In this document: positions 1 to 64,000 of the stretch, piece by piece
Layout of the letters: the number at the start of each line of letters is the position of its first letter
How positions within the stretch are numbered: the first letter of the stretch is position 1
Origin: Clostridia bacterium
GTDB taxonomy: Bacteria; Bacillota; Clostridia; TANB77; CAG-508
Assembly (NCBI GenBank): GCA_017409455.1
Contig: JAFQSS010000028.1
Location: forward strand, 11,007 to 75,006
Reading direction: 5' to 3'
DNA: 64,000 nt
Notes under the pieces: model-generated
Database searches by the model: none
What the model was told of the DNA's origin: nothing
Seen by the model: the letters and a program-made list of their open reading frames with translations, nothing else
Position numbers and translations under genes: made by a program

Positions 1-167
1 TTATTCAAAAATATTAGCCCTAATACGATGCTTGTAAAACCTATAACAAATACTACGATTATCTTTCCGGCATCAACGAATTCCATTTCTTTTTCTACAA
101 GTATCTCTGCTATTCCATAACATGTTAATACTATTCCTACTAGTATTACAAATATCCATCTTTTCAT
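1..167 (-). CDS. membrane protein, N-terminal part only (runs off window start)
   Basis: ATG at 167-165; reads MKRWIFVILVGIVLTCYGIAEILVEKEMEFVDAGKIIVVFVIGFTSIVLGLIFLN and stays open to base 1; two hydrophobic segments. Confidence 0.35.
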   Translation of the reverse strand, partial: MKRWIFVILVGIVLTCYGIAEILVEKEMEFVDAGKIIVVFVIGFTSIVLGLIFLN

Positions 168-220
168 TTTTGAGCTAGATTTTAGCCAACTCCATATTCC
201 TTTCACTTTTATCTTCCTCT

Positions 221-1117
221 CTATTTTATAATTTCGATTTCTGGTTCAATTGTTTTTCCAAATTTATTGTATACTTGTTCTTTTGTATATTTCATTAGTT
301 TTATAACATCTTGTGCTGTTGCATTTTCCTTATTTATTATAAATCCTGCATGTTTTTCTGATATTTGGGCTCCACCAATTTGATATCCTTTTAATCCACA
401 ATCATCAATTAATTTTGCAGTTATAAAATCTACTCCTCTTTTAAAAGTACTTCCTGCACTTGGATATTCTATTGGTTGTTTTTGTTTTCTGTACGTTGCA
501 TATTCTGCCATTTTTGATTGAATTTCTTCTGCATTTCCTTTTTCTAATTGCATCTCTACTTCTAATATAATGTGGTCTTGATTTACAAACAAGCTATTTC
601 TATATTCAAATTTTGCATCTTCATTTTGAATTGTATAAATTTTCCCACTTCTATCCATATATGTAATGTTTGTTACAACATCTTTCATTTCTTTTCCATG
701 TGCACCTGCATTCATTCTAATTGCTCCACCTATTGTTCCAGGTATGCCTGATGCAAATTCAAATCCTGCAATTTCTTGTTTTAAGCATTTTTGTGCTATA
801 AACGCAAGCTTTACTCCACTTCCTACTTTTATTTTGGCAGTCTGATTATCTAATTCAAAAGTTGGAATTTCTATTTTTAGTACAATTCCCTTTATTCCTT
901 CATCTGAAACAAGAATATTACTTCCATTCCCTATTATTGTTAATGGCATTTCCTGTTCTTTTGATAATTTCAAAATTGATTTTATTTCCTCTGCAGTTTG
1001 AATTTTTATTAAATATTCTGCTGGGCCACCAATTTTGAATGAAGTATGTTTATTCATTGGTTCATTTATATATATTCTATCTTTTGGAATAAATTGTTCA
1101 ATTTCTTCTATATTCAT
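221..1117 (-). CDS. murB: UDP-N-acetylenolpyruvoylglucosamine reductase
   Basis: 298 aa; FAD-binding N-terminus (FKIGGPAEYL, GNGSNILV) and MurB C-terminal motifs (GSTFKRG, GGAQISEKHAGFIIN). Confidence 0.9.
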   Translation of the reverse strand: MNIEEIEQFIPKDRIYINEPMNKHTSFKIGGPAEYLIKIQTAEEIKSILKLSKEQEMPLTIIGNGSNILVSDEGIKGIVLKIEIPTFELDNQTAKIKVGSGVKLAFIAQKCLKQEIAGFEFASGIPGTIGGAIRMNAGAHGKEMKDVVTNITYMDRSGKIYTIQNEDAKFEYRNSLFVNQDHIILEVEMQLEKGNAEEIQSKMAEYATYRKQKQPIEYPSAGSTFKRGVDFITAKLIDDCGLKGYQIGGAQISEKHAGFIINKENATAQDVIKLMKYTKEQVYNKFGKTIEPEIEIIK

Positions 1118-1298
1118 TTTTTCACTCCTATCTATTCATAATATGACGATAGATTTTATTTTTGCCATTATATCAGGTACATATTATCATTTTTTTCCTA
1201 ATTTTACAAGAATTTTTATTAAATCTCTTTAAAATTTGCAAAACTTATAGTATAATATATTTGTAGTGCTTTACACAAGCAAAAAAGGAGGAATTTAT

Positions 1299-1739
1299 AT
1301 GTGGCAAATTTGGGCAATAGCAGCTGGTGTGTTTTTAATTTTAGAAATTTTCACAATGGGCTTTTTAGTATTTTGGTTAAGTATAGGTTCTCTACTCGCA
1401 ATGCTAGTAAGTTTTATTACAGATAATATAATTATTCAAACAACAATATTTGTAGTTTCATCTGGATTACTTATATTTGCGACAAAACCTCTTGTGAAAA
1501 AATTTACTCAAAAAGATACTACAAAAACTAATGTATATTCACTTGTAGGAAAAAAAGCAATTGTTACTGAAGATATTGACTGGGCCACTGGAAGTGGTCA
1601 AATAAAATTTGAAGGTCAAGTTTGGTCTGCAAGAACAGCAGAACAAGTAAACATTGAAAAAGGAACTGAAGTTGAAATCGAAAAAATCGAAGGTGTAAAA
1701 GCTTTCGTAAAACCACTTAAAGAACACATTCATAATTAG
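1299..1739 (+). CDS. NfeD-family membrane protein
   Basis: AAGGAGG RBS before ATG at 1299; N-terminal TM helices plus a C-terminal OB-like NfeD segment (GQVWSARTAE...VEIEKIEG); sits upstream of an SPFH gene, the classic NfeD-stomatin pairing. Confidence 0.8.
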   Translation: MWQIWAIAAGVFLILEIFTMGFLVFWLSIGSLLAMLVSFITDNIIIQTTIFVVSSGLLIFATKPLVKKFTQKDTTKTNVYSLVGKKAIVTEDIDWATGSGQIKFEGQVWSARTAEQVNIEKGTEVEIEKIEGVKAFVKPLKEHIHN

Positions 1740-1798
1740 TTTTTAATATTTAAAATATAAATTATTTAGGTAAGCCAACTTACCAAAAGGAGGAAAAA

Positions 1799-2698
1799 AT
1801 GACATTTTTAATTGCATTACTTGTTATAATAGTAATTATAGCAATAAAATCAATCAAAGTTGTTAGACAATCTGAGGTGTACATTATAGAAAGATTAGGA
1901 AAATTCCATAAAATAGCAGACGCAGGTCTTACTATAATAATTCCATTCTTCGACCATGTAAGAAGTGTTGTAAGTTTAAAACAACAAACTATGGATATCC
2001 CACCTCAAGGAGTTATTACTAAAGATAATGTTACAATTACAATAGATACAGTTGTATTCTATCAAATCACAGATCCTGCAAAAGCAGTTTATGAAATTCA
2101 AAGTTTGAAAAAAGGTATTGAATATTTAGCTATCACAACAATTCGTGATATTGTTGGTAAAATGGATTTAGACGAAACATTTAGTTCTAGAGATGGAATT
2201 AACTCAAAATTAAGAGTTATTCTAGATGATGCTACAGATAGATGGGGATGTAAAATTGATAGAGTTGAAATTAAAGATATTACACCACCAGCTGATATCA
2301 GAGATGCAATGGAAAAACAAATGAATGCAGAAAGAAATAAAAGAGCTTTAATTCTTGAAGCTGAGGCTCAAAAACAATCTGCTGTTACTATTGCAGAAGG
2401 TAAAAAAGCTGCTGCTATTCTTGAAGCTGAAGCTGATAGAGAAGCTAGAATTCGTAGAGCTGCCGGTGAAGCACAAGCTATAAAATCTGTTGCAGAAGCT
2501 AAAGCAAAAGAAATCGCTATGGTTTATGATGCAATAAAATCTGCTAACCCAGATGACAAACTTGTTCAACTAAAATCTCTTGAAGCTCTTGAAGAAGTTG
2601 CAAAAGGTGAAGCAAATAAAATCTTTATTCCTTTTGAAGCAACAAGTGCATTAAGCAGTTTAGGTGCAGCAAAAGAAATTTTTACAGATAAAAAATAA
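1799..2698 (+). CDS. SPFH/band-7 (stomatin/prohibitin-like) protein
   Basis: 299 aa; N-terminal TM, band-7 core (YIIERLGKF..., DTVVFYQITDP) and an Ala/Glu-rich coiled-coil tail. Confidence 0.9.
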   Translation: MTFLIALLVIIVIIAIKSIKVVRQSEVYIIERLGKFHKIADAGLTIIIPFFDHVRSVVSLKQQTMDIPPQGVITKDNVTITIDTVVFYQITDPAKAVYEIQSLKKGIEYLAITTIRDIVGKMDLDETFSSRDGINSKLRVILDDATDRWGCKIDRVEIKDITPPADIRDAMEKQMNAERNKRALILEAEAQKQSAVTIAEGKKAAAILEAEADREARIRRAAGEAQAIKSVAEAKAKEIAMVYDAIKSANPDDKLVQLKSLEALEEVAKGEANKIFIPFEATSALSSLGAAKEIFTDKK

Positions 2699-2750
2699 TA
2701 AAAAGGGACCAGGTCTTAAATTACGTAAAAAGGGACCGGGTCTTTTTTTA
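2699..2750. repeat. GGGACC-N-GGTC palindromic intergenic repeat, 2 units (type 1)
   Basis: AAAAGGGACCAGGTCTTAAATTACGTAAAAAGGGACCGGGTCTTTTTTT immediately after the SPFH stop codon; same core as 10 other loci. Confidence 0.85.
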
Positions 2751-2834
2751 CACAAATTTCACTTCCAAAATTTGCATTTATTTCTAATATGTGTTATAAT
2801 TATAAAGTACAGTTATAAAAAAGAGGTGAAATAA

Positions 2835-3167
2835 ATGACATTATTAGCAATAATATATGTTTTAATTTTTGTGATATTTGCATTAATAGCATATGCAGTA
2901 ATGCAAATCAAATTAGCTGGAATTGAAGTAAAAGATTTTTGGAGCTTTATAGAAGCAAACCAAATTTTAGATAAATTATATGCATTTTCAAAAAAATACG
3001 AAACACTTACTCCCCAACAAAAAGTTGTATATTTAATGGAAGCAGAAAAAGTTTTTACAGCATTTGATAAAATTCCGAATATTGTTTGGGAAGATGAATT
3101 TAAAAAATATGATGAGGTTTTGAAAAAGTATAAAGAAATAAAAGTTGAAAGGTGGATGTCTAGTTAA
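2835..3167 (+). CDS. hypothetical membrane-anchored protein
   Basis: 110 aa ORF with GAGGTG RBS and one N-terminal TM; no recognisable family. Confidence 0.5.
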   Translation: MTLLAIIYVLIFVIFALIAYAVMQIKLAGIEVKDFWSFIEANQILDKLYAFSKKYETLTPQQKVVYLMEAEKVFTAFDKIPNIVWEDEFKKYDEVLKKYKEIKVERWMSS

Positions 3168-3204
3168 TACATCCATCTATCATTTTTTACGAAAGGAAGA
3201 AATT

Positions 3205-4074
3205 ATGGAAGAAAGATTTAAAATGACAAAAAAAGCTGGAATTTATGGAATCCTTGGAAATATATTCTTATTAATTCTTAAAGCCTTCGTAGGTTTTGTA
3301 AGTAAAAGTCAAGCAATGATAGCTGACAGTATAAATAGCGCCGGAGATATCTTTGCATCTATAATGACTTTTATAGGAAATAAAATTGCAAGTGTTCCAG
3401 GAGACGACACTCATAACTTTGGACACGGAAAAGCTGAATATATTTTTTCATTATTTATAGCAATTTCAATGATGTTTGTATCAATAAAAACATTACTTGA
3501 TGCAGTAGCCACACTATTTACTGGAAATCAAATAATATTTTCTTGGTGGTTAGTTATTGTTTGTATAATCACAATAATAATAAAAGCCATTCTTTTCTTT
3601 TATACAAAAAACATGTATAAAAAATATAATAATATTTTATTAGAAGCAAGTATGGCTGACCATAGAAATGATTGTATTATAACTACATTTACTTTGATAT
3701 CAGTATTACTATCTTTAAAAGGTATAACTTGGTTTGATAGCATAGTTGGTATTGGAATATCAGCATGGATATTTAAAACTGGTATAGAAATTTTTATAGA
3801 AAGTTATAACATCTTAATGGATGTTTCTATTGACGAAAAAACAAAAGATATAATTTTAGATTTGGTGCATGCTTATAAAGAAATAAAAGGAATAAATGAA
3901 TTATCATCTACCCCTGTTGGATATCAATATATTATATTTTTAACAATCGCAGTTGATGGAAATATGACAACCTTTGATAGTCATAAATTAGCAGATGATT
4001 TAGAACAAACTATAATAAAATTAGATAAAATTTATAAAGCAATTGTTCATGTTGAACCATATTTTGGAGATTAA
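3205..4074 (+). CDS. cation diffusion facilitator (CDF) family transporter
   Basis: Start moved to MEERFKMTKK (ATG 3205), downstream of the previous stop; CDF motifs ADSINSAGD and HNFGHGKAEY; six TM helices plus a C-terminal cytoplasmic domain. Confidence 0.85.
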   Translation: MEERFKMTKKAGIYGILGNIFLLILKAFVGFVSKSQAMIADSINSAGDIFASIMTFIGNKIASVPGDDTHNFGHGKAEYIFSLFIAISMMFVSIKTLLDAVATLFTGNQIIFSWWLVIVCIITIIIKAILFFYTKNMYKKYNNILLEASMADHRNDCIITTFTLISVLLSLKGITWFDSIVGIGISAWIFKTGIEIFIESYNILMDVSIDEKTKDIILDLVHAYKEIKGINELSSTPVGYQYIIFLTIAVDGNMTTFDSHKLADDLEQTIIKLDKIYKAIVHVEPYFGD

Positions 4075-4079
4075 GGATT

Positions 4080-6509
4080 TTACCCTAATCTCCATTTTTC
4101 ATTTTTCCTTAAGTTTCCTTCTAATATTTCTTCTGAAATCCTATCTTCTACTAAAGTTTGAATTGCTCTTCTTAACGGTCTAGCTCCAAAGTTTTTATCT
4201 ATTCCTTGCTCTAAAACTTCGTTTAAAACACTATCATCTATTTCTACAATATATTTTTGCTCTTCTAATCTCTTTTGAACTTGTCTTATCATAATCTGAG
4301 CTATTTGTTTAATATTCTCATCATTCAATTTATGGAATACTATTATTTCATCTATTCTATTTACAAACTCTGGTCTTAATTCACGTTTTAGCTCTTTTAT
4401 TACCTCTTTTTTGGTTTCTTCGTATTCCTTGTTTTGCACCTTACTAACCTCATCTTCTCCAACTCCAGTACCAATTCCAAAGCCCAATGATTTTCTTTCA
4501 GTAATATGTCTTGCCCCCAAATTTGATGTCATTATAATAACTGTATTTTTAAAATTCACTTCTCTTCCCTGCGAATCAGTCAAATGCCCATCTTCTAAAA
4601 TTTGTAATAATAAATTTGTTACATCTGGATGTGCTTTTTCAATTTCGTCAAATAAAACAACTGAATATGGTTTTCTTCTGATTTTTTCAGTTAATTGTCC
4701 TCCTCCATCAAATCCTACATACCCTGGTGGAGAACCTATTAACTTTGATACAGAATGGGCTTCCATGTATTCTGACATATCCAATCTTATCATTGCATTT
4801 TCATTATCAAATAATATTTCAGCTAAAGCTTTTGATAGTTCTGTTTTTCCAACACCTGTTGGTCCCAAAAACAAAAATGAACCTATTGGTCTTTTAGGAT
4901 CTTTCAATCCTACTCGTCCCCTTCTAATAGCTTTTGCAACAGCTTCTACAGCTTCATTTTGTCCTATTACTCTTTCATGAAGTTTTTCTTCTAAATTTTT
5001 TAATTTCACATTTTCATCTTCAGTCAATTTTTGAACAGGAATCCCTGTCCATTTAGATATAATCTCTGCTATATTTTCTTCATTTATTTCTGCTACATTT
5101 CTATTTTTTGTTTTTTTCCATTTATCATTTTCTTTTTCCAATCTTTCTTTTATTTCTATTTCTTTATCCCTAAACTGTGCTGCCTTTTCAAATTCTTGAT
5201 TATATATCGCCTCTTCTTTCTCTTTTATTGCAATATCCAATCTCCCTTCAAGTAGTTTTATCTCATTAGGTTCTGTAAACATTTTAATTCTAACTTGCGA
5301 AGCAGCTTCATCTATTAAATCAATTGCTTTATCTGGTAAAAATCTATCTGTAATATATCTTATAGATAAATCTACAGCGGCATTTATAGCCTCATCTGTT
5401 ATTTTAACATCATGATGAGCTTCGTATTTATCTCTTATTCCTTTAATTATTTCAATTGTTTGATTTTGTGTTGGTTCATCCACATCAACTGGACTAAATC
5501 TCCTTTCTAACGCAGAATCTTTTTCTATATATTTTCTATATTCTTCTATTGTAGTTGCCCCTATTAATTGTATTTCTCCTCTTGCTAATAAAGGTTTTAA
5601 AATATTTGCTGCATCTATTGCTCCTTCAGCTGCTCCAGCTCCAACTATTGTATGTATTTCATCTATAAATAATATTATATCTCCAGCTTTTTTAACTTCA
5701 TTTAATGCTTTTTTTATACGTTCTTCAAAATCTCCTCTATATTTAGCACCTGCTACCATTCCTGATATGTCCATACTAACAATTCTTTTTTCTTTTAAAC
5801 TTTGTGGAACTTCTCCATACACGATCTTCTCTGCTAAACCTTCAATAATAGCTGTTTTACCTACACCAGGTTCACCAATCAAACAGGGATTATTTTTTGT
5901 CCTTCTCGAAAGAATTTGGATTATTCTTTCTATTTCTTTTTCTCTTCCTACAATATTGTCAAATTTTCCTTCTTCTGCTTGTATAGTCAAATCTTCTCCA
6001 AACTGATTTAAAGTTGATGTATTGGTTGAACTGCCCCTTACCTTAGGAATATCCTTTCCAATTTCCTTATCAGATTCTTCTTCATTTATCACTTTTGCAA
6101 TTTCATTATATATTTTAGGAATTTCTACATTCAATTCTATTATTACTCGTGTAGCAACACAATCCCCTTCTTTCATAATAGCTAATAATAAATGTTCTGT
6201 TCCTATAAAATTATATCCTATTCTTTTAGCTTCTAAAAAAGCATTTTCTAGTATTTTCTTTGTTCTTGGAGTAAAACCCAAAGATTCTTTTATTTTATCT
6301 CCTTTTCCTAATAATTCTTCTATTTTACTTTTTACTTTTTCTTCAGTTATTCCTTTATTTGTTAAAACTTTTGCAGCAATTCCTTCTCCTTCTTTTACTA
6401 AGCCATACAATATGTGTTCTGTGCCTATATAATTATGACCTAATTCTATTGATATATCATTTGCAATTTCTATAACTTTTTTAGCTTTATTGGTGAATTT
6501 GTATATCAT
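4080..6509 (-). CDS. clpC: ATP-dependent Clp protease ATP-binding subunit ClpC
   Basis: 809 aa; duplicated Clp_N repeats, two AAA+ modules (GEPGVGKT, GPTGVGKT) and a UVR-like linker. Confidence 0.9.
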   Translation of the reverse strand: MIYKFTNKAKKVIEIANDISIELGHNYIGTEHILYGLVKEGEGIAAKVLTNKGITEEKVKSKIEELLGKGDKIKESLGFTPRTKKILENAFLEAKRIGYNFIGTEHLLLAIMKEGDCVATRVIIELNVEIPKIYNEIAKVINEEESDKEIGKDIPKVRGSSTNTSTLNQFGEDLTIQAEEGKFDNIVGREKEIERIIQILSRRTKNNPCLIGEPGVGKTAIIEGLAEKIVYGEVPQSLKEKRIVSMDISGMVAGAKYRGDFEERIKKALNEVKKAGDIILFIDEIHTIVGAGAAEGAIDAANILKPLLARGEIQLIGATTIEEYRKYIEKDSALERRFSPVDVDEPTQNQTIEIIKGIRDKYEAHHDVKITDEAINAAVDLSIRYITDRFLPDKAIDLIDEAASQVRIKMFTEPNEIKLLEGRLDIAIKEKEEAIYNQEFEKAAQFRDKEIEIKERLEKENDKWKKTKNRNVAEINEENIAEIISKWTGIPVQKLTEDENVKLKNLEEKLHERVIGQNEAVEAVAKAIRRGRVGLKDPKRPIGSFLFLGPTGVGKTELSKALAEILFDNENAMIRLDMSEYMEAHSVSKLIGSPPGYVGFDGGGQLTEKIRRKPYSVVLFDEIEKAHPDVTNLLLQILEDGHLTDSQGREVNFKNTVIIMTSNLGARHITERKSLGFGIGTGVGEDEVSKVQNKEYEETKKEVIKELKRELRPEFVNRIDEIIVFHKLNDENIKQIAQIMIRQVQKRLEEQKYIVEIDDSVLNEVLEQGIDKNFGARPLRRAIQTLVEDRISEEILEGNLRKNEKWRLG

Positions 6510-6688
6510 TACTTTTCCTCCTTTAAATTTGGGGATGGTCCTTCTTTTTTAGTCATTTGGGCCATTTTTTCAGCATTGTCTTTTTGCTTTGGAAGTGGTA
6601 TCCAAGCAAAATATGTTGATACAAATTCTCCATATTGTGTTGCGTCTTCTCCTACTTCTGGATGTGTTTGCTTTTGTTCTTTATCCAT
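6509..6688 (-). CDS. small hypothetical protein upstream of clpC
   Basis: ORF whose stop overlaps the clpC start; likely start MDKEQKQ after a GAAAGGTAGG RBS; no family recognised. Confidence 0.35.
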   Translation of the reverse strand: MDKEQKQTHPEVGEDATQYGEFVSTYFAWIPLPKQKDNAEKMAQMTKKEGPSPNLKEEK

Positions 6689-6742
6689 AAAAAGCACCTA
6701 CCTTTCTTATAAGGTATGTGCTTTTTTTTAGTTTTTATTCAT

Positions 6743-6817
6743 TTAATCTTTTATTCCAAATAATAATTTTACTATTCCCCTTAAGCATTTAGGAACTTTT
6801 TTTACAACAATAGTCAT
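6743..6817 (-). CDS. spoVM: stage V sporulation protein M (24-aa amphipathic peptide)
   Basis: AAGGAGG RBS then MTIVVKKVPKCLRGIVKLLFGIKD; resembles B. subtilis SpoVM (MKFYTIKLPKFLGGIVRAMLGSFRKD). Hidden inside the spurious track ORF 6743..6949. Confidence 0.65.
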   Translation of the reverse strand: MTIVVKKVPKCLRGIVKLLFGIKD

Positions 6818-6831
6818 ATGTAGACCTCCTT

Positions 6832-6978
6832 TTAGCAGAGCAACCATAACATACCCACTGATATTACTATTATACCTATTAAAATTAACCACCAAATCGC
6901 TGGTAGGAATAATACTAGTAATATTCCTAATCCAAATCCTACTAAACATACTCCAAATGTCTTTTTTAAGATTTTCAT
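6832..6978 (-). CDS. 48-aa small membrane protein
   Basis: GGAGG RBS then MKILKKTFGVCLVGFGLGILLVLFLPAIWWLILIGIIVISVGMLWLLC; below the ORF-track size cutoff; directly upstream of spoVM. Confidence 0.4.
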   Translation of the reverse strand: MKILKKTFGVCLVGFGLGILLVLFLPAIWWLILIGIIVISVGMLWLLC

Positions 6979-7088
6979 TATGATTTCCTCCAATATTTTT
7001 ATTATATTATATTCTTGGAGATTGATTATGTGAATAAAAAAGAGCCAGATTTCTCTAGCTCTATCATATATTTATATATTTTTAATAA

Positions 7089-7364
7089 TTATCCGTTTAC
7101 TAAATCTTTTAATGCTTTACCAGCTTTGAATACTGGAGCTTTAGATGCAGGTATTTTTATTTCTTCTTTTGTTTGAGGGTTTCTACCTTTTCTAGCAGCT
7201 CTTTTTCTAACTTCGAAAGAACCAAATCCAACTAATTGAACTTTGTCTCCTCCTTTTAATGCATCTGATACAACTTCTGTAAATGCATTAACTAATGCTT
7301 CTGATGCTTTTTTTGATTCTCCTGTTTTTGCAGCGATAGCTGCTACTAATTCAGCTTTGTTCAT
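7089..7364 (-). CDS. hup: DNA-binding protein HU
   Basis: 91 aa; MNKAELV...[20 protein letters not shown]...[16 protein letters not shown] is canonical HU. Confidence 0.95.
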
Positions 7365-7484
7365 TATACATTACCTCCTATAAATTTTGTATATGTACTT
7401 ATATTGCAGTTGTGACAATATCTGTACCTCTATTTTATCTTATTCTCCAAAATAAATTAAAATCCCCTCTTTTTTTTGAAAATT

Positions 7485-9095
7485 TTAATATATTTTTAAT
7501 TTTTCTAGAATTTTATATATTTTTTCACCTTTTGGTAACATATATATATCTTCTTTATTATAAATTTTTAATGCTACTACAGATGCTAAATATATTATTA
7601 CGGCTAAGATAATTGAAATTATTGTTGCCTTATTTCCAAAATTTATTCCATTTAATAAAGTATATATTGTATAAGAACATATTCCCATTATCCCAGTTGC
7701 TAATATAGGCTTTAATACAAACTTATTAAATGGCAAATCTAATTTTACATATTTTTTCAAGACATTAAATACAATTATAAATGCAATTAAGTGACACCCT
7801 ATTGATCCTATTGCAGCCCCATATACATTTAATTCTGGTATTGGTAATAATATCAAATTCAAAACTAATTTAACTAAACACCCTATTCCTAATGCAACTG
7901 CTGGCACTATAACTTTTCCAAATCCTTGTAATGCTCCATTTATTGTTTGGTTAAGAATTGAGAATATCACTGAAGCAGCAATCAGCTGTAATAGTAATGC
8001 TCCTTGGGATGCATTTGGATATAGTAAATTTAATATTGGTTGCGCAAATATTATCATTCCCACTACACAAGGTAATCCAATCAACATTGATGTAAGTAAT
8101 GAAAATGAAGTTCTTTTTGTCGCAGTTTCTTTATCATTTGTCGCTTTTGCTGCAGCTATTGCTGGTACTAATGCAGTTGCAAACGCAATATTTATAGCTA
8201 ATGGTAAATTTGTTAATGTATCTATTTTTCCTGCTAATTGTCCATATAATTTTGTAGCCACATCTGCAGATAAATATGTACTTAAAATTCTTTTAACTGT
8301 AAATGAATCTATATTTTTATTAAATGATGTCATTATTGAACTTAATGTTAATGGAATAGATACCATTAATATTTTCTTAATAATTGTTTTCACATTTTCA
8401 TATTTATAATTTGTAGAATTTTCTATTTCATTTCCTATTTCTTTTCTTCTTATTCTATAATATATAAATAAATATATAAAACTTGAAAATGTTGCAAGTG
8501 TTGTTGCTATATTTGCTCCTGCAGCCATCATTTCTGTTGATGTTGAAGTTACAATGGCTACTATTTCGACTATTACAATTGTTAATATTGTTTTAAATAT
8601 TTGCTCTAAAGTTTGTGCCCTTGCTGTTGTTTTTAAACTTCGTCTTCCATTAAAATATCCTCTAAACACTGATGATATTGACACAAAGAAAATTGCTGGC
8701 GATAATGCCACAAGTGTTAATTCTGCTTCTGGAATTTGAATCCAATTATATGCTATTGTATGTGCTCCAAAGAATAGTAACATTGTTCCAACGGCACCTA
8801 TACATCCAAATGTAGCTAACGCTACTTTAAAAATTTTGTTTGCTCCTCTATTGTCACCTAATGCTAATCTTTCTGATACCAACTTAGAGATAGCATTTGG
8901 TACCCCTATTGAAGATATTGTTAACAATAATGCATATATTTGATATCCACTAGCATAAATAGCGTTTCCAGCATCCCCAAAACCTTGTCTATTTGTTAAA
9001 TATAATGTATATATTAATCCTAATATTTTTATTAATACTTGTGAAAACATTACTGTTACTACACCTTGCATGAATGTTTCTTTTTTAGCTGCCAT
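7485..9095 (-). CDS. MOP-superfamily polysaccharide biosynthesis/flippase protein (SpoVB/MurJ-like)
   Basis: 536 aa with about 14 TM helices; N-terminus (GVVTVMFSQVLIKILGLIYTLYLTN) is typical of the SpoVB family. Confidence 0.75.
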   Translation of the reverse strand: MAAKKETFMQGVVTVMFSQVLIKILGLIYTLYLTNRQGFGDAGNAIYASGYQIYALLLTISSIGVPNAISKLVSERLALGDNRGANKIFKVALATFGCIGAVGTMLLFFGAHTIAYNWIQIPEAELTLVALSPAIFFVSISSVFRGYFNGRRSLKTTARAQTLEQIFKTILTIVIVEIVAIVTSTSTEMMAAGANIATTLATFSSFIYLFIYYRIRRKEIGNEIENSTNYKYENVKTIIKKILMVSIPLTLSSIMTSFNKNIDSFTVKRILSTYLSADVATKLYGQLAGKIDTLTNLPLAINIAFATALVPAIAAAKATNDKETATKRTSFSLLTSMLIGLPCVVGMIIFAQPILNLLYPNASQGALLLQLIAASVIFSILNQTINGALQGFGKVIVPAVALGIGCLVKLVLNLILLPIPELNVYGAAIGSIGCHLIAFIIVFNVLKKYVKLDLPFNKFVLKPILATGIMGICSYTIYTLLNGINFGNKATIISIILAVIIYLASVVALKIYNKEDIYMLPKGEKIYKILEKLKIY

Positions 9096-9394
9096 AATTC
9101 CTCCTATGTTTAATTCTATGATAAATATAGTTTTTTATTATAAAGATTTGAGTCAATTATATCCATAAACAGAAAATTTATCAAGAAGTTTTGCCAAATT
9201 TATTGACAAATCTGTATTTTTGTATTAAAATTATGGGGTATTATTATGAAATATGATTTAAATATGAAACTTCTCCCCGGTAGTTTTAGATTTAAATTTC
9301 ATATATATCAAATAAATTTCTATATAAATTGAACCTTAGACACCAATTTATTAGAATTTAGAAAAAATAAAAAAATAGGAGGGTATATATTACC

Positions 9395-9829
9395 ATGAAT
9401 AACGTTACATATAGTGCAAAAAAAGAAACTGTTGAAAGAAAATGGTTAATAATTGATGCAGCTAACAAACCATTAGGTAGAGTTGCTACAGAAGCTGCTA
9501 GATTATTAAGAGGAAAACACAAACCAACTTTCACACCAAATATTGATACAGGAGATAATGTTATAATTATCAATTGTAAAGATGTTGTATTAACAGGAAA
9601 TAAAATTAATTCAAAAATGTACAGACATCATTCAGGTTACATTGGAGGAATGAAAGAAACTCCAGCAGCTGTAATGCTTGAAAAAAATCCAGAAAAAGCT
9701 ATGACATTAGCTATAAAAGGAATGTTACCTCATACTTCTTTAGGAAGAAAAATGGCAACAAAATTAAGAGTATTCGCTGGAAGCGAACATAATCTTCAAG
9801 CACAAAAACCAGAAATCTGGAATTATTAA
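9395..9829 (+). CDS. rplM: 50S ribosomal protein L13
   Basis: 144 aa; [30 protein letters not shown] signature. Confidence 0.95.
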
Positions 9830-9847
9830 TAAGGAGGAACTATTATA

Positions 9848-10249
9848 ATGGCTAAGTCAAATAAAATCGTATATTTAGGTACAGGTAGAAGAAAAAGTTC
9901 AGTAGCTAGAGTAAGATTAGTTGAAGGAACAGGAAAAATAACAATCAACGGAAAAGATATTGAAGAAGTTTTCGATTTAGAAACTTTAAAAGTTATTGTT
10001 AGACAACCATTAACATTTACAAATACATTAACAAAATATGATGTAATTTGTTCAGTTTATGGTGGTGGAATTTCTGGTCAAGCTGGAGCTATCAGACATG
10101 GTATTGCTAGAGCTTTAAATGAAGCTAACTCAGAATACAGACCTGCTTTAAAATCAAATGGATTCTTAACAAGAGATCCTCGTATGAAAGAAAGAAAAAA
10201 ATACGGTATGAAAAAAGCTAGAAAAGCACCACAATTCTCAAAAAGATAG
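9848..10249 (+). CDS. rpsI: 30S ribosomal protein S9
   Basis: 133 aa; [12 protein letters not shown]...[19 protein letters not shown]...PQFSKR. Confidence 0.95.
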
Positions 10250-10280
10250 AATTTGGAATTATATTAAAAAAGCACTATTT

Positions 10281-10865
10281 TCAAATAGTGCTTTTTATTT
10301 TATGCATATCCTCTTTTTCTAAAATCTTTAATACCCTTGGTCTATTATATCTTTGAATAATAATAAATTGACTATCAAAAATCATAGCAGCAATCGCTGA
10401 TATCACAAATGCCCATGTTCTTCCCCATGGAATTATGAACAATAAAGTTGATAATGAAATCGCTTCATTTATCCAATGATCTAGTTCAGATTTCACCATA
10501 GTATTTGCAATTTCTTCTAATGTGTGTTCTTTTAAAGAAAATGATTCTGGGTTATATGTTAAAGCTTTTCCCTTCCACTCTTTTACATGCAATAATTTAT
10601 ACAATCCTTTTTCAAAATTTTTTTCTTTAAACCACCATTGCTGATAATTTATATGTTTCTTAAATAATTTAGAAAGATTTCCCATGATAATTCTTACCCA
10701 AAAATGATACATTATTGTAAATGCTATTATTCCTATCCATAAAATCATTTCAGTTCTACATATATTCCCATAATATAAATAAAAACAAATTATTGACGCT
10801 ATTAGTGTGATACCAATTACACAATACATAAATATTGCTGGACCGCTTTTTTTAGGTTTGCTCAT
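10281..10865 (-). CDS. CrtO-like (glycosyl-4,4'-diaponeurosporenoate acyltransferase family) membrane protein
   Basis: GGAGG RBS before MSKPKK; TM helices; C-terminal IIIQRYNRPRV and EWKGK motifs resemble staphylococcal CrtO (IVQRYNRPRL), recalled from memory. Confidence 0.55.
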   Translation of the reverse strand: MSKPKKSGPAIFMYCVIGITLIASIICFYLYYGNICRTEMILWIGIIAFTIMYHFWVRIIMGNLSKLFKKHINYQQWWFKEKNFEKGLYKLLHVKEWKGKALTYNPESFSLKEHTLEEIANTMVKSELDHWINEAISLSTLLFIIPWGRTWAFVISAIAAMIFDSQFIIIQRYNRPRVLKILEKEDMHKIKSTI

Positions 10866-10966
10866 ATTTACCTCCAAATTAAAAAACTATCACTTACAAT
10901 ATACCACAAATTTCGACAAAAGAAAAGCACTATTTCAATATAGTGCTTTTTCTCTTATTTAAATTT

Positions 10967-11617
10967 TTAGAATTTAAAAGTAAATTTAACTGTTTGTGGT
11001 GTTTCATCATTATAATTTTCTTTAAAGTCTAAATAATAATCAAATGTGTTATTTGAATCAGTAACTATATCATCTGGTACTGAAACCCAAACATAACATG
11101 TGATTGTTTGTAATGATTTAGGAGATGAATAGAAATCATCATCTGTTTCTGATGCGAAAGAAATATTTACATTAGGATATTCATACTTATCATTTAATTT
11201 CAATTTTCCTTCGAAATTACTAAAATCATCAAATGTTGTTGTTAATAAATTTTTGAAAGTTCCTTTTAAAACAATGTATTTTTCGCCATCTTTATCTTGA
11301 TAATATGAGTAAACACCATCAATATCTGGTGGTTTTATTTCATCCATCACAGATACACTTGTAAAAGTTATTTCTGCCATATCTGGAACTACCACTAATT
11401 CATTTAAATTAGCTACTATGTAATCTTTCTTTTTTTCTTCTGTTTTGTTAGTTGTACCTTGATTTAGTTGTTCTTGATTATTTTGTAATTCACCTTGATT
11501 TATATTTTCTTGCTCATTTTTCTCAAAAACCATGGCTAATAGTATCACAATAATTACTATACATATTCCTATAATAAGTCCACTTTTATTTCCCTTTTTC
11601 ACTTCATTTTCATTCAT
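10967..11617 (-). CDS. hypothetical membrane-anchored extracellular protein
   Basis: 216 aa; N-terminal TM, Gln/Asn-rich linker and a beta-rich C-terminal domain. Confidence 0.5.
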   Translation of the reverse strand: MNENEVKKGNKSGLIIGICIVIIVILLAMVFEKNEQENINQGELQNNQEQLNQGTTNKTEEKKKDYIVANLNELVVVPDMAEITFTSVSVMDEIKPPDIDGVYSYYQDKDGEKYIVLKGTFKNLLTTTFDDFSNFEGKLKLNDKYEYPNVNISFASETDDDFYSSPKSLQTITCYVWVSVPDDIVTDSNNTFDYYLDFKENYNDETPQTVKFTFKF

Positions 11618-11741
11618 TATAATATCCCCCCTTTCAAAAATTTACTTTATAGATTTTTTCTACAATTGAATTATATTATACCTTAATTTATATTTCAAGT
11701 AATTTTTTATTTTTCTCTAATAGCTTATTACGATCAAATAA

Positions 11742-13073
11742 CTATGCATAATTATATTTTTTCCTATTACTAATCAAGAAAATTCCACTCACAATTACAG
11801 CTAAAATTTCAGCCACTACAACAGACAGCCATAAACCATCAAGTCCTAAAAGTAATGGTAGTACAAATATCATGACTATTTGGAATAGTAATGTTCTTAA
11901 ACAAGATATTGCAGCAGATACCACCCCATTGTTTAAAGCTGTAAAAAATGATGATGCAAAAATATTTAATCCACTAATTAAATAAGATAATGAAAATAGT
12001 CTTATTGCTCTTGTTGTTAATTCAAGTAACTCTATATCATAACTTACAAATACCGATGCTAATAGTTTTGATAATAATTCTGCAAGTAAAGTCATAACAA
12101 TAGATGTAATACATATTAATTTCAAGCTTTTCTTTAACAAATTTTTTAATTCATCTGTATTTTCAGCACCATAATGATAACCTATAATTGGTGCAGTTCC
12201 TATAGAATATCCTAAATATGTTCCTACAAATATAAATCCTATATACATTATAACTCCATAGGCAACAACTCCATCTGCACCTGCATATTTCATTAGTTGC
12301 ATATTAAACAATACATTTACCAATGACATTGATAAATTTGTTAACATTTCAGATGAACCATTTACACAGGTTTGTCCAATTGCTTTCCAGTTAAATTTGG
12401 CTTTCTTAAATCTTAGAGGGCTATTATTTTTGCAAACAAAATAAATAAGTGGAATCATACCACCAACTAATTGACTTATTCCTGTTGCTAATGCTGCACC
12501 AAATATACCTAATTTAAACACATACATAAACAAAAAGTCTAAAACCATATTTGTTATTCCTGCACAAATAGAAATTATTAGTCCAAATGTTGGTTTTTCT
12601 GCTACTATTATAAAACTTTGAAAACAGTTTTGTAATACAAACGGAACTAAAAATATTAGTAGAGTTTTTCCATAAGTTGTACAATATTCTAACATACTTT
12701 CATTTGCTCCCAGCATCTTTGCAATTGGTTCAACTAAAGGTATTCCTATTATTGTAAATATAAAACTTATGATAATTAACAAATATATTAGCATAGAGAA
12801 ATATTCTTTTGCTTTTTCTTTATTTCCTTCACCAATTGTTTTTGAAACAATTGCACTACCTCCTGTTCCTATCATAAATCCTATTGTTCCTAATATCATT
12901 AATGCAGGCATTATTAAGTTTACTGCTGCAAACGCATCTGAACCCACAAAGTTTGATACAAATATTCCATCAACTATTCCATAAATTGATGTAAATATCA
13001 TCATTATAATTGTTGGTATTGTAAATCTAATTAATTTTTTATATGTGAAATGTTCTGATAATCCTATTGTCAC
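11742..13073 (-). CDS. MATE family efflux transporter
   Basis: 443 aa with 12 TM helices; N-terminal FTIPTIIMMIFTSIYGIVDGIFVS is typical of MATE/NorM. Confidence 0.85.
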   Translation of the reverse strand: MTIGLSEHFTYKKLIRFTIPTIIMMIFTSIYGIVDGIFVSNFVGSDAFAAVNLIMPALMILGTIGFMIGTGGSAIVSKTIGEGNKEKAKEYFSMLIYLLIIISFIFTIIGIPLVEPIAKMLGANESMLEYCTTYGKTLLIFLVPFVLQNCFQSFIIVAEKPTFGLIISICAGITNMVLDFLFMYVFKLGIFGAALATGISQLVGGMIPLIYFVCKNNSPLRFKKAKFNWKAIGQTCVNGSSEMLTNLSMSLVNVLFNMQLMKYAGADGVVAYGVIMYIGFIFVGTYLGYSIGTAPIIGYHYGAENTDELKNLLKKSLKLICITSIVMTLLAELLSKLLASVFVSYDIELLELTTRAIRLFSLSYLISGLNIFASSFFTALNNGVVSAAISCLRTLLFQIVMIFVLPLLLGLDGLWLSVVVAEILAVIVSGIFLISNRKKYNYA

Positions 13074-13163
13074 TTTTTTTCCTCCAAACTAATTTTGTAT
13101 ATTTATGCATCTAAAAGAGCTCTATTATTTTTTATAAATAACTGAGCTCTCTCACTATTTTTA

Positions 13164-14228
13164 TTACATATTATTTTTCAATTCTTTTTTATATTGTTTA
13201 AATGCTTTTCTATTTTCAGGACTATATCCTTTTAAGCAATCTGTTGGTACCTTTTCACAGATTTTATTTAAAATTCCTATAAACTCTTCTGTTGGTGCCC
13301 CTTTTATTTCTACACACCCTACTTTTGTTTTTCCATCTTTTAAATATACTATTAAATTAGAAGATGCCGTTATTCCATATGTCTTTACATTATGAATATG
13401 TATCCATTTTACATCTGAATATTTAAATGCAACAAGTGCTCCATATTTTATATCCACAAAAAAGTCTTTTGTTAATATTACTTTATCTTTATAATGTTTT
13501 TCTTCTACAAAATCGTCTAATTGACGCGCTAAGTCTTCTTCATATTCATTTTTCTTTAAGTATTTTTTTACTCTACTTTTTTCTATTGACATAGCTATGT
13601 GCACTATAGCAATTATAAATATTGCACATACTGCAGCAAACATTATTAATACTTGCCAACTTGTATCAACTGCTTCTCTTCTTACATTTAATAATACACT
13701 TCCGAAATAAAGTTCAAATTCATCTTCACTTATTTGATATTCTTCACTTATTCCTTCATTATAATAATCTAAAACCATTGTTTTTAATTCACTTGGTATT
13801 GATTCTGTCATTCCATAAATTGTTACCGGTTCTGGTTCAACAGGGTTTTCTTCAGTAGAAAATGTATAATCTTGCCATGGTTTTAATAAATCTATTGTAT
13901 CAAAATCTAAATCAACAATATACATATATCCTTCATTAAACGCGATATAATATCTGTCATTTTCAGAACTATATTCATTTTCTACATCTCCATATATTGC
14001 AACTTCATCTGATAATCCTTGTACATTAAAATATGCATATTGTTCTGTCGCCATTCCAACAGCTCCATCTGTTGTAAAATCTATTGGTTCTGGAGTTTCA
14101 TTTTCAATTCTATAGTTTATCCAAAATACTGCTCCAACTATCGCTAAAATGCAAATTACATATCCCAAAATTATCCATTTAGCTGTTTTTTTACCTCTTT
14201 TTACAATTTGTTCTCCATTCATTTCCAT
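13164..14228 (-). CDS. hypothetical membrane protein
   Basis: About 354 aa; two TM segments flank an acidic extracellular region, followed by a C-terminal cytoplasmic domain; GGGGGA RBS before ATG 14228. Confidence 0.5.
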   Translation of the reverse strand: MEMNGEQIVKRGKKTAKWIILGYVICILAIVGAVFWINYRIENETPEPIDFTTDGAVGMATEQYAYFNVQGLSDEVAIYGDVENEYSSENDRYYIAFNEGYMYIVDLDFDTIDLLKPWQDYTFSTEENPVEPEPVTIYGMTESIPSELKTMVLDYYNEGISEEYQISEDEFELYFGSVLLNVRREAVDTSWQVLIMFAAVCAIFIIAIVHIAMSIEKSRVKKYLKKNEYEEDLARQLDDFVEEKHYKDKVILTKDFFVDIKYGALVAFKYSDVKWIHIHNVKTYGITASSNLIVYLKDGKTKVGCVEIKGAPTEEFIGILNKICEKVPTDCLKGYSPENRKAFKQYKKELKNNM

Positions 14229-14254
14229 AACCAATATCCCCCTTTAATTAACAA

Positions 14255-14512
14255 TTAATATGCTTTTCTATATAAAAATATTGCTATTGCCATTCCTATT
14301 ATGCTAGCAATATTTATATGTAATGCAAATGCAAATGTTAGACTTAAAACATTAAAATCTAATACAAAAGGATTTTCAATTCCGAATGTTTGTCCATACG
14401 ATAACCATCCCAGCCATTCAACTTGAGATGCAACTTCTCCTAATAGTCCTCCTATAACTAACCCTGCAAATATAAATAATATTACCATCCAATTTTTTTC
14501 TATTGTAGCCAT
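14255..14512 (-). CDS. small membrane protein (DUF4321-like)
   Basis: 85 aa; two or three hydrophobic helices, GGLLGEV motif. Confidence 0.5.
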   Translation of the reverse strand: MATIEKNWMVILFIFAGLVIGGLLGEVASQVEWLGWLSYGQTFGIENPFVLDFNVLSLTFAFALHINIASIIGMAIAIFLYRKAY

Positions 14513-14539
14513 TTTTATTCCTCCATCTTCTCTTATATT

Positions 14540-15853
14540 TTATCTTTCTGTACTTTCTAACCATTCTTCTATATTTATTACTTTTTCATTATTATGGTAT
14601 GTCATGAAAAATTCATTTTTCTCTGTTGTTAAGTTAGATTTTATATATACTGAATTTAGTGTATTATCTGGAACTAATTGTTCTCCGCTAGATGTAATTA
14701 AAGTATAGTATTTATCTTTTTCAACTACTATAATTCTGTGGCTTGGTACAACCAATGCTGCATATGAATTACTTACAGGCAATGTGCTACATCCTACTCC
14801 AGTATATTTAAAATCTGTTATTTTTTCACCTTTTATATTAAAAAATCCCCATAGACCTTCATTATTTTTTATTGGTATTATTTCATTTAGTAAAACAAAT
14901 GAATTTTCAACTCCATTTTGAGTATATCTATCTATATCTATCCCAATTTGTTTATACTCTGGTTCTATTATAGTATCTCCATTAATATTTATTACACCAA
15001 ATGAGCCATTCTGTTCTACTAAATATAATCCATTTTGGTTATCCATAGTTTGTATATTATCATATAGAGTTTTTACTTTTACCGTTGCATCTTTTGTTAC
15101 AATACCATATTTTCCATTACTTTTTACAACAAAATCAGTTGTTACTGGTAAATATCTAATTTGTTCATATTTTGATTCTAATATCGCATTTCCTTTTTCT
15201 ATATCTATAACTCCATATTTATTATCATTTTTTATTATAATCATATTTTCAAATATTGCCTTTTTATCTGTAAATTCTTCAGAATATTCTTCTATTTTTA
15301 AATGTGTTGTCCAATAATTTATTAAGTAATCCATTGAAAATATACTAATATTTTTGAATCCTTCATCTACAGAAAACATAACATTAAATGCATTTTCAAT
15401 ACCATCTATTGTTGTATATAGTTCACCATTTTTTTCAAATACTGCTTTATCTAATGTTACATATTCAATTTCCGAATTTTGAGCTACTTTTATTAATTTA
15501 TCTGAATCTTTAGTGAACATCGCTATTTCATTTTCACTTATAATATGACATTTTGTTTTATCTTCAGATTTATTTAAATAATCTCCATTAAATCCTTCAT
15601 ACCCCAAAATTGGTGCAATCTTTAATATTGGTATGTATAGTTGTGAACCTTGTTCTGTTGATTCTATATAAAGTATTTCTTCGATTTTATTGTTGCTTAT
15701 TCCATCTATTTCTATTGTTGTTATTGAATTTTTTAAATAGATTATTCCAAAAATAATTAGTATTGTTAGCACTATTAATATTGCTATACAAATCCCTATA
15801 ATCATAGGTATTTTTGATTTTTTCTCATTTATGTTTTCATCATACAACTCCAT
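14540..15853 (-). CDS. WG-repeat (KWG-type) containing membrane-anchored protein
   Basis: 437 aa; N-terminal TM; repeated YGVID.../KYGIVTKD/SFGVININGDTIIEPEYKQI/GLWGFFNIKGEKITDFKY units. Confidence 0.7.
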   Translation of the reverse strand: MELYDENINEKKSKIPMIIGICIAILIVLTILIIFGIIYLKNSITTIEIDGISNNKIEEILYIESTEQGSQLYIPILKIAPILGYEGFNGDYLNKSEDKTKCHIISENEIAMFTKDSDKLIKVAQNSEIEYVTLDKAVFEKNGELYTTIDGIENAFNVMFSVDEGFKNISIFSMDYLINYWTTHLKIEEYSEEFTDKKAIFENMIIIKNDNKYGVIDIEKGNAILESKYEQIRYLPVTTDFVVKSNGKYGIVTKDATVKVKTLYDNIQTMDNQNGLYLVEQNGSFGVININGDTIIEPEYKQIGIDIDRYTQNGVENSFVLLNEIIPIKNNEGLWGFFNIKGEKITDFKYTGVGCSTLPVSNSYAALVVPSHRIIVVEKDKYYTLITSSGEQLVPDNTLNSVYIKSNLTTEKNEFFMTYHNNEKVINIEEWLESTER

Positions 15854-15864
15854 GGATTTTCCTC

Positions 15865-18041
<2,177 letters not shown>

Positions 18042-18053
18042 TTGTATTCTCCT

Positions 18054-19079
18054 TTATTGAATAAACATCGCATCTCCAAAACTAAAAAATCTATATTCTC
18101 TTTGTACTGCTTCTTTATATGCATTCATTACATATTCTTTCCCTGCTAATGCAGATACTAACATTAATAATGTTGATTCTGGTAAATGGAAATTTGTTAT
18201 AAGTCCATCTATACATTTAAATTTATAACCAGGATAAATAAAAATGCTTGTATCTCCTTCAGTAGCCTCTACTTGTCCGTTTTCTTGTGATGCAATAGAT
18301 TCTAATACTCTACATGAGGTAGTCCCTACTGCAATTACTCTTTTTCCGTTATTTTTTGCTTCATTTATTTTGTCTACATCTTCTTGTTTTATATAGTAAT
18401 GTTCTGAGTGCATATCATGTTCTTCTATATTTTCAACTTTTACTGGTCTAAATGTTCCTATTCCTACATGTAAAGTTACATTTGCTATTTTTACACCTTT
18501 TACTTCCAATTTTTGTAGTAATTCATCTGTAAAGTGTAATCCTGCTGTTGGTGCAGCCGCAGACCCTTCGTGTTTCGCATATACTGTTTGATATCTATCA
18601 TTTTGTTTTAGTTCTTCATGTATATATGGTGGTAATGGCATTAAACCTATTTGATCTAATATCTCATTAAATATTCCTTGATATTTAAATTTTACTTTTC
18701 TTGTTCCTCCTGGCATTGTATCTATTATTTCCGCTTCTAATAAGCCATTTCCAAATATTACTTTTGTTCCTACATGAAGTTTGTTTCCTGGTCTTACTAT
18801 ACTTTCCCAGACGTCTCCTTCAATTCTGTTTAGTAATAAAAATTCTACATGTGCCCCTGTTTCTTTTTCTCCATATAACCTTGCTGGTAATACTTTGGTG
18901 TTGTTTCTTACTAAACAGTCTCCTGGTTGTAAATAATCTATTATATCTTTGAAAGTTTTGTGTTGTATCGTTTGTTGTTCTCTGTCTAATATCATTAATC
19001 TTGATTCATCTCTTTTTTCTATTGGTACTTGTGCTATTAGCCTTTCTGGTAGCTCATAATTAAATTCTGATACTTTCAA
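18054..19079 (-). CDS. queA: S-adenosylmethionine:tRNA ribosyltransferase-isomerase
   Basis: 341 aa; [13 protein letters not shown]...[27 protein letters not shown]. Confidence 0.95.
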
Positions 19080-19214
19080 TTTTCTCCCTCTTTTCTACGT
19101 ATCTATTGTACTATTTTTTACATAAAATTGCAAGATTTGCAAAAAAAATAATACCTAATTCATTGAATTAAATATTATTTCTAATTTTGATTGGTATACT
19201 TTATAATTTTTTCT

Positions 19215-19541
19215 TTAAACTATTTTTTTCATTTTTTCTGCATTTTTATCTTTAAGTTGTTTTGAAATTGCCAAGTCATAGTCTATTAATGTGTCTAATA
19301 AAAATTTTCTATCTGCTTTTCTATTAGACTCATATTTTTCCCAACGCTTCTCGTTTTCTTCCCAGCGTTTATCATTTTCTTCCCAACGTTTATCATTTTC
19401 TTTCCATCTTCTTAAGTTTTCTTGCCAATGCGATTCTTCTATCTCTCTGCTTTTTTGTATTTCTCTTCTGTTTTCTTTCACCTCATCTTTTAAGTCATTG
19501 ACTATTTTTAATATTTGTACTAACATATCATTACTACTCAT
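19215..19541 (-). CDS. hypothetical coiled-coil protein with (E/K)ENDKRW heptad repeats
   Basis: 108 aa; own TTGACA-18-TATAAT promoter; contains a 21-bp tandem DNA repeat. Confidence 0.6.
   Translation of the reverse strand: MSSNDMLVQILKIVNDLKDEVKENRREIQKSREIEESHWQENLRRWKENDKRWEENDKRWEENEKRWEKYESNRKADRKFLLDTLIDYDLAISKQLKDKNAEKMKKIV
19338..19421 (-). repeat. 21-bp tandem repeat, about 4 units, in-frame inside a CDS
   Basis: ttcccaacgcttctcgttttc / ttcccagcgtttatcattttc / ttcccaacgtttatcattttc / degenerate 4th unit; encodes RWEENDK heptads. Confidence 0.8.
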
Positions 19542-19659
19542 AAAAGTTCCTCCTTTGATAAATTAAATATTGATTTCTACTGCTTTATGAATTAAATTTT
19601 TTTGATTTAAATTATAAATGAATATAGTATACCAAGAATGTTGTGCTAAAAGAAAAAAA

Positions 19660-19689
19660 TAGAAACACAACATTAAAATTATGTTTCTA
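19660..19689 (-). terminator. rho-independent terminator of ileS
   Basis: tagaaaca(14-nt loop)tgtttcta hairpin followed by a T-run on the minus strand, about 50 nt after the ileS stop. Confidence 0.6.
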
Positions 19690-19733
19690 TTATATTATTA
19701 CATTTTGCTTATGTCAAGATAAATCGTTCGACA
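19689..19733 (-). promoter_or_regulatory. sigma-A-type promoter (TTGACA-18-TATAAT) with an abutting Spo0A box (TGTCGAA)
   Basis: Minus strand reads TGTCGAACGATTTATCTTGACA...TATAAT upstream of 19215..19541; the 22-nt module recurs at 63451..63472. Confidence 0.45.
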
Positions 19734-19736
19734 AAT

Positions 19737-22700
19737 TTAGATTACTTCAACATCAAGCATTAATTTTTCTCCATTTATAGTAACTTCTGTATAAGCATCT
19801 CTTTTTTCATTATATAACACTTTTTCTGTTAAAGTTTCTTTCATTATTTCATTTTCATATTTTTTAACAATTGCTTCTAGCATTGCATTTTCTGCAACAT
19901 ATAAGTTGATTTTATCTAATACTTCAAAACCTTTATCTTTTCTCATATTTTGAACTTTAGATAGAATTTCTCTTACATATCCTTCTTCTTTAAGTTCTGG
20001 TGTTATTGTAGTATCTAGAACTACACCAATTTCACCTTCACCAGCAAATGCAAATCCTTCTTTTCCTTGCATTGTTACAAGTAAGTTTTCTGATGTTAAA
20101 GCTATTTGTGTATCTTCTATTTCTATATATTCTGTTCCACCATTTTTAACCTTATTTGCTAAATCCATTTGATTTAAGTTAGCTATTACTGCTCTTATTT
20201 GTGGAATTAGTTTACCATATTCTTTTCCAAGAACTGGTAAGTTTGGTTTTATTTCAAAGTGAACATATTCAGACATATTTGCACCTAATTCTACTTCTTT
20301 AACATTTAATTCTTCTTTTACAATGTTTCCATAGTATTCAGGTAATGTATCTGCTGATATTAACATTTTTGAAAGTGGTTGTCTGTTTTTCATATTTGAG
20401 GCATTTCTTGCACTTCTTCCAAGTTTTACTATTGAATATGCTAATCCCATTTCATTTTCTAATTTTGTGTCTATTTCACTTTCATTTACTTCTGGCCATA
20501 AACATAAGTGTACACTTTCAGGGGCTTTTTCATCTAAGCTAACTACCAAGTTTTGATAGATTTCATCAGCCATAAATGGTACAAATGGTGCTGCAATTTT
20601 TACTAAGTTTGTTAATACTCTATATAATGTTGTATATGCACCGATTTTGTCATCAGTTAATTCTTCTCCCCAGAATCTTTCTCTATTTGTACGTACATAC
20701 CAATTTGAAAGTTCATCTGTGAATTCTCCTATTTGAATTGCTGCTCCTGTGATATCATATTTTTCTAATTTTTCATCTACTTCTTTAGTTAATGTATTTA
20801 GTTTTGATAAAATCCATTTATCCATTATGTTGTCTGACTTGAAGTCTGCATATTTATTTGGATTGAATTGATCAATTTCTGCATATAAAACATAGAATGA
20901 ATATACATTCCACAATGTACTTAAAAATCCTCTTTGTGTTTCTAGAACATTGTTTAGTCCTAGTCTTGTTGGTAACCATGGGCTACTGCATGTATAGAAA
21001 TGCCATCTTGTAGCATCTGCTCCTACTTCATCTAATAATGTCATTGGGTCTACACCGTTTCCTTTTGATTTAGACATTTTTTGTCCTTTTTCATCTAAAA
21101 CGTGTCCTAAAACTATACAGTTTTCATATGATGATTTATCAAATAAACATGTTGATATTGCAAGTAATGTGTAAAACCATCCTCTTGTTTGGTCAATTGC
21201 TTCTGAAATGAATTGTGCTGGGAAGTTCTTTTCAAATAATTCTTTATTTTCAAATGGATAGTGTAATTGTGCAAATGGCATTGAACCTGAGTCAAACCAG
21301 CAGTCTATTACTTCTTTGAATCTTTCCATTTCTTTTCCACATTCAGAACATTTTAAATGAACATTGTCTATATATGGTTTGTGTAATTCAATTTCTTCTG
21401 GACAATCTACTGCTTTCTCTTTTAATTCTGCTATTGAGCCTATACACTCTTCGTGTCCACATTCACATTTCCATACTGGTAATGGTGTTCCCCAATATCT
21501 GTCTCTTGAAATTCCCCAATCTATTACTCCTTCAAGGAATTTACCAAATCTTCCTGTTCTAATTGTATCGGGATACCATTTTATTGTATTGTTGTTTTCA
21601 ACTAATCTATCTCTTAGTTTTGTCATTGCAACAAACCAACTCTCTTTTGGATAATATAGAAGTGGTGTGTCACATCTCCAACAATGTGGATATGAGTGTA
21701 AATGTTTTTCTTTAGAGAATAATTTATTTTGTTCCGCCATCCATTTACAAATATCTTCATTACAATCTCTTACAAATCTTCCTGCCCATGGTTCTACTTC
21801 TTCAACAAATTTTCCTGCTTTGTCTACTAAGTTTACAAATGCAATTCCATTTTGTTTTGAAACTAAACTGTCATCTTCACCATATGCTGGTGCAATGTGT
21901 ACAATTCCTGTACCATCTTCTAATGTTACATAGTCTCCATGAATTACTTCAAATGCTTTTCCATCTACTTTTGCAAATGGCATTAATTGTTCATATTTTG
22001 TTCCTAAAAGTTCTGCCCCTTTAAATTCTTTTACAATTTCATAAGGTGTTTCTTTTAACACATTTGTTAATAAATCTTTAGCTAAAATATAGTTTTCATA
22101 TTTTGGCTCATCATCTGTTCCAATATTTGCCTTTACTTCAACATATGTATATGCTTTGTTTACACATAATGCTAAGTTTGATGGTAATGTCCATGGTGTT
22201 GTTGTCCAAGCTAAGATAAATGTATTCTCTCTATCTAACACTGTAAATTTTGCAACACAAGTCATATCTTTTACATCTTTATAACCTTGTGCAACTTCAT
22301 GTGAAGATAATGCTGTTCCACATCTTGGACAATATGGCATTACTTTATGGCCTTCATATAATAAACCTTTTTTCCACATTTCTTTTAAAGCCCACCATAC
22401 TGATTCTATATAATCATTATGATATGTTACATATGGATTTTCCATATCAACCCAATATCCAACTTTGTTTGTCATTTCTTCCCACATTTTTACATATGTG
22501 AATACACTTTCTTTACATTCTTTTACGAACTTTTCTACACCATATGCTTCGATTTGTTCTTTTCCTGATATTCCTAATTTTTTCTCTATTTCTAGTTCAA
22601 CAGGTAAACCATGTGTATCCCATCCTGCTTTTCTGTCTACATGGTATCCTTTCATTACCTTGTATCTTGGGATAATGTCTTTCATTACCCTTGTTTCAAT

Positions 22701-22874
22701 GTGGCCGACATGTGGCTTTCCATTTGCAGTTGGTGGTCCATCATAAAATGTGAAATATCTCTGACCTTTGTTCATGTCAAAGTTCTTTTTTACGATGTCT
22801 TTTTTCTTCCACATTTCTGCAACTTCTCTTTCCATTCCTACAAATCCATTTTTCAATTCAACTTTTTTGTACAT
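19737..22874 (-). CDS. ileS: isoleucine--tRNA ligase (long, type 2 form)
   Basis: 1045 aa; class I HIGH-type motif ([11 protein letters not shown]) and KMSKSKGN; CP1 editing domain; Zn-ribbon cysteines. Confidence 0.95.
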
Positions 22875-22890
22875 ATTTATTCCTCCTTTT

Positions 22891-22959
22891 TTACCACGGG
22901 GACGGAGTTAATGGTAAATTTTTAGTTATTTTTTACCATTAAGACCGTCCCTCTGGTAA
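22891..22959. repeat. long inverted repeat built from two type-3 units (TTACCACGGGGACGGAG-TAATGGTAA)
   Basis: ttaccacggggacggagttaatggtaa ...15 nt... ttaccattaagaccgtccctctggtaa; the arms are near-perfect reverse complements; a third copy lies at 43022..43048. Confidence 0.85.
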
Positions 22960-22963
22960 ATTT

Positions 22964-23206
22964 TTATTTTACGCTTTTTATTTCTTGTAACTCAAATCTG
23001 TATTTTTGTGTTACATTTGGATATTTTTTGTGGTCTACTTCTGATAAAAACATTTCTTTTGGTCTTACCCATAATGAGCAATCATCATATAATTTTCTGT
23101 ATATAACCACTTCTTTTTGTGTTTCCGAATCTTTTGCAATATCTTCTACTAAGTAATAATCTCCTTTAAAATGTCTATAAATTCCGTTAATTTTTAATTC
23201 TTGCAT
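22964..23206 (-). CDS. DUF1653-family protein
   Basis: 80 aa; [11 protein letters not shown]...VIYRKLY...WVRPKEMF matches the DUF1653 pattern; lies between the T-box leader and ileS. Confidence 0.75.
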
Positions 23207-23214
23207 TTTTCAGA

Positions 23215-23505
23215 CCTCCTTTTACTAAAACAAAAAAGCCATCTCATCCAACTATGCTTAATTACATATTAGGACGAAATGACTCTATTCCGCGGTACCA
23301 CCTATTTTAGTACTTTATAAATACTCTCTTCTTTATCTTTAACGCAGATTTACGACAAAACTTACTTTTTGATATGTTCAGCCTCGCAACTTAACTTAGG
23401 TGATAACAAATAATTTTTACTTTCAAACTCACACCATATGTTTGATTCTCTCTTAAGATATTTTATTATTTGCCGTGTCCTTGTTATTGTTTTTATATTT
23501 ATGTC
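23215..23505 (-). promoter_or_regulatory. T-box riboswitch leader (probably tRNA-Ile) controlling DUF1653-ileS
   Basis: Minus strand carries the conserved T-box AATAGGTGGTACCGCGG (23290..23302). A 13-bp terminator (23272..23284 with 23237..23249) plus U-run competes with it. AGAGAG and AGTA elements lie upstream; TTGAAA-16-TATAAT promoter at 23510..23537. Confidence 0.8.
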
Positions 23506-23606
23506 TATTATTATACCACGTTTTTTTATTTTTTCAAGTGTTTTGTTTATTTTTTTGCTTTTATCACAAAAAAAATCACGTTTAAAAACGTGATTTTCTT
23601 TATAAT

Positions 23607-23873
23607 TTATACATTTTCTTCAACTGGGTAAACACTTACTTGTTTTTTGTCTCTACCTTTTCTTTCAAATTTAACTGTTCCATCAACTAATGCAAATAAT
23701 GTATCATCTTTACCTTTTCCAACATTAGTTCCTGGATGTACGTTAGTTCCTCTTTGTCTAACTAATATATTTCCAGCTAGTACAAATTGACCATCAGCTC
23801 TTTTGACACCAAGACGTTTAGATTCACTGTCTCTACCGTTCTTAATACTACCTTGCCCCTTCTTATGTGCCAT
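23607..23873 (-). CDS. rpmA: 50S ribosomal protein L27
   Basis: AAGGAG RBS then MAHKKGQGS...; canonical L27 without the long Firmicute N-terminal pro-peptide. Confidence 0.95.
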
Positions 23874-23962
23874 GCTTCTCACTCCTTTCGGTTCTAATCT
23901 AGTCTGTGTTATTCACCGACTGTGTTATATTTTCTCAATTAAAATCTAATTAATTTGCTGAA

Positions 23963-24328
23963 TTAAGCTTCAACTTTTTCAGCTGCTTCAGTTTTTTCAG
24001 CTGCTGCTTTTTTAGCTGCTGTTTTTATTCCTGTGATTTCTACTTTAGTGTATGGTTGTCTGTGTCCTTGTTTTGTTCTCTCATTTTTCTTAGCTTTCAT
24101 TTTGAAAACTATGATTTTTTTACCTTTTCCGTGAGAAACAACTTTACCTTCAACTTTTACACCTTTAACATAAGGATTTCCAACTTGTACTTTTCCATCA
24201 TCAGATACTAAAATAACTTTATCAAAAGAAACTTTTTTTCCTTCTTCAGCATCTAATTTTTCAAAAAATACTACATCTCCTTGTGCTACTTTGTATTGTT
24301 TTCCACAACTTTCAATTACTGCGTACAT
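23963..24328 (-). CDS. rplU: 50S ribosomal protein L21
   Basis: [16 protein letters not shown]......L; 121 aa with a Lys/Ala-rich C-terminal tail. Confidence 0.95.
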
Positions 24329-24494
24329 TTAAAATGCACCTCCCTTATTTGTATACTCGCTAATCCTTAAATTAAGGTAGTTAAATATTTCATAACTTTT
24401 AGTTACCTTGACTAAGCGGATTACAGTTATCAATTTTACCATATTTATCAATGTTTGTCAATATTTTGTATAAACTTTTTTATTTAGTTTGTTG

Positions 24495-25001
24495 TTAATT
24501 CTCGAAATATTGGCTTTCTCCTTCAAGGCCTTCAAAATTAATTTGTCTTAATATTTCATAAGCTATTACACATACTGAATTTGATAAGTTTAATGACCTT
24601 AATACTGGTCTCATAGGAATCCTTATTGTTTTATCTATATGTTTTTGTAATAAATCTTCTGGCAATCCTTTTGTTTCTTTACCAAACAAAACAAATACAT
24701 CTTCATCTTTAAATTTACTATAATCAACATCTGTATAACAGTGTTGTGCTTTTGTTGTAGCAAAAAACATATTATTTTCTTCCGGTTTGTATTGTTCTAG
24801 AAATTTTTCAAGACTGTTATGTTCTTCAATTTCAACTTTGTCCCAATAATCCAAACCTGCTCTTTTTATTGATTTTTCATCTATTTTGAATCCTAATGGA
24901 TGTATTAAATGTAATTTCGCACCTATTATTGCACATGTTCTTGCTATATTTCCTGTATTTTGTGGTATTTCTGGTTCAACCATTACTATGTTTAGTTTCA
25001 T
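24495..25001 (-). CDS. trmL: tRNA (cytidine/uridine-2'-O-)-methyltransferase TrmL (SpoU family)
   Basis: AAGGAGG RBS before MKLNIVMVEPEIPQNTGNIARTC; LHLIHPLGF, RAGLDYW, LNLSNSV SPOUT motifs. Confidence 0.85.
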   Translation of the reverse strand: MKLNIVMVEPEIPQNTGNIARTCAIIGAKLHLIHPLGFKIDEKSIKRAGLDYWDKVEIEEHNSLEKFLEQYKPEENNMFFATTKAQHCYTDVDYSKFKDEDVFVLFGKETKGLPEDLLQKHIDKTIRIPMRPVLRSLNLSNSVCVIAYEILRQINFEGLEGESQYFEN

Positions 25002-25063
25002 TTTATCCTCCTTAATTCGCAAATTAGTATAACACTTTCTTTTACAAAAATCAATCACATTTT

Positions 25064-25135
25064 AAGGACTGTCCCAAAATTCGCGAAAAAAAGGACCGTC
25101 CCCAATTTCGCGAAAAAGAGGACCGTCCCCAATTT
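25064..25135. repeat. type-2 palindromic repeat, 3 tandem units (AAGGAC-N-GTCCCCAATTTCGCGAA)
   Basis: aaggactgtcccaaaattcgcgaa / aaaaaggaccgtccccaatttcgcgaa / aaagaggaccgtccccaattt; abuts the stop codon of the OFOR beta subunit. Confidence 0.9.
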
Positions 25136-26084
25136 ATCTATTTGTTATTTCTTCTAAATCTAAAAGTTCTTGCCATCTAGCATCTACTTCTTTTTGGAAT
25201 TCTTCAATCATCCATTCATTACCTTCTTTAAACATGTGTCTAAAGCGTTTTTGTGGACGTAAGAATTCTTCAATAGGAAGTTTTTTAGCTGGTTTATATG
25301 TTATTTTATATTTTCCATCTACTACTTCATATAATGGCCAGTAGCAAGTATCTGCTGCTAATTTGTTGATTTTCATTAAGTCTTCTGTTGGATATCCCCA
25401 ACCTCTTGGACATGGAGCTAATACATTTAAGAATGCTGCGCCTTCTGTGTAAAATGCTTTTTCTGATTTTTCATATAAATCTTTGAAGTTTGTCATCGCA
25501 AGTGTTTGAGCCACATATGGTATATGGTGTCCTACCATTATTTTTGCTAAATCTTTTCTTGGTTGCATTTTTCCTGGTATAACTTTTCCAGCTGGTGATG
25601 TTGTTGTGTCTGCAAATTGTGGTGTTGCTGATGAACGTTGAATTCCTGTGTTCATATATGCCCCATTGTCATAACATACATATACCATGTCATGACCTCT
25701 TTCCATAGCTCCAGATAAACTTTGTAAACCTATGTCATAAGTTCCTCCATCTCCACCAAATGCTATAAATTTTGTATCTTTGTCTGCTGGTAATTTCCCT
25801 TGTCTTTTCATTGCTTTATATGCTGCTTCTGTTCCCGAAGCTGTTGCTCCAGCACATTCAAATGCTGTGTGTATAAATGAGTCTGTCCATGCCGTATATG
25901 GGTATATAAATGTAGATACTTCCATACATCCTGTTGCATTTGTTACAACTGCATGATCTTCTGGTTTTAATGCTCTCATTATCATTCTTCCGACTACTGG
26001 GGCTCCACATCCTGCACACATTCTGTGCCCTTCTGTGAATCTTGATGGCTTATTTGCCACTACATCTTTTAAATCATATGCCAT
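25134..26084 (-). CDS. 2-oxoacid:ferredoxin oxidoreductase, beta (TPP-binding) subunit
   Basis: 316 aa; CAGCG, GDGG.YDIG TPP motif. Confidence 0.9.
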   Translation of the reverse strand: MAYDLKDVVANKPSRFTEGHRMCAGCGAPVVGRMIMRALKPEDHAVVTNATGCMEVSTFIYPYTAWTDSFIHTAFECAGATASGTEAAYKAMKRQGKLPADKDTKFIAFGGDGGTYDIGLQSLSGAMERGHDMVYVCYDNGAYMNTGIQRSSATPQFADTTTSPAGKVIPGKMQPRKDLAKIMVGHHIPYVAQTLAMTNFKDLYEKSEKAFYTEGAAFLNVLAPCPRGWGYPTEDLMKINKLAADTCYWPLYEVVDGKYKITYKPAKKLPIEEFLRPQKRFRHMFKEGNEWMIEEFQKEVDARWQELLDLEEITNR

Positions 26085-26085
26085 T

Positions 26086-27276
26086 TTAGTTTTCCCCCTT
26101 TCTTAGTCCTAAGTATCTATATGGATTATCAACATTTTGAACTTGAGCTATTTCAACTAAGTCTAAAAATACTGATTCTAATTGTTTTTCTGTTGTATCT
26201 CTTCCACCAATTCCATATACGTAATTTACCATTGGTACATATCTTTCATTTACATACATTGCTGATGTAACATCTTCAAATAATGCTCCACCTGCTGCAT
26301 TTAATGAATCAGATTTATCTAATACAGCTACTGCTTTTAAATGTGATAAAGCTTCTGCAATTTCTTCTGCAGGGAATGGTCTATACATTCTTACTTTTAG
26401 TAATCCTGCTTTTACACCTTTTTCTCTTAAATCATCTACAACTGCTTTTGTTGTTCCAGCTGTTGAATTCATACAAACTATTGCAACTTCTGCGTCAGAT
26501 AATTTATATTCTTCGAAGAAATCATATTTTCTTCCTGTCCATTTTTCAAAATCAGCTGATACTTCTTTTATTACATTTTTAGCTGCTCTCATTGCATCTG
26601 CTTGTTGAGCTTTATGTTCAAATAAATATCCTTGTAAATCTAATGGACCAACTGCTATTGGTTCATCTGCATTTAATAAGTAATGTTGTGGCTTATATTC
26701 CCCAACGAATTTTTTAACATCTTCATCATTTTCTAATTCAATGTTTTCAATTGAATGTGATGTTATAAATCCATCTTGACATACCATTACTGGTAATAAT
26801 ACATCTTTATGTTCTGCTATTCTATGTGCCATTAACATATTGTCATATGCTTCTTGGTTATTTTCTGAAAATAACATTATCCATCCTGCATCTCTAACTC
26901 CCATTGCATCTGAATGGTCATTATGGATATTTAATGGTCCAGATACTGCTCTATTTACTAATGCCATTACTATTGGTAAACGTAAACTTGATGCTATATA
27001 TATCATTTCCCACATTAATGATAATCCGTTTGCAGATGTTGCTGTCATAGCTCTTCCTCCAGCAGCTGATGCTCCTATTGTTGCTGACATAGCACTATGT
27101 TCACTTTCTACTGCAACAAATTCTGTATCAACATCTCCATTTGCAACAAATGTTGAAAAATATTGTGGTATTTCTGTTGATGGTGTTATTGGGAATGCTG
27201 CTACAACATCTGGATTTATTTGTTTCATTGCAATTGCTGTTGCTTCATTTCCACTTAATCTTTCTCTTATACTCAT
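26086..27276 (-). CDS. 2-oxoacid:ferredoxin oxidoreductase, alpha subunit
   Basis: Start set at MSIRERLSGNEATA (its ATG overlaps the delta-subunit stop by 1 nt, TAATG); the upstream 25 codons of the track ORF overlap the delta gene. Confidence 0.9.
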   Translation of the reverse strand: MSIRERLSGNEATAIAMKQINPDVVAAFPITPSTEIPQYFSTFVANGDVDTEFVAVESEHSAMSATIGASAAGGRAMTATSANGLSLMWEMIYIASSLRLPIVMALVNRAVSGPLNIHNDHSDAMGVRDAGWIMLFSENNQEAYDNMLMAHRIAEHKDVLLPVMVCQDGFITSHSIENIELENDEDVKKFVGEYKPQHYLLNADEPIAVGPLDLQGYLFEHKAQQADAMRAAKNVIKEVSADFEKWTGRKYDFFEEYKLSDAEVAIVCMNSTAGTTKAVVDDLREKGVKAGLLKVRMYRPFPAEEIAEALSHLKAVAVLDKSDSLNAAGGALFEDVTSAMYVNERYVPMVNYVYGIGGRDTTEKQLESVFLDLVEIAQVQNVDNPYRYLGLRKGEN

Positions 27277-27575
27277 TATTGAACACCTTCCTCTCTCATT
27301 TCGATTGCTCCGAATGGGCATACTTTTGCACAAACTCCACATCCTTTGCAATAGTCAAAATTAAAGTCTGTTCTTTTTTTCTCTTCTGTAACTGGAATAG
27401 AATTGTCTGGACATACTGGGAAACATAGACCACATTGTTTACATTTTTCTTGTATCCATTCTGGCCTCATACTTCTCCAGTCTCCTGTCTTAAATTCTCT
27501 AGCATTTCCTGCTTCATATATATTTCCACCTATTGTTAGTTTTTCCATAGGTGTACTTGCATTTATTTCTGTCAT
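27276..27575 (-). CDS. 2-oxoacid:ferredoxin oxidoreductase, delta (2x[4Fe-4S] ferredoxin) subunit
   Basis: 99 aa; CKQCGLCFPVCP and CKGCGVCAKVCP cluster motifs. Confidence 0.9.
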   Translation of the reverse strand: MTEINASTPMEKLTIGGNIYEAGNAREFKTGDWRSMRPEWIQEKCKQCGLCFPVCPDNSIPVTEEKKRTDFNFDYCKGCGVCAKVCPFGAIEMREEGVQ

Positions 27576-28150
27576 ATTTTTCTAACCTCCTTTAAAGCTA
27601 ATTCTAATGCTTTCATATTTCCTTCAATTACTTCAGGTTTTTTAGCAAATTTGTGTTTAAATGAGTTTTTCATATCTTCAAGTAATGCTTCATCCGACAT
27701 TATTCCAGATACTTTTACTATTGCAGCAAGCATTGGTGTATTAGGAAAATATTTTCCTAATGCTTCTTCAGATACTTTTCTTGCATCTATAGCATATACT
27801 GCGCCTTCATATCCTTTTAATAATTCTTTTAATTCTTCTGCTGATTTTGTAGTATTTATTACTATTGCGCCTTCTTTCTTTAATCCTGCTGTTACAGGTA
27901 CTGATGCTAATAGTGTGTCATCTACTACTACTACATAATCTGGCTCATATATGTTGCTATGTATTGTTATTGGTTTATCACTTATTCTGTTATATGCTGT
28001 TATTGGCGCCCCCATTCTTTCTGGTCCATATTCTGGGAATCCTTGTATGTATTTTCCGGTGTTAAATGCTGCATCTGCTAACAATAATGAAGCAGTTTTT
28101 GCACCTTGGCCTCCTCTTCCGTGCCACCTAATTTCAATTAAATTATTCAT
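27572..28150 (-). CDS. 2-oxoacid:ferredoxin oxidoreductase, gamma subunit
   Basis: 192 aa; HGRGGQGAKTAS motif; overlaps the delta start by 4 nt. Confidence 0.9.
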   Translation of the reverse strand: MNNLIEIRWHGRGGQGAKTASLLLADAAFNTGKYIQGFPEYGPERMGAPITAYNRISDKPITIHSNIYEPDYVVVVDDTLLASVPVTAGLKKEGAIVINTTKSAEELKELLKGYEGAVYAIDARKVSEEALGKYFPNTPMLAAIVKVSGIMSDEALLEDMKNSFKHKFAKKPEVIEGNMKALELALKEVRKI

Positions 28151-28310
28151 TGAATTTAGCCTCCTTTTTCTTTTTTGGTTTTTTATTCCAATTTTGATTT
28201 CAGTATATTATTATTTTTGTTTAATGTCAATAGAATTTATGGTCGAAAAATAAGAAAACTTTAGTGTTCTACTTGAATTTTTCTTTAAAATCTTGTATCA
28301 TATATTAGAT

Positions 28311-28386
28311 GCCACTATAGCTCAGTTGGTAGAGCAACGGATTCGTAACCCGTAGGTCAGCAGTTCGATTCTGCTTAGTGGCTCCA
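28311..28386 (+). tRNA. tRNA-Thr (anticodon CGT)
   Basis: Hand-folded cloverleaf: 7-bp acceptor stem gccacta/tagtggc, D arm gctc-agttggta-gagc, anticodon loop ttCGTaa, T arm agcag-ttcgatt-ctgct, encoded CCA. Confidence 0.9.
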
Positions 28387-28392
28387 CTTTAT

Positions 28393-28434
28393 AACAGCTT
28401 GCGAACAAATATAGTTTCGTAAGTTGTTTTTTTA
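28393..28434 (+). terminator. terminator after tRNA-Thr
   Basis: 13-bp stem aacagcttgcgaa / ttcgtaagttgtt (two G-U pairs) followed by a T7 run. Confidence 0.55.
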
Positions 28435-28537
28435 TTTGTTTAATAGTTTATAAAATAAATTTAAATTTTAATGAAATACTTGACAACAGCAAACAAGTGT
28501 TTTAAAATGTATGTGATTGAAAAAAGGATGTGAAATT

Positions 28538-29449
28538 ATGGAAGAAAATAAATTACCAATTCAAAATGAAATATCAAGTGAAGAAATTAAAAATTTAATA
28601 TATACCATAAGAGGTAAACAAGTAATGCTTGATAGTGATGTAGCAATGTTATATAATTATGAAACTAAAAAAGTTAATCAAGCAGTAAAAAGAAATATAG
28701 ATAGATTTCCAGAAAGATTTTGCTTTCAGTTAACAGAAGAAGAATTAGAAATTATGTGGTCACAAATTGTGACCACCTCAAAATTAGAAAATAATAAATA
28801 TAGAAGCAAAAAATATTTGCCATATGTATTTACAGAACAAGGAATAGCGATGCTTTCAGGGATATTAAAAAGTGAGGTTGCTGTACAAGTTAGTATTAAA
28901 ATAATGGACGCATTTGTAGAAATGCGAAAATTTATCAATCTAAATAAGAACCTATTTGAGAAAGTAATTACTATCGAAAATAAGATGGATAAGAAATTTA
29001 TTGAACAAGATAAAAAATTTGATTTAATATTTGACCAATTACAATTGGAAGAAAATATCAAACAAAGAGTATTTTTTGAAGGTCAAATATATGATGCATA
29101 TAGTATCATTATTGATATTATAAAAAAAGCAAATACGAAAATCTTAATTATAGACAATTATATTGATGATAGTGTTTTGAAAATGCTAACTAAAAAGAAA
29201 AATAATGTAGAAGTTGTTATTTTAACATCGGATAAAAGTAACATTCAAAATTTAGATATTCAAAAATTCAATAAAGAATACCCTATGTTAAAACTTGCTA
29301 AAACAAATAAATTCCATGACAGATTTATAGTAATAGATAATAAAGAAATGTATCATTTAGGAGCCTCTATTAAAGACTTAGGTAAAAAGTGTTTTGGAAT
29401 TAATAAAATTGAAGATATGGAAATTATAGAAAAAATTATTAGAGTCTAA
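28538..29449 (+). CDS. ORF6N (KilA-N-like DNA-binding) domain protein
   Basis: IYTIRGKQVMLDSDVAMLYNYETKKVNQAVKRNIDRFPERFCFQLT is the ORF6N signature; the C-terminal half resembles a degenerate PLD-like module (FHDRFIVID...YHLGASIKDLG). Confidence 0.7.
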   Translation: MEENKLPIQNEISSEEIKNLIYTIRGKQVMLDSDVAMLYNYETKKVNQAVKRNIDRFPERFCFQLTEEELEIMWSQIVTTSKLENNKYRSKKYLPYVFTEQGIAMLSGILKSEVAVQVSIKIMDAFVEMRKFINLNKNLFEKVITIENKMDKKFIEQDKKFDLIFDQLQLEENIKQRVFFEGQIYDAYSIIIDIIKKANTKILIIDNYIDDSVLKMLTKKKNNVEVVILTSDKSNIQNLDIQKFNKEYPMLKLAKTNKFHDRFIVIDNKEMYHLGASIKDLGKKCFGINKIEDMEIIEKIIRV

Positions 29450-29546
29450 ATACACCAAAATACCATATTAGAACTTTACTAATATGGTATTTTAGTATAG
29501 ATAATAAAAAAATTGTAGTAGAAATTATATTTTCACAAAACTAAGT

Positions 29547-29861
29547 TTATTTTTCTAATTTTCCACAATGATGACATCTTCCCGTTATCCTAGCACAATT
29601 TCCACATAATTCAGGAGTATTTGTATCAGGGTTGTTTGCAACTATTCCACACAATTCGCATTTCCATTCAGTAAATGCATCTCCTCCAACTTCCATAGAA
29701 TGATCTGTTGTACAGTAATCATATCCTAAAAGACTATATCCTTTTTGTTCAAGTTCTACCTTTGATACTCCATTAGAAGTATTAAGCATGTTTACTAATA
29801 TTACAATTCCAATAATAAAAGCAACAATTATTAAAATAATTTTTTTCATAATAAATTTCAT
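29547..29861 (-). CDS. membrane-anchored Cys-rich (three CxxC) small protein
   Basis: 104 aa; N-terminal TM; CELCG...CGNC...CHHCG zinc-ribbon-like motifs. Confidence 0.5.
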   Translation of the reverse strand: MKFIMKKIILIIVAFIIGIVILVNMLNTSNGVSKVELEQKGYSLLGYDYCTTDHSMEVGGDAFTEWKCELCGIVANNPDTNTPELCGNCARITGRCHHCGKLEK

Positions 29862-29906
29862 TCCTTTATCAATTCACTTGCAATCCACAAACTTCTATAT
29901 ATACCA

Positions 29907-30329
29907 TTATTGTAACGAGTTCTTTTTTGACTTAATTAATTTAATTATATTTAGAATAGATGGTACTGTAACCATTGTTAATATAACAATTACAATTATA
30001 TCAAAATCTAAATTTGATACTCCGAATTTCATTTCATATTTATAATCACTGAATGCAGTTGGAATGAAACATGCTATAATACCAATTTTAATTATGCTAT
30101 TAATACAAGAATATATTAATCCTCTTTTAATTTTGCCTAATGTTATCAAAAAATCAAATAAAATTACAAGTAACGCAATAACAGAAGGCATTATAAATAT
30201 TACACCTAGCCCTCCCCATCCAGATGCTCCAATACTTAGTAAACCAATTATCAAACCATATGATGATAAAATTAAACCTATTATACTACATATAATTGAT
30301 ATTACTTTTGATATTTTAAATTGTGTCAT
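29907..30329 (-). CDS. hypothetical polytopic membrane protein
   Basis: 140 aa with four hydrophobic helices. Confidence 0.45.
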   Translation of the reverse strand: MTQFKISKVISIICSIIGLILSSYGLIIGLLSIGASGWGGLGVIFIMPSVIALLVILFDFLITLGKIKRGLIYSCINSIIKIGIIACFIPTAFSDYKYEMKFGVSNLDFDIIVIVILTMVTVPSILNIIKLIKSKKNSLQ

Positions 30330-30447
30330 ATGTTTTCCTCCTCTCCTATTAGTTTTAATAGTTGAACTGTTTATTCATTGATAAAATTCTCACAGTAATT
30401 TTATAATAAAATTATACTATAAAATCAAAAAAAGTTATATACTTTTA

Positions 30448-30568
30448 TTGAAATTTAATGAAAATTCATATATAATCATTTTAGAAAGAGAGCGTTGTAG
30501 TTCGTAAGCTGTAGCTTAACCGCTCCAAAAAGTAAAATCGTCACACCTTATTGTGTGACGATTTTTTT
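30448..30568 (+). ncRNA. candidate orphan small RNA (promoter + about 85-nt transcript + terminator)
   Basis: TTGAAA-17-TATAAT (30448..30476); gagcg/cgctc stem enclosing an aagct-gt-agctt hairpin; strong terminator aaaatcgtcacacc-ttat-tgtgtgacgattttttt (30534..30568); no plus-strand ORF follows. Confidence 0.25.
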
Positions 30569-30711
30569 GTTTATTAAGTTAATATTTTATTTTCCGTAAT
30601 CCTCCTGTTAAACTAGCTGAATACTTGTGTAAGATGTTAGCTAATATTTATAAAATTATAAAAAACAAGTAATCTAGTTATTTTTCAAGAAATATATTTG
30701 TTATAACGTTT

Positions 30712-31086
30712 TTAACCTAAAATTGCTGGAATAATTCCTAATGTTGATAATATTGCATAAACGCCAAAAATTATAAAGACTAGGGGTCCTATATAACTGC
30801 ATTTATCATAGGCAACTATTGCTTCTTCTGGTTTCCTCGAATTATATTTAATAACTACACTTTTACCTTTATATATATCGTTAGATGCATATGTTGTTTT
30901 TATATAATATTCATTTCCATCTATAAAATATTGAGCATGTCCATAACGTTTATCTCGTTCACCTGGAATATCAACTGCTTCTGTTGATACAATTATTCCT
31001 TTACATTTTTTCATATTTGGAACTCTTTTATAACGTATAATCAAAAAGAAAATTCCGATTATTATGGATAATATGCCTGCGCCCAT
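30712..31086 (-). CDS. DUF3592-like membrane protein
   Basis: 124 aa; TM - beta-rich middle - TM topology typical of DUF3592. Confidence 0.45.
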   Translation of the reverse strand: MGAGILSIIIGIFFLIIRYKRVPNMKKCKGIIVSTEAVDIPGERDKRYGHAQYFIDGNEYYIKTTYASNDIYKGKSVVIKYNSRKPEEAIVAYDKCSYIGPLVFIIFGVYAILSTLGIIPAILG

Positions 31087-31215
31087 TAAAATTCCTCCTC
31101 TTACTATAATTAAATTAAAGTATCACATAAATAAAAAACAACTCTAACATAAATGCTTTACTTTTACAACTTTTTATGCTATACTATATTGCAAATCTTT
31201 TGAAGGAATGATTTT

Positions 31216-31425
31216 ATGAAACGGTTAGTTCGCGTTTCAGCATTTGAATTCTCCACTACCTATCCTAGTTATAATTATGTTTCGAAGGCAAATAATTTTG
31301 GTGTTGAATCTACCATAATGAGCGAGAATAGAGGGTTTCTTTGGGATAAGTACACCTTAAAATTAGAAGGATCTGATGAGAATATTCAAATGTTTTTGGA
31401 TTATCTCAAATGTGAAGGTTTTTAA
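31216..31425 (+). CDS. small hypothetical protein
   Basis: 69 aa ORF with an extended -10 (TGCTATACT) upstream and a shared bidirectional terminator at 31451..31479. Confidence 0.3.
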   Translation: MKRLVRVSAFEFSTTYPSYNYVSKANNFGVESTIMSENRGFLWDKYTLKLEGSDENIQMFLDYLKCEGF

Positions 31426-31494
31426 ATTAAATATCCTTGAGTAATCACAAATTGGTGCAACCATTATGGATGCACCAATTTTGTTTTGTTATTC

Positions 31495-33168
31495 TTAAAA
31501 ATGTTTACCTTTTTTTCTTGGTTTTATATCATATTCTTCTACTTCAAAATTAGAATCATTTTCTTCATTTAGTCTACTTTTTGCAATTTCTTCTAAATAA
31601 TTTGCTTTTGCTTCATCTTTTTCTACAGCTTCTTCACTATTTGCCTCTTCTTCTGCAAGTTCTTGATGTTCTGCAATTGCTTTATCTAGTTCGTCTGCCC
31701 CTGGTAAATCTACTTTTTTTGTTTTTTTACTTTCTTTAGAAATATTTATTTTTAATATTATTGCACTTATTATAAGAATAATTAATACAACTATTAATAT
31801 TATTTTTATTATTTCTTCTTTTCCCCATGTTGATGGTTTTAACCAACTCATTTGTATTTCTTCTGGTACAACTGTTTTATTTACTATTATTTGATATGTA
31901 GCAACTTCTTCTGTTCCTTCATTTTTTACTAATATTGTTATTACATTTTCGCCTTCTTGTAAATTTTCATTTCCTACAATTTCAACTGTTGCGTTTTCAT
32001 CATTTGCTTTTGCAACTATTTGTAATGAAGTTAAATCTTGTTTTAAATCTAATGTATATTCATATGTTTCTACATCAAATTTTGGATTTAGAGTTAATCC
32101 TGTTACTGTTAATGTTGATAAACCAAACTTTTCTTCAATTACAGGTTGTTCTGGCTCTTCAGTTGCTTCTGCCTCTGTTCTAATTACATTTATTGAATAT
32201 GTTTTCTTTGTCCCATTTACTGCTATTACTACTATTTCTAAAGTACTTTCTCCTTCTTCTAATGTAATTATTCCTGTTCCCGTTATTTGTGCTTTTGAGT
32301 CTACCGCAGTTGCATATACTTCTATTTCATTTATATTTTCTGGTATTTGTACACTATATTCTGTTGTATCTTTATTAAATCCTTCAAAATCATATTTTTC
32401 TGGTTTTATACCTAAACTACTTAATCTTGCTTCTCCGTTTGCAGCTTCCTCTTCTGCTGCAGTTCTTCTTTTTATTGTTAATTTATATGTTTTTGTAGTA
32501 GTTCCATCTTCTGCTGTTACTTTTATTGAAAATTCATTGTTTCCTTCTTTTAATTGTACTTTTCCAACACCTTCTACTTTTGCATTTGAACCTTTAATTA
32601 CATCTGCATATATTTCAACTTCACTTACATCATTTGGAACTTCTGTAGTATATTTATATGTATCTTTTTTAAATCCTTTAAAATCATTTGGTTTTATTCC
32701 TAAATTACTTAATCTTGCTTCTGATGATTTTGTTACTGTTGCTGGTGGTGTAGTTGGAGTTGTTGGTGTTTCTGGTTGTGTCGGTGTTTCAATTTTAGAT
32801 ACTTTTACTGTTATTGTTTTATCAACTTTTGTTGTTGTTCCATTTTCATCTGTTACAGTTCCTGTCATTGTTATTGTATAAGTACCTTCTTTTGATGTAT
32901 CTAAGTTTATGCTTTTTGAAGTTGTCTTTTCACTTAAGTCTTCTGTATATCCTACATAAACCGCTTCTGTAATTCCATTTCCACTTACTTCTATATTCCA
33001 AGTAGCTCCAGTAAAACTAACATCAATTGTAACATTTTCTCCAACTTTAACATCATATGATGTAGCAGAAATATCATATCCAGCAGCATTTACAATATTG
33101 CTTCCTAATATCATGTATACTATCGTAAATACAAGTAATATTAATTTAATTTTTGTTTTTAGTTTCAT
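31495..33168 (-). CDS. cell-surface protein with cadherin-like beta-sandwich repeats, C-terminal TM and acidic tail
   Basis: 557 aa; signal peptide; three repeats starting ARLS(N/S)LGIKP...F..(D)T..Y; Pro/Thr linker; TM near residue 450. Confidence 0.7.
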   Translation of the reverse strand: MKLKTKIKLILLVFTIVYMILGSNIVNAAGYDISATSYDVKVGENVTIDVSFTGATWNIEVSGNGITEAVYVGYTEDLSEKTTSKSINLDTSKEGTYTITMTGTVTDENGTTTKVDKTITVKVSKIETPTQPETPTTPTTPPATVTKSSEARLSNLGIKPNDFKGFKKDTYKYTTEVPNDVSEVEIYADVIKGSNAKVEGVGKVQLKEGNNEFSIKVTAEDGTTTKTYKLTIKRRTAAEEEAANGEARLSSLGIKPEKYDFEGFNKDTTEYSVQIPENINEIEVYATAVDSKAQITGTGIITLEEGESTLEIVVIAVNGTKKTYSINVIRTEAEATEEPEQPVIEEKFGLSTLTVTGLTLNPKFDVETYEYTLDLKQDLTSLQIVAKANDENATVEIVGNENLQEGENVITILVKNEGTEEVATYQIIVNKTVVPEEIQMSWLKPSTWGKEEIIKIILIVVLIILIISAIILKINISKESKKTKKVDLPGADELDKAIAEHQELAEEEANSEEAVEKDEAKANYLEEIAKSRLNEENDSNFEVEEYDIKPRKKGKHF

Positions 33169-33188
33169 TTAGTTCTTCTCCTCCTCTT

Positions 33189-34943
33189 TTATAAAGAAAA
33201 ATCTGTCTTCCTTAGTAAATATTTTTGTATAAAGAATAAATCCCCTGAATTTATTTCATTGTCATTGTTTACGTCACATGCTTTCAATGTAAATTCTTCG
33301 AATGTTGCCTTTTTTAATAAATATTTTTGTGTATAAAATAGATCTCCTGAATCTATTTCTCCATCCCCATTAACATCTCCAAGAACCACAACAGTATAAC
33401 TATCATTAATCACACAACCTGTTCCTAATTTGCTATCTGCTGATAAAACTTCGCCATTTGCATTTTTAACTATAATATCAGTAGTCATCAAATCAGTTAA
33501 ATCTTTAACTGTTACATTAGGTATAGTTGTTGTATTATTAGTTTCCATATCAATTTTAACTTTATCATTTTTTATAATAGTCGTACTAGCACTATCTTTT
33601 GAATCCTCTGCTTCTTCATTGTTAACAGGTACTAAATACAATTTATATGTACTTTCATTTTCATAAGTTTCACGAGCTGAATATCCTCTTGTTCCATCTG
33701 CTTTCATTATATAATCCCAATAAGTACCATCAACTTTAGTTGTAGCTTTTTCTAGTCTAGTAACAATTTCATCTTTGTATATACTTGATATTTTAGTTGC
33801 ATTTTTACCTGGTTGATCTCTTAAATATAAAGAATTTGTTACATTAATTCTTACAAGCTCTGTACTTGTAGGATTATTTGCACTTGTTGTTGATGGTCTG
33901 GCTGATGCTGTACTTGGCATGTTTTTGAATACAGGTATAATAAAAGTATATTCGCCTTCTAGACTCCCCATGTCTGCAAAAGTTTTTCTTAAAGTTTCTC
34001 CTTCTTTTTGAGCTGCTAATATATTTTGCATATATTGATGCCAATATAAATTCCCATCTGAATTATCTACATCAAATTTTTGTAGATATAAGGTATTTTG
34101 TCCTCTTGATATATAGCTTTTGGCTATTATTTGAGTTCCACCTATTATAGAACTTTCTAAAGTTGTCCAACCATTATCTTGAGCTTTTTTCAATCCATTT
34201 AATATTACTGTTTCTTTTCCATTTCCATTAGCTCCAATATTAAATACATTGTAAACCCCTATATATTGTCCATTATATCCTTGACCTTTTGATAATGTTG
34301 ATCCATCTCTTCCTTGTTCTTGAAATATTCTTGCAACTATGTAATATGGATTAACATTATGTGTTTGGGCAGCTTGTAGTATTGCATTTACACAAGAATC
34401 ACTACTTAAAAACGAATTCGCAACCATTGCTTTTAATGAATCTACATTACATTCGCTATATGATAATTCCATAAATTGAAATATGTCACTATTATTTAAT
34501 GAATTTCTAGCATCTATCATATAAGCAATTGCTGCTTCTGATGCACAATGCCAATTTCCACTATCATATGTTTTTCCTGCACCACATACAGAACATATCC
34601 ATTGTCCACCATAACTAGCATTATTTGCAGGAACTAAATTTCTTGGTGATGCACCATGTCCTACATATTCATTTGCAATAGCATCAGACCATGTGATATC
34701 TGTGTATAGTATTTTAAATTTCCAATTTGGATGTTGCGTTTGTAAAGATTGTATCATTTCTTTTATTTGTGGATATTGATTTAAATCTATTGAATTTATG
34801 TCTGTACTTGTTGTTTGAGTTACTGCAAAAGCAGTATTTCCACATATTAGATTTATAATTATATATGAAATTATTAGTATGAATATTGCTAATAATTTTT
34901 TAACATTTTTATTCACTTTTTTCACCTCTTTAGTTTTTTCCAT
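33189..34943 (-). CDS. secreted N-acetylglucosaminidase (GH73-like) with SH3b-like and dockerin-type repeats
   Basis: 584 aa; signal peptide; glucosaminidase core (YYIVARIFQEQG...YNVFNIGA...LYLQKFD); twin Ca-binding dockerin repeats GDVNGDGEIDSGDLFYTQKYLL / CDVNNDNEINSGDLFFIQKYLL. Confidence 0.75.
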   Translation of the reverse strand: MEKTKEVKKVNKNVKKLLAIFILIISYIIINLICGNTAFAVTQTTSTDINSIDLNQYPQIKEMIQSLQTQHPNWKFKILYTDITWSDAIANEYVGHGASPRNLVPANNASYGGQWICSVCGAGKTYDSGNWHCASEAAIAYMIDARNSLNNSDIFQFMELSYSECNVDSLKAMVANSFLSSDSCVNAILQAAQTHNVNPYYIVARIFQEQGRDGSTLSKGQGYNGQYIGVYNVFNIGANGNGKETVILNGLKKAQDNGWTTLESSIIGGTQIIAKSYISRGQNTLYLQKFDVDNSDGNLYWHQYMQNILAAQKEGETLRKTFADMGSLEGEYTFIIPVFKNMPSTASARPSTTSANNPTSTELVRINVTNSLYLRDQPGKNATKISSIYKDEIVTRLEKATTKVDGTYWDYIMKADGTRGYSARETYENESTYKLYLVPVNNEEAEDSKDSASTTIIKNDKVKIDMETNNTTTIPNVTVKDLTDLMTTDIIVKNANGEVLSADSKLGTGCVINDSYTVVVLGDVNGDGEIDSGDLFYTQKYLLKKATFEEFTLKACDVNNDNEINSGDLFFIQKYLLRKTDFSL

Positions 34944-35097
34944 TTTTTCTCATAATGTTCGACTTTAGTATATCATTTTTCTATGTTTTTAGTCAACCTT
35001 AGACAGTAATTTTTATATTACATTTATATTACAAAAAAATAACACCCCAGCTTCAAATAGCTGGGGCAGAAAAAACAAAATTAGTTTTTTCTTTTGG

Positions 35098-35397
35098 TTA
35101 CGGTTTATGCAGCCGTATAGGGTCCAAAGCAGATGTTTCTACATAGACAATGCTAACATTGGTATAATCAACAATGTACATTTTCCAGTAGCTTTTGTTA
35201 TTTACTCTAACAAATCTGGCATATAATTTTTTCCCTTTCAATTCGCTAAAGTCCAAAGTTCTCGCTTTTTGGCTGTCAGATACATCTGATAGTTTTATCC
35301 AAGATGCAATGACTCTACCCAAAGGTTCCACTTCATATAGGCCTGTTTCATTTTGAAACTCCAGCCAATTCTTGTGTTTTGTGCAAATATCTGCCAT
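35098..35397 (-). CDS. orphan GC-rich hypothetical protein (99 aa)
   Basis: AAGGAGG RBS; TTGACA-17-TATCAT promoter about 100 nt upstream; GC-clamped terminator ccccagc...gctgggg (35045..35066); visibly higher GC than its neighbours. Confidence 0.55.
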   Translation of the reverse strand: MADICTKHKNWLEFQNETGLYEVEPLGRVIASWIKLSDVSDSQKARTLDFSELKGKKLYARFVRVNNKSYWKMYIVDYTNVSIVYVETSALDPIRLHKP

Positions 35398-35566
35398 ATA
35401 GTTTCCTCCTTATATATTGCTTTTACTTGTTGCTTTGGCAAATACCGTAACCTTTCTATATTTTAATCTTAAATATGATAACATTTTTGTTTTTATTTGT
35501 CAATTATTTTATTATATTCTATATTTTTCAACATTTTTGTGCTATAATGTCTAAAAGGAGTTAATT

Positions 35567-37945
35567 ATGATAGAATTATTATCACCTGTTGGTGATTTCG
35601 AATGTTTAAAAGCCGCTGTACAAAATGGTGCAGATGCTGTATATTTTGGTGCAGGTTCTTTTAGTGCAAGAGCTTTTGCAACTAATTTTGATGATGAAGC
35701 TTTAGAAAAAGCTATCACTTATGCAAAGCTTAGAGGTGTAAAAACCAATTTAACTTTAAATACATTAATAAAAAATTCTGAAATGCGAAGTGCGATAGAA
35801 TTAGCAAAAAAAGCTTATGAATTTGGTATTGATGCTATTATTGTTCAAGACTTAGGTCTTGCTCGCTATTTAATTAAAAATTTTCCAGGATTATCTGTTC
35901 ACGCAAGTACTCAGATGTCTGTCCATAGCTTAGAAGGTGTACTTTCTTTACAGAAAATGGGATTTTCACGTGTAGTACTTTCTCGCGAACTTTCTTTACA
36001 AGAAATTGAATATATTTGTCAAAACTCTAATATTGAAATCGAAGTCTTTGTTCATGGTGCTTTATGTATTTCATATTCAGGTCAATGCCTATTTTCAAGT
36101 ATGGTAGGTGGACGTTCTGGAAATCGTGGTAAATGTGCACAGCCATGCAGGCTTCCATATGAATTATTAGAAAATGATAACATTATTGATAAAGGATATC
36201 TTTTAAGTCCTCGTGATTTATGTGGATTAGAATATCTACCAAATCTGGTTAATGCAGGTGTTTCTTGTTTAAAAATTGAAGGGAGAATGAAAACCCCTGA
36301 ATATGTTGCAACAGTTACAAGAATCTATCGTAAATATTTGGATTTGGCAATAGCAGGCCAAAATTTTAATATTGATGAAAAAGATAAAAAAGATTTATTA
36401 CAAGTTTTTAATCGTGGTGGATTTTCAACTGGTCATTTAACTAAAGAATCTAATACAGATTTAATTTATAAAAATAAATCTAATAATATGGGAATTTTTC
36501 TTGGAACAATTTCTAACTTTAATAATAATAAAGGACATATTTCTTTCTTAACAGCTGATACTGTTGGCATTGGTGATAAAATCAGTATTGAAAATAAGAA
36601 AAAAGAAACCGCAATTTATACAATTTCCGAATTAATGATTAATGATAAAAACGTACCACAAGCTTTTTCAGGAAACAAGATTAAAATCGGTAGAATGAAA
36701 GGAGATATTTCTGTTGGAGATAAAATTTATAAAATTTCTGACAAAGCATTATCATCTTCTGCCCTTGCCACTCTTGATAAAGAACTTCGAAAAGTTGAAA
36801 TAAATTGTAAAATGCTTGTAAAAAAAGATTTACCTGTTTCGCTTGAAATATCTGATACTAGTGGAGTTCATATATCAATTACTTCTGATATAATTCCTGT
36901 TCTTGCAGTTAATTCTCCAATTACCAAAGATAGATTAATTGCTCAAATTTCAAAAACAAATAATACACCATTTCAATTTAAAAACATTGAAATCGATTTA
37001 GATGATGGATTATTTATTCAAGGTATTAGTAGTATAAATGAGCTTAGACGTCAAGCATTATCACAATATGAAGAAAAACTAATTCAATCTTTTAAAAGGT
37101 TATCACCAGATATTGAATATATAAATTTAGTGGATAATCAAAAATTGAACGCTGATAAAAAAATTAGTGTTTTATTAAATATAATTAATAATGATTTTGA
37201 TTATACGAAGCTAAAAAACATTAATAATATATATATTCCTTTTAAATATTTTGTTTTAAAAGATTTTTCTAATACTATACAAATAATTTCACAAAACTTT
37301 GATACATATATTTATATGCCAACAATTATGAGAAATAATTATAAAAAATTAATATCTCAAAACTTAGATAACATATTAAATATATATAAAATTAAAGGCT
37401 TTGTAATTTCAAACATAGGGAATTTAGAATTATTAAAATCTTATGAAAATAATTATGAATTTATTTGTAATTATACTTTTAATATTTTCAATAATTTAAG
37501 TATCAATGAATTACCTTATGATATTATTACATTATCTCCTGAACTTAATAATCAGGATTTGCAAAATTTAGAATTAAGTAAATCTGAATTAATTGTTTAT
37601 GGCAGAACACCTTTAATGAATTCTAACTATTGTTTATTAGGCAAAACAAATAAGTGTTACTCATCTTGTCAACATTTGTGTAATACTTCTAAGAATAAAT
37701 ATTATTTAAAAGATAGGCTTGGATTTTTATTTAGAATTATTCCTGATAACTTAGATACAGTTACAACTATTTATAATAGTAAAATTACTTCTATTGAACA
37801 TACTGATATAAATACAAATTCTGTAAGACTTGATATTTTAGATGAAACTATTGATGAAATTAATCAGATTATCAGTATTGTAAAAACAGGGCAAAAACTT
37901 GAAGGCAAAGATTATACTAATGGCAATTTTAAAAAAGAAATCTAA
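35567..37945 (+). CDS. U32 family peptidase (long form)
   Basis: 792 aa; ELLSPVGDFECLKAAVQNGADAVYFG and the U32 core (E.FVHGALC.SYSGQC..S) with cysteine cluster. Confidence 0.85.
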   Translation: MIELLSPVGDFECLKAAVQNGADAVYFGAGSFSARAFATNFDDEALEKAITYAKLRGVKTNLTLNTLIKNSEMRSAIELAKKAYEFGIDAIIVQDLGLARYLIKNFPGLSVHASTQMSVHSLEGVLSLQKMGFSRVVLSRELSLQEIEYICQNSNIEIEVFVHGALCISYSGQCLFSSMVGGRSGNRGKCAQPCRLPYELLENDNIIDKGYLLSPRDLCGLEYLPNLVNAGVSCLKIEGRMKTPEYVATVTRIYRKYLDLAIAGQNFNIDEKDKKDLLQVFNRGGFSTGHLTKESNTDLIYKNKSNNMGIFLGTISNFNNNKGHISFLTADTVGIGDKISIENKKKETAIYTISELMINDKNVPQAFSGNKIKIGRMKGDISVGDKIYKISDKALSSSALATLDKELRKVEINCKMLVKKDLPVSLEISDTSGVHISITSDIIPVLAVNSPITKDRLIAQISKTNNTPFQFKNIEIDLDDGLFIQGISSINELRRQALSQYEEKLIQSFKRLSPDIEYINLVDNQKLNADKKISVLLNIINNDFDYTKLKNINNIYIPFKYFVLKDFSNTIQIISQNFDTYIYMPTIMRNNYKKLISQNLDNILNIYKIKGFVISNIGNLELLKSYENNYEFICNYTFNIFNNLSINELPYDIITLSPELNNQDLQNLELSKSELIVYGRTPLMNSNYCLLGKTNKCYSSCQHLCNTSKNKYYLKDRLGFLFRIIPDNLDTVTTIYNSKITSIEHTDINTNSVRLDILDETIDEINQIISIVKTGQKLEGKDYTNGNFKKEI

Positions 37946-38004
37946 AAAATTTGCATTTTGTCATATTTTGTAGTATAATGTATTTATCATAATATTTTGA
38001 AAGG

Positions 38005-38349
38005 ATGGCATACACTATGGCTCACAATCTCGTTTTAAACAATCCGCTCATTAGTTTGGAGGAAATCAACCCTGATGTTGTCGTTGATTACGACCATGAC
38101 AAGAATCGGTTCTATGTAACTTTTGTCGCAACCAATACCGGCTACCCTGTTGAACGTGGTCAGCTCGTTTCTGAAAACTTCAAATATGAGGATACCATCA
38201 TTTGTGAGATTCTTTCCCCAATCGATGAAACCCTCGAACTTGTCGCAGAGCGCCAATTCAATACAGAGCCCGAACTCGATGTTCTCTTCTCCGGAAAAGC
38301 ATACAACGAAGTTCACTCTATCTGGATGGCAAATTGTGATCTCTTCTAA
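38005..38349 (+). CDS. orphan GC-rich hypothetical protein (114 aa)
   Basis: TTGCAT-17-TATAAT promoter at about 37952..37980; GC-rich terminator ctcccgcc...ggcgggag (38359..38386); codon usage (ctc, ccg, gtc, cgc) unlike its neighbours. Confidence 0.55.
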   Translation: MAYTMAHNLVLNNPLISLEEINPDVVVDYDHDKNRFYVTFVATNTGYPVERGQLVSENFKYEDTIICEILSPIDETLELVAERQFNTEPELDVLFSGKAYNEVHSIWMANCDLF

Positions 38350-38390
38350 ACCATCCTGCTCCCGCCCTATTTATTAGTGGCGGGAGTCTT

Positions 38391-38657
38391 TTATTTTATC
38401 CAACAATTAATTTTAGTAAAATCAAAAAAATAGCTCCTGGTATCCCTAATAAACCGAACCAACACAGAAGTATATATATTAAGTCCTATATGAAATCCCC
38501 ATACTCCCCCAATCACGTTAATAATCCCAATAAGGATACCTCCTAATATTGAATTAAATACTAATTTTAAAATCCACTTAATTGGAACTATAAAAATTCT
38601 ACCAACAACAAATAATATACATATACAAGAAATAATTATCAGAGTATTAATATCCAC
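38391..38657 (-). pseudogene. bofA: bofA (pro-sigma-K processing inhibitor) with an apparent 1-nt frameshift near the 3' end
   Basis: The N-terminal 66 aa fit BofA (two TM helices, GGVWGFHIGLNIYTSVLV). The track frame then reads hydrophilic RFIRDTRSYFFDF... The +1 frame reads GLLGIPGAIFLILLKLIVG* (stop 38396..38398), which carries the conserved GIPG motif. Confidence 0.55.
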
Positions 38658-38725
38658 TTTATCACCTCTAGAAACATATTATTACTACTATTTCTATGTT
38701 AATAATTGGACAAATATTCCTTGTT

Positions 38726-39013
38726 TTACCCAGCCAAATTATTTTCTCTATCCATTCTTGTTTTTAATTCATTTACTCTACTAAGTACAAATCCTTTTCG
38801 TTTTGCAATTTTTATCAAATAATCTAATTTAGCTTGGTGTGCTTTTATTTGATAAGTATAATAATCAATTAAATCATCTTCTGCATAATCAAAATTACAT
38901 ATTGCCACTTTTAGCATTTCTTTAGTCTCAATAATTGTTTGCATAAATTCTCTTTCTTTTTCTTTATCAGTCTTCCCTTTTATCATTTTCTCTAACAAAT
39001 ATTCTTCTTGCAT
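38726..39013 (-). CDS. DUF2508 (YaaL-like) protein
   Basis: GGAGAGGAG RBS before MQEEYLLEK; NFDYAEDDLIDYYTYQIKAHQAKLDYLIKIAKRKG fits the YaaL family; adjacent to bofA as in Bacillus. Confidence 0.65.
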   Translation of the reverse strand: MQEEYLLEKMIKGKTDKEKEREFMQTIIETKEMLKVAICNFDYAEDDLIDYYTYQIKAHQAKLDYLIKIAKRKGFVLSRVNELKTRMDRENNLAG

Positions 39014-39142
39014 AACAGTACTCCTCTCCTGATTTAGTACTATTATATGCAATTATTAACAAATTATGTAATTTTTATTGATATTTCCACATTTTTATTA
39101 TATAATGTGTTCATTGAATTGTAAATAAAAGGAGCGATATAA

Positions 39143-40429
39143 ATGATAGATATTAAATTAATCAGAGAAAATTCAGAATTAGTTAAAGAAAATATGAAGA
39201 AAAAGTTTCAAGACCATAAACTAGTATTAGTTGATGAAGTTTTAGAATTAGACAAAAAAAATAGAGAAGCAAAATTAAATGGAGATAACTTAAGATCAGA
39301 AAGAAAAAAATTAAGTGAGCAAATCGGAAATCTTATGAGAACTGGTCAAAAAGATGAAGCCGAAAAAATCAAAAATGAAGTACAAAAGGTTAATGATGCC
39401 CTACTTGAAAATGAAGCTTTAGAAGAAAAATATTCTGAAGAAATCAAAACTAGAATGATGAAAATTCCAAATATAATTGACGACTCTGTTCCTATCGGAA
39501 AAGATGATAGCGAAAATGTTGAAGTTGCAAAATTTGGTGAACCTGTTGTTCCAGCTTATGAAATCCCTCACCATGCAGATATAATTGCAAAATTTGATGG
39601 ATTAGACAAAGAAAGTGCTGGTAGAACAAGTGGTGTTGGATTCTATTATTTAGTTGGTGATATTGCAAGATTACATGAAGCAATGCTTGCATATGCTCGT
39701 GATTTCATGATTGACAACGGATTTACTTATTGTATCCCACCTTTTATGATAAGAAGTGATGTTGTAACAGGAGTTATGTCTTTTGATGAAATGGAAGCTA
39801 TGATGTACAAAATCGAAGGTGAAGATTTATATTTAATTGGAACTTCTGAACATAGTATGATTGGTAGATTCCAAGGTCAAATGGTTGATGAAGCTAAATT
39901 ACCTATTACATTAACTTCATATTCTCCATGTTTTAGAAAAGAAATTGGTTCACATGGACTTGAAGAAAGAGGATTATATAGAGTACATCAATTTGAAAAA
40001 CAAGAAATGATTGTCCTTTGTAAACCTGAAGATTCTATGGATTGGTATAATAAAATGAAAAATATGTCTATAAAATTATTCCAAAACTTAGATATTCCAG
40101 TTAGACAACTTGATTGTTGTAGTGGTGATATGGCAGATTTAAAAGTTAAATCTTGTGATATTGAAGCTTGGAGCCCTCGTCAACAAAAATATTTTGAAGT
40201 TTGTTCATGTTCTACATTAGGAGATGCTCAAGCTAGACGTTTAGGCATCAGATATAAAACTAAAGAAGGAAATAAATTTGTACATACTTTAAATAATACA
40301 GTTTTAGCAACACCAAGAGCTTTAATAGCTTTATTAGAATGTAATTACAATGAAGATGGAAGTGTAAATATTCCAAAAGTTTTACAACCTTATATGGGTG
40401 GAAAAGAAAAACTACTTCCATTAAAATAG
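39143..40429 (+). CDS. serS: serine--tRNA ligase
   Basis: 428 aa; N-terminal coiled-coil arm and class II motifs (FRKE.GSHG, YRVHQFEK.E, GDAQARR). Confidence 0.95.
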   Translation: MIDIKLIRENSELVKENMKKKFQDHKLVLVDEVLELDKKNREAKLNGDNLRSERKKLSEQIGNLMRTGQKDEAEKIKNEVQKVNDALLENEALEEKYSEEIKTRMMKIPNIIDDSVPIGKDDSENVEVAKFGEPVVPAYEIPHHADIIAKFDGLDKESAGRTSGVGFYYLVGDIARLHEAMLAYARDFMIDNGFTYCIPPFMIRSDVVTGVMSFDEMEAMMYKIEGEDLYLIGTSEHSMIGRFQGQMVDEAKLPITLTSYSPCFRKEIGSHGLEERGLYRVHQFEKQEMIVLCKPEDSMDWYNKMKNMSIKLFQNLDIPVRQLDCCSGDMADLKVKSCDIEAWSPRQQKYFEVCSCSTLGDAQARRLGIRYKTKEGNKFVHTLNNTVLATPRALIALLECNYNEDGSVNIPKVLQPYMGGKEKLLPLK

Positions 40430-40453
40430 AAAAAGGGACCTGGTCCCTTTTTT
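40430..40453. repeat. type-1 palindromic repeat (AAAAAGGGACCTGGTCCCTTTTT)
   Basis: Perfect palindrome starting directly after the serS stop codon. Confidence 0.9.
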
Positions 40454-40471
40454 ATGAAAGGAATTAATATT

Positions 40472-41053
40472 ATGATAATTAAAAATCCACAATTTGAAGT
40501 TTCAGCTGTTAGAGAAAATCAATATCCAAAAAATGGTTTACCAGAAGTTGTTTTAGTTGGAAAATCTAATGTTGGAAAATCAAGTTTTGTTAATACAATG
40601 ATTAATAGAAAAAAATTGGCTCGTACTAGTAGTGAGCCTGGAAAAACTCGTCAGCTTAATTTTTATAATATGGATAATTTGTTTTATTTTGTTGATTTGC
40701 CTGGCTATGGATATAGCAAGATGTCTAAACAAGAACAAGTTAAAGTTGGAGAGTTTATTGAACATTATTTAGCTCATAGAAAGGAAATTTGTCTTATTAT
40801 CTTTTTAGTTGATATTAGACATGACCCTACTTCAAACGATTTCTTAATGTATGATTATGTTATTAGAAGTGGTTTGCCTTGTATTATTTTAACCAATAAA
40901 GCTGACAAAATTGCAAAAACAAAAGTTGATGACGCAACTAAAAATATTCAAAAACAGTTAAATCCTATTGGCGACATCCCTACTCTTCCATTTTCTTCTG
41001 AAAGGAAAGTCTATAGTGACGCTGTTTGGGAAATAATTAAACAATACATTTAA
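40472..41053 (+). CDS. engB: ribosome biogenesis GTP-binding protein YsxC/EngB
   Basis: GKSNVGKSSFVN (G1), DLPGYGY (G3), TNKADK (G4). Confidence 0.9.
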   Translation: MIIKNPQFEVSAVRENQYPKNGLPEVVLVGKSNVGKSSFVNTMINRKKLARTSSEPGKTRQLNFYNMDNLFYFVDLPGYGYSKMSKQEQVKVGEFIEHYLAHRKEICLIIFLVDIRHDPTSNDFLMYDYVIRSGLPCIILTNKADKIAKTKVDDATKNIQKQLNPIGDIPTLPFSSERKVYSDAVWEIIKQYI

Positions 41054-41139
41054 AAATTATCAGGGACAGACACATTTGCATCCAATTCCTTTGGAATTTG
41101 GAAACAAATAGCATCTGTCCCTTCTTCTCTTTTCACTTT

Positions 41140-41313
41140 TTACATTTTTTTAGTTATCATTTTAAGTGCTTTAGGTCGTTCAAGAACAACAATATGTCCA
41201 CAACCTTGGCACTTTAATTTAAAGTCAACACCAACACGTGTGATTTCCCACAACTTGCTTCCACAAGGATGTGTCTTTTTAGTTTTTACAATATCTCCTA
41301 TGTTGTATTCCAT
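41140..41313 (-). CDS. DUF951-family small protein
   Basis: GGGAGG RBS before MEYNIGDIV; HPCGS..WEI.R.G.D..LKC..CGH matches DUF951. The track ORF's extra 17 N-terminal residues come from reading through the repeat. Confidence 0.75.
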   Translation of the reverse strand: MEYNIGDIVKTKKTHPCGSKLWEITRVGVDFKLKCQGCGHIVVLERPKALKMITKKM

Positions 41314-41335
41314 ATTGCCTCCCTTCGTCTTAGGA

Positions 41336-41359
41336 GAAAAAGGGACCTGGTCCTTTTTA
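41336..41359. repeat. type-1 palindromic repeat
   Basis: gaaaaagggacctggtccttttta; overlaps the gltX stop codon (41357..41359). Confidence 0.85.
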
Positions 41360-43006
41360 CCCAATTGCTTTTTCTAATCTTTCAACAATTCTATCTTTAC
41401 CTAAAACTTGCATAATTTCATACATATCAGGTGTATTAGTTCTAGAAGTTAAACCAACTCTAATTGCTGTACTTACATCGCCAACATGAGCTTTATACAT
41501 TCCTGGATTTGCTTTAAATTCTTTAACTTCTCCTGCATATCCCATTTCAACTGCTAATGCTTTAATTTTGTCAAACCAAGTTTGTTTATCATCATTTTCA
41601 TCATAATATTTTTCAATATACAATTTAAAGATTTTTTCTAAGTCTTCTTTATCTGATATTACTTGATATGGATATTCTTGAGCTTTACCATAGAATTTAT
41701 CATCATACATATATTCGATATTTTCTTTAACATCTGACCATTTTGCGATATCTTTTCTAGGCTTTTTATTTCCTCTTTCAATTCCAAATACTTTTAAAGC
41801 ATATTCTTTATCAACTAACATTTCAGCTAATTCTGTATCAAATTCTTTTGCCCATTCTAAAGATTCTTCATAAACAGCTTCAGCAGTCATTTTTGATATT
41901 ACTGTTTTTCCAATGTCTAGTAATTTTACCATATCAAATAATGCACCACTTACACTCATTTTATTTAATTGAAAATCAAATTCTTCCATTTTAGCATCTG
42001 GATTTGCTCTTCTCCAATTTTCAAATGTAGAATTCGCTATGTTTAATAAATATTCTTTTACTGCATCTGAAGGAACACCTTCTTGTTTATAATATTCTAC
42101 AGCTGCTTCTGGGTCTTTTCTTTTACTTAATTTACGTTTTCCACCATTGTCATTTTTCATGATTGGTGAAATATGTGCATATTTAGGAGCTTTAAATCCT
42201 AATTCATGGAATAATTGTAAATGTAATGGTACTGATGATAACCATTCATCACTTCTTATTACATGTGTTGTTCTCATTAAATGATCATCAACTGCATGTG
42301 CGAAATGATATGTTGGTAATCCATCTGCTTTTATTATTACTATATCTAAATCATTTTCTGGGAAGTCTACATTTCCTTTTATTACATCTTTATGTTTGAT
42401 TTTTCTGTCTTCTCTTCCAGGTGATTTAAATCTTATTATATAATTTTCACCATTTTGGATTTTTTCTACCATTTCTTCAACTGTAAGATTTCTACACTTT
42501 GCCCATACTCCATAATATCCTGGTCTTATTTTTGCTGATTCTTGTTTTTGACGTATTTCTTCTCCATCTTCTGGTGTACAGAAACATGGATATGCTTTTC
42601 CTTGTTCTATCATATATTTTGCATATGCTTGATATATTTCTTTTCTTAAACTTTGTTTGAATGGTCCATAATTTCCGATTTCTTCTGTGTCTGAAATCAT
42701 TCCTTCATCAGGAGCCATATCAAAATCCTTTAATGAATTTACAATTCCTGTCACTCCATTTTCAACTTCTCTTTTTTGGTCTGTATCTTCAACTCTTAGG
42801 AAGAATACTCCTCCTGTTTTTTGAGCTACTGTTCTTGCTACTAATGCTTGATATAGACCACCTATATGTACAAACCCTGTTGGGCTAGGAGCAAATCTTG
42901 TTACAATTGCTCCTTCTGGTAAATTTCTCTCAGGGTATTTTTCTTCATAATATGATATTTCTTTCACATCTGGAAAGATTAAATTTGCTAAATCTTTATA
43001 ATCCAT
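41357..43006 (-). CDS. gltX: glutamate--tRNA ligase (long form)
   Basis: 549 aa; RFAPSPTGFVHIGG (HIGH region) and KLSKRK (KMSKS). Confidence 0.88.
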   Translation of the reverse strand: MDYKDLANLIFPDVKEISYYEEKYPERNLPEGAIVTRFAPSPTGFVHIGGLYQALVARTVAQKTGGVFFLRVEDTDQKREVENGVTGIVNSLKDFDMAPDEGMISDTEEIGNYGPFKQSLRKEIYQAYAKYMIEQGKAYPCFCTPEDGEEIRQKQESAKIRPGYYGVWAKCRNLTVEEMVEKIQNGENYIIRFKSPGREDRKIKHKDVIKGNVDFPENDLDIVIIKADGLPTYHFAHAVDDHLMRTTHVIRSDEWLSSVPLHLQLFHELGFKAPKYAHISPIMKNDNGGKRKLSKRKDPEAAVEYYKQEGVPSDAVKEYLLNIANSTFENWRRANPDAKMEEFDFQLNKMSVSGALFDMVKLLDIGKTVISKMTAEAVYEESLEWAKEFDTELAEMLVDKEYALKVFGIERGNKKPRKDIAKWSDVKENIEYMYDDKFYGKAQEYPYQVISDKEDLEKIFKLYIEKYYDENDDKQTWFDKIKALAVEMGYAGEVKEFKANPGMYKAHVGDVSTAIRVGLTSRTNTPDMYEIMQVLGKDRIVERLEKAIG

Positions 43007-43021
43007 TTTTCTTCTCCTTTT

Positions 43022-43048
43022 TTACCATTATCTCCGTCCCCGTGGTAA
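43022..43048. repeat. type-3 repeat unit (TTACCATTATCTCCGTCCCCGTGGTAA)
   Basis: Single copy in the 46-nt rnj-gltX spacer; near-identical to the arms of the 22891..22959 hairpin. Confidence 0.8.
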
Positions 43049-43052
43049 CAAA

Positions 43053-44867
43053 TTACACTTCCATTATTATTGGAATTATCATTGGGTTTCTCTTTGTTTT
43101 AATAAATATATAATCACGTAAGTTTTCTTTTACTGTTGATTTTATTGTTGACCAATCACGAATTCCTCTTTCTTCACATTTTGAAATTTCATGTCTTACA
43201 ACACTTTTTACATCATCCATTAAATTTTCTGATTCTCTTACATAAACAAATCCTCTTGATATTACATCAGGTCCTGCAACTACTTCGCCTGTTGATGAAT
43301 CCATTGTTAATACTATTACTATTAATCCATCTTGTGCTAAATGTTGTCTATCTCTTAAAACAATATTTCCAACATCTCCAACGCCTAACCCGTCTACTAA
43401 TATTCTTCCACTTGGTACTGAACCATTGAATTTTGCTTCATTTTCATTTATTTCTAGTACTCTACCATTTGTCAACATGAATATGTCATCTTTGTCAATT
43501 CCCATAAGTTGTGCTGTTTCACTGTGTGCTCTTAATTGTCTGTATTCACCATGAACTGGTATAAAGTATTTTGGTTTTGCTAATGCCATTATCAATTTTT
43601 GTTCTTCTTGACAAGCATGTCCTGATACGTGTATATCTGCTAATGCACTATATACAACTTCTGCACCTAATTGCATTAAGTCATCAATTACTTTTGAAAC
43701 ATATTTTTCATTTCCTGGAATTGGTGTTGCTGATATTATTATTAAATCATTTGGTGTTATTTTAACTTTTCTGTGGTCACCTGCAGCCATTCTTGTTAAT
43801 GCTGACATTGGTTCGCCTTGACTTCCTGTTGTTATTATAACAAGTTGGTCATCTGTGTAACTTCCTATCATATCTATATCAATAAATAAATTTTCTGGAC
43901 AATTAATATATCCTAATTCTATTGATGTTGATATGATATTTATCATACTTCTTCCACATACAGCTATTTTTCTACCATATTTAACTGCTGAATTCACAAT
44001 TTGTTGTATTCTGTGTACATTTGATGCAAATGTTGCTACAACAATCCTTTTTGTACAGTTTAAGAATAATTTATCAAATACCTCTCCAACTGATCTTTCA
44101 GACATTGTAAATCCTTTTCTTTCAGCATTTGTACTATCTGACATTAATGCTAATATTCCTTTTTGCCCAATTTCTGCTATTCTTCCTAAATCCATAAGTT
44201 GTCCATCTATTGGTGTATAATCAACTTTGAAGTCTCCTGTGTGTAATATTGTTCCAGCTGGTGTTGTAATTCCTAACATTACAGAATCTGGTATACTGTG
44301 AGAACTTCTTATAAATTCAATTTTGAAGTTATTTCCTAATTTTATTGTGTCTCCTTGATTTACAATATGCATTTCTGTACTTCTTAATAATTTGTGTTCT
44401 TCTAATTTATTGCTTATTAATCCTGTTGCTAATCTTGTTGCATATATTGGCACATTTATTTGTTTTAAGAAATATGGAATTCCTCCTATATGGTCTTCAT
44501 GACCATGTGTTATTATCATTCCTTTGATTTTTTCTTGATTTTTAACTAGATATGTTACATCTGGTATTACTAAGTCTATTCCTAACATATCATCTTCTGG
44601 AAATGATATTCCACAGTCTACTATTATAATCTCATCTTCATATTCAAATACTGTTATGTTTTTACCAACTTCATGTAATCCTCCTAGTGGAATTATTTTG
44701 ATATTTGATTTTTTGAATATGTCTTGGCTTTGTGAACTTCTTGTTCTTTTTCCTCTTGTTCCTTGTTTTTTAGTTTCTTGATTTGCCTTTCTTTTTTTAC
44801 CTGTATTTTGTTTTCTCTCTGTATTTGTTCCATTTATCTCTTCTGGAACTTTGTTTTCCTCTGTCAT
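43053..44867 (-). CDS. rnj: ribonuclease J
   Basis: 604 aa; beta-CASP metallo-beta-lactamase (ITHGHEDHIGG); about 50-aa basic N-terminal extension. Confidence 0.9.
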   Translation of the reverse strand: MTEENKVPEEINGTNTERKQNTGKKRKANQETKKQGTRGKRTRSSQSQDIFKKSNIKIIPLGGLHEVGKNITVFEYEDEIIIVDCGISFPEDDMLGIDLVIPDVTYLVKNQEKIKGMIITHGHEDHIGGIPYFLKQINVPIYATRLATGLISNKLEEHKLLRSTEMHIVNQGDTIKLGNNFKIEFIRSSHSIPDSVMLGITTPAGTILHTGDFKVDYTPIDGQLMDLGRIAEIGQKGILALMSDSTNAERKGFTMSERSVGEVFDKLFLNCTKRIVVATFASNVHRIQQIVNSAVKYGRKIAVCGRSMINIISTSIELGYINCPENLFIDIDMIGSYTDDQLVIITTGSQGEPMSALTRMAAGDHRKVKITPNDLIIISATPIPGNEKYVSKVIDDLMQLGAEVVYSALADIHVSGHACQEEQKLIMALAKPKYFIPVHGEYRQLRAHSETAQLMGIDKDDIFMLTNGRVLEINENEAKFNGSVPSGRILVDGLGVGDVGNIVLRDRQHLAQDGLIVIVLTMDSSTGEVVAGPDVISRGFVYVRESENLMDDVKSVVRHEISKCEERGIRDWSTIKSTVKENLRDYIFIKTKRNPMIIPIIMEV

Positions 44868-45172
44868 AATTTAAATTTTCTCCTCTCTTTTCTCTTTTAA
44901 ATTTCATTTTACGTACATTTAAAAAATAGAACAAAGAAAGTTTATTTTTCATGAACTACCGCTCTTTCATGATTATAAACTTTTTATATATTCTGTTTTT
45001 CCCGTTCTTTTAATTATTCGCTTTTTTTATCTCTTTAATACATTAAAATAAAATCTCTTTTTTTGCCCTCTTGGCAATCTGTTTTAGATTATAACATATT
45101 TTGGAATAAAAGTCAAATATTTAAAAAGAGAAGGTCGATTAAAACCTTCTCTTTCATATTACTGGATTTTCC

Positions 45173-45442
45173 TTAGGTACATACTGTTGCTTTGTTAAGG
45201 TCCACATGAATCGGAACCTTCAAGTCCGGTACATACTTGCGAGCCTGAGTAAAGAGATTTTCAAAATCTGCACCTACTCCGAAGTTGGCCTTTTCAAATT
45301 CTGCAACAACATCAATGTTGATGTGTTTAGAATCCAGGTAATTCTCCAGCACGAGTCCTTCTCCAGTTTCACGGATTAAGAACCCCTCGGAAAAATTATC
45401 CCGAGCAATGAAAACAATTTTGCCAAATCTTTCATAAACCAT
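45173..45442 (-). CDS. orphan GC-rich hypothetical protein (89 aa)
   Basis: AGGAGA RBS before MVYERFGKIVF; TTGACA-17-(TG)GTAAAAT promoter at about 45500..45536; terminator agagaaggt...accttctct (45127..45152). Confidence 0.5.
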   Translation of the reverse strand: MVYERFGKIVFIARDNFSEGFLIRETGEGLVLENYLDSKHINIDVVAEFEKANFGVGADFENLFTQARKYVPDLKVPIHVDLNKATVCT

Positions 45443-45525
45443 AGCTAATTCTCCTTTTTTAGTGTTCGATATTGACATTTAATGTACTTTTTGTACATAA
45501 CATATATATTTTACCATATTTTATG

Positions 45526-45700
45526 TTAATTGTCAAAAATGCGTTTTTCTAATTCTTCAACAGTTCCATGTTCTATAAATTTATCTGGATATGCATAAGT
45601 TTGTATTTTTATATCTAGTAATTTATTATCGATAATCAATTCTTTTACAGCGGTTCCAAGCCCATTTATTTTAGTTCCATCTTCTATTGTAATAACATTT
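45526..45700 (-). pseudogene. dxs: C-terminal remnant of 1-deoxy-D-xylulose-5-phosphate synthase
   Basis: ITIEDGTKINGLGTAVKELIIDNKLLDIKIQTYAYPDKFIEHGTVEELEKRI matches only the last ~58 aa of a ~620-aa Dxs; upstream it runs straight into the repeat 45722..45774. Confidence 0.5.
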
Positions 45701-45721
45701 TTTGTTTTTTCAATACTTGAT

Positions 45722-45774
45722 AATTTGGGGACGGTCCTTTTTTTCGCGAATTTTGGGACAGTCCTTTTTTTCAC
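45722..45774. repeat. type-2 palindromic repeat, 2 tandem units
   Basis: aatttggggacggtcctttttttcgcgaa / ttttgggacagtcctttttttcac. Confidence 0.9.
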
Positions 45775-45854
45775 ATTTTAACATACTATTCATGTTTCAA
45801 CAAGATTAGATATAAAAATATCACTATTCATACGAATAATGATATTTTTATTTA

Positions 45855-46208
45855 TTATACTTCTATATTTTCTTCACTTACATCTGAAACTGGTTTGCTT
45901 GTTCCAAAAGAAAATACTTTTTTCTCTGATTTTGCTTTTTCTTCAAATCTTTTATTAAATTCTGCTTTTGCATCATTTAAAGTTTCTTGCATAGCATTAA
46001 ACATTTCTTCTACATCTTCTTTTGTAAAATCATATGCACTACTTCTTGCCATTGGCTCTAATATTTGAATATCATGCATTACATTATTTACTCTTTTCCC
46101 TGCAAACTCCATAAATTTGTTTCTTTTTTCTTCATTTACTACCATTTTTTCTACAATCCTTTCTTGTTCTATTTGTTCAAATATATCATAACTCTTTTCA
46201 ATTTTCAA
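45855..46208 (-). CDS. hypothetical protein
   Basis: 117 aa acidic, helical ORF; no family recognised. Confidence 0.45.
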   Translation of the reverse strand: MKIEKSYDIFEQIEQERIVEKMVVNEEKRNKFMEFAGKRVNNVMHDIQILEPMARSSAYDFTKEDVEEMFNAMQETLNDAKAEFNKRFEEKAKSEKKVFSFGTSKPVSDVSEENIEV

Positions 46209-46234
46209 ATACTTTTTTCGATTTATTAAAAAAA

Positions 46235-46260
46235 CGCAAAAAGGGACCTGGTCCCTTTTT
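46235..46260. repeat. type-1 palindromic repeat
   Basis: cgcaaaaagggacctggtcccttttt, 2 nt after the stop of the M23 (SpoIIQ-like) gene. Confidence 0.9.
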
Positions 46261-46262
46261 AT

Positions 46263-47063
46263 CTATTTTAAATGAATTGTAGGGTCTAAATATTCACCAT
46301 CTTTTAATAATTCAAAATGAAGATGGCATTCCATATTACTTTCAAATGAAGCTGTATTTCCTACTGTTCCTATAGTTTGTCCTTGTGTAACTTCTTCTCC
46401 TTCAACAACAAATTCTGCTGTTAATAGATTTGAATATACTGTTTCATATCCTTGCTCATGTGTAATTACAACTGTTAACCCATATCTTGGGTCATTTACA
46501 ATTGATTTAACAACTCCATCGGCAGCTGATTTTATTACACTTGTTTTGTCTGCTTTTATATCTATAGCAGTATGTGTAATCCATTCTTTTAAAGTTTCAG
46601 AATAAATTAAGTTATCTTTTGCATATTCACAGATTATCTCTCCTTCTGTAGGTTTTGCAAAAGTTATTTCTTTTTTATTTTCTGTAACTTCGTTTTCTGT
46701 TGGTGCATTAGTGTCTGTTACTGTATCTGGTTCATCTGGTGTGACAGTTGTTTCTGGTTGTTGGGCATCTTGAACAACTTCAGTATTTGTTTCTTTAGTT
46801 TCATTTGATGGCACTTCTTCACTTGGTATTTCAGTTTGTGTTGAGCTTTGTTGTTCTTCTACTGTTTTTCCCATTTCTGTATTAACAGTTTCTGTCTTGT
46901 TTTGAGTCTCTTTGCTAAATTGATCAGCATTTTCTATTCTAACTCCTGTTTTAGTTGACATATACATAATGATTCCTATTGATATTGCTAGTAAAATAAA
47001 AATTACTGTTCCAACATATATGAACATATTATCATTTTCTATAAATCTTTTTCCTCTTTTCAT
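46263..47063 (-). CDS. spoIIQ: M23/LytM-domain membrane protein, SpoIIQ-like
   Basis: 266 aa; N-terminal TM, low-complexity linker, LytM domain with intact H..D (HTAIDIKA) and HLHFE motifs; immediately downstream of spoIID, as I recall for C. difficile. Confidence 0.55.
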   Translation of the reverse strand: MKRGKRFIENDNMFIYVGTVIFILLAISIGIIMYMSTKTGVRIENADQFSKETQNKTETVNTEMGKTVEEQQSSTQTEIPSEEVPSNETKETNTEVVQDAQQPETTVTPDEPDTVTDTNAPTENEVTENKKEITFAKPTEGEIICEYAKDNLIYSETLKEWITHTAIDIKADKTSVIKSAADGVVKSIVNDPRYGLTVVITHEQGYETVYSNLLTAEFVVEGEEVTQGQTIGTVGNTASFESNMECHLHFELLKDGEYLDPTIHLK

Positions 47064-47123
47064 AACTTTCCTCCTTGATATTTTATTAATACAAGTATTT
47101 ACTTTTTTTCAAAGATTATTCAT

Positions 47124-48146
47124 TTAAAGAGAATTTACTTCAGTTATTTCCACATTTGTATAAAAATGTTTTACTATTGTTTCATAATTGGAACCCAATT
47201 TTGCCAGTGCGTCTGCTCCAGTTTGACTCATTCCCACTCCATGTCCATACCCTGTTACAACAAATGTAATGTTTTTCCCATCAATTGCAAATGTAAAATT
47301 AGTAGATTTTAATCCTAGTAATGTTCTTGCTTCTGTTCCTGCAATTTCTTTATTTCCAAATTTGATTGTCTTGATTCTTCCACTTGTCGTATATTCTAAA
47401 ATTTGAATACAGTTTTCTTGAGCAAAGTCTATTTCACAATCTTCATATTTTGTTCTGATTTTATCAATTAATTCTTGATGAGTTAATATTACTTGTGAAC
47501 TGTATTGTGTATAACCTTCTTCTCCTGTAGTTTCAACAGATTTTAAATATGGATAATCTATTCCTCCCCATATGTTTAATGAGCTTTCTGTAATACCTCC
47601 ACTGTTTGCGTGAAAAAATGCATTTATAGGTTGTCCTTCATAAGTTACTATTTTTCCTTTTGTTGAATCAACTGCTTGAACAATTTTGTTCCAGTTGCTT
47701 TCAGCTTCTGTCTGCTCCCATTTGGCTAATCTCTCATCTTTACTTATCCATGCTTGGCAACAATTAAAATCATCACACATATCTGCATTTTCATGTTTTA
47801 CACTATTATGAATTGTTTGATAAATTGTATATGTTCTTGCAACTACTGCTTGCGCTTTTAACGCTTCTAATTCAAAACTTGCAGGCATTTCGCTTGCCAC
47901 TACTCCATATAGATATTCATCAATATTTAATTCTTCTATTTGTGCAGTTTCTGGATGCAATAATTTTATTGTTTTATATTTTTCATAATCATATTGGTTG
48001 GATGTTTCTGGTTCAGTATCTTCATCTGAAACTTCAGTAGATAGAGTTTCTTGTGTAGGTTCTTTACTAGGTGTAATTGTACAAATTGCTGGTATTATAA
48101 AAAATAACATCAAAAATCCACCAAAATATATTAATATTTTTTTCAT
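47124..48146 (-). CDS. spoIID: stage II sporulation protein D (SpoIID/LytB lytic transglycosylase)
   Basis: AQAVVARTY, CDDFNCCQAW, FHANSGGITES, GYGHGVGMSQTGA motifs; start codon overlaps the sigF stop (ATGA). Confidence 0.85.
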   Translation of the reverse strand: MKKILIYFGGFLMLFFIIPAICTITPSKEPTQETLSTEVSDEDTEPETSNQYDYEKYKTIKLLHPETAQIEELNIDEYLYGVVASEMPASFELEALKAQAVVARTYTIYQTIHNSVKHENADMCDDFNCCQAWISKDERLAKWEQTEAESNWNKIVQAVDSTKGKIVTYEGQPINAFFHANSGGITESSLNIWGGIDYPYLKSVETTGEEGYTQYSSQVILTHQELIDKIRTKYEDCEIDFAQENCIQILEYTTSGRIKTIKFGNKEIAGTEARTLLGLKSTNFTFAIDGKNITFVVTGYGHGVGMSQTGADALAKLGSNYETIVKHFYTNVEITEVNSL

Positions 48147-48871
48147 ACACTAAGTTTCCTCCTCATATTATCAAGTACTTTTCGTTCAATTCTAGACACC
48201 TGAACTTGAGTTATTCCTAAGATTTTAGAAACTTGCATTTGTGTTTTTTGTTTATAATATCTAAGCATTATGATTTCTTTTTCTCTATCATTTAATTCAC
48301 CAATTAAATTTTTGATTGTTAATCTATTTGTAATTTCTGTTTGCTCATCTTTACCTGTTGAAATTTGTTCTAATATACTAATAGTTTTATCTGTTTTATT
48401 ATCTGTATATTTAGCACTTTCAATAGAATCTACTGGTCTTGTAGAGTCTAGTGCCATTGTAATGTCTTCTTTTGAAATTTTTAATTCTTTTGAAATCTCC
48501 TCCAATGTTATTTCTTTTCCATATTTGTTAAAATACTGTTTTTGTAATTCTAATATTTTTACATTTAATTCTTTAATACTTCTACTTACTTTTATTGGTC
48601 CATCATCTCTTATGTGTCTTTTTATTTCTCCTAAAATGTATGGTACTGCATATGTTGAAAGTCGAACTTCAAAACTTGTGTCAAATCTTTGTATTGCTTT
48701 TATAAAGCCAATACTTCCAATTTGATATAAATCTTCAATTTCATATCCTCTTCCACTAAATCTTCGAACTATGCTCCAAATAAGGCCATTATTGTCTTCT
48801 ATTAATTTTGTCATTGCTTCTTTGCTACCTTCTTGGGCTTGTTCGATGATTTTCATATCATTTTCATACAC
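48143..48871 (-). CDS. sigF: sporulation sigma factor sigma-F
   Basis: 242 aa sigma-70 group 3 protein; follows spoIIAA-spoIIAB; regions 2-4 recognisable (DLYQIGSIGFIKAIQRFD, QMQVSKILGITQVQVSRIE). Confidence 0.85.
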   Translation of the reverse strand: MYENDMKIIEQAQEGSKEAMTKLIEDNNGLIWSIVRRFSGRGYEIEDLYQIGSIGFIKAIQRFDTSFEVRLSTYAVPYILGEIKRHIRDDGPIKVSRSIKELNVKILELQKQYFNKYGKEITLEEISKELKISKEDITMALDSTRPVDSIESAKYTDNKTDKTISILEQISTGKDEQTEITNRLTIKNLIGELNDREKEIIMLRYYKQKTQMQVSKILGITQVQVSRIERKVLDNMRRKLSV

Positions 48872-49350
48872 TATTCCTCTCCCCTTATTGTAGCTACTGC
48901 AAATTCTTCTTTTTGAGAATTGCTTTTTATTTTTCTTCTCATTGTAACTTTAGTTCCTAAGCCTAATACTGATTCTACTTCCACATCATCCATAAAACTT
49001 TCCATTATTGTGAATCCCATTCCAGACCTTTCTAAATTAGCTTTTGTTGTATATAGTGGTTGTTTTGCCATTTCTACATTTTCAATCCCTTTTCCTGAAT
49101 CAGATATTTCTATAAATACTTCTTTTTCTCTTATTTTACAGATTAGTTTTACAATTCCTTGTCTTTCTTCATATCCATGAATTATTGAATTTGTAACAGC
49201 TTCTGATACTGCTGTTTTTATGTCTGCAATTTCTTCAAGTGTTGGATCTAGCTGTGCCACAAATGCTGCTACTGCTATTCTTGCAAATGCTTCATTGTTT
49301 GATTTGCTTAAAAATTCTATTTTCATTTCATTGTCATATGTATTATTCAT
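48871..49350 (-). CDS. spoIIAB: anti-sigma-F factor (serine kinase) SpoIIAB
   Basis: Start at [13 protein letters not shown]; HATPase_c motifs ([27 protein letters not shown]). The track ORF's 30-aa N-terminal extension is read-through of the repeat. Confidence 0.85.
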
Positions 49351-49714
49351 ATTGCACCTCCTTGATAATTTGGGGACGGTCCTTTTTTTCACGAATTTTG
49401 GGACAGTCCTTCCTTTCAGGAATAATTCTTTGTATCCCACTCATTTCAAATATTTTTCTTACTGGTGTTGTCATGTTTGCGACTTGAACTTTTCCACCTA
49501 GCATATTAGCTAACTTATACCTTCCTATGATTAGCCCTATTCCTGCACTATCCATAAAAGAAACATTGTTAAAATCAAATATAATTTCTTTTGGCATGTA
49601 TCTTTCAATTTCATTATCTAATTTCCTCCTTATCTTTTGTGCTGTACATTCATCTATTTCTTCATCCATTTTGAAGATTAATTGCTTGTCGTCTTTTTTA
49701 TAGAAACTTTCCAT
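49343..49714 (-). CDS. spoIIAA: anti-sigma-F factor antagonist SpoIIAA (STAS domain), C-terminus encoded by a repeat element
   Basis: STAS core with phospho-serine motif ([17 protein letters not shown]). After MSGIQRIIP, the last ~22 aa ([24 protein letters not shown]) are translated from repeat 49367..49416. Confidence 0.8.
49367..49416. repeat. type-2 palindromic repeat, 2 tandem units, inside the spoIIAA 3' end
   Basis: aatttggggacggtcctttttttcacgaa / ttttgggacagtccttcctttc. Confidence 0.9.
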
Positions 49715-49793
49715 ATAACCATCCTTTCGTTTAAATATGGTTATATTGTATAGTATTTACCATATTTTTCCAAGAGTAAAATAATAGAAGTTT

Positions 49794-49819
49794 TGTCGAA
49801 TTCATAGAAGTTTTCGACA
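49794..49819. promoter_or_regulatory. pair of inverted Spo0A boxes upstream of the spoIIA operon
   Basis: TGTCGAA at 49794..49800 (+) and TTCGACA at 49813..49819, each preceded by ATAGAAGTTTT; 80-105 nt upstream of the spoIIAA ATG. Confidence 0.5.
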
Positions 49820-49896
49820 AAGCAAAAAAAGAAAGCACAAACTTGAAATTTCAAATTTATGCTTTCTTTTAGGTTGTGTTTTTTCAGTGAGCAGTG

Positions 49897-50682
49897 CTAC
49901 TTTAAAAGCACCAAAACTCCAGAGCTGTCGAATTGAATATGGTACGGATCATAGTTGTAACTGACACAAGCCACAGGATAATTGCTCCCATTATCATTGA
50001 AATTACCGCCCACCAGCGCATAACCGCCTTCACGGGTTACAATTTTGTAGCTGTTCCCCTGTCCATCACAGAATCCACCACACTTTCTTGCTCCCGTTTT
50101 TTCAATAGAATGAGTAGCTCCAGGTGCATTCCTGTAGTTACCTGCACTCGAAGAATCATTTGCAACATAGTCGAGTGTCCACAGACCATTTACGATGCGC
50201 AAAGCATACCAGATAAACAGTTCATGCAGATTGCTCAAACGAGAGTCCCTTTCGGGCGCATACTCTTTTGCTATCTGCATCCACTGGTTGCAAGAAAATC
50301 TTACGCCTACATCTTGATTAGCCTCATAGTAAACCTTTTCTTTATGAACGGATGGTTCCATATGGGCAATCCAGTAGTCATAATTGACTGCTTTAATTGC
50401 TTCTCTGACTCTTGTCAGAAAACTTTTTTCTCCGTCATTTTTTCCTTTTTGTTTTGCGAGCCAGTTCTTCACTTTTTCTCTATCTTCTACAGTGATTTTA
50501 GTGAAGAATTTAGCCTTGTCTCCAGTTTCCTCTACAGTTTCATTCTGTGAAAAAGTAGCCTTATCCTTCGACTTTTCAGAAGAATTAGGAATCAACCGTA
50601 AGATCTGTTCTCCATTTTCTACTGAGCTTAAAGTATAATGCATTCCTTCTGGTGTTTTTAACACAACTTCAAACTGTTCCAT
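49897..50682 (-). CDS. DGR target protein 1 (C-type-lectin/FGE-like fold inferred; VR1 at C-terminus)
   Basis: AAAGGAGG RBS before MEQFEVVLKTPEGMHY (track ORF begins 15 codons earlier); paralogue of 52550..53293; own TTGCAA-17-TATAAT promoter; C-terminal GGYALVGGNFNDNGSNYPVACVSYNYDPYHIQFDSSGVLVLLK. Confidence 0.85.
   Translation of the reverse strand: MEQFEVVLKTPEGMHYTLSSVENGEQILRLIPNSSEKSKDKATFSQNETVEETGDKAKFFTKITVEDREKVKNWLAKQKGKNDGEKSFLTRVREAIKAVNYDYWIAHMEPSVHKEKVYYEANQDVGVRFSCNQWMQIAKEYAPERDSRLSNLHELFIWYALRIVNGLWTLDYVANDSSSAGNYRNAPGATHSIEKTGARKCGGFCDGQGNSYKIVTREGGYALVGGNFNDNGSNYPVACVSYNYDPYHIQFDSSGVLVLLK
49908..50023 (-). repeat. DGR variable region VR1
   Basis: 116 nt, colinear with TR and without indels; 16 mismatches, 15 of them at TR adenines (coding strand). 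Confidence 0.9.
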
Positions 50683-50966
50683 TGTTTTCCTCCTTTTGTT
50701 ATAATCGTCAGTTTTTCTACATGACACTTTGTCATACTTTGTTATTATAACATATTATGTATGCTTTTGCAAATTCTTCAAGTACTACATCTCTATCGCA
50801 ATATAAAAAAGCATATATATATTCAATTTCTTAAATTTACTAACATATCTGCTTTTATAATTCATATTTACTTAAAATTTCTTTTAAGAAGGAATAGACT
50901 TCCTTTAATATCTAATAAATGTACTGTATATATTCCTTAAAATATATAATCTCGCTTAATATTAGA

Positions 50967-51082
50967 GCACCAAAACTCCAGAGCTGTTGTTTTGAATATT
51001 GTTTGGATTATTGTTGTAATTGACATCTGCCACAGGATAATTGTTTCCATTATTATTGTAATTACCGCCCACCAGCGCATAA
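50967..51082 (-). repeat. DGR template repeat (TR)
   Basis: Non-coding copy 19 nt downstream of the RT stop; in the VR frame it reads YALVGGNYNNNGNNYPVADVNYNNNPNNIQNNSSGVLV (16 AAY Asn codons in that reading; about 41 A in 116 nt by hand count). Confidence 0.9.
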
Positions 51083-51100
51083 TAAAAACCCAATTTAAGT

Positions 51101-52114
51101 CTATCCCTCTATATAAAACATACTTTTTCTTAAATTAAAAGAATCTGCATGTTTAACATAGCCTAGCCAACCTGCTATACTTCGTTGTATTTCAGGTAAT
51201 GTTATTTTTCCTTGTTTTAATAGCTTTGTATATCTCTTTAGTTTTCTTTTCATTCTACATTTACTTGTATGCCTTATTTTCATTCTTTTTTCATTGATTT
51301 TGTATCCACAAAAATTAACCCCTTGTATATCTTTAAAAATTCTTGTTTTTGAATTTAGCTGTAACCTTAATTTTTCTTCTAAAAATATATTTATAGATTG
51401 TAGCCATTCCTTTGCTCTTTCTTTATTCTCACACAATATGACTATATCATCCATATATCTATAATAATATTTGCATTTTAAAGTATGTTTAGAATATTGG
51501 TCTAATTCGTTTAAATATATATTTGCAAACATTTGCGAAGTATAGTTTCCTAATGGCAATCCTTTCATTCCTTCAGTGGATAGCAAAATTTCCCTTATCA
51601 GCCATAATAATTTCTTGTCTCTTATTTTTCTTTTTAAGATTTCCCAAAGAATTCTTTTATCTATATTTTGAAAATATTTAGAAATATCCATCTTTAATAT
51701 ATAGTAGTTATACCATTTGAACTTTGCACTTCTCATTCCTTTTTGCACATCTTTTGAAGCTTTGTGCATCCCTCTTCCTTCTATTCCTGCATATGTGGTA
51801 TTGATAAATTGCGTTACAAAATATGGCTTTATAAAATTTTCTACACACCACTGATGTACAATTCTATCTTTATAACTAGCAGCCCTAATAATCCTTTCTT
51901 TTGGTTCATATACTTTAAATTTTCTATATTTCCCTGGTTTATATGTACATTCTTTTAGATGCTTCTCGAGTTCTAGTAATTCTTGTTCTAATTTTAATTC
52001 AAAAATTATTACATCTCTTTTTTCTCTTTTTCCTCTTCTTGCTTTTTTATGTGCTAATAATAATTTTTCGAATGAAACACATTCTTCATATTTATTTCTT
52101 ATTGTTTTAGGCAT
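51101..52114 (-). CDS. DGR-type reverse transcriptase
   Basis: 337 aa; RT motifs incl. YRYMDDIVIL (YxDD) and LPLGNYTSQMFANIYLNELD (the [I/L]GxxxSQ motif characteristic of DGR RTs); no maturase, endonuclease or intron RNA domains. Confidence 0.9.
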   Translation of the reverse strand: MPKTIRNKYEECVSFEKLLLAHKKARRGKREKRDVIIFELKLEQELLELEKHLKECTYKPGKYRKFKVYEPKERIIRAASYKDRIVHQWCVENFIKPYFVTQFINTTYAGIEGRGMHKASKDVQKGMRSAKFKWYNYYILKMDISKYFQNIDKRILWEILKRKIRDKKLLWLIREILLSTEGMKGLPLGNYTSQMFANIYLNELDQYSKHTLKCKYYYRYMDDIVILCENKERAKEWLQSINIFLEEKLRLQLNSKTRIFKDIQGVNFCGYKINEKRMKIRHTSKCRMKRKLKRYTKLLKQGKITLPEIQRSIAGWLGYVKHADSFNLRKSMFYIEG

Positions 52115-52463
52115 TTTTTGCCTCCAACGCCTTGATTAATCCTCCTAACATTTTTCCTATTTCATTTAACAATTCATTACTATACTTATATTTCTTTTCA
52201 TCAATCCATTTTTGATTATACATTATTCTTATACAAATTCTTTGATAATATATATTACTATCAACAATATTATATATTTGTAATCTTTTATTTTTATCAA
52301 CCTTGCTCGCAAGAAGAATGTGTTTTAGCATTTCATACATACTTGTTTTTATTTCTGTTCCTATACTAAATTTTTCTGTTCTTGGTAATTTCAATAATAT
52401 TGTTAACATGTATTCTATGTATTTTTCAATTTTTACTATTATAACTAATTTATTATCATTCAT
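52107..52463 (-). CDS. avd: Avd-like four-helix-bundle accessory protein
   Basis: 118 aa from MNDNKLVII (GGGGGG RBS); basic helical protein whose stop overlaps the RT start by 8 nt, the usual avd position. Confidence 0.75.
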   Translation of the reverse strand: MNDNKLVIIVKIEKYIEYMLTILLKLPRTEKFSIGTEIKTSMYEMLKHILLASKVDKNKRLQIYNIVDSNIYYQRICIRIMYNQKWIDEKKYKYSNELLNEIGKMLGGLIKALEAKNA

Positions 52464-52549
52464 TTTATTTCCCCCCATAAAAAATAAAAAGAGAGAAACC
52501 TGAATTTTCAAATTTCTCTCTTTTGTTAGATTGTGTTCAGTGGTCAGTG

Positions 52550-53293
52550 CTACTTCAAAAGCACCAAAACTCCAGAGCTGTAGGACTGAATATCGTATGG
52601 ATGACTGTTGTAATTGACATCCGCCACAGGATAATTGTGACCATTATTATTGTAATACCCGCCCACCAGCGCATAACCGCCTTCGCGGGTTACAATTTTG
52701 TAGCTATTACCCTGTCCATCACAGAATCCGCCACACTTTCTTGCCCCAGTTTTTTCTAGAGAATGAGTAGCTCCAGGTGAATTCCTGTAGTTCCCTACGA
52801 TCGAAGAATCATTTGCAACATAATCGAGTGTCCACAGGCGGTTCACAATACGCAAAGCATACCAGATGAAGAGCTCATACTCGTTGCTCAAGCGAGAGCC
52901 TCTTTCAGGCGCATACTCTTTTGCCATCTTAATCCACTCGTTGCAGGAAAATCCTACGCCTACAGCATTACCTTCAGCATAATAAATTTTCCCCTCTGTG
53001 ACAGAAGGTTCCAGATTTGCAATCCAGTAGTCGTAATCAACTGCTTTAAGTGCATTTCTGACTCTTTTCAGAAAACTTTTTTCTCTTTCATTTTCGCTTT
53101 TTTGTTTCACCAGCCAGATTTTCACCTTTTCTCTGTCTTCTGCAGTAATTTGGGTGAAAAATTTAGCTTTGTCCCCGGACTTTTCAGAAGAATCGGGAAC
53201 CAACCGTAGTATCAGTTCTCCATTTTCTCCTATAGCTGCCTCATAGTGCATATCCTGAGGTGCTTCTAACACAACCTTTCTTAACCGTTCCAT
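52550..53293 (-). CDS. DGR target protein 2 (paralogue of target 1; VR2 at C-terminus)
   Basis: 247 aa; MERLRKVVLEAPQDMHY...; same 5' UTR/RBS as target 1; TTGAAA-17-TATAAT promoter overlapping the dtd 3' end. Confidence 0.85.
   Translation of the reverse strand: MERLRKVVLEAPQDMHYEAAIGENGELILRLVPDSSEKSGDKAKFFTQITAEDREKVKIWLVKQKSENEREKSFLKRVRNALKAVDYDYWIANLEPSVTEGKIYYAEGNAVGVGFSCNEWIKMAKEYAPERGSRLSNEYELFIWYALRIVNRLWTLDYVANDSSIVGNYRNSPGATHSLEKTGARKCGGFCDGQGNSYKIVTREGGYALVGGYYNNNGHNYPVADVNYNSHPYDIQSYSSGVLVLLK
52561..52676 (-). repeat. DGR variable region VR2
   Basis: 116 nt, colinear with TR; 13 mismatches, 12 at TR adenines. Confidence 0.9.
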
Positions 53294-53372
53294 TGTTTTC
53301 CTCCTTTTGTCATTATCAACAGTTTTCTACATAGCATTTGCTAGTATGCTAATTATTATATCACGTATTTCC

Positions 53373-53810
53373 TTATTTTTCAACTATAATCGTTACAGGT
53401 CCATCATTTAATAGCTCAACCTTCATATCAGCGCCAAAGATTCCTTTTTGAACCTCAATTCCATTTTTAGCACATTCGTCACAAAAATATTCATATAAAG
53501 GAATTGCTTCATCTGGTCTAGCAGCTTCAATAAAGCTTGGTCTATTTCCATCAGCACAATTACCATATAAAGTAAATTGTGACACTATAAGTAATTTTCC
53601 ATTTACATCTTTTAAACCTAGATTCATTTTATCATTTTCATCTGTAAAAACTCTTAAATTACAAACTTTTTTTACTAGATAATCAGCTTGTTCTTTAGTA
53701 TCTCCAACTTTTATTCCAACTAGTACTAAAAATCCTTTTTCTATTTCTCCAACTATTTTATTATCCACTTCTACACTTGCATTTTTTACTCTTTGTATAA
53801 CTACTTTCAT
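53373..53810 (-). CDS. dtd: D-aminoacyl-tRNA deacylase
   Basis: 145 aa; MKVVIQRV..ASV.V, SQFTLYG, GADM.V.L.NDGPVTI. Confidence 0.9.
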   Translation of the reverse strand: MKVVIQRVKNASVEVDNKIVGEIEKGFLVLVGIKVGDTKEQADYLVKKVCNLRVFTDENDKMNLGLKDVNGKLLIVSQFTLYGNCADGNRPSFIEAARPDEAIPLYEYFCDECAKNGIEVQKGIFGADMKVELLNDGPVTIIVEK

Positions 53811-53864
53811 TTCTTCATTCTCCTATTTATCAAAAACGCCCCGTTATGTATGGGGCATTTGTTT

Positions 53865-54452
53865 TTATTCATTTTCTTTTTTTGATTCTTCTTGTGTTTC
53901 AACTGCCATTACTTCTGTAACTCTTTCTAAATCATTTTCTGTTACAGTTTCTTTAGTAGGAGTTTCTTCTACTACTGATTCTCCAGAAACTTCTTCTTCA
54001 ACAATTCTTGCTTCTTCTTGATTGTCTGGTTCAATTTCTGAATTTGCTAAATCGTGTTTTACAACTTCTGCATTTAGAACTTCTGCCCCTGGTTGTTTAG
54101 CTCCGCATTTAGGACAAAAGGCATTCTTGGTTTCGATTTCTGCATGACATTTTTCACATTGTCTTTTATCTTTTAATTCTAATATAGATTTTAAACAAGT
54201 TTCTATTTCTGCTGATAATACATCTATTTTTGTGCATTCTTCTTCTAGCTCAGATTTTATATCAATGTTTTCTTCTCTAACATGTTTTTCATAAACTTTT
54301 CTTCCAATTTCTTTATATAAGTCATTAATATCAGATTTATTTTCATTGATTTTCATTCGAAGTTTTGCTTCTTTAGCAAGTTTTCCTGTTTTTTCAGCTG
54401 TTGCATCATAAGCAGCGCTTGCTTTTTTGCTTAAATTATCAAAAAATCCCAT
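53865..54452 (-). CDS. zinc-ribbon domain protein with acidic tail
   Basis: 195 aa; coiled-coil N-terminus, CEKCHAEIETKNAFCPKCG ribbon. Confidence 0.5.
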   Translation of the reverse strand: MGFFDNLSKKASAAYDATAEKTGKLAKEAKLRMKINENKSDINDLYKEIGRKVYEKHVREENIDIKSELEEECTKIDVLSAEIETCLKSILELKDKRQCEKCHAEIETKNAFCPKCGAKQPGAEVLNAEVVKHDLANSEIEPDNQEEARIVEEEVSGESVVEETPTKETVTENDLERVTEVMAVETQEESKKENE

Positions 54453-54504
54453 ATCTTGTTCCTCCTATTTTTCTATATTATTTACAAATTTTATATATAT
54501 ATTC

Positions 54505-55491
54505 TTAATCTTCGCTTTTTTTAGCTCTGTTCATTAAGATGTTTACAGCATCTTCTGGTTTTAAGCCTTCATATAAAATTCCATAAACAGCTTCAACTAT
54601 AGGCATTTCTATATTATGCAATTTTCCTAATTCATGTGCAACTTCTATATTATCTATACTTTCAATTACCATTCCAACTTCTTGTTTTGCTTCATCAAGA
54701 GTTTTACCTTGTCCAATTAATTTTCCAGCTCTTCTATTTCTACTATGTTCACTTAAACATGTAACAATTAAGTCTCCAAGACCACTTAGACCATATAAAG
54801 TATCTCTTTGCCCTCCAAGAGCAACTCCAAGTCTTGTTAGTTCAGCTAATCCTCTTGTTATTAATGCTGCAAAAGTATTGTCTCCTAAGCCAATTCCTGC
54901 TGCAACTCCTGCACAAAAAGCTATAATATTTTTTAATGCTCCTCCAAGTTCAACACCTTTAACATCTCTTGATGTATATATTCTCATTTTGTTAGACATA
55001 AATGCATCTTGAACTAATTTTAATACTGCATTATGTTTTGATGCTACAACTAATACTGTTTCCAATGCTACTGATACTTCTTCTGCATGGCTTGGTCCTG
55101 ATAATACTGCAATTTTAGCATTTGGAATTTCTTCTTGAATTACTTCATCTAATGTTAATAAACTATCTTTTTCGAATCCTTTTGAACATATTACAATTGG
55201 TTGATTTGTAACATATTGTTTGTACTGTTTTACTACATCTCTTGTGAATTTTGATGGTGTTACATGTATTATAAAATCTGTTCCTTCTATTGCATCTTTA
55301 TGTGATGTTGTACATTTTATTCCCTCTGGTATTTGTGCATTTGGTAAGAATTTGCATTTCTTTTCATTATTAATCATGTCACATTCTTCTTTAGAAAATG
55401 ACCATAAATTTACATTATGTCCTTGTTTTGCTAAGTGAATTGCAAGTGCAACTCCCCAACTTCCACTTCCTATTATTGCTATGTTTTTCAT
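54505..55491 (-). CDS. gpsA: NAD(P)H-dependent glycerol-3-phosphate dehydrogenase
   Basis: 328 aa; IIGSGSWGVALA Rossmann motif, GALKNIIA. Confidence 0.9.
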   Translation of the reverse strand: MKNIAIIGSGSWGVALAIHLAKQGHNVNLWSFSKEECDMINNEKKCKFLPNAQIPEGIKCTTSHKDAIEGTDFIIHVTPSKFTRDVVKQYKQYVTNQPIVICSKGFEKDSLLTLDEVIQEEIPNAKIAVLSGPSHAEEVSVALETVLVVASKHNAVLKLVQDAFMSNKMRIYTSRDVKGVELGGALKNIIAFCAGVAAGIGLGDNTFAALITRGLAELTRLGVALGGQRDTLYGLSGLGDLIVTCLSEHSRNRRAGKLIGQGKTLDEAKQEVGMVIESIDNIEVAHELGKLHNIEMPIVEAVYGILYEGLKPEDAVNILMNRAKKSED

Positions 55492-55503
55492 CTATTGTTC
55501 CCC

Positions 55504-56139
55504 CTAATCTTTTTTCTTGAAACTTAATTTATTTTCTGTTCCATTTAATATTCTTTGTATATTACTTCTATGATTAAATGCTACTATTACAGCTAAAATT
55601 ACACTATATATAAAATATCCACTTCCTTCTGATACTATGAAGTTAGTATTATTAAATAATACTAATATAGGAAACAATATCGCTGCTCCTACTGAGCCCA
55701 TTGATACCATTTTTGTTAATGCCATTAATACTAATGCAAATACTAAACATATTAATCCTATTTTCCAGTTTGTCATTAATAATACACCTAATGATGTTGC
55801 AACACCTTTTCCTCCTTTAAATCCAAAGAATATTGGAAATGTATGTCCAACTACAACAAGTATTCCTGCTACTTGTACTAATAATGCTTTGTCTGAATTT
55901 TTTGCGATTACTCCAACTATTACTGCAAATAGTATTGCTGCTACTCCTTTTAATGCATCTCCTAATAATGTTAATGCTGCTGCTTTTTTCCCTACTGAAC
56001 GCAACATGTTTGTTGCTCCTGCATTTCCGCTTCCTTTTTCTCTTACATCAAATCCTGCCATTTTTTTACTTATTATTACTGAAAAACTTATACTTCCTAA
56101 TAAATATGCTACTAACCCTACTATTATATATGCTGCCAT
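55504..56139 (-). CDS. plsY: glycerol-3-phosphate acyltransferase PlsY
   Basis: 211 aa; GSGNAGATN and FKGGKGVAT motifs. Confidence 0.9.
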   Translation of the reverse strand: MAAYIIVGLVAYLLGSISFSVIISKKMAGFDVREKGSGNAGATNMLRSVGKKAAALTLLGDALKGVAAILFAVIVGVIAKNSDKALLVQVAGILVVVGHTFPIFFGFKGGKGVATSLGVLLMTNWKIGLICLVFALVLMALTKMVSMGSVGAAILFPILVLFNNTNFIVSEGSGYFIYSVILAVIVAFNHRSNIQRILNGTENKLSFKKKD

Positions 56140-56155
56140 TATAATTTCCTCCTCT

Positions 56156-56207
56156 AATTTGGGGACGGTCCTTTTTTTCGCGAATTTGGGGACGGTCCTT
56201 TTTTTTA
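56156..56207. repeat. type-2 palindromic repeat, 2 tandem units
   Basis: aatttggggacggtcctttttttcgcgaa / tttggggacggtccttttttttac; fills the der-plsY spacer and overlaps the der stop. Confidence 0.9.
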
Positions 56208-57533
56208 CATTTCTTTCTCTAATTTTTCTCTTACTATCACCCTAACTGGTGTTCCTTCTAATCCAAATTCTTTTCTTATTTGATTTACTAAATATCTTTC
56301 ATATGAAAAATGGAATAGTTCTTTATTATTTACGAATATTACAAATGTTGGTGGTTTTGTGCTTGCTTGTGTTCCATATAATATTTTTAATCTTTTTCCT
56401 TTATCTGTTGGTGGTTGAACTATTGCAATAGCTTCATTTATTACTTGATTTAATACTGATGTTGAAATTCTCATTGCATTTTGTTCTGCCACATGATTTA
56501 TCATATCAAATAACTTGTCCACTCTCTGTCCTGTTTTTGCTGATATGAATATTACTGGTGCATAAGATAAATATGATAATTTCTCATATATTTCTTTTTT
56601 ATATCTTTCTAATGTTCCTGTTTCTTTTTCATATTCATCCCATTTATTTACTACTATAATTATTCCTTTTCCAGCTTCATGTGCTTCTCCCGCGATTTTA
56701 GCATCTTGATCAGTTACACCTTCGTTTGCATCTATCATCATCAAACATACATCAGCTCTTTCAATTGCTAAAAGAGTTCTCATTATACTGAATTTTTCTA
56801 TTGATTCTGTTACTTTACTTTTTCTCCTAATTCCAGCTGTATCTATTAATACATATTTTCCATGTTCATTTTCATATTCAGTATCTATTGCATCCCTTGT
56901 TGTTCCAGCAATTGAACTTACTATTGTTCTATTTTGTCCCAATATTTTATTTATTAATGATGATTTTCCTACATTTGGCTTTCCTATTACGGCAACTCTT
57001 ATTCTGTCATCTTCATCTTCACCTTCTTGTTTTTCAGGGAAGTTTTCATATATTGCATCTAAAACATCACCTATACCTAAAGCGTTTGCTGCTGATACAG
57101 GATGAGGTTCACCTATTCCCAAATTATAAAATTCATATATCTCATTTTTGTCTCTACTCATATCATCAGCTTTGTTACATACTAATACAACTGGTTTATG
57201 AGATTTTTTTAACATCATTGCTATTTCTTCATCTGCAGCTGTTACACCTTGTTTAATATCTGTTAAAAATATTATAACATCCGCAATATCTATTGCAATT
57301 TTTGCTTGTTCTCTCATTTGAGAAATAATAATATCATCTGATTCTGGTTCTATACCTGCTGTGTCTACAATTGTGAAGTTTCTTCCTCTCCAGTTTGTTT
57401 CCGCATACACTCTATCTCTAGTTACTCCTGGCGTGTCTTCTACTATTGATATTCTACTTCCTACTATATAATTAAAAAATGTTGATTTTCCTACATTCGG
57501 TTTTCCTATTATTGCTACTGTTGGTTTTGACAT
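56205..57533 (-). CDS. der: ribosome biogenesis GTPase Der (EngA)
   Basis: 442 aa; two tandem GTPase domains (GKPNVGKST twice) plus a KH-like C-terminus. Confidence 0.95.
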   Translation of the reverse strand: MSKPTVAIIGKPNVGKSTFFNYIVGSRISIVEDTPGVTRDRVYAETNWRGRNFTIVDTAGIEPESDDIIISQMREQAKIAIDIADVIIFLTDIKQGVTAADEEIAMMLKKSHKPVVLVCNKADDMSRDKNEIYEFYNLGIGEPHPVSAANALGIGDVLDAIYENFPEKQEGEDEDDRIRVAVIGKPNVGKSSLINKILGQNRTIVSSIAGTTRDAIDTEYENEHGKYVLIDTAGIRRKSKVTESIEKFSIMRTLLAIERADVCLMMIDANEGVTDQDAKIAGEAHEAGKGIIIVVNKWDEYEKETGTLERYKKEIYEKLSYLSYAPVIFISAKTGQRVDKLFDMINHVAEQNAMRISTSVLNQVINEAIAIVQPPTDKGKRLKILYGTQASTKPPTFVIFVNNKELFHFSYERYLVNQIRKEFGLEGTPVRVIVREKLEKEM

Positions 57534-57552
57534 TTTCTACCTGCCTTTCTTA

Positions 57553-57601
57553 AATTGGGACCTGGTCCCTTTTTGCGCAAAAAGGGACCGGGTCTGTTTT
57601 T
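57553..57601. repeat. type-1 palindromic repeat, 2 units
   Basis: aaattgggacctggtccctttttgcgcaaaaagggaccgggtctgttttt, between the M50 protease gene and der. Confidence 0.9.
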
Positions 57602-57614
57602 CATATTTATTTTA

Positions 57615-58223
57615 CTATTTTCCTTGCAAAATAGCAAGAGTTTTGTCATTTTTTTCTTGCAAAACAATAGACCATAAAAAGATACAAACTAGAAATATAG
57701 CAATATTTTTATAGAAGTATACAGTTATACTACTTATAATAGTTAATACTATCATAGTTATATTTGAAATTTTATTAATTATATTTTCAGTTTGGATTAT
57801 TCCCACTTTTGTATATATAATACCTTTTATAATTCGTCCTCCATCTAATGGATATAAAGGAATTAAATTGAAAAATAGTATTAATAAATTAGAATAAACC
57901 GCTTCTTGTTTTGTAATATATGGCAATTCTATGTAATTAAACCAAATAGCAAGAAATAAACTTGAAATTGGCCCAGCTAATGCAACTAAAATTTCTTTAA
58001 TATTATAATGCTTGTCATCAAAATCAGTATAAAAAACTGCTGATAGTCCAAATGGCATAATTTCTATTTTTTCTATTTTCTTTTTTAATATTATTCCAAC
58101 AATTATATGTCCTAATTCGTGTAAAAAAGAAAAAAACATTACTATTAAATAAATTTTTATTTGTTTAGTAAAGTAAAATATAATCATACAAAATAAAATT
58201 TTTAAATCTATTCTAATTTTCAA
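57615..58223 (-). CDS. M50 site-2 protease, short SpoIVFB-like form
   Basis: 202 aa; HELGH and NLIPLYPLDGGR motifs in TM helices; no C-terminal CBS domain; downstream of an M23 gene (spoIVFA-spoIVFB-like pairing). Confidence 0.6.
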   Translation of the reverse strand: MKIRIDLKILFCMIIFYFTKQIKIYLIVMFFSFLHELGHIIVGIILKKKIEKIEIMPFGLSAVFYTDFDDKHYNIKEILVALAGPISSLFLAIWFNYIELPYITKQEAVYSNLLILFFNLIPLYPLDGGRIIKGIIYTKVGIIQTENIINKISNITMIVLTIISSITVYFYKNIAIFLVCIFLWSIVLQEKNDKTLAILQGK

Positions 58224-58238
58224 ATTTGCCTTCCTTTC

Positions 58239-59153
58239 TTATAGTTCTAATATTAATTGTGGGTCTACACACCTCTCTTGATATCTTATTTCAAAATGTA
58301 GATGTGGTCCTGTTGTGTTTCCAGTAGAACCCACCTCTGCTATTTCTTGTCCCTGCTTTATAGTGTCTCCTTCATTTACATAGATTTTGTTACAATGTGC
58401 ATATAAAATAATCACATCATTTATTTGTATTTTTATGTGTTTTCCGAAATCTCCTTTAGAAGATTTATATATCACTTTTCCATCTGTGGCTGAAACTATT
58501 TTCGTTCCTTTTTTGGCTGCAATATCTGTTCCTGTATGATTTTTAGGTACAGATGCTGTTGTTGGATTTCTTAACCCAAACATTGAACTAATTGTTCCTT
58601 GAACTGGTTTTATAAGACTTATTGTACTTTTTATATAATTAACATCTTCCTCCATTTGAGATAACTCTGTAGGTTGTTGATTTGTCTCTGATGTAGTTCC
58701 TGTTGTTTCTATGTTTTCCACATTTTGTTCTTGTGTTGGTGATAATTCTTCAGCTCCACCAATGTTTTCGTCATTATTTTGAATTTCTTCTTTTGATTTT
58801 TCCTCTACAACTTCATTTTCTGTCGTTTCTGGTACTTCTTGTTTTATTGTATTTAATTTTTCTAAAATCATATTATATGTTTCTGGCAAATTTATGTCTT
58901 GAGACAAAATTTCTCTAGCTTTTTGAGTAAAATCTTCGGAAAATATGTAATTATTATTTATAACAATATAACAAATACTATATACTAATAAGCATATTAT
59001 TATTTGTTTTATCATTTTTTTGAATAATTTTATATTCTTTCTTGAAGTCGGCTTTTTTAGAACTTCTCTATCTGGCATTTCTTGATTTTTTCTTCTATAA
59101 TATATTTCTTCTGCTCTTTTTATTTTATCTTCAACAGACATAACTTTCTCCAT
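58239..59153 (-). CDS. M23/LytM peptidase-domain membrane protein (SpoIVFA-like position)
   Basis: 304 aa; TM at about residue 50; LytM domain with HTGTDIAA and GPHLHFEI. Confidence 0.6.
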   Translation of the reverse strand: MEKVMSVEDKIKRAEEIYYRRKNQEMPDREVLKKPTSRKNIKLFKKMIKQIIICLLVYSICYIVINNNYIFSEDFTQKAREILSQDINLPETYNMILEKLNTIKQEVPETTENEVVEEKSKEEIQNNDENIGGAEELSPTQEQNVENIETTGTTSETNQQPTELSQMEEDVNYIKSTISLIKPVQGTISSMFGLRNPTTASVPKNHTGTDIAAKKGTKIVSATDGKVIYKSSKGDFGKHIKIQINDVIILYAHCNKIYVNEGDTIKQGQEIAEVGSTGNTTGPHLHFEIRYQERCVDPQLILEL

Positions 59154-59237
59154 AGTTTATCATCCTTTCTAAAACGAAAAACACTCTATATAATGCATAT
59201 TACTAATGTCTATGCATTTATAAAGTGTTTTATGTTA

Positions 59238-59573
59238 TTATATGAAATTTATTATTAAACTGATAGCTAAAACAATTGTTGAAACTAAACTATATTTTTT
59301 TAATTTTTTATATTTACACATTATATCTCTACTATTTTCTGACTTCTTATTTTCAATTTTTTTGATATAATCTGTAACAAGCATTTCCGCTTCTTTTAAA
59401 ATATAATCTCTTGACTTAGACTGAACTTCAGATGAATTTAGTTTTTTACCTTTATCTATTAATTCTTTCTGTTTTACTTTTTGGGCTTCTTTAAAAATTA
59501 TTATTGCCTCTTCTACCATGTTAGATGGGAGATTTTTTAATACTACCATGTTTTTCATGTCGCTTGATTCCAT
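59238..59573 (-). CDS. hypothetical protein with C-terminal TM anchor
   Basis: 111 aa, Lys-rich helical, tail-anchored (LVSTIVLAISLIINFI). Confidence 0.4.
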   Translation of the reverse strand: MESSDMKNMVVLKNLPSNMVEEAIIIFKEAQKVKQKELIDKGKKLNSSEVQSKSRDYILKEAEMLVTDYIKKIENKKSENSRDIMCKYKKLKKYSLVSTIVLAISLIINFI

Positions 59574-59638
59574 TATATCACTCCTTTGAAAATCTTATAT
59601 TCTAATTTTTTCCAATCCAAAGGAATTTATTCAATAAT

Positions 59639-59767
59639 TTAAATGTTTATTGTTATTTCAGCTGCTATTATATTATATTCAAATACATATTTGGCAAAAC
59701 AACGAGAATTAATACTTATCATAGCCATCATTAATAATATTGATATAATTATCTTTTTAAATTTCAT
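59639..59767 (-). CDS. 42-aa mini-ORF resembling only the signal peptide and first strand of the upstream TasA-like proteins
   Basis: ATG overlaps the stop of 59764..60306 (ATGA); MKFKKIIISILLMMAMISINSRCFAKYVFEYNIIAAEITINI shares the hydrophobic-AKY motif. Confidence 0.3.
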   Translation of the reverse strand: MKFKKIIISILLMMAMISINSRCFAKYVFEYNIIAAEITINI

Positions 59768-60306
59768 TTTCCTATCCTTTCTGCATCTTCAATAATAGCT
59801 TTTATTTCAAAGAGGTAACTTTGAGCATTTTCTCCCTCTATAGTATCTTGAATGTCTTGGATATCATTAACATAGTATTCCCATTCCCAATTTATAGTTA
59901 TTTCATCAGTATTCACAAATTTTTCATTTATTATATTCTCCATTTCTTTAATAGAGTTGTACTTTTTATTTTCTAAAATAAATACTAAATTTTGTGGTTT
60001 TGATGTTTTTTCTTTTATTTTAATACTATAATTTGTATTCGACGGTCTTTTAAATTTAATTACAAAACATCCTTTACATCCTGGAGCTATTTTTTTATAC
60101 ATTTTATTATTAATTGTGGTAAATATATCAATTTTGACTGTTTTTTGCGAACTAATTTCATATTCATTTTTTGCACCTATGTCATTCCAAAGTCCTAAAA
60201 TCATGATATCTTCAAAAATAATTTTATTTGATTTGTAAAAATTTAAGATTATAAATATTATAACTAAAATAATCAGAATTAAAATATATTTCATTATGTT
60301 TTTCAT
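59764..60306 (-). CDS. secreted beta-rich protein, TasA/camelysin-like paralogue C
   Basis: 180 aa; paralogue of 60846..61424 (KIAPG..G..VI, KP.NL.F, I.W.W.Y, Y.F.I.A). Confidence 0.55.
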   Translation of the reverse strand: MKNIMKYILILIILVIIFIILNFYKSNKIIFEDIMILGLWNDIGAKNEYEISSQKTVKIDIFTTINNKMYKKIAPGCKGCFVIKFKRPSNTNYSIKIKEKTSKPQNLVFILENKKYNSIKEMENIINEKFVNTDEITINWEWEYYVNDIQDIQDTIEGENAQSYLFEIKAIIEDAERIGK

Positions 60307-60827
60307 ATTTTCTCCTGCTCTGAATGTACTTTTACTTGTACTTCTTCAAGAATGTTTTTTCCTTTGTTCCCTTGTGTACTATCATATATAACTTTTAGCT
60401 TGTATTTTTGTTCAACCTTTTCATTTCCTATTATTGATAACTCATCTGTTTTTAAGTTTTCTAGAAGGATTTGTTGCTCTTCTTCATTATATAATTCAAA
60501 TTGTATTGATTTGTCTGTATTTGAAATAACTTCTATTGTATATAAAAAACCTATCTCACTTATACTAGATTCATTAAAATTTTTGATTGAAAATTCATAA
60601 TATCCTATATTATTTATTTCACTTATTTGGGTTGTTTCTTTACCTTCTACTATAAAAATCGGTTTTGCAACATTAAATGTCGAAGTCAACTTGTCTACAG
60701 TTATGTATTTGGCGTAAACTATATGCGTAGATAATAAAATTATTGCAATTGTTAATATAGTTATTTCAATAATTGTTTTTTTCTTATTTCTTATATTGTA
60801 ATTCCTCCTTTTTCTGTATTTTTTCAT
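60303..60827 (-). CDS. secreted protein with SipW-type-like signal (paralogue B)
   Basis: 174 aa; TM then IVYAKYITVDKL, similar to the TasA-type TYA.F.D signal motif; 4-nt overlap with the next gene. Confidence 0.5.
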   Translation of the reverse strand: MKKYRKRRNYNIRNKKKTIIEITILTIAIILLSTHIVYAKYITVDKLTSTFNVAKPIFIVEGKETTQISEINNIGYYEFSIKNFNESSISEIGFLYTIEVISNTDKSIQFELYNEEEQQILLENLKTDELSIIGNEKVEQKYKLKVIYDSTQGNKGKNILEEVQVKVHSEQEKI

Positions 60828-60845
60828 ATTTTTCTATATAATTTT

Positions 60846-61424
60846 CTATCTACTTTGTGTTCCTGTGGCAATTATATCAAATGTATATTGTGTAATATTG
60901 TTTACATCTAGAGTATCTATTGCATCATTTGTAGCTATTTCATCAGGTGTGTTTCCTGTCTCGTAATTCCATCTCCAAAATATTATGATGTCTTTTTTTG
61001 GTGTTTCTGCATCATACTTAATAGTTCCTATCAAATTGTTTATTTCTGAAAGTGATTTATATGATGTACCATTACAAGTAAAAGTTAAATTAGTTGGCTT
61101 ATTCTTTTCATTCGCGAACTTCACAGAATAGTCAATATCAACTTCTGAACCAGTACCATCAAGTGTTATAACTATTGTACCATCTGTACCAGGTGCAATT
61201 TTACCATTTATTAAATAATCTTTGTTTACTGGATCTACTAATTTAACCGTTTTGGTCTGTGCACCATTTTTATCTATTTGGAATGACCATTTTGCAACTT
61301 CTGCACTCCCTGTTCCTTTCTCTTCTGTTAGATATTTTGCATATGTAACTCCTATTGCTTGAACTAATACTATTAATAGTATTGCACAAGTTATTCCTAT
61401 TATTTTTCTTGTTTTATTTTTCAA
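60846..61424 (-). CDS. secreted protein with SipW-type-like signal (TasA/camelysin-like paralogue A)
   Basis: 192 aa; GVTYAKYLTEEKGTGSAEVAKWSF after the hydrophobic segment. Confidence 0.55.
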   Translation of the reverse strand: MKNKTRKIIGITCAILLIVLVQAIGVTYAKYLTEEKGTGSAEVAKWSFQIDKNGAQTKTVKLVDPVNKDYLINGKIAPGTDGTIVITLDGTGSEVDIDYSVKFANEKNKPTNLTFTCNGTSYKSLSEINNLIGTIKYDAETPKKDIIIFWRWNYETGNTPDEIATNDAIDTLDVNNITQYTFDIIATGTQSR

Positions 61425-61509
61425 ATTATGTTCCTCCTTATTTTTTTATTTTTTGTTTTTATAGAAAAATATGAATTTTATAATATCCTTTTTTAAGGCT
61501 ATTATCACT

Positions 61510-62778
61510 TTACATGCCTGTTACTGGCAATTTAGGGATTTCTATTATAGGCGGTTCTTCTATAACAGGAGTTGTCTCCTCTATTGGTTGCTCTACTGGC
61601 GGCTCTTCTGGTATTTGAATTTTATTATTTTTTATTTGTACTATTTTTTCTTCATTCATTTTAATATCTATTTGTATCACTTCAGAATCTATTTCATATC
61701 CTTCAGGAGATTGAATTTCTCTAATATAATAAATTCCAGGCATTATATGTTCTAAAATAATTTGTCCTCCTTCATCTGTTTCCTCTACTGCAAATATTTC
61801 TTTTTGTTCATCTAGGATTTCAAATTTTGCACCTTTTAATGTTTCTTGTGTTTCAGTATCTTGCTTTTCAATTATAATTTTTGTTTTATTTTCTTCATAA
61901 TCTTGTGTTATTTCTGTATCTATATCTTCAAAAGAAAATGCAGTTAATGCATAATCTTGTAAGTCTGCACTTGGAGCTTTACCGAAGAATATTGGTTTTG
62001 TTTCCATTTGGGTTTTGATTTTGATTTTGAATTGTCCTGATTTTTCTAAACTATTAATAGGTATTAGAATTTTAAATTTTTCATTTGAACTAAACTCGTT
62101 TTTTTCTTGATTTTCTAAATTAGTTGTTTTACATCCATATGGTTGATTCTCTAGGTTGACAATGAATTTTGAAATATTTATATTACTTTGAATTTCACAT
62201 TCTTTTGATATATAGTCATTTTCCTTTTGCCATTCCTCGCTATGTTTGACTAAAATATGATTATCAAAACTTTCTGTTGAGTTTCTTGCATTTTGTAAAA
62301 TTATATTTATTGCATTTATAACTCTATTTCCAGCTTCTCCTATTGCAGAATATCCTTCAGTTCCTCTGTTATATATATAACAATATACAGCCTGTTTTGT
62401 AGCAGTATATGCTTCGCCTTCATCTAATACTCCTAATTGTTCAATACTTTTATATGGATATCCATTTATAATTACTTTCCATAGATTAACATCTGTGATT
62501 TTGCCTTGATATGTTACATCATATGTTGCAATATGTTCGCCAACACCATGCAAATCTTTATTTAAACAATATGCAGGATATTCTATCCCATTATCTTGAT
62601 ATACTGCATGTGCTGTTTTTACAACAATTCCATTATATCTAATTATTCTCTTAAATTCTCCTTTTGTATATATATTAATTTGTCCTTGTTCTACTGCTTG
62701 TACTGTATTTATTAATAATATAAAATTTAAAATCATTATTAATAAAACTACAGTTATAATTTTTATTGCTTTTTTCAA
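61510..62778 (-). CDS. thioester-domain (TED) + SpaA/CnaB-like surface adhesin ending at LPVTGM (no membrane anchor)
   Basis: TTG start after AGGAGG, overlapping the sortase stop (TTGA); signal peptide; PAYCLN (thioester Cys) and TKQAVY (Gln) motifs; GAKFEILDE...GIYYIREIQSPEGYE CnaB-like module; Pro/Glu linker; stop immediately after LPVTGM. Confidence 0.7.
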   Translation of the reverse strand: MKKAIKIITVVLLIMILNFILLINTVQAVEQGQINIYTKGEFKRIIRYNGIVVKTAHAVYQDNGIEYPAYCLNKDLHGVGEHIATYDVTYQGKITDVNLWKVIINGYPYKSIEQLGVLDEGEAYTATKQAVYCYIYNRGTEGYSAIGEAGNRVINAINIILQNARNSTESFDNHILVKHSEEWQKENDYISKECEIQSNINISKFIVNLENQPYGCKTTNLENQEKNEFSSNEKFKILIPINSLEKSGQFKIKIKTQMETKPIFFGKAPSADLQDYALTAFSFEDIDTEITQDYEENKTKIIIEKQDTETQETLKGAKFEILDEQKEIFAVEETDEGGQIILEHIMPGIYYIREIQSPEGYEIDSEVIQIDIKMNEEKIVQIKNNKIQIPEEPPVEQPIEETTPVIEEPPIIEIPKLPVTGM

Positions 62779-63332
62779 TATATTTCCTCCTCTTTTTCTA
62801 CTGCTTGTATACATCTTCTGTATTCTGGCTGATTTTCTACACATGTTATTAATGTTAATATATTTTCTTCTGTTTGTTCTAAATATTCCCATTCTGTATC
62901 TTTGATAATTCGGCATTTGTCAACTTGATATATTTTTTCAAACTTATTGTGTTTATATATTATTTCATCTCCTTTTTTTAATAATTTTAAATCTTTAAAA
63001 TAATTTACTTCATAACCTCTATTATGTGCTGCTAGCCCCACATTTCCTTCTTCTTTGGCAGTTTTTTCAAAATGTCCAACATGTTTGTTTAAAACTTCTT
63101 TTGTTGTTCCTTCTGAAATATCAGCAATCAAAGAGATTTCAGGAATTTCTATTTGCCATATTTCACATTTTTCTGTAGTTTCTATTACTGGTATATCAGG
63201 TTGTCCAATTGTTTTCATTATTTCTTCATTTATTTCTGTTTCTATTGGATATTTATAAATAAATATTTGAATAAAACAAAATATGATTATCACAGATAAC
63301 ACAAATACACCAGTTTTAGTAAATTTAAACAT
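62775..63332 (-). CDS. sortase family transpeptidase
   Basis: 185 aa; N-terminal TM, GLAAHN (catalytic His region), TLITCV (TLxTC), conserved Arg near the C-terminus. Confidence 0.8.
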   Translation of the reverse strand: MFKFTKTGVFVLSVIIIFCFIQIFIYKYPIETEINEEIMKTIGQPDIPVIETTEKCEIWQIEIPEISLIADISEGTTKEVLNKHVGHFEKTAKEEGNVGLAAHNRGYEVNYFKDLKLLKKGDEIIYKHNKFEKIYQVDKCRIIKDTEWEYLEQTEENILTLITCVENQPEYRRCIQAVEKEEEIY

Positions 63333-63424
63333 ACATTTACTATCACCTCTTTTTTATTAAATTAATAATTTTGGATTTTTTCGAAAAAATTTTTTGATAT
63401 AAGTATTTTGAATTTTAATTCGAA

Positions 63425-63472
63425 AATATGTTAACATGGTTTACATGATTTGTCAAGAAAAATCGTTCGACA
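63425..63472 (-). promoter_or_regulatory. promoter of the sortase operon with the Spo0A-box/-35 module
   Basis: Minus strand TGTCGAACGATTTTTCTTGACA-17-TAACAT; 21/22 identical to 19712..19733. Confidence 0.4.
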
Positions 63473-63549
63473 TAATGTGACAAAGTACTTGAGAATTTAT
63501 CATTTTAGTGTTATTATTTAATTAGATTATTTAAAGGAGATAAATATAA

Positions 63550-64000
63550 ATGAACCAAAATAAAGAGAATTTTGATTTTTTTAATCAAACATATATAAAA
63601 TCTTATAATCTTGATAAAGCAATAAGATATCAACTAAATTTACTAGATTCACTAGATGTTTATACCAGAAAACATTGTGAAAATGTTGCAACTATTGTAT
63701 GTAATTTATGTAGAAAACTACATCTTTCTAGAGGTTTTACAGAATATTGTATTATTTGCGCTTTTTTACATGATATTGGAAAATTATTTGTCCCATCAGA
63801 AATTCTTCAAAAACCCTCTCAATTAACTGAAGAGGAATACGAAATCATGAAAAAGCATACAACATTAGGTTATGAATTATGTATGAAAGATCCAAAATTA
63901 AGACCATATTATGCAGGAGCATATTATCATCACGAATGCCTTGATGGTACAGGATATCCTCAAGGATTATTTAAAAATGACATTCCTTTTGAAGCACAAA
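63550..64000 (+). CDS. HD-GYP domain protein (partial, runs off window end)
   Basis: AAAGGAG RBS; LHDIGK and HHECLDGTGYPQG motifs; open to base 64000. Confidence 0.8.
   Translation, partial: MNQNKENFDFFNQTYIKSYNLDKAIRYQLNLLDSLDVYTRKHCENVATIVCNLCRKLHLSRGFTEYCIICAFLHDIGKLFVPSEILQKPSQLTEEEYEIMKKHTTLGYELCMKDPKLRPYYAGAYYHHECLDGTGYPQGLFKNDIPFEAQ

Follow-up and report, generated by a model that had tools for sequence, protein, structure and literature searches.

Short GGGAC-core palindromes in an uncultured Clostridia lineage: a probable family of non-autonomous REP/REPIN-like repeats

The stretch of Clostridia DNA analysed here (64,000 nucleotides, hereafter the window) contains a dense set of palindromes, which probably represent a lineage-specific family of small, non-autonomous REP/REPIN-like repeats. 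The family is new but of a known kind (REP/TIR-repeat plus RAYT/TIRYT); it does not constitute a new kind of system. An earlier note on this DNA had regarded the palindromes as REP/BIME-like with a possible REP-associated transposase, a reading that is supported by the occurrence of filled and empty sites and by the flanks of a Y1 gene in relatives. Its remark that they do not belong to a described family holds for the sequences themselves but not for their kind, which has been described as the TIR repeats of TIRYT genes (PMC3733652).

The Repeat Family in the Window

The pattern GGGAC-N0-3-GTCC has 16 matches in the 64-kb window against 0.10 expected from shuffles (0 of 100 shuffles reached 16), while the 21-nt type-2 unit (at most 3 mismatches) has 8 matches and the 23-nt type-1 unit 6, with 0 expected in both cases. 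Each of the 11 loci claimed in the earlier note is present where it had been placed, and the shuffle counts confirm that they are not due to chance. A further degenerate type-2 unit, absent from that list, occurs at 6526-6546, and the palindromic family comprises 12 loci in 64 kb, i.e., approximately one locus per 5 kb. These are listed below, with the type of evidence in parentheses; energies and z-values are those of computed folds.

2699..2750, plus strand: type-1 doublet AAAAAGGGACCAGGTCTT..AAAAAGGGACCGGGTCTTTTTTT, both units degenerate (unit match); 3' of the stop codon of a Band_7 gene (1799..2698) and 5' of a promoter-like site; the two units pair together (-19.7 kcal/mol, z = -4.7), followed by T7.
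6526..6546, minus strand: degenerate single type-2 unit AAGAAGGACCATCCCCAAATT (2 mismatches to the unit, 0 expected by chance); directly 5' of the RBS of a clpC-like gene (4080..6509).
22891..22959 (22891-22917 + 22933-22959), unstranded: type-3 inverted pair, REPIN-like (repeat match), with the plan TTACCA-CGGGGACGGAG-TTAA-TGGTAA, a 15-nt spacer and then the reverse copy; between a DUF1653 gene and the RBS of ileS (19737..22874); -35.2 kcal/mol, z = -7.7.
25064..25135, minus strand: type-2 array of 3 units, GGGGACGGUCCUUUUUUU, opposite in orientation to the 2-unit arrays, T-orientation on the mRNA (TRF period 27, 2.7 copies); begins at the stop codon of a TPP-enzyme gene (25134..26084), with a SpoU methylase gene coming next; -35.5 kcal/mol, z = -5.0.
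40430..40453 (unit 40430-40452), unstranded: type-1 perfect palindrome AAAAAGGGACCTGGTCCCTTTTT(T) (unit match); occupies the spacer between serS (39143..40429) and an engB-like GTPase gene and is kept in the JAZSAX orthologue (L017:6007); -13.3 kcal/mol, z = -3.2; terminator-like on the minus strand (consensus scan).
41337..41359, unstranded: type-1 unit (unit match); overlaps the gltX stop codon (gene 41357..43006), with a small DUF951 gene downstream; kept in L017:3313.
43022..43048, minus strand: single type-3 unit (repeat match); between the RNase J stop codon and the gltX RBS; the same site in L017 has a diverged variant.
45722..45775, minus strand: type-2 array of 2 units, A-orientation on the minus strand (unit match); followed by a promoter-like TTGAAA-16-TACAAT.
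46238..46260, unstranded: type-1 perfect palindrome (unit match); after the stop codon of an M23 peptidase gene (46263..47063); terminator-like on both strands (consensus scan); -13.9 kcal/mol.
49365..49421 (units 49367-49423), minus strand: type-2 array of 2 units, in-frame insertion in spoIIAA (filled/empty comparison).
56156..56205, minus strand: type-2 array of 2 perfect units, A-orientation (unit match); between the der stop codon and the plsY RBS.
57552..57601, unstranded: type-1 doublet in the der 5'UTR (unit match); between a promoter-like TTGCTA-17-TAAAAT and the RBS; -23.3 kcal/mol, z = -3.7.

Most palindrome loci adjoin a stop codon or RBS. With 84% of the window coding, 12 of 13 loci (11 of the 12 family loci) fall outside called ORFs. 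This confirms the previously claimed location in short spacers, with stop codons touched and one copy within spoIIAA; of the genes named at that time, the one at 25134 has a TPP_enzyme_C domain, and those at 41357 and 56205 are a Glu/Gln-tRNA synthetase and der, respectively. A hairpin at 41063-41125 (GGGACAGA...TCTGTCCC) has GGGAC/GTCCC ends as in the family, of which it is at most a candidate member.

Types 1-3 have a common plan, which consists of an outer inverted repeat, an A-rich linker, the core (G)GACCGTCCCC (GGGGACGGTCC on the opposite strand), a second A-rich linker and the outer repeat. The core is conserved, and the outer inverted repeats vary from one sub-family and one genome to another, with at least 12 pairs of arms around the core, including CGCGAA/TTCGCG, TTACCA/TGGTAA, TGACCCA/TGGGTCA, GGGCAA/TTGCCC, TGCACCG/CGGTGCA, TGGAAA/TTTCCA, and GACATGTTT/AAACATGTC. 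Since the core is a near-palindrome, long hairpins arise by pairing between units in tandem or head to head. The inverted doublet characteristic of REPINs is seen in the type-3 pair and in head-to-head type-2 pairs in L004, L013, L017, and L021; type-2 copies are mostly direct tandems, with a period of 27 nt. The 5' foot of the hairpins carries no GTAG tetranucleotide, and the conserved GGGAC/CGTCCC motif sits between the outer arms.

Insertion Polymorphism and Distribution among Relatives

As comparisons of orthologous spacers show at the sequence level, the elements have evidently been gained and lost recently. The clearest case is spoIIAA, where the 57-nt element is inserted in frame at the 3' end of the gene, adding 19 residues and ending directly 5' of the spoIIAB RBS. 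In contigs L124 and L128, SpoIIAB is identical but the element is precisely absent, the empty site reading ..CAAAGAATTAT|CAAGGAGG.. (junction ..GAATTAT|CAAGGAGG..) and the window being 57 nt longer; the boundaries of the insertion are ambiguous by a 6-nt direct repeat, AATTAT. At the same point L127 has a different, type-1-like doublet. The der-plsY spacer is only 1-6 nt long (TAA-N1-6-ATG) in most of the approximately 34 related der clusters/lineages, and the der 5'UTR site is likewise empty in most related lineages, including L023, L024, L030, and L042, and has other variants in L035 and L038. The presence/absence check suggested in the earlier note was thus positive. In other lineages, the corresponding slots hold other variants built on this plan, and JAZSAX has arrays at places without any in the window. 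That the same three junctions are filled in many lineages is unlike random transposition and needs target preference, in-situ turnover or selection.

The type-2 23-mer occurs at 20 positions on 10 contigs of the MAG CAKOXV01 and at 3 positions in JAZSAX01, and elsewhere among 185,579 species genomes only on one 2.3-kb contig, binned as Treponema; it is limited to two uncultured Clostridia MAGs and this one stray contig. The spread beyond the window that had been anticipated is consequently shown for the related MAG CAKOXV01 rather than for the window's own genome.

A Y1 Transposase Gene in Related Genomes

In the loci of relatives examined, a Y1 (HUH) transposase gene of the RAYT/TIRYT type occurs at one locus, which mostly lies downstream of ileS in a conserved gene order. 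Against Pfam, the ORF in L072 hits Y1_Tnp above the cut-off (6e-7), and it also matches the E. coli RAYT (4ER8; 1e-5). The best NCBIfam model for the Y1 protein is REP_Tyr_transpos, with 59 bits, which is below the 80-bit cut-off of this curated RAYT equivalog, while IS200 gives 18-20 bits in homologues. The Y1 proteins have invariant HUH histidines, an invariant catalytic Tyr and an HTH-like extension at the C-terminus. In L107-L112 and L116, ileS is followed by the Y1 gene and then by an ABC transporter, a conserved order that also occurs in L072, L103-L105, and L106, where ileS is truncated at the contig end.

On its upstream side each Y1 copy examined has a repeat in G-orientation and on its downstream side one in C-orientation, both of the GGGAC-core family of its own genome. 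The Y1 gene of L110 has a 44-nt perfect TIR on both sides, analogous flanks occur in L107, L116, L115, L118, and L120, and those of L120-L122 are tandem arrays of 2-3 units closely resembling type 2. The L072 locus has further copies of its flank family at 447-700 and 7663. The family of the window is tied to the Y1 flanks of L118 and L120-L122 through the common core and plan. The link between transposase and repeats is thus, as far as the sequences indicate, an association through flanking.

The search for a RAYT proposed in the earlier note was successful in relatives, where a Y1_Tnp/REP_Tyr_transpos-like gene lies within inverted GGGAC-core repeats, but a Y1 gene was not found in the window or its readable flank of ~14 kb (~78 kb in total), nor in any of 17 CAKOXV loci (0/17; 136 kb). 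At the window site downstream of ileS, a 108-aa ORF is followed by queA, without a Y1 gene. The Y1 enzyme of the window lineage may sit elsewhere or may be lost; in the latter case, the copies would be relics. The Y1 enzyme known from relatives would act on single-stranded hairpin DNA and so disperse the repeats, which would fit insertion without long target duplication and the family-wide turnover per genome.

Folding, Orientation and Alternative Explanations

A 2-unit array in T-orientation folds at -16.4 kcal/mol and has a U7-8 run, whereas in A-orientation it folds at -11 kcal/mol without a U-run; type 1 folds at about -13 kcal/mol and has U5-6. The form of an intrinsic terminator (GC-rich hairpin and U-run) is found in type 1 and in T-orientation type-2 arrays, but not in the 16 A-orientation arrays. 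The terminator and RNA roles that the elements may have are predicted from these folds. The functions put forward in the earlier note (3'-end stabiliser, attenuator or protein site) are likewise putative, what is shown being that one orientation folds like a terminator. Tandem arrays comprise 16 in A-orientation, the non-terminator one on the mRNA, vs. 4 in T-orientation (two-sided binomial p = 0.012), a bias in which orientation to genes is inseparable from orientation to replication. An element inserted in the T-rich orientation would form a stable hairpin with a U-run on the RNA, i.e., a putative intrinsic terminator, and occurs at the end of a unit, 3' of its last gene, whereas the A-rich orientation would give a weaker hairpin without a U-run that is presumably tolerated in operons, where it follows a stop codon and precedes the next Shine-Dalgarno sequence. 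Because the one orientation would terminate and the other be tolerated, the bias is most simply explained by purifying selection against polar terminators; the same orientation pattern would result if insertion itself were strand-specific.

It seems unlikely that the palindromes are instead RNA elements selected by the host, that is, intercistronic hairpins or terminators kept because they are useful and only incidentally linked to a transposase. Such doubtful roles would be those of mRNA 3'-end stabilisers, 5' protective hairpins, RNase processing sites or translation-uncoupling insulators. The position of the arrays is indeed stereotyped, 15 of the 16 in A-orientation having the succession stop codon, array, 0-5 nt, Shine-Dalgarno sequence, but compact spacers confine tolerated insertions to the gap between stop codon and RBS, so that this position can be explained without function. 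The der 5'UTR, der-plsY and spoIIAA-spoIIAB junctions are filled by different variants in several lineages, and type-1 copies are found at orthologous sites in the window and JAZSAX with ~90% identity; nevertheless, most related lineages have empty junctions of 1-6 nt, and the element is thus dispensable there. Stable folds, and T-orientation copies at unit ends ahead of promoters, are also consistent with selection by the host, although the 2-unit A-orientation fold is no better than that of shuffles (z = -0.96 and -0.17). Furthermore, function alone leaves both the near-identical 23-mers across loci and the flanking of the Y1 genes unexplained.

The inverted ends of the arrays (TGATAA...TTATCA) and the AATTAT repeat that flanks the spoIIAA insertion could point to MITEs, miniature derivatives of a DDE-type insertion sequence that have terminal inverted repeats, move by means of a transposase acting in trans and generate target-site duplications, but this is highly improbable: the right-hand AATTAT belongs to the element consensus (..CCCCAAATTA) and, therefore, reads as target similarity and not as duplication, no consistent duplication is seen at other copies (there is one clean filled/empty pair), the units of 23-27 nt are far below MITE size and multiply as tandem units, and in the loci looked at there is no DDE transposase with matching ends, the sole enzyme gene bracketed by repeats being that of the Y1 HUH protein. 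The combination of terminal inverted repeats and duplications of a known IS or MITE, which the earlier note had named as speaking against its reading, was not seen, there being no DDE MITE signature of this sort with long duplications.

There is also little chance that the palindromes are double-stranded DNA sites for a dimeric nucleoid-associated or regulatory protein recognising GGAC-N-GTCC and TTCGCGAA, and scarcely more than a slight one that selection on chromosome organisation or global regulation keeps them. As read from the sequence, each unit has two exact, symmetric palindromes, 13.5 nt apart from centre to centre, the core, unlike the arms, is conserved across lineages, and the REP/BIME elements of E. 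coli, which are a different family, bind IHF and gyrase. However, the neighbours are unrelated housekeeping genes and thus not a regulon, orthologous positions are empty in close relatives, the strong orientation bias and the asymmetry of the A/T runs would be superfluous for a symmetric dimer, and no candidate protein was identified.

Comparison with Known Repeat Systems

As REP/REPIN-like repeats, the palindromes can be compared with several described systems. The TIRs flanking TIRYT (TIR-associated tyrosine transposase) genes share the motif GGGGWSAS, and in some TIR families the copies are moderately numerous and form dimers or clusters (Di Nocera et al., 2013, PMC3733652). TIRYTs correspond largely to TnpA-Y1 subclass 2.1, with a C-terminal HTH, near whose genes no REP-like sequences were reported in the study concerned (Quentin et al., 2018, PMC6006769). 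Group 1 RAYTs are present in Clostridia (PMC5581495). The Y1 HUH gene of the relatives resembles such TIRtrons in being longer than classical RAYTs, in its C-terminal HTH-like tail and in its inverted-repeat brackets. A Y1 gene within terminal inverted repeats other than GTAG REPs is found in relatives, e.g., L110, and in L072 the TIR is also a dispersed repeat family of the same genome. The repeats studied here are likewise dispersed, often as dimers or clusters, and their G-rich motif (GGGGACGG, TGGGACAG, GGGACACA) is near GGGGWSAS; fitted by eye to the published consensus, GGGGACGG, TGGGACAG, and AGGGACAC each agree at 7/8 positions, and no copy at 8/8. They differ in their host, a low-GC uncultured gut Clostridia lineage, in their dense copies, often in head-to-tail arrays with the 27-nt period, in the core being inside a variable outer stem, and in that the Y1 gene is known from relatives and not from the window.

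With the REP/REPIN-RAYT systems of Proteobacteria (Nunvar, 2010, PMC2817692; Bertels and Rainey, 2011, PMC3116915; Ton-Hoang, 2012; Messing, 2012, PMC3479197) the family has in common that it consists of dispersed, mostly extragenic short palindromes, in the window loci as well as in the related MAG, with inverted doublets that give long hairpins (type 3, 22891-22959) and with genome-specific sequence families. The transposase of the relatives also occupies one, mostly conserved locus and is flanked by its own repeats, and the palindromes are located between genes that are co-directional or convergent, 3' of coding regions and occasionally in genes. In contrast to the classical GTAG or CGTC tag, which lies outside the stem, the hairpins here have no GTAG on the 5' side; the conserved motif is central instead of terminal, the arrays are often direct and not alternating, the phylum is different, and the protein of the relatives, at 59 bits, falls short of the 80 bits that the NCBIfam RAYT equivalog requires. 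The CGTC-tagged REPs, which occur mainly in alpha-Proteobacteria and have no identified transposase, have an unpaired terminal CGTC, a stem of 8-9 bp (the first two pairs A/T), a loop of 4-5 nt and a CCA tail (PMC3733652). The core described here contains CGTC (GGAC-CGTC-CCC), with variants that read TGTC as in that super-family, but this CGTC precedes CCCAAATT and lies between the arms.

Finally, type 1, an A5/GC-stem/T5-6 palindrome, resembles a bidirectional intrinsic terminator in the consensus scan, and T-orientation type-2 arrays, with a hairpin and U-run, may be likened to intrinsic terminators as well. Unlike the family described here, however, ordinary terminators do not have one stem common to many loci and genomes, do not come and go between strains and have no non-terminating orientation within operons.

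Structure of the repeats in the window

The repeats are real and non-random. GGGAC-N0-3-GTCC occurs 16 times in the window against 0.10 expected, the window having a G+C content of 29%, being 84% coding and carrying most of its genes on the minus strand; it sits in a 176-kb human-gut metagenome scaffold of a spore-forming Firmicute. All 11 repeat loci that the earlier note had reported are indeed present where it placed them, and a mismatch-tolerant search returned eight type-2 and six type-1 units, with none expected, together with an extra degenerate unit at 6526-6546. Twelve of the 13 loci lie outside called ORFs. The units are built as follows, type 2 being written on its usual mRNA strand:

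Type 1: A5-GGGACCNGGTCCC-T5
Type 2: CGCGAA-AAAAA-GGACCGTCCCC-AAA-TTCGCG
Type 3: TTACCA-TTAT-CTCCGTCCCC-G-TGGTAA

Types 1, 2, and 3 follow one plan. Adjacent type-2 units have the palindrome TTCGCGAA in common, and the same plan recurs in related genomes with other outer arms (TGACCCA/TGGGTCA, GGGCAA/TTGCCC, TGCACCG/CGGTGCA, TGGAAA/TTTCCA, GACATGTTT/AAACATGTC, and ATTCGGAT/ATCCGAAT). Since the GGAC-N-GTCC core is self-complementary, two units can pair mutually, whether direct or inverted. An objective test of outer-arm pairing gave a weak signal (38.8% vs. 25.6%, arms of at least 6 nt), which we attribute to dilution by core matches in coding regions and by AT-rich flanks; arm covariation therefore rests on the arm families listed here.

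Occurrence in other genomes

A scan for the type-2 23-mer across 185,579 species, with one genome per species, gave matches in two uncultured Clostridia MAGs and a stray contig, and nowhere else. CAKOXV01 contains 20 matches, which make up 17 loci and are spread over 10 contigs, JAZSAX01 has the 23-mer at three loci, and the stray contig, of 2.3 kb, was binned as Treponema. Across orthologous stretches, identity between JAZSAX and the window is 86-95%; the CAKOXV loci have no orthologous genes in common with the window.

Insertion and turnover at orthologous junctions

Repeats are polymorphic in orthologous spacers, as the earlier note had proposed to examine. The clearest case is spoIIAA, which is filled in the window and empty in L124 and L128, two loci with identical SpoIIAB. 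Their empty site reads ..CAAAGAATTAT|CAAGGAGGTGCAATATG, and here the window has 57 additional nt (49365-49421) with a direct AATTAT on both flanks. The insert preserves the spoIIAA frame and its tail gains 19 residues. A third locus, L127, holds a distinct type-1-like doublet whose end falls at the same nucleotide.

The der-plsY junction likewise occurs filled and empty. Among 80 orthologous der loci from metagenomes, forming ~34 species-level clusters, the der-plsY gap is 1-6 nt in most clusters, with the RBS inside der, and the two-unit array of the window is therefore derived. Other variants of the plan occupy this slot in six or seven lineages, and the der 5'UTR and the spoIIAA-spoIIAB junction also hold other variants in other lineages. 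The der-plsY elements of L035 and L038 have the right flank in common and a different core, which, on this sequence comparison, points to turnover in place. Conversely, JAZSAX has arrays at two sites that are empty in the window, i.e., directly downstream of ileS and downstream of a DUF951 gene.

Two candidate features of the insertions were rejected. The RBS is not part of the element: the distance from array to GGAGG varies from 0 to 5 nt, and the RBS region of L035, L038, and L042 is the same as that of the repeat-free L054. The 9-nt direct repeat AAATTAGAG at der-plsY is not a target duplication either, its left copy being the conserved der C-terminus (E-K-L-E-K-E), and without the segment der and plsY would be fused. 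The copies examined showed no MITE-type duplication.

Unit number varies among strains. The close relatives L048 and L043 differ at the spoIIAA-spoIIAB junction by a 15-nt tandem duplication within one unit (GACCCCAAATTCGCA x2), and the units flanking the transposase gene described below number three in L121 and two in L120.

Some further differences between relatives were noted. A 2.3-kb stretch of the window (10868-13169, with ORFs 10967..11617 and 11742..13073) is missing from the orthologous JAZSAX contig (L015). A long hairpin, GGGACAGA...TCTGTCCC, separates convergent genes at 41063-41125 of the window; at this position JAZSAX has a head-to-head type-2 pair and a 1.8-kb signal-peptide gene (L017:3480-5450). 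Between its RNase J and gltX genes, JAZSAX carries an additional kinase-like gene of 1.2 kb (L017:450-1650). Repeat families without the GGGAC core occupy the same junctions in relatives (spoIIAA-spoIIAB in L030-L034, upstream of der in L082-L092, der-plsY in L029). One of these consists of 2x TGCACGG-A7-GCGATCTC-AGG-TGTGCA, another, upstream of der, of ~55-nt repeats (GACTTGGCAGACAAAATTTTGAA..).

A Y1 transposase gene bracketed by GGGAC-core repeats in relatives

An IS200/IS605 TnpA HMM built from four PDB sequences had no match in 1.16 Mb of fetched loci, so that a RAYT query was needed: the E. coli RAYT (4ER8, sequence verified) matched a single ORF, in L072. This ORF matches Pfam Y1_Tnp above cut-off (6e-7); its top NCBIfam model is REP_Tyr_transpos, which scores 59 bits and so stays below the 80-bit cut-off, and NCBIfam IS200 scored just 18-20 bits in two of its homologues. 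In all, 498 homologues of ~250 residues were found; the HUH histidines and the catalytic tyrosine are invariant, and the proteins have a C-terminal HTH-like extension.

Genomic contexts were examined for nine Y1 homologues. The gene order ileS, Y1 gene, ABC transporter was found in L107-L112 and L116, and also in L072, L103-L105, and L106, where ileS is truncated at the contig end; the IleS of Y1-bearing loci is 73-86% identical to that of the window. In every locus examined, a repeat in GGGAC orientation lies upstream of the Y1 gene and one in GTCCC orientation downstream, for example:

L110: perfect inverted repeat of 44 nt
L115: GACATGTTT-GGGACGTCCC-AAACATGTC
L118, L119: GGAAAAA-GGGACGGTTC-TTTTTTCC
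L120-L122: on each side a 2-3-unit tandem array, GGAAAnT-GGGACGGTTC-nCTTTTCC

In L072 the flanking family is also dispersed elsewhere within the locus. The exact type-2 sequence was not found as a Y1 flank in the contexts of P0002, P0004, P0015, P0041, P0066, P0077, P0093, and P0094.

The RAYT-like transposase suggested in the earlier note thus exists in relatives, bracketed by GGGAC-core repeats, but no Y1 gene was found in the window, in ~14 kb beyond it (including ~10 kb read from a contig with 99.99% identity) or in the CAKOXV loci. The enzyme of the window lineage may be elsewhere or lost. The genes downstream of ileS (19737..22874) in the window are a 108-aa ORF, queA, and tgt, in this order. 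This ORF (19215..19541, minus strand), with 21-nt tandem repeats encoding W-E-E-N-D-K-R motifs, lies in a 580-bp segment (19146-19732) with an unrelated terminator of its own. In the JAZSAX orthologue a type-2 array stands in place of this segment; more distant relatives have the Y1 transposase gene at this position.

TIRYT genes are RAYT relatives with flanking terminal inverted repeats sharing GGGGWSAS, some of these repeats forming moderately abundant families of dimers or clusters (Di Nocera et al., PMC3733652). The window cores GGGGACGG and TGGGACAG fit this motif at 7/8 positions. Group 1 RAYTs occur in Clostridia (Bertels et al., PMC5581495), and the HTH-bearing subclass 2.1 is without identifiable REP-like partners (Quentin et al., PMC6006769). 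GTAG- and CGTC-tagged REPs have a plan unlike that of the window repeats, and membership of the CGTC-REPs was rejected because stem, loop, and tail do not match. The earlier statement that the repeats are not a described family is correct for the sequences: an Rfam scan of the window placed no family over them (the sole matches being tRNA-Thr and RT-14), and a literature search with the core sequences returned just unrelated primers and constructs, with no relevant context. It does not hold for their kind: new as a sequence family, they belong to the known REP/TIR-type repeats, which are associated with a Y1 transposase of RAYT/TIRYT type.

Orientation, placement and folding

The window, CAKOXV, and JAZSAX together contain 20 tandem type-2 arrays, and in 16 of these the mRNA carries the A-rich strand (A-orientation; two-sided binomial p = 0.012). 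These arrays follow a stereotyped layout in which a stop codon is followed by TG(T/A)TAA or an A-run, then by two units, AAATTA(G/A/T)CA, and, within 0-5 nt, a Shine-Dalgarno sequence. Two of the four arrays in the opposite T-orientation have three units, and in JAZSAX a T-orientation array lies after the ileS stop codon and before a good promoter. The predicted foldings are:

Two-unit array, T-orientation: stem of 12 bp, -16.4 kcal/mol, followed by U7-8
Two-unit array, A-orientation: -11 kcal/mol, without U-run, not better than shuffles
Type 1: ~ -13 kcal/mol, with U-run

A terminator consensus scan predicted type-1 copies as terminators, one on both strands. The orientation bias could reflect selection against polar terminators or strand-specific insertion; as the putative leading strand coincides with gene direction for 20/20 arrays, the two are inseparable. 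What remains noteworthy, and of moderate interest, is the stereotyped positioning of the repeats after a stop codon and ahead of an RBS, together with the reuse of the same junctions across lineages.

How the repeats are dispersed and what role they may have as RNA is inferred. According to one joint reading, which we consider rather unlikely, the repeats are more than tolerated passengers: a RAYT/TIRYT-type enzyme places the repeats preferentially at stop codon-Shine-Dalgarno boundaries and the cell uses them as intercistronic RNA modules. The target would lie 3' of an AATTA-like motif matching the repeat's own 3' end, which would account for head-to-tail array growth, and insertion would occur in a single orientation with frame-keeping units (27 nt; 57 nt for the spoIIAA insert). 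The repeats would serve as terminators one way and, the other way, as structured A-rich spacers uncoupling or tuning downstream translation. That the same three junctions have been occupied repeatedly and independently in different lineages would, on this reading, represent targeting plus selection.

Implications and additional observations

To our knowledge, REP/RAYT biology has been worked out nearly all in Proteobacteria. This study provides a concrete, dense REP-like family in low-GC uncultured human-gut Clostridia, and an HTH-bearing type of Y1 transposase, for which REP-like partners were absent in one survey, is now tied to dispersed repeats. With a clean filled/empty site and numerous lineage-specific variants per slot, the family is suited to the study of repeat target choice and turnover, and as strain-level indel hot spots the repeats are usable as strain markers. 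For MAG annotation, they resemble terminators within operons and give false ORF extensions (the SpoIIAA tail; an 82-aa ORF at 45526..45774). The latter, a minus-strand GTG ORF starting within a type-2 array, is labeled Transketolase_C (Pfam) by the automatic gene call (L123 11577..11825) and is probably a repeat artefact.

The window also contains a DGR-like cassette at 49826-53332:

52107..52511, minus strand, bAvd
51101..52114, minus strand, reverse transcriptase
50808-50967, minus strand, RT-14 RNA (Rfam, 78.6 bits)

It is flanked by two paralogous ORFs (52550..53293 and 49897..50727), neither of which has a match in Pfam; together with their terminators they are 77.5% identical over 907 nt.

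Follow-up and report, generated by a model that had tools for sequence, protein, structure and literature searches.

The DNA studied here is a window of 64,000 nucleotides (the whole stretch analysed), whose minus strand carries a compact 3.5-kb system in the order target gene 2 with its variable repeat (VR2), avd, reverse transcriptase (RT) gene, template repeat (TR), structured RNA and target gene 1 with VR1. All features described below lie on this strand. The host is an uncultured gut Clostridia bacterium, and the system is located on its chromosome. Gut bacteria are the richest source of diversity-generating retroelements (DGRs), which to our knowledge are the only natural systems of targeted protein hypermutation in prokaryotes. 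A first-pass annotation of the window had read the locus as a complete DGR, and the RT, avd, TR, VRs and two targets on which it relied are all confirmed, nearly to the base. The DGR interpretation is supported but was incomplete: it missed an RT-14 RNA, a duplex that brackets the TR, hairpins that follow the VRs and the evolutionary context of the element.

Protein components of the locus

The RT gene (51101..52114) encodes a 337-residue protein that contains both motifs for which it was initially noticed, YMDD (D222/D223) and LGNYTSQ (residues 188-194). Its nearest relative in the PDB is the bRT of the Bordetella phage (8ub7; E = 2.1e-48, 168 bits, residues 2-329). K29, F66, R74 and I76 of the RT align with the identically numbered residues of bRT, and D143, G189, Q194 and D222/D223 align with D138, G182, Q187 and D215/D216; bRT I181 corresponds to L188. 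Residues for catalysis and for fidelity are thus conserved. The RTs of group II introns and retrons in the PDB score at most 81 and 60 bits, respectively. In this clade comparison, which the first-pass annotation had called for, the DGR bRT is matched over the full length and stands well ahead of group II, retron and Drt/Abi RTs. On sequence comparison, and with both [LIV]GxxxSQ and YxDD present, the RT is assigned to the DGR clade.

The avd accessory gene (52107..52463) overlaps the RT start by 8 nt, and the gene call on the identical contig matches this one. Its 118-residue product, previously described as Avd-like, matches Pfam bAvd (E = 1e-19, 71.4 bits, cut-off 40) and is identified as a DGR Avd by the NCBIfam model DivGenRetAVD, whose cut-off it passes (82.8 bits, cut-off 80).

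The two target genes are paralogues with 70% amino acid identity. In target gene 2 (52550..53293, 247 aa), a beta-hairpin/helical part at the N-terminus precedes a C-type-lectin-like domain, and VR2 lies at the C-terminus. Target gene 1 (49897..50682, 261 aa) carries VR1, as annotated at first pass, but its start is most likely the ATG at 50682, which has a good ribosome-binding site, and not the GTG at 50727 chosen there. Target2 has no sequence match in Pfam, NCBIfam or the PDB. The AF2 model of target2 (pLDDT 92) finds TaqVP, a DGR variable protein, as its best PDB match in Foldseek (probability 1.0), followed by FGE-like folds. Weak matches to phage tail-fibre tips are consistent with this fold. 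As modelled, the targets match a C-type-lectin fold with a C-terminal VR. They belong to a large family that has neither a name nor a Pfam model, comprises about 700 clusters at the 50% identity level and shares the N-terminal beta-hairpin module, which targets on mobile elements also carry. Inspection of the family alignment by eye reveals neither a signal peptide nor a transmembrane segment.

Repeats and structured RNA

The non-coding TR lies at 50966..51082, VR1 at 49907..50023 and VR2 at 52560..52676. The three copies are 117 nt each and align without indels. The coordinates and the lack of indels given at first pass hold, but the repeat is one base longer than the 116 nt stated and begins 18 nt, not 19 nt, past the RT stop codon. 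The computed alignment agrees that 27 of the 29 TR/VR mismatches fall at TR adenines (15 of 16 in VR1 and 12 of 13 in VR2). For the 116-nt core, in which the TR has 41 A, a hypergeometric test of adenine enrichment gives P = 2.8e-7 (VR1) and 1.1e-5 (VR2). The two exceptions in this core, one G>T in VR1 and one T>G in VR2, each adjoin a substituted A. Eight positions are changed in both VR1 and VR2, and the bases differ at six of them. Furthermore, third-position A changes are partly silent (GGA>GGG/GGT, GCA>GCT/GCG, CCA>CCG), which indicates mutagenesis rather than selection.

Translated in the VR frame, the TR reads YALVGGNYNNNGNNYPVADVNYNNNPNNIQNNSSGVLV. It is indeed rich in AAY codons (14/38) and free of stops, and a stop cannot be reached by any A-substitution; about 2e21 protein variants are possible from this template. 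The final 22 nt (CAGCTCTGGAGTTTTGGTGCT), reported earlier as about 20, are the same in TR, VR1 and VR2. Divergence begins directly after this invariant 3' end, where VR1 and VR2 have a common 3' flank, and the VR ends 8 nt ahead of the stop codon in both target ORFs. The 5' end of the repeat is GC-rich (TTATGCGCTGGTGGGCGG).

What is the RNA that abuts the TR on its 3' side? A covariance-model search identifies it as Rfam RT-14 (RF02921; 50808..50967), with a full-length match to model positions 1-144 that scores 78.6 bits (gathering score 48.1) and sits 134 nt downstream of the RT stop codon. The RNA contains the P1 outer stem (50965-50959 / 50918-50912), a 9-bp stem with a UAAG tetraloop (50948-50927), a conserved linker (50911-50902) and a 3' hairpin with a UAGUA/GAA loop and a U-tract (50855-50804). 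RT-14 adjoins the TR in 15 of 15 loci, namely here and in all 14 relatives scanned, and 15 of its 36 pairs show compensatory changes. We found no assigned function for RT-14 in the literature searched. This orphan motif now gains a concrete role as the TR-adjacent RNA of avd-RT-TR DGRs in gut Clostridia, and it is likely the equivalent of the BPP-1 spacer (Sp) RNA.

In addition to RT-14, a 13-bp long-range duplex, first found in the MFE fold, encloses the TR. Its 5' strand (GAGGGAUAGACUU, 51097..51109) spans the RT stop codon and falls outside the Rfam RT-14 model, and its 3' strand (AAGUCUAUUCCUU, 50889..50901) lies in the Rfam RT-14 linker designated as 'unpaired'. Of the 49 RT-14 sites that were scanned with RNAduplex, 42 yield the TR-bracketing duplex; six of the other seven have a mis-anchored linker, a contig end or a missing upstream segment, and one (L006) pairs differently. 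Over 29 loci, 92.7% of the duplex is paired, compared with 51-70% when the strands are slid, and compensatory changes occur in 5 of the 13 pairs. We suggest that the RT-14 model be extended with this covarying, TR-enclosing duplex. By analogy with the features described by Handa et al., the structured RNA flanking the TR would fit cis-primed reverse transcription.

About 35 nt past each VR lies a hairpin that has a 4-nt loop and a T-run. It measures 17 bp after VR2 (52487..52524) and is a 20-bp inverted repeat after VR1 (49827..49870). The position of the post-VR2 hairpin is conserved with that of the post-VR1 hairpin. Both hairpins are terminator-like, and the one after VR2 may also play a role in target recognition, after Guo et al. 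2011 (PMC3240598). Sequences resembling sigma-70 promoters occur, as consensus matches only, upstream of target2 (TTGAAA-17-TGnTATAAT, 53355..53383; 11/12 consensus with an extended -10 TG) and upstream of target1 (TTGCAA-17-TGnTATAAT, 50744..50772). The consensus scan detects no promoter-like site between the target2 hairpin and avd, and expression of the template RNA is therefore assumed to proceed by read-through.

Evolution of the element and rival explanations

The closest relative (L003) has an RT that is 95% identical. Between the window and L003, the TR is the most conserved segment (97.4% identity), and the VRs are 78.6% and their immediate flanks 89-93% identical. This comparison answers the variability check proposed at first pass: VR positions differ between relatives, and the flanks do not. 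The VR differences fall at TR-A positions in 22 of 25 cases. All three TR differences between the two loci are mirrored in each lineage's own VRs. Because these lineage-specific TR changes were passed on to the cognate VRs, homing postdates the divergence from L003, and concerted TR-to-VR evolution is thus documented between two lineages. The sequences point, indirectly but specifically, to mutagenic retrohoming with unidirectional transfer from TR to VR.

The same pattern extends beyond this pair. Family-wide entropy is 2.97 bits at those VR codons whose first or second position corresponds to a TR-A, compared with 1.10 bits at other VR codons and 1.27 bits in the scaffold. In a sister population, members of one 90%-identity cluster are the same over 205 residues and have entirely different VRs. 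The TR-after-RT layout and A-dominated mismatches recur in 35 related avd-RT loci with different targets, and two identical copies of the window contig share this layout. For the exact element, no population variation was found among other assemblies with an identical RT, which are base-for-base the same across the cassette, or in two metagenome scans, which returned no match.

Gain or loss of the cassette is visible at one fixed chromosomal site. In sister genomes, the target is kept at the same dtd/spoIIAA site and the cassette is lost, in one case with a deletion scar; the cassette is therefore dispensable and might be in the process of being lost here as well. The VRs of target-only loci in relatives look as if written by the same TR, and in L057 25 of 28 differences are at TR-A positions. 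Non-A differences amount to 5/25 and 10/32 in L063 and to 13/30 in L055. Closely related cassettes lie next to genes for a relaxase, a transposase, a replication initiator and a serine recombinase.

We are confident that the element is a structurally complete chromosomal DGR of avd-RT-TR layout with two flanking paralogous targets, very probably active recently, and it may still be active in this genome. The alternative that merits most attention is a fossil DGR, in which the parts are recognizable, homing has ceased and the VRs are frozen past products that now drift. The single non-A mismatch in each VR, the lack of population variation for this exact element and the deletion of the cassette in close relatives whose VRs have more non-A differences (L063 and L055) all speak for such a fossil. 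However, RT, avd and the two target genes all have intact ORFs, every catalytic residue is in place, and the invariant 3' ends and hairpins are preserved at both VRs. A defunct element is also difficult to reconcile with a TR that is the best-conserved segment and with the copying of all three lineage-specific TR changes into cognate VRs after the split from the relative with the 95%-identical RT. We thus regard the fossil as improbable.

Two further explanations would deny that the locus is a DGR. Ordinary paralogue divergence, with the TR as a leftover gene fragment subject to normal mutation or gene conversion and the RT unrelated, is in keeping with the tandem-type paralogy of the targets and with a locus that undergoes duplication and deletion. 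Such divergence does not concentrate 27 of 29 differences at a single base of a single copy, would not keep a non-coding copy as the most conserved segment, would not build an AAY-codon copy unable to mutate to a stop, and would not repeat the same geometry and A-dominated mismatches in 35 related loci with different targets; it is already effectively refuted. An RT from another system (retron, group II intron or Abi/DRT) beside coincidental repeats is scarcely credible either. The RT does give sub-threshold NCBIfam matches to a group II maturase (TIGR04416, 140 bits, cut-off 300), Drt3a (72 bits, cut-off 200) and retron St85 (67 bits, cut-off 235), owing to the shared RT fold, but none of these models reaches its cut-off, the PDB scores favour the DGR RT by 168 to at most 81 bits, and the gene for Avd, a partner specific to DGRs, overlaps the RT gene by 8 nt. 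At Rfam thresholds, the window contains no retron or group II intron RNA, and RT-14 is the only match beside the RT. A retron was rejected on the St85 score, the lack of a retron RNA family and the Avd neighbour, and a group II intron on the TIGR04416 score and the lack of an intron RNA in the window.

Proposed mechanism and comparison with known systems

Having identified the element as a DGR, we propose a mechanism whose steps are drawn from homology with the Bordetella phage BPP-1 DGR. One transcript, continuing through the target2 hairpin and through avd and RT, would carry the TR and then the RT-14 RNA directly 3'. By pairing with the RT-14 linker over 13 bp, the 3' end of the RT gene would bracket the TR, and the RT-14 RNA would dock the RT-Avd complex through its 9-bp tetraloop stem and its sarcin-ricin-like hairpin. 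cDNA synthesis would be primed in cis at the 3' boundary of the TR, at a putative priming duplex whose bases vary too little for covariation to be informative; TR/VR homology stops at 50966, exactly where the first RT-14 stem starts (50965). The RT would copy the TR faithfully except at its 41 adenines, and the mutagenised cDNA, guided by the invariant 22-nt 3' end, the GC-rich 5' end and perhaps the hairpin after each VR, would replace VR1 or VR2. The AAY codons would yield many amino acids and never a stop. As an outcome, the ligand-binding surface would be rewritten on two small, leaderless C-type-lectin-fold proteins that presumably function in binding.

A broader proposal, possible but in our view rather unlikely, is that the targets are diversified sensors or binders that reside inside the cell or reach its surface independently of Sec, and that RT-14 and the duplex are the RNA scaffold of an entire avd-RT-TR clade, which moves between mobile elements and one fixed site on the chromosome. 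If true, this target class and its biology would differ from the secreted adhesins and tail fibres of phages that are the usual targets. The compact 3.5-kb system makes this uncharacterised leaderless target family approachable.

Like the cellular DGRs of Treponema denticola (TvpA) and Legionella, the present element is chromosomal and has more than one target. The targets of those systems are lipoproteins or secreted proteins, whereas those described here show neither a signal peptide nor a transmembrane segment on inspection by eye. The targets resemble TaqVP from Thermus aquaticus (PDB 5vf4) in their C-type-lectin fold and C-terminal VR (Foldseek E = 1e-4). However, the query-normalised TM-score is 0.40, the identity of 14% corresponds to no detectable sequence homology, and TaqVP, with 381 aa, has different inserts and N-terminal parts.

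The element is a known type of system and not a new kind, since its avd-RT-TR order and two targets are already catalogued (Wu et al. 2018, PMC5758913). It adds no new principle and is an unusually clean and informative DGR example. Its core order is that of Architecture B2, two targets per cassette occur in 13% of the 372 DGRs surveyed, and targets may also be non-adjacent (Wu et al. 2018, PMC5758913). Compared with these B2 and two-target cassettes, the targets here lie on either side of the core, share one orientation and have no Pfam model.

The prototype BPP-1 DGR (mtd-avd-TR-brt) shares full-length RT homology, key residues, Avd and A-specific TR/VR differences with the present element, as well as a C-type-lectin-fold protein with a C-terminal VR, an IMH-like invariant 3' end and a post-VR hairpin. 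In contrast to the phage-borne BPP-1 system, the element is chromosomal and has two targets, which are small and leaderless rather than a tail-fibre tip, and its avd-RT-TR order places the 3' RNA after the RT gene and not before it. The RNA is RT-14 instead of RT-10 (RF03022), the BPP-1 spacer RNA; other RT motifs have been speculated to serve DGRs (Weinberg et al. 2017, PMC5737381). The match to the RT-14 model (RF02921, PMC5737381) is full-length, but the linker that is 'unpaired' in the model pairs here with the segment 5' of the TR. Both RT-10 and RT-14 have sarcin-ricin-type loops (PMC13085918). In BPP-1 and 207 other DGRs, a 9-bp tetraloop stem that binds Avd is located just 3' of the TR, and the sequences on either side of the TR pair with each other over about 13 bp (Handa et al., bioRxiv 10.1101/2023.10.23.563531). 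The RNA directly 3' of the TR in the present element has the same three features: its tetraloop stem is 9 bp long, one of its loops is of the sarcin-ricin type, and a TR-flanking duplex of about 13 bp is formed. RT-14 and its duplex thus agree with the structural model recently put forward for reverse transcription in BPP-1 and extend it to another layout.

Layout of the cassette and its proteins

The DGR features span window positions 49827-53383 and lie on the minus strand throughout. In transcription order, a near-consensus match to a sigma-70-type promoter (53383..53355) is followed by target gene 2 (53293..52550, 247 aa), which ends in VR2 (52676..52560), and by a 17-bp hairpin with a T-run (52524..52487). 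The core consists of avd (52463..52107, 118 aa), the RT gene (52114..51101, 337 aa), which overlaps avd by 8 nt, the non-coding TR (51082..50966), which follows the RT gene after an 18-nt gap, and a 160-nt structured RNA that matches Rfam RT-14 (50967..50808). A second promoter consensus match (50772..50744) precedes target gene 1 (50682..49897, 261 aa), which ends in VR1 (50023..49907) ahead of a 20-bp hairpin with a T-run (49870..49827). The first-pass annotation had positioned the repeats correctly, but the repeat is 117 nt long rather than 116 nt and the RT-TR gap is 18 nt rather than 19 nt. It had also recognized target 1 as a gene ending in VR1, for which the ATG start that yields 261 aa is likelier than the start originally chosen, and it had not listed the structured RNA beside the TR. 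The remainder of the 64-kb window contains no additional VR-like sequence or target paralogue. The G+C content reaches 41-45% in the lectin-domain halves of both targets (49800-50400 and 52400-53200), compared with ~26-32% in the neighbouring genes, avd and RT.

The best solved relative of the RT is the Bordetella phage DGR RT (8ub7; E = 2.1e-48, residues 2-329 aligned), and PDB matches to other RT classes are far weaker (group II intron, at most 81 bits; retron, at most 60 bits). NCBIfam matches to group II, Drt and retron models all fall far under their cut-offs. The RT retains the residues named in the paper on bRT, the RT of the Bordetella phage BPP-1 DGR (K29, F66, R74, I76, the catalytic Asp, G182 and Q187 of IGxxxSQ, and YMDD), with Leu in place of bRT I181. 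Avd scores above both the NCBIfam DGR-Avd and the Pfam bAvd cut-offs. Both earlier assignments, a DGR-type RT with YMDD and an Avd-like gene, are thereby borne out.

What do the two targets encode? Single-sequence searches of Pfam, NCBIfam and the PDB gave nothing usable, nor did a PDB search with the family profile or Pfam searches with 48 of 48 family members. An AlphaFold model built with 48 homologues as input has a pLDDT of 92, and among PDB structures it most resembles TaqVP, the DGR variable protein of Thermus aquaticus (probability 1.0), followed by FGE-like folds. Against a viral structure library, the model resembles tail-fibre tips weakly and nothing else. In the model, the VR corresponds to the C-terminal strands of a lectin-like domain. 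The target family comprises 709 cluster representatives (E <= 1e-3), nearly all of the best 150 of which are 200-290 aa long, and the sole source-database name found among its entries is 'hypothetical protein'.

Repeats and transfer from TR to VR

TR, VR1 and VR2 align without gaps. Over the 116-nt core, which contains 41 adenines in the TR, VR1 differs from the TR at 16 positions, 15 of them TR adenines and one a G>T change (hypergeometric P = 2.8e-7), and VR2 differs at 13 positions, 12 of them TR adenines and one a T>G change (P = 1.1e-5). These counts reproduce the 27 of 29 adenine-specific mismatches claimed previously, and the invariant 3' end also reappears as 22 terminal nt identical in all three copies. 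A substituted adenine adjoins each of the non-A changes. The TR adenines are replaced by G, T and C, and some replacements are silent third-position changes, which fit a mutational process and not a selective one. Eight positions are altered in both VRs, and the base differs between the VRs at six of these eight; therefore, VR1 and VR2 diversified independently. In frame, AAY accounts for 14 of the 38 TR codons, no substitution of an adenine can generate a stop, and ~2e21 protein variants are reachable.

Comparison with L003, the closest related locus (RT 95% identical), reveals the direction of transfer. The TRs of the window and L003 are 97.4% identical, the VRs 78.6% and the immediate VR flanks 89-93%, and 22 of the 25 VR differences fall at TR-A positions. 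The VR thus varies above its flanks, as the comparison with relatives proposed in the first-pass annotation would have it. The remaining VR differences are the three differences between the TRs (G>T, T>C and A>T), each mirrored in the VR of the same lineage; sequence has therefore been passed from TR to VR after the window and L003 lineages diverged, and the pair is a clear example of concerted evolution in which the VR follows the TR. In the 48 family members compared, entropy is 2.97 bits at VR codons that have a TR adenine in position 1 or 2, compared with 1.10 bits at other VR codons and 1.27 bits in the lectin scaffold. Furthermore, several members of a 90%-identity cluster of one sister protein are identical over residues 1-205 and carry completely different VRs.

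Three further observations concern variation in the targets. In that sister-target cluster (P0089, P0250, P0251, P0258 and P0259), several VRs are frameshifted (…GGVSFCFVVPVAF…) and lead to a different C-terminus, and the VRs of other members are in frame and completely different from each other; frameshifted alleles seem, from these sequences, to circulate in the sister-target population. At L003 184-303, the VR contains three extra nucleotides (TTT) that are absent from its own TR, an indel that standard adenine mutagenesis does not explain. The 5' part of target 1 (window 50200-50682, L003 2184-2663) is 76.6% identical, compared with 94% for avd and RT, and so diverges as much as the VR although it lies outside TR coverage.

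Every defining DGR feature open to a test from sequence is present, and paralogue drift, a retron, a group II intron and a DRT are excluded as alternatives. The sole serious alternative is that the cassette is a fossil element, to which we assign a small chance; present-day activity of the window DGR is likely. A look-up of the exact RT returned scaffold_54 of ENA ERZ28653886, which is the same scaffold, and a Logan contig of SRR12529056; the two are identical over 3.8 kb and so uninformative on polymorphism. Metagenome scans with the target-family profile and with an A-masked TR 3' pattern gave no matches.

Chromosomal site and related cassettes

The cassette is flanked by the housekeeping genes der, plsY, gpsA, a zinc-ribbon protein gene and dtd on one side and by spoIIAA, spoIIAB, sigF and spoIID on the other. 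These flanks indicate that the DGR is chromosomal, in a Clostridia lineage that forms spores. A prophage origin was rejected because the flanks are housekeeping genes that are syntenic in relatives. The adjoining spoIIAA-spoIIAB-sigF genes raise the idea of sporulation-specific expression, which is unsupported given that both targets have near-consensus matches to sigma-70-type promoters. A 176-kb metagenome scaffold carries sequence identical to the window element, and the nearest genomes on record are MAGs of uncultured Clostridia, many of them gut metagenome bins.

A dispersed 27-nt unit, AATTTGGGGACGGTCCTTTTTTTCRCG, whose core is the imperfect palindrome GGACNGTCC, occurs at gene junctions in one to three tandem copies (6529-6541; 25066-25132, minus strand; 45725-45764; 49370-49409; 56159-56198), with 10 matches observed against 0.05 expected at up to two mismatches. 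A pair of copies within the spoIIAA/spoIIAB junction lengthens the STAS ORF to 123 aa in the window from 106 aa in the sister genome L055. The unit may serve as a binding site for a regulator, or it may represent a small repeat element.

We collected 52 related avd-RT loci from uncultured Clostridia MAGs (RT identity 47-95%). In 35 of the 52, as well as in the window contig's two identical copies, a self-BLAST screen detects a TR that directly follows the RT and, upstream, a VR whose mismatches are A-dominated. L003 alone shares the flanking genes of the window, and the targets of the other loci are at most 40% identical to those of the window. The avd-RT-TR-RT-14 cassettes L010 (409-10660) and L018 (1897-10714), with RTs 77-82% identical, were examined in detail and neighbour genes for a Mob_Pre relaxase, a DDE transposase, RepA_N, SSB and large serine recombinases; apparently, both cassettes are carried by mobilisable integrative elements, not prophages. 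Their targets (~300 aa) have an N-terminal beta-hairpin motif in common with the window targets (K-x-V-L-E-A-P-x-G ... G-E-L-I-x-R), although the lectin domains differ.

The cassette has been gained or lost at this fixed chromosomal site. In sister genomes, only one target gene lies between dtd and spoIIAA (L055 8001-8744; L057 8001-8741; L058 6475-7215; L065 7001-7744), and neither avd nor RT occurs within 7-8 kb of it. The L057/L058 VR has 28 differences from the window TR, and 25 of these fall on TR adenines, even though the L057 scaffold is only ~85% identical. This pattern suggests either a near-identical TR acting in trans from elsewhere in the genome or recent cassette loss. The sister lineage L063 (2440-2760; ENA ERZ27227493 k141_722484) has a tandem pair of target paralogues at this locus. 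The 281 nt between them hold a deletion scar, where the beginning of avd (~20 nt) runs straight into the 3' portion of RT-14; the deletion corresponds to window 52446..50875 and removed the DGR core, which comprises avd, RT, TR and the 5' portion of RT-14. The target family also expands locally, often near the spoIIA region: L059 (8001-9705) contains two convergent copies of more distant members, and L061 (7111-9739) contains three tandem paralogues directly downstream of a spoIIA-spoIID-M23 block, with no RT within 8 kb in either.

RNA elements around the TR and comparison with known DGRs

The RT-14 (RF02921) match scores 78.6 bits, above the gathering score of 48.1, begins with the final two bases of the TR and recurs at the same place in 14 of 14 related loci scanned (74-128 bits). 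An independent alignment fold of the region yields 36 pairs, 15 with compensatory changes. The first element of RT-14 is a 9-bp tetraloop-capped stem inside an outer stem, and the 3' hairpin has a UAGUA/GAA loop. The whole fold of the 361-nt candidate RNA is no more stable than shuffled sequence (z = -1.16), so it is covariation, and not folding energy, that carries the case for the RNA.

In a fold of this candidate RNA, GAGGGAUAGACUU (51109..51097), which spans the RT stop codon directly 5' of the TR, pairs with AAGUCUAUUCCUU (50901..50889), the conserved 'unpaired' linker of the Rfam RT-14 model. RNAduplex finds such TR-enclosing pairing in 42 of 49 RT-14 sites scanned, with the upstream strand always directly 5' of the TR; six of the other seven have a mis-anchored linker, a contig end or a missing upstream segment, and L006 pairs differently. 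The strands co-vary (AGACUU:AAGUCU, AAACUU:AAGUUU, AGGUUU:AAACCU and GGGCAAGGUC:GACUUUGUCC). We removed the TR from 29 distinct loci and aligned them by similarity; 92.7% of the duplex cells are paired, a share that falls to 51-70% if the partner strand is shifted by 1-3 columns, and both sides have changed in 5 of 13 pairs. None of 500 shuffles reaches the observed covariation score, for a structure itself derived from one of the aligned sequences.

TR/VR homology stops at 50966, and the outer RT-14 stem begins at 50965. The homology ends at the same RT-14 model position in 7 of 12 relatives with both a TR/VR alignment and an RT-14 match. This coincidence is what cis-priming predicts, and we infer that cDNA may be primed in cis at the 3' boundary of the TR, with synthesis predicted to start at 50966 from the 3' strand of the outer RT-14 stem (around 50912). 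The bases of the candidate priming duplex, CUCUAAUAU and UAUUAAAG or UAUUAG, are nearly invariant and thus beyond the reach of covariation.

A lectin fold, an AAY-rich design, Avd and flanking RNA elements are standard features of DGRs. The avd-RT-TR order of the window is that of architecture B2 of Wu et al. (2018, PMC5758913), in whose set 13% of cassettes have two targets; remote targets are also known. By eye, no signal peptide or membrane segment is visible in the target-family alignment, whereas the majority of cellular DGR target clusters have a signal peptide or membrane anchor (Roux et al. 2021); the leaderless 250-aa targets are thus somewhat atypical, not a new principle. RT-14 is one of the motifs found near RT genes (RT-1 to RT-19; Weinberg et al. 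2017, PMC5737381), of which only RT-10, the BPP-1 spacer, was tied to a DGR, with a DGR role of other RT motifs being speculated, and our literature search found no paper that gives RT-14 a role. The RT-14 element now gains a functional placement and an extension of its model. A recent survey lists sarcin-ricin-type loops for RT-14 as well as RT-10 (PMC13085918), and the tetraloop stem of RT-14 has the same size as the 9-bp tetraloop Avd-binding stems directly downstream of the TR in 207 DGRs (Handa et al., bioRxiv 10.1101/2023.10.23.563531). Furthermore, the TR-enclosing duplex of the window matches the ~13-bp duplex that the two flanks of the TR form in BPP-1 and that is predicted in other DGRs (same study).

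Follow-up and report, generated by a model that had tools for sequence, protein, structure and literature searches.

The window, a stretch of 64,000 nucleotides from contig JAFQSS010000028.1 of a Clostridia bacterium, carries on its minus strand, in this order, target2 with VR2, avd, RT, the template repeat (TR) and target1 with VR1. The same gene order had been read from the DNA in an earlier note, and all parts were found in place. The main features are:

52550..53293, minus strand: target2, 247 aa, a leaderless variable protein of CLec fold
52107..52463, minus strand: avd, accessory gene, 118 aa from ATG (NF033474, PF22296, phrog_3206)
51101..52114, minus strand: RT, 337 aa (PF00078; phrog_1423, E 2.4e-123)
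50966..51082, minus strand: TR core, template repeat of 117 nt
50808..50967, minus strand: RT-14 RNA (Rfam RF02921), directly 3' of the TR, 78.6 bits (gathering score 48.1)
49897..50682, minus strand: target1, 261 aa from ATG, RBS AAAGGAGG, a target2 paralog with a linker 15 residues longer

The cassette is a diversity-generating retroelement (DGR) of ordinary machinery in a gut Clostridia chromosome, and the flanking genes are housekeeping genes. The RT presents both DGR-clade motifs, [ILV]GxxxSQ (LGNYTSQ at 188) and YxDD (YMDD at 220), and the phage DGR RTs, those of Bordetella phages included, are no more than ~40% identical to it. Avd yielded an E-value of 1.8e-23 and 82.8 bits against NF033474 (cut-off 80), and an E-value of 9.9e-20 and 71.5 bits against PF22296 (cut-off 40). 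No strong promoter belonging to avd-RT-TR itself was found, and the avd RBS starts within ~20 nt past the hairpin that follows target2.

Each target module, in turn, starts with a sigma-A-type promoter and a 5' stem-loop, goes on with the ORF and closes with a terminator-like hairpin:

53355..53383, minus strand: target2 promoter, TTGAAA, 17 nt, TATAAT, upstream TG; best site of the promoter scan, 11/12
53332..53351, minus strand: small stem-loop close to the 5' end of the target2 RNA (RNAfold), with conserved GTAGAAAACTG, then the RBS
52487..52524, minus strand: hairpin after target2, 17 bp and a T-run (terminator scan), -21.5 kcal/mol
50744..50772, minus strand: target1 promoter, TTGCAA, 17 nt, TATAAT, upstream TG, 10/12
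50720..50736, minus strand: 5' stem-loop of the target1 transcript, ATGAC..GTCAT
49827..49870, minus strand: hairpin after target1, 20 bp and a T-run (terminator scan), -24.5 kcal/mol, z -4.3

The -35 box of target2 overlaps the dtd stop codon, and the layout of this promoter is also found upstream of family members in other genomes. An equivalent 5' stem-loop, with differing stem sequences, is present in 13/15 family 5' UTRs, and the stem of the target2 hairpin differs from the target1 copy by compensating changes.

The two target proteins are 75% identical, and their scaffold DNA is 80.8% identical, with a dS of 0.62 and a dN/dS of 0.23. The copies are old paralogs under purifying selection. 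The duplication had been described as covering the 5' UTR, the RBS and some 3' flank, which was confirmed (~73 nt of flank, 49824-49896 on the target1 side against 52481-52549 on the target2 side), yet its upstream limit had been set too short: the similarity reaches past the -10/-35 promoter, to ~90 nt before the ATG. Likewise, the reported ~14-aa insert in target1 is correct as a net difference, but consists of 15 residues in target1 plus 1 in target2.

Given this duplication, the possibility that it is an assembly artefact, produced by a repeat that was expanded or mis-joined, was considered. The contigs of a related MAG (L002 and L006) break inside the targets, which indicates that the repeat is hard to assemble. 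However, the two scaffolds differ by about a fifth of their positions and by a 15-codon indel, and carry different VRs. Moreover, two independent assemblies (possibly of one common sample), one of them a 176-kb scaffold, are 100% identical to the window over the whole locus, VRs included, and the related MAG presents a full cassette in the same gene order, with target-avd-RT-TR-target spanned by the L002 contig. An artefact is thus almost inconceivable.

Adenine-specific variation and the RT-14 RNA

The repeats and the putative target site are located as follows:

49907..50023, minus strand: VR1, in target1; differs from the TR at 15/41 A and 1/76 non-A positions
52560..52676, minus strand: VR2, residues 207-245 of target2; differs from the TR at 12/41 A and 1/76 non-A positions
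52525..52559, minus strand: candidate IMH, comprising the 3' end of VR2, the stop codon and the conserved post-stop TAGCACTG..CACTG, at the end of TR/VR homology

The TR contains 41 adenines, 14 AAY codons and 22 variable codons, which gives a coding capacity of ~10^21 protein variants with no stop codon reachable. Over the 117-nt core, the adenine bias relative to the TR yields a Fisher p of 2.4e-7 for VR1 and of 1e-5 for VR2. Without homing, ~14 non-adenine differences would be expected per VR; in each VR, 75/76 of these positions are identical to the TR. Given that the scaffolds are only ~81% identical, this agreement indicates that the divergence of the paralogs came first and the rewriting of both VRs from this TR later. 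The almost purely adenine-specific differences in both VRs also support the earlier proposal that the targets on both sides share one TR.

TR and VR diverge directly after GGTGCT, and the post-stop sequence is common to VR1, VR2 and the relatives L008 and L017. A hairpin of 17-20 bp past the VR is kept in both copies and in relatives, although it may be a mere terminator; the hairpin after target2 is likely a DGR target-site hairpin, a terminator or both.

The RT-14 match is full length (model positions 1-144 of 144). This RNA begins at the last bases of the TR in four loci, lying in the same place in L002, L003 and L004, and this position right after the TR supports a role as the spacer or priming RNA of this DGR, which we infer by analogy. 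RT-10 was placed in the TR-RT spacer of BPP-1 by Weinberg et al. 2017 (PMC5737381), whose passages on these motifs give no specific role for RT-14 and present further RT motifs for DGRs as speculation. In keeping with the published family, RF02921 is matched here over its full length, above its gathering score and beside an RT gene; unlike in the 2017 description, it is tied to a specific site directly 3' of a TR.

Fold and localisation of the target proteins

The AF2 model of target2 presents a pLDDT of 92.4 and a pTM of 0.81. A CLec/FGE-like fold had been anticipated from the sequence, and the model agrees with it: the best Foldseek matches are two DGR variable proteins, TaqVP (E 1.4e-4, probability 1.0) and, second, Mtd, followed by the FGE-type EgtB, SenA and PorK. 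HHalign gave the family profile a probability of 96.7% against a relative that does match PF03781. Neither the targets nor 122 family representatives had a Pfam hit, be it to PF03781, another curated CLec model or any other family, and searches of NCBIfam, PHROG and PDB sequences returned no match for the targets. No PADLOC defence-system model matched them either, and the RT matched generic RT models only.

The VR forms the final strand-loop-helix-strand segment of the model, as in Mtd and TaqVP, and its residues would be solvent-exposed according to this topology. The N-terminal part, an elaboration of ~85 residues, runs from a beta-hairpin through a linker into a helical hairpin. It had been taken for a ~100-aa domain of its own, which it is not: this part is modelled confidently only jointly with the lectin domain. 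The indel between the two targets sits in the low-confidence linker.

Regarding localisation, the earlier note's statement that the targets lack a signal peptide, a lipobox and a TM segment holds, and an upstream start was not found either. The maximum Kyte-Doolittle 19-residue means are 1.06 and 0.85 for the two targets, and inspection of hydropathy and motifs revealed no hydrophobic N-terminal stretch or lipobox in either. Upstream of the starts, in-frame stops or only polar residues were found, and no extension encodes a hydrophobic stretch; among 241 family sequences, none presents a signal peptide, lipobox or TM segment. Judging from these sequence features, the targets are most likely hypervariable binding proteins that remain cytoplasmic.

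Alternatively, the targets could be shown outside the cell without a signal peptide, through spore-surface assembly from the mother cell, lysis or unrecognised secretion. Spore coat proteins do not need a signal peptide, which counts in favour of the first route. The targets adjoin the spoIIA-sigF-spoIID-M23 block, on whose other side a distant lineage (L020) carries three family genes, and another relative lies beside yabG and veg. In addition, surface proteins make up most of the cellular DGR targets (Roux 2021, PMC8144416). Yet the promoters, at 11/12 and 10/12, fit the housekeeping sigma-A consensus and have an extended -10; inspection by eye reveals no sigma-E or sigma-K consensus of the mother cell, and the targets' own terminators set them apart from spoIIA. 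Family contexts are mostly unrelated to sporulation, and the targets have no Pfam domain, hence no cell-wall-binding, S-layer or coat-protein domain. Display outside the cell is therefore improbable, somewhat more so than the alternative of a silent cassette discussed below. The significance that had been attached to the spoIIA adjacency also loses ground, since both targets have their own sigma-A-type promoters and terminators and their relatives occur in varied contexts, with tsf, leuS, patatin, Thoeris, veg/prmC and others as neighbours. A link between the targets and spoIIA may still exist, as the L020 family genes adjoin the same block.

Target family and states of the locus

The target family comprises ~700 clusters at 50% identity, with neither a Pfam nor an NCBIfam model, and no relatives were found in phage records or IMG/VR. 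In a cluster of 17 members at >=90% identity, 11 of which were aligned, variation is concentrated at VR positions, as judged among nine full-length members with one common N-terminus, in which a few scaffold substitutions occur too. At 90% identity, each of the two window proteins stands alone in its cluster.

The dtd/spoIIA locus exists in three states: full cassette, cassette deleted (leaving tandem targets) and single target. Between the tandem targets of L017, the avd RBS and first ~7 codons are fused to an RT-14 remnant; in L003, 46 avd codons are kept. At least 10 human-gut contigs share an avd/RT fusion deletion. A single target occupies the locus in L008, L012-L015 and L019. As read from these remnants, the cassette is lost in relatives by internal deletion. 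The single-target loci may result from recombination between the repeats, or may be ancestral. Loss by either the deletion or the single-target route would leave orphan targets.

These losses also bear on whether the cassette in the window is a decaying or silent relic, with a VR/TR pattern that reflects past activity and targets that are now ordinary paralogs. Such a reading would fit the deletion of avd-RT in L017 and L003, the avd/RT fusion deletion of the human-gut contigs, the several relatives with a lone target, the single-member clusters of the window proteins and the one non-adenine mismatch in each VR. On the other hand, all ORFs are intact and the RT catalytic motifs are present, the TR retains its 41 adenines and 14 AAY codons, RT-14 is full length, and the near-identity of the VRs to the TR at non-adenine positions persists despite 19% scaffold divergence. 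Hence, a relic is unlikely, although the cassette may have been silenced recently, given that related cassettes commonly decay. The VR-concentrated variation in the related cluster and the resetting of both VRs to the TR at non-adenine positions lend indirect support to continuing mutagenic retrohoming.

The closest relatives found for the RT have a single upstream target. Among 77 metagenome loci with related RTs, none presents a downstream target in a downstream flank of up to 4 kb, which is short or absent on some contigs. The flanking two-target layout is an exception in the RT's own lineage.

Comparison with known systems and proposed working

The locus had been called unusual, but two-target DGRs, the avd-RT-TR order and predicted cytoplasmic targets have all been published. 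Two targets occur in 13% of 372 DGRs, and architecture B2 consists of avd-RT-TR with varied target positions, remote targets included (Wu et al. 2018, PMC5758913). DGR targets without TM segments or signals were described in CPR bacteria and archaea by Roux et al. 2021 (PMC8144416), who left open whether non-membrane-bound targets are genuine. Predicted cytoplasmic targets were also reported in STAND/MoxR conflict systems of multicellular bacteria (Dore 2024, PMC10907252) and among cyanobacterial signalling proteins (PMC7517822).

In comparison with BPP-1 (mtd-avd-TR-brt), the locus shares Avd, an RT with DGR motifs, TR-to-VR adenine mutagenesis, a VR that occupies the final ~40 residues of a C-type-lectin fold and is followed by a hairpin, and a structured RNA next to the TR (RT-10 in BPP-1, RT-14 here). 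It differs in being cellular, in its avd-RT-TR order, in having one target per side, and in its stand-alone 250-aa targets, which lack tail-fibre domains and have no sequence similarity in HMMER. With B2, it shares the avd-RT-TR core and two targets in the cassette, and with the non-phage DGRs of Wu et al. 2018 the chromosomal location, remote or orphan targets being known there; a two-sided layout, in which both targets have their own promoter and terminator, is in the minority. TaqVP (Thermus aquaticus, PDB 5vf4) is likewise of cellular origin, and this DGR variable protein, too, carries its VR C-terminally on a CLec fold, yet it has 381 aa, other N-terminal elaborations and inserts, and only 14% identity; given a TMq of only 0.40, the match is confined to the lectin core. 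Like the predicted cytoplasmic targets, those in the window are DGR-varied CLec domains without export signal, which implies an intracellular ligand. However, in the bacterial precedents the CLec domain is fused to a kinase, NTPase or other effector, or lies in multi-gene conflict loci, whereas here there is a bare lectin domain with its ~85-residue N-terminal elaboration, no partner gene is kept beside the target, and the host belongs to a spore-forming gut Clostridia lineage.

The following working is proposed. Each module would be expressed from a sigma-A-type promoter with extended -10, through a short 5' stem-loop and a strong RBS, as an ORF with a C-terminal VR, followed by the conserved post-stop sequence and the long terminator-like hairpin. 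Transcription probably reaches avd-RT-TR by reading through the hairpin after target2, and the TR-carrying RNA would run on into the structured RT-14 RNA, which probably positions or primes reverse transcription by RT-Avd, as suggested by BPP-1 RT-10/Sp. Adenine-mutagenised cDNA would then replace VR1 or VR2, a process whose outcome is seen in the sequence pattern. The predicted products are soluble proteins of ~28-30 kDa, in which a beta-hairpin and a helical hairpin, joined by a flexible linker of variable length, precede a C-type-lectin fold whose C-terminus would carry ~40 variable residues. We hold it to be quite probable that the locus is, as this full scheme has it, a chromosomal, non-phage DGR with an avd-RT-TR core flanked by two self-contained target modules.

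The lack of signals, together with one Thoeris-adjacent relative, gives rise to the tentative idea that the ligands are variable intracellular ones, for example parts of phages or mobile elements that invade the cell. More speculatively, and with little likelihood, the leaderless lectin-fold proteins could form an intracellular, pre-diversified binding repertoire of spore-forming gut Clostridia. Many modules of promoter, ORF and homing hairpin, scattered over the chromosome, would be varied in trans by few DGR cassettes, and their proteins would recognise changing cytoplasmic ligands, for instance of phages or mobile elements, in the manner of an innate 'antibody' without fused effector.

The locus leaves the understanding of how DGRs work unchanged. 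What is new is RT-14 as the putative spacer RNA after the TR, the self-contained target modules, the unannotated family of ~700 clusters and the three locus states. An RT-14 RNA is tied to a defined site immediately after a TR, and the locus is a possible source of seed sequences for a new protein-family model. The full cassette, the deleted cassette and the single target make up a natural series for DGR loss and the origin of orphan targets. If the proteins are truly intracellular, their family would be a compact case, in a Gram-positive gut bacterium, of DGR variation directed at a ligand inside the cell.

Two targets flanking one cassette

The DGR locus lies between dtd and spoIIAA, where the minus-strand order is target2, avd, RT, TR, spacer and target1. 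At the sequence level, the identifications of avd and RT are firm, and the RT carries the DGR motifs LGNYTSQ and YMDD.

Features of the DGR locus
53373-53810: dtd, upstream neighbour of the locus
52550-53293, minus: target2, 247 aa
52107-52463, minus: avd (NCBIfam Avd equivalog above cut-off; Pfam bAvd)
51101-52114, minus: RT (RVT_1; DGR RT PHROG, E = 2.4e-123)
50966-51082, minus: TR core
between TR and target1, minus: spacer of ~160 nt
49897-50682, minus: target1, 261 aa
49343-49714: spoIIAA, on the far side of target1

The sequence of the locus is base for base the same in two independent assemblies, and the gene order recurs in a related MAG, with an RT 95% identical to the window's. Hence, the flanked arrangement described in the earlier note is genuine, and not an assembly artefact. 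The family HMM found no members in the 64-kb window besides target1 and target2. A phage origin was considered and dropped, given that neither IMG/VR nor a set of 50,697 phage records contained a relative.

The earlier note had also suggested surveying homologous loci for this layout, which is found in the window and the related MAG and is real yet a minority form, since 77 metagenome loci with related RTs usually have one upstream target and then avd-RT-TR-RT-14 (RT-14 being Rfam RNA RF02921). No family target lies downstream in any of these 77, within the flank available (at most 4 kb), and many are decayed. In at least ten human-gut contigs (L061-L070), avd codon ~82 is fused to RT codon ~194, with target, TR and RT-14 kept; this deletion marks a widespread dead cassette.

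Three states of the dtd/spoIIA locus exist: the full cassette (the window, and the related loci L002 plus L006), a tandem pair of targets lacking the core, and a single target (L008/L009, L012/L013, L014/L015 and L019). In the tandem-target locus L017, a clean deletion of ~1.57 kb removed the core; the hairpin, the RBS of avd and its first ~7 codons remain and now join the distal part of RT-14. In L003, from a distant lineage and another genomic context, 46 avd codons are left between two targets. Its 7-kb contig has no RT and holds an inverted copy of TR and RT-14 (2668-2940, minus) 3 kb from the two targets; this TR copy and the neighbouring VR differ at 16/38 A and 8/79 non-A positions. Elsewhere, family genes are single or in runs of two to three beside unrelated housekeeping genes, and no RT lies within 7-8 kb of them (the neighbourhood survey covered ±8 kb around each family match).

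Two further observations concern rearrangement. In L017 (1725-3487), the dtd-proximal gene is target1-like and the spoIIA-proximal one target2-like, opposite to the window; within protein cluster P0032, member P0252 has a core near-identical to that of P0032, but lacks the linker insert and differs in its N-terminal hairpin. Both observations suggest that modules have recombined with one another. Locus L004 (9484-14765) contains a related DGR (RT 82% and avd 90% identical) with an FGE-sulfatase-type target, whose N-terminal hairpin is common to the window's family. Given this block adjoins HTH_36/DnaD_N and Mob_Pre genes and is absent from the syntenic locus L005, the DGR lineage travels on a mobilisable element too.

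One template and two diverged targets

Within the 117-nt core, 15 of the 41 template adenines and 1 of the 76 other positions differ between TR and VR1 (Fisher p = 2.4e-7); for VR2, the counts are 12/41 and 1/76 (Fisher p = 1e-5). The mechanism is that of a standard DGR. Fourteen TR codons are AAY and 22 are variable, allowing ~10^21 protein variants with no stop codon reachable.

The target1 and target2 proteins are 75% identical. Outside the VR, their genes present a DNA identity of 80.8%, a dS of 0.62, and a dN/dS of 0.23. These values indicate old paralogs with purifying selection on both; the closest relatives of each are genes in other genomes (84-87% in the core), not each other. Given ~14 non-adenine differences are expected per VR at scaffold divergence, yet 75 of 76 non-adenine positions are identical to TR in VR1 and in VR2, TR-derived sequence must have overwritten both VRs after the targets diverged. 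This overwriting is the strongest evidence for a single TR serving both sides.

The lone target of L012 has a VR that departs from the window's TR at 25/41 A positions and at only 3/76 non-A positions, so a near-identical template shaped it. From a 17-member cluster at an identity of at least 90%, 11 members were aligned; among the nine full-length members with a shared N-terminus, variation is concentrated at VR positions, plus a few scaffold substitutions, which indicates natural diversification within the family.

Fold and export signals of the target proteins

Searches with single sequences and a 122-sequence profile gave no match to target1 or target2 in Pfam, NCBIfam, PHROGs, PADLOC or the PDB. 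An AlphaFold model built from an alignment of 45 homologues is a confident single body (pLDDT 92.4, pTM 0.81).

Regions of the AlphaFold model
residues 15-33: beta-hairpin
residues 34-45: linker, low confidence
residues 46-84: strand and helical hairpin
residue ~86 to the C-terminal end: lectin-type domain

The best structural match in the PDB is the DGR variable protein TaqVP (E = 1.4e-4, probability 1.0), followed by Mtd and then by FGE-type enzymes, which bears out the CLec/FGE-like fold that the earlier note predicted. The family profile was aligned to the L004 relative, which has a Pfam FGE-sulfatase match, at 96.7% probability, and a BFVD fold search returned only weak matches to tail-fibre lectin domains (E of 1e-3 or worse). 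As in Mtd and TaqVP, the VR residues (207-245) form the last strand-loop-helix-strand segment; from this topology we infer that they are probably surface-exposed. The 15 extra residues of target1 fall exactly in linker 34-45, whose length is patchy across the family. The proposal that the ~100-aa N-terminal region is its own domain did not hold: when the first 88 residues were modelled on their own, the result was ill-defined (pLDDT 73.6, pTM 0.37), and this low confidence argues against a separate domain.

By hydropathy, neither target has a hydrophobic N-terminus, a lipobox or a TM-like stretch, and no upstream in-frame extension encodes a signal, as frames upstream are closed or yield only polar residues; the earlier claim of leaderless targets thus stands. 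Nor was a credible signal peptide or membrane segment found among 241 family sequences; the seven that exceeded hydropathy cut-offs did so only at stretches within the protein or at apparent mis-called starts. This suggests a family-wide property rather than an annotation slip. A full HMMER scan yielded 699 family representatives at E ≤ 1e-3; nearly all of the 150 matches listed are 200-290 aa long, and no Pfam domain recurs among the 122 representatives tested.

Target genes also differ from their genomes in composition. Their GC content is 39-43% in eight of ten other loci measured (36% in L001 and 33% in L005), in genomes of ~29% GC, a gap of 11-14 points; the contrast is present in the window (49897-50682 and 52550-53293) and in L008, L010, L012, L014, L016 and L020-L022. 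The avd and RT genes have 22-27% GC.

Transcription units, neighbours and comparison with known DGRs

Each target appears to be a complete transcription unit.

Predicted transcription and RNA features
53383-53355, minus: target2 promoter-like site TTGAAA-17-TATAAT, with the TG of an extended -10
50772-50744, minus: target1 promoter-like site TTGCAA-17-TATAAT, with the TG of an extended -10
53332-53351, minus: 5' stem-loop, target2 transcript
50720-50736, minus: 5' stem-loop, target1 transcript
52487-52524, minus: hairpin and T-run 3' of target2, -21.5 kcal/mol
49827-49870, minus: hairpin and T-run 3' of target1, -24.5 kcal/mol
50808-50967, minus: RT-14 RNA, full-length Rfam match, 78.6 bits (gathering score 48.1)

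The two promoter-like sites are the top two scores of the promoter scan on the region's minus strand. Both 3' hairpins have stems of 17-20 bp, with compensating differences between copies. The promoter, small 5' stem-loop with varying stem, strong RBS and 3' hairpin recur at family members only ~45% identical and in unrelated contexts. Upstream of the -35 box, similarity is too weak to call a duplication reaching the 3' end of dtd.

The 5' stem-loop lies 7-10 nt past the -10 box, varies in stem sequence with pairing kept, and is followed by a conserved GTAGAAAACTG; equivalents are present in L003, L004, L008, L014, L016, L017 and L020-L022. These were assessed by per-sequence folding, the MAFFT alignment being out of structural register for covariation. 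In many copies, the promoter spacer holds the small palindrome ACATA-A-TATGT. The stem-loop could be an mRNA-stabilising hairpin, and the palindrome an operator.

Given the avd RBS lies ~20 nt past the target2 hairpin and the promoter scan found no promoter between them, avd-RT-TR is probably expressed by read-through past this hairpin. RT-14 directly follows TR in L002, L003 and L004 as well. Weinberg et al. (2017, PMC5737381) placed RT-10 in the TR-RT spacer of BPP-1 and speculated on a DGR role for further RT motifs; RT-14 as a spacer RNA of the avd-RT-TR layout fits this idea.

No conserved partner gene emerged, as neighbours vary between lineages. Patatin adjacency in L004 and L005 is one syntenic case. 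Thoeris adjacency occurs once: in L001 (7878-10223), a family member is immediately upstream of ThsA (Macro domain, PADLOC E = 1.4e-79) and ThsB (TIR), the only defence-system neighbour seen.

A link of the targets to sporulation or the spore surface is kept as a minor rival explanation because three family genes in tandem, with a promoter and a hairpin apiece, directly follow the same spo block (spoIIAA-spoIIAB-sigF-spoIID-M23) in L020 (6111-8739), on the side opposite to the window's targets. However, the window locus shows no sign of co-regulation with spoIIA: target1 is separated from spoIIAA by its terminator and two inverted Spo0A-box-like TGTCGAA motifs (49813-49819 and 49794-49800), which presumably belong to the promoter region of spoIIA.

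The earlier note's view of the locus as unusual stands in part. Cassettes with two targets account for 13% of DGRs, avd-RT-TR is architecture B2, and remote targets are typical for non-phage DGRs (Wu et al. 2018, PMC5758913). Roux et al. (2021, PMC8144416) report TM segments or signals in most cellular DGR targets, unlike CPR and archaeal ones, without settling whether the latter are genuinely non-membrane-bound; targets predicted to be cytoplasmic, in fusion with STAND or MoxR systems, have also been published (Dore et al. 2024, PMC10907252). In comparison with these, what sets the locus apart is a lectin protein that stands alone, bare and leaderless, the unannotated family it belongs to, and a spore-forming gut Clostridia host. 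The interest of the locus lies in what this large family of lectin-fold proteins, hypervariable and apparently intracellular, may do.
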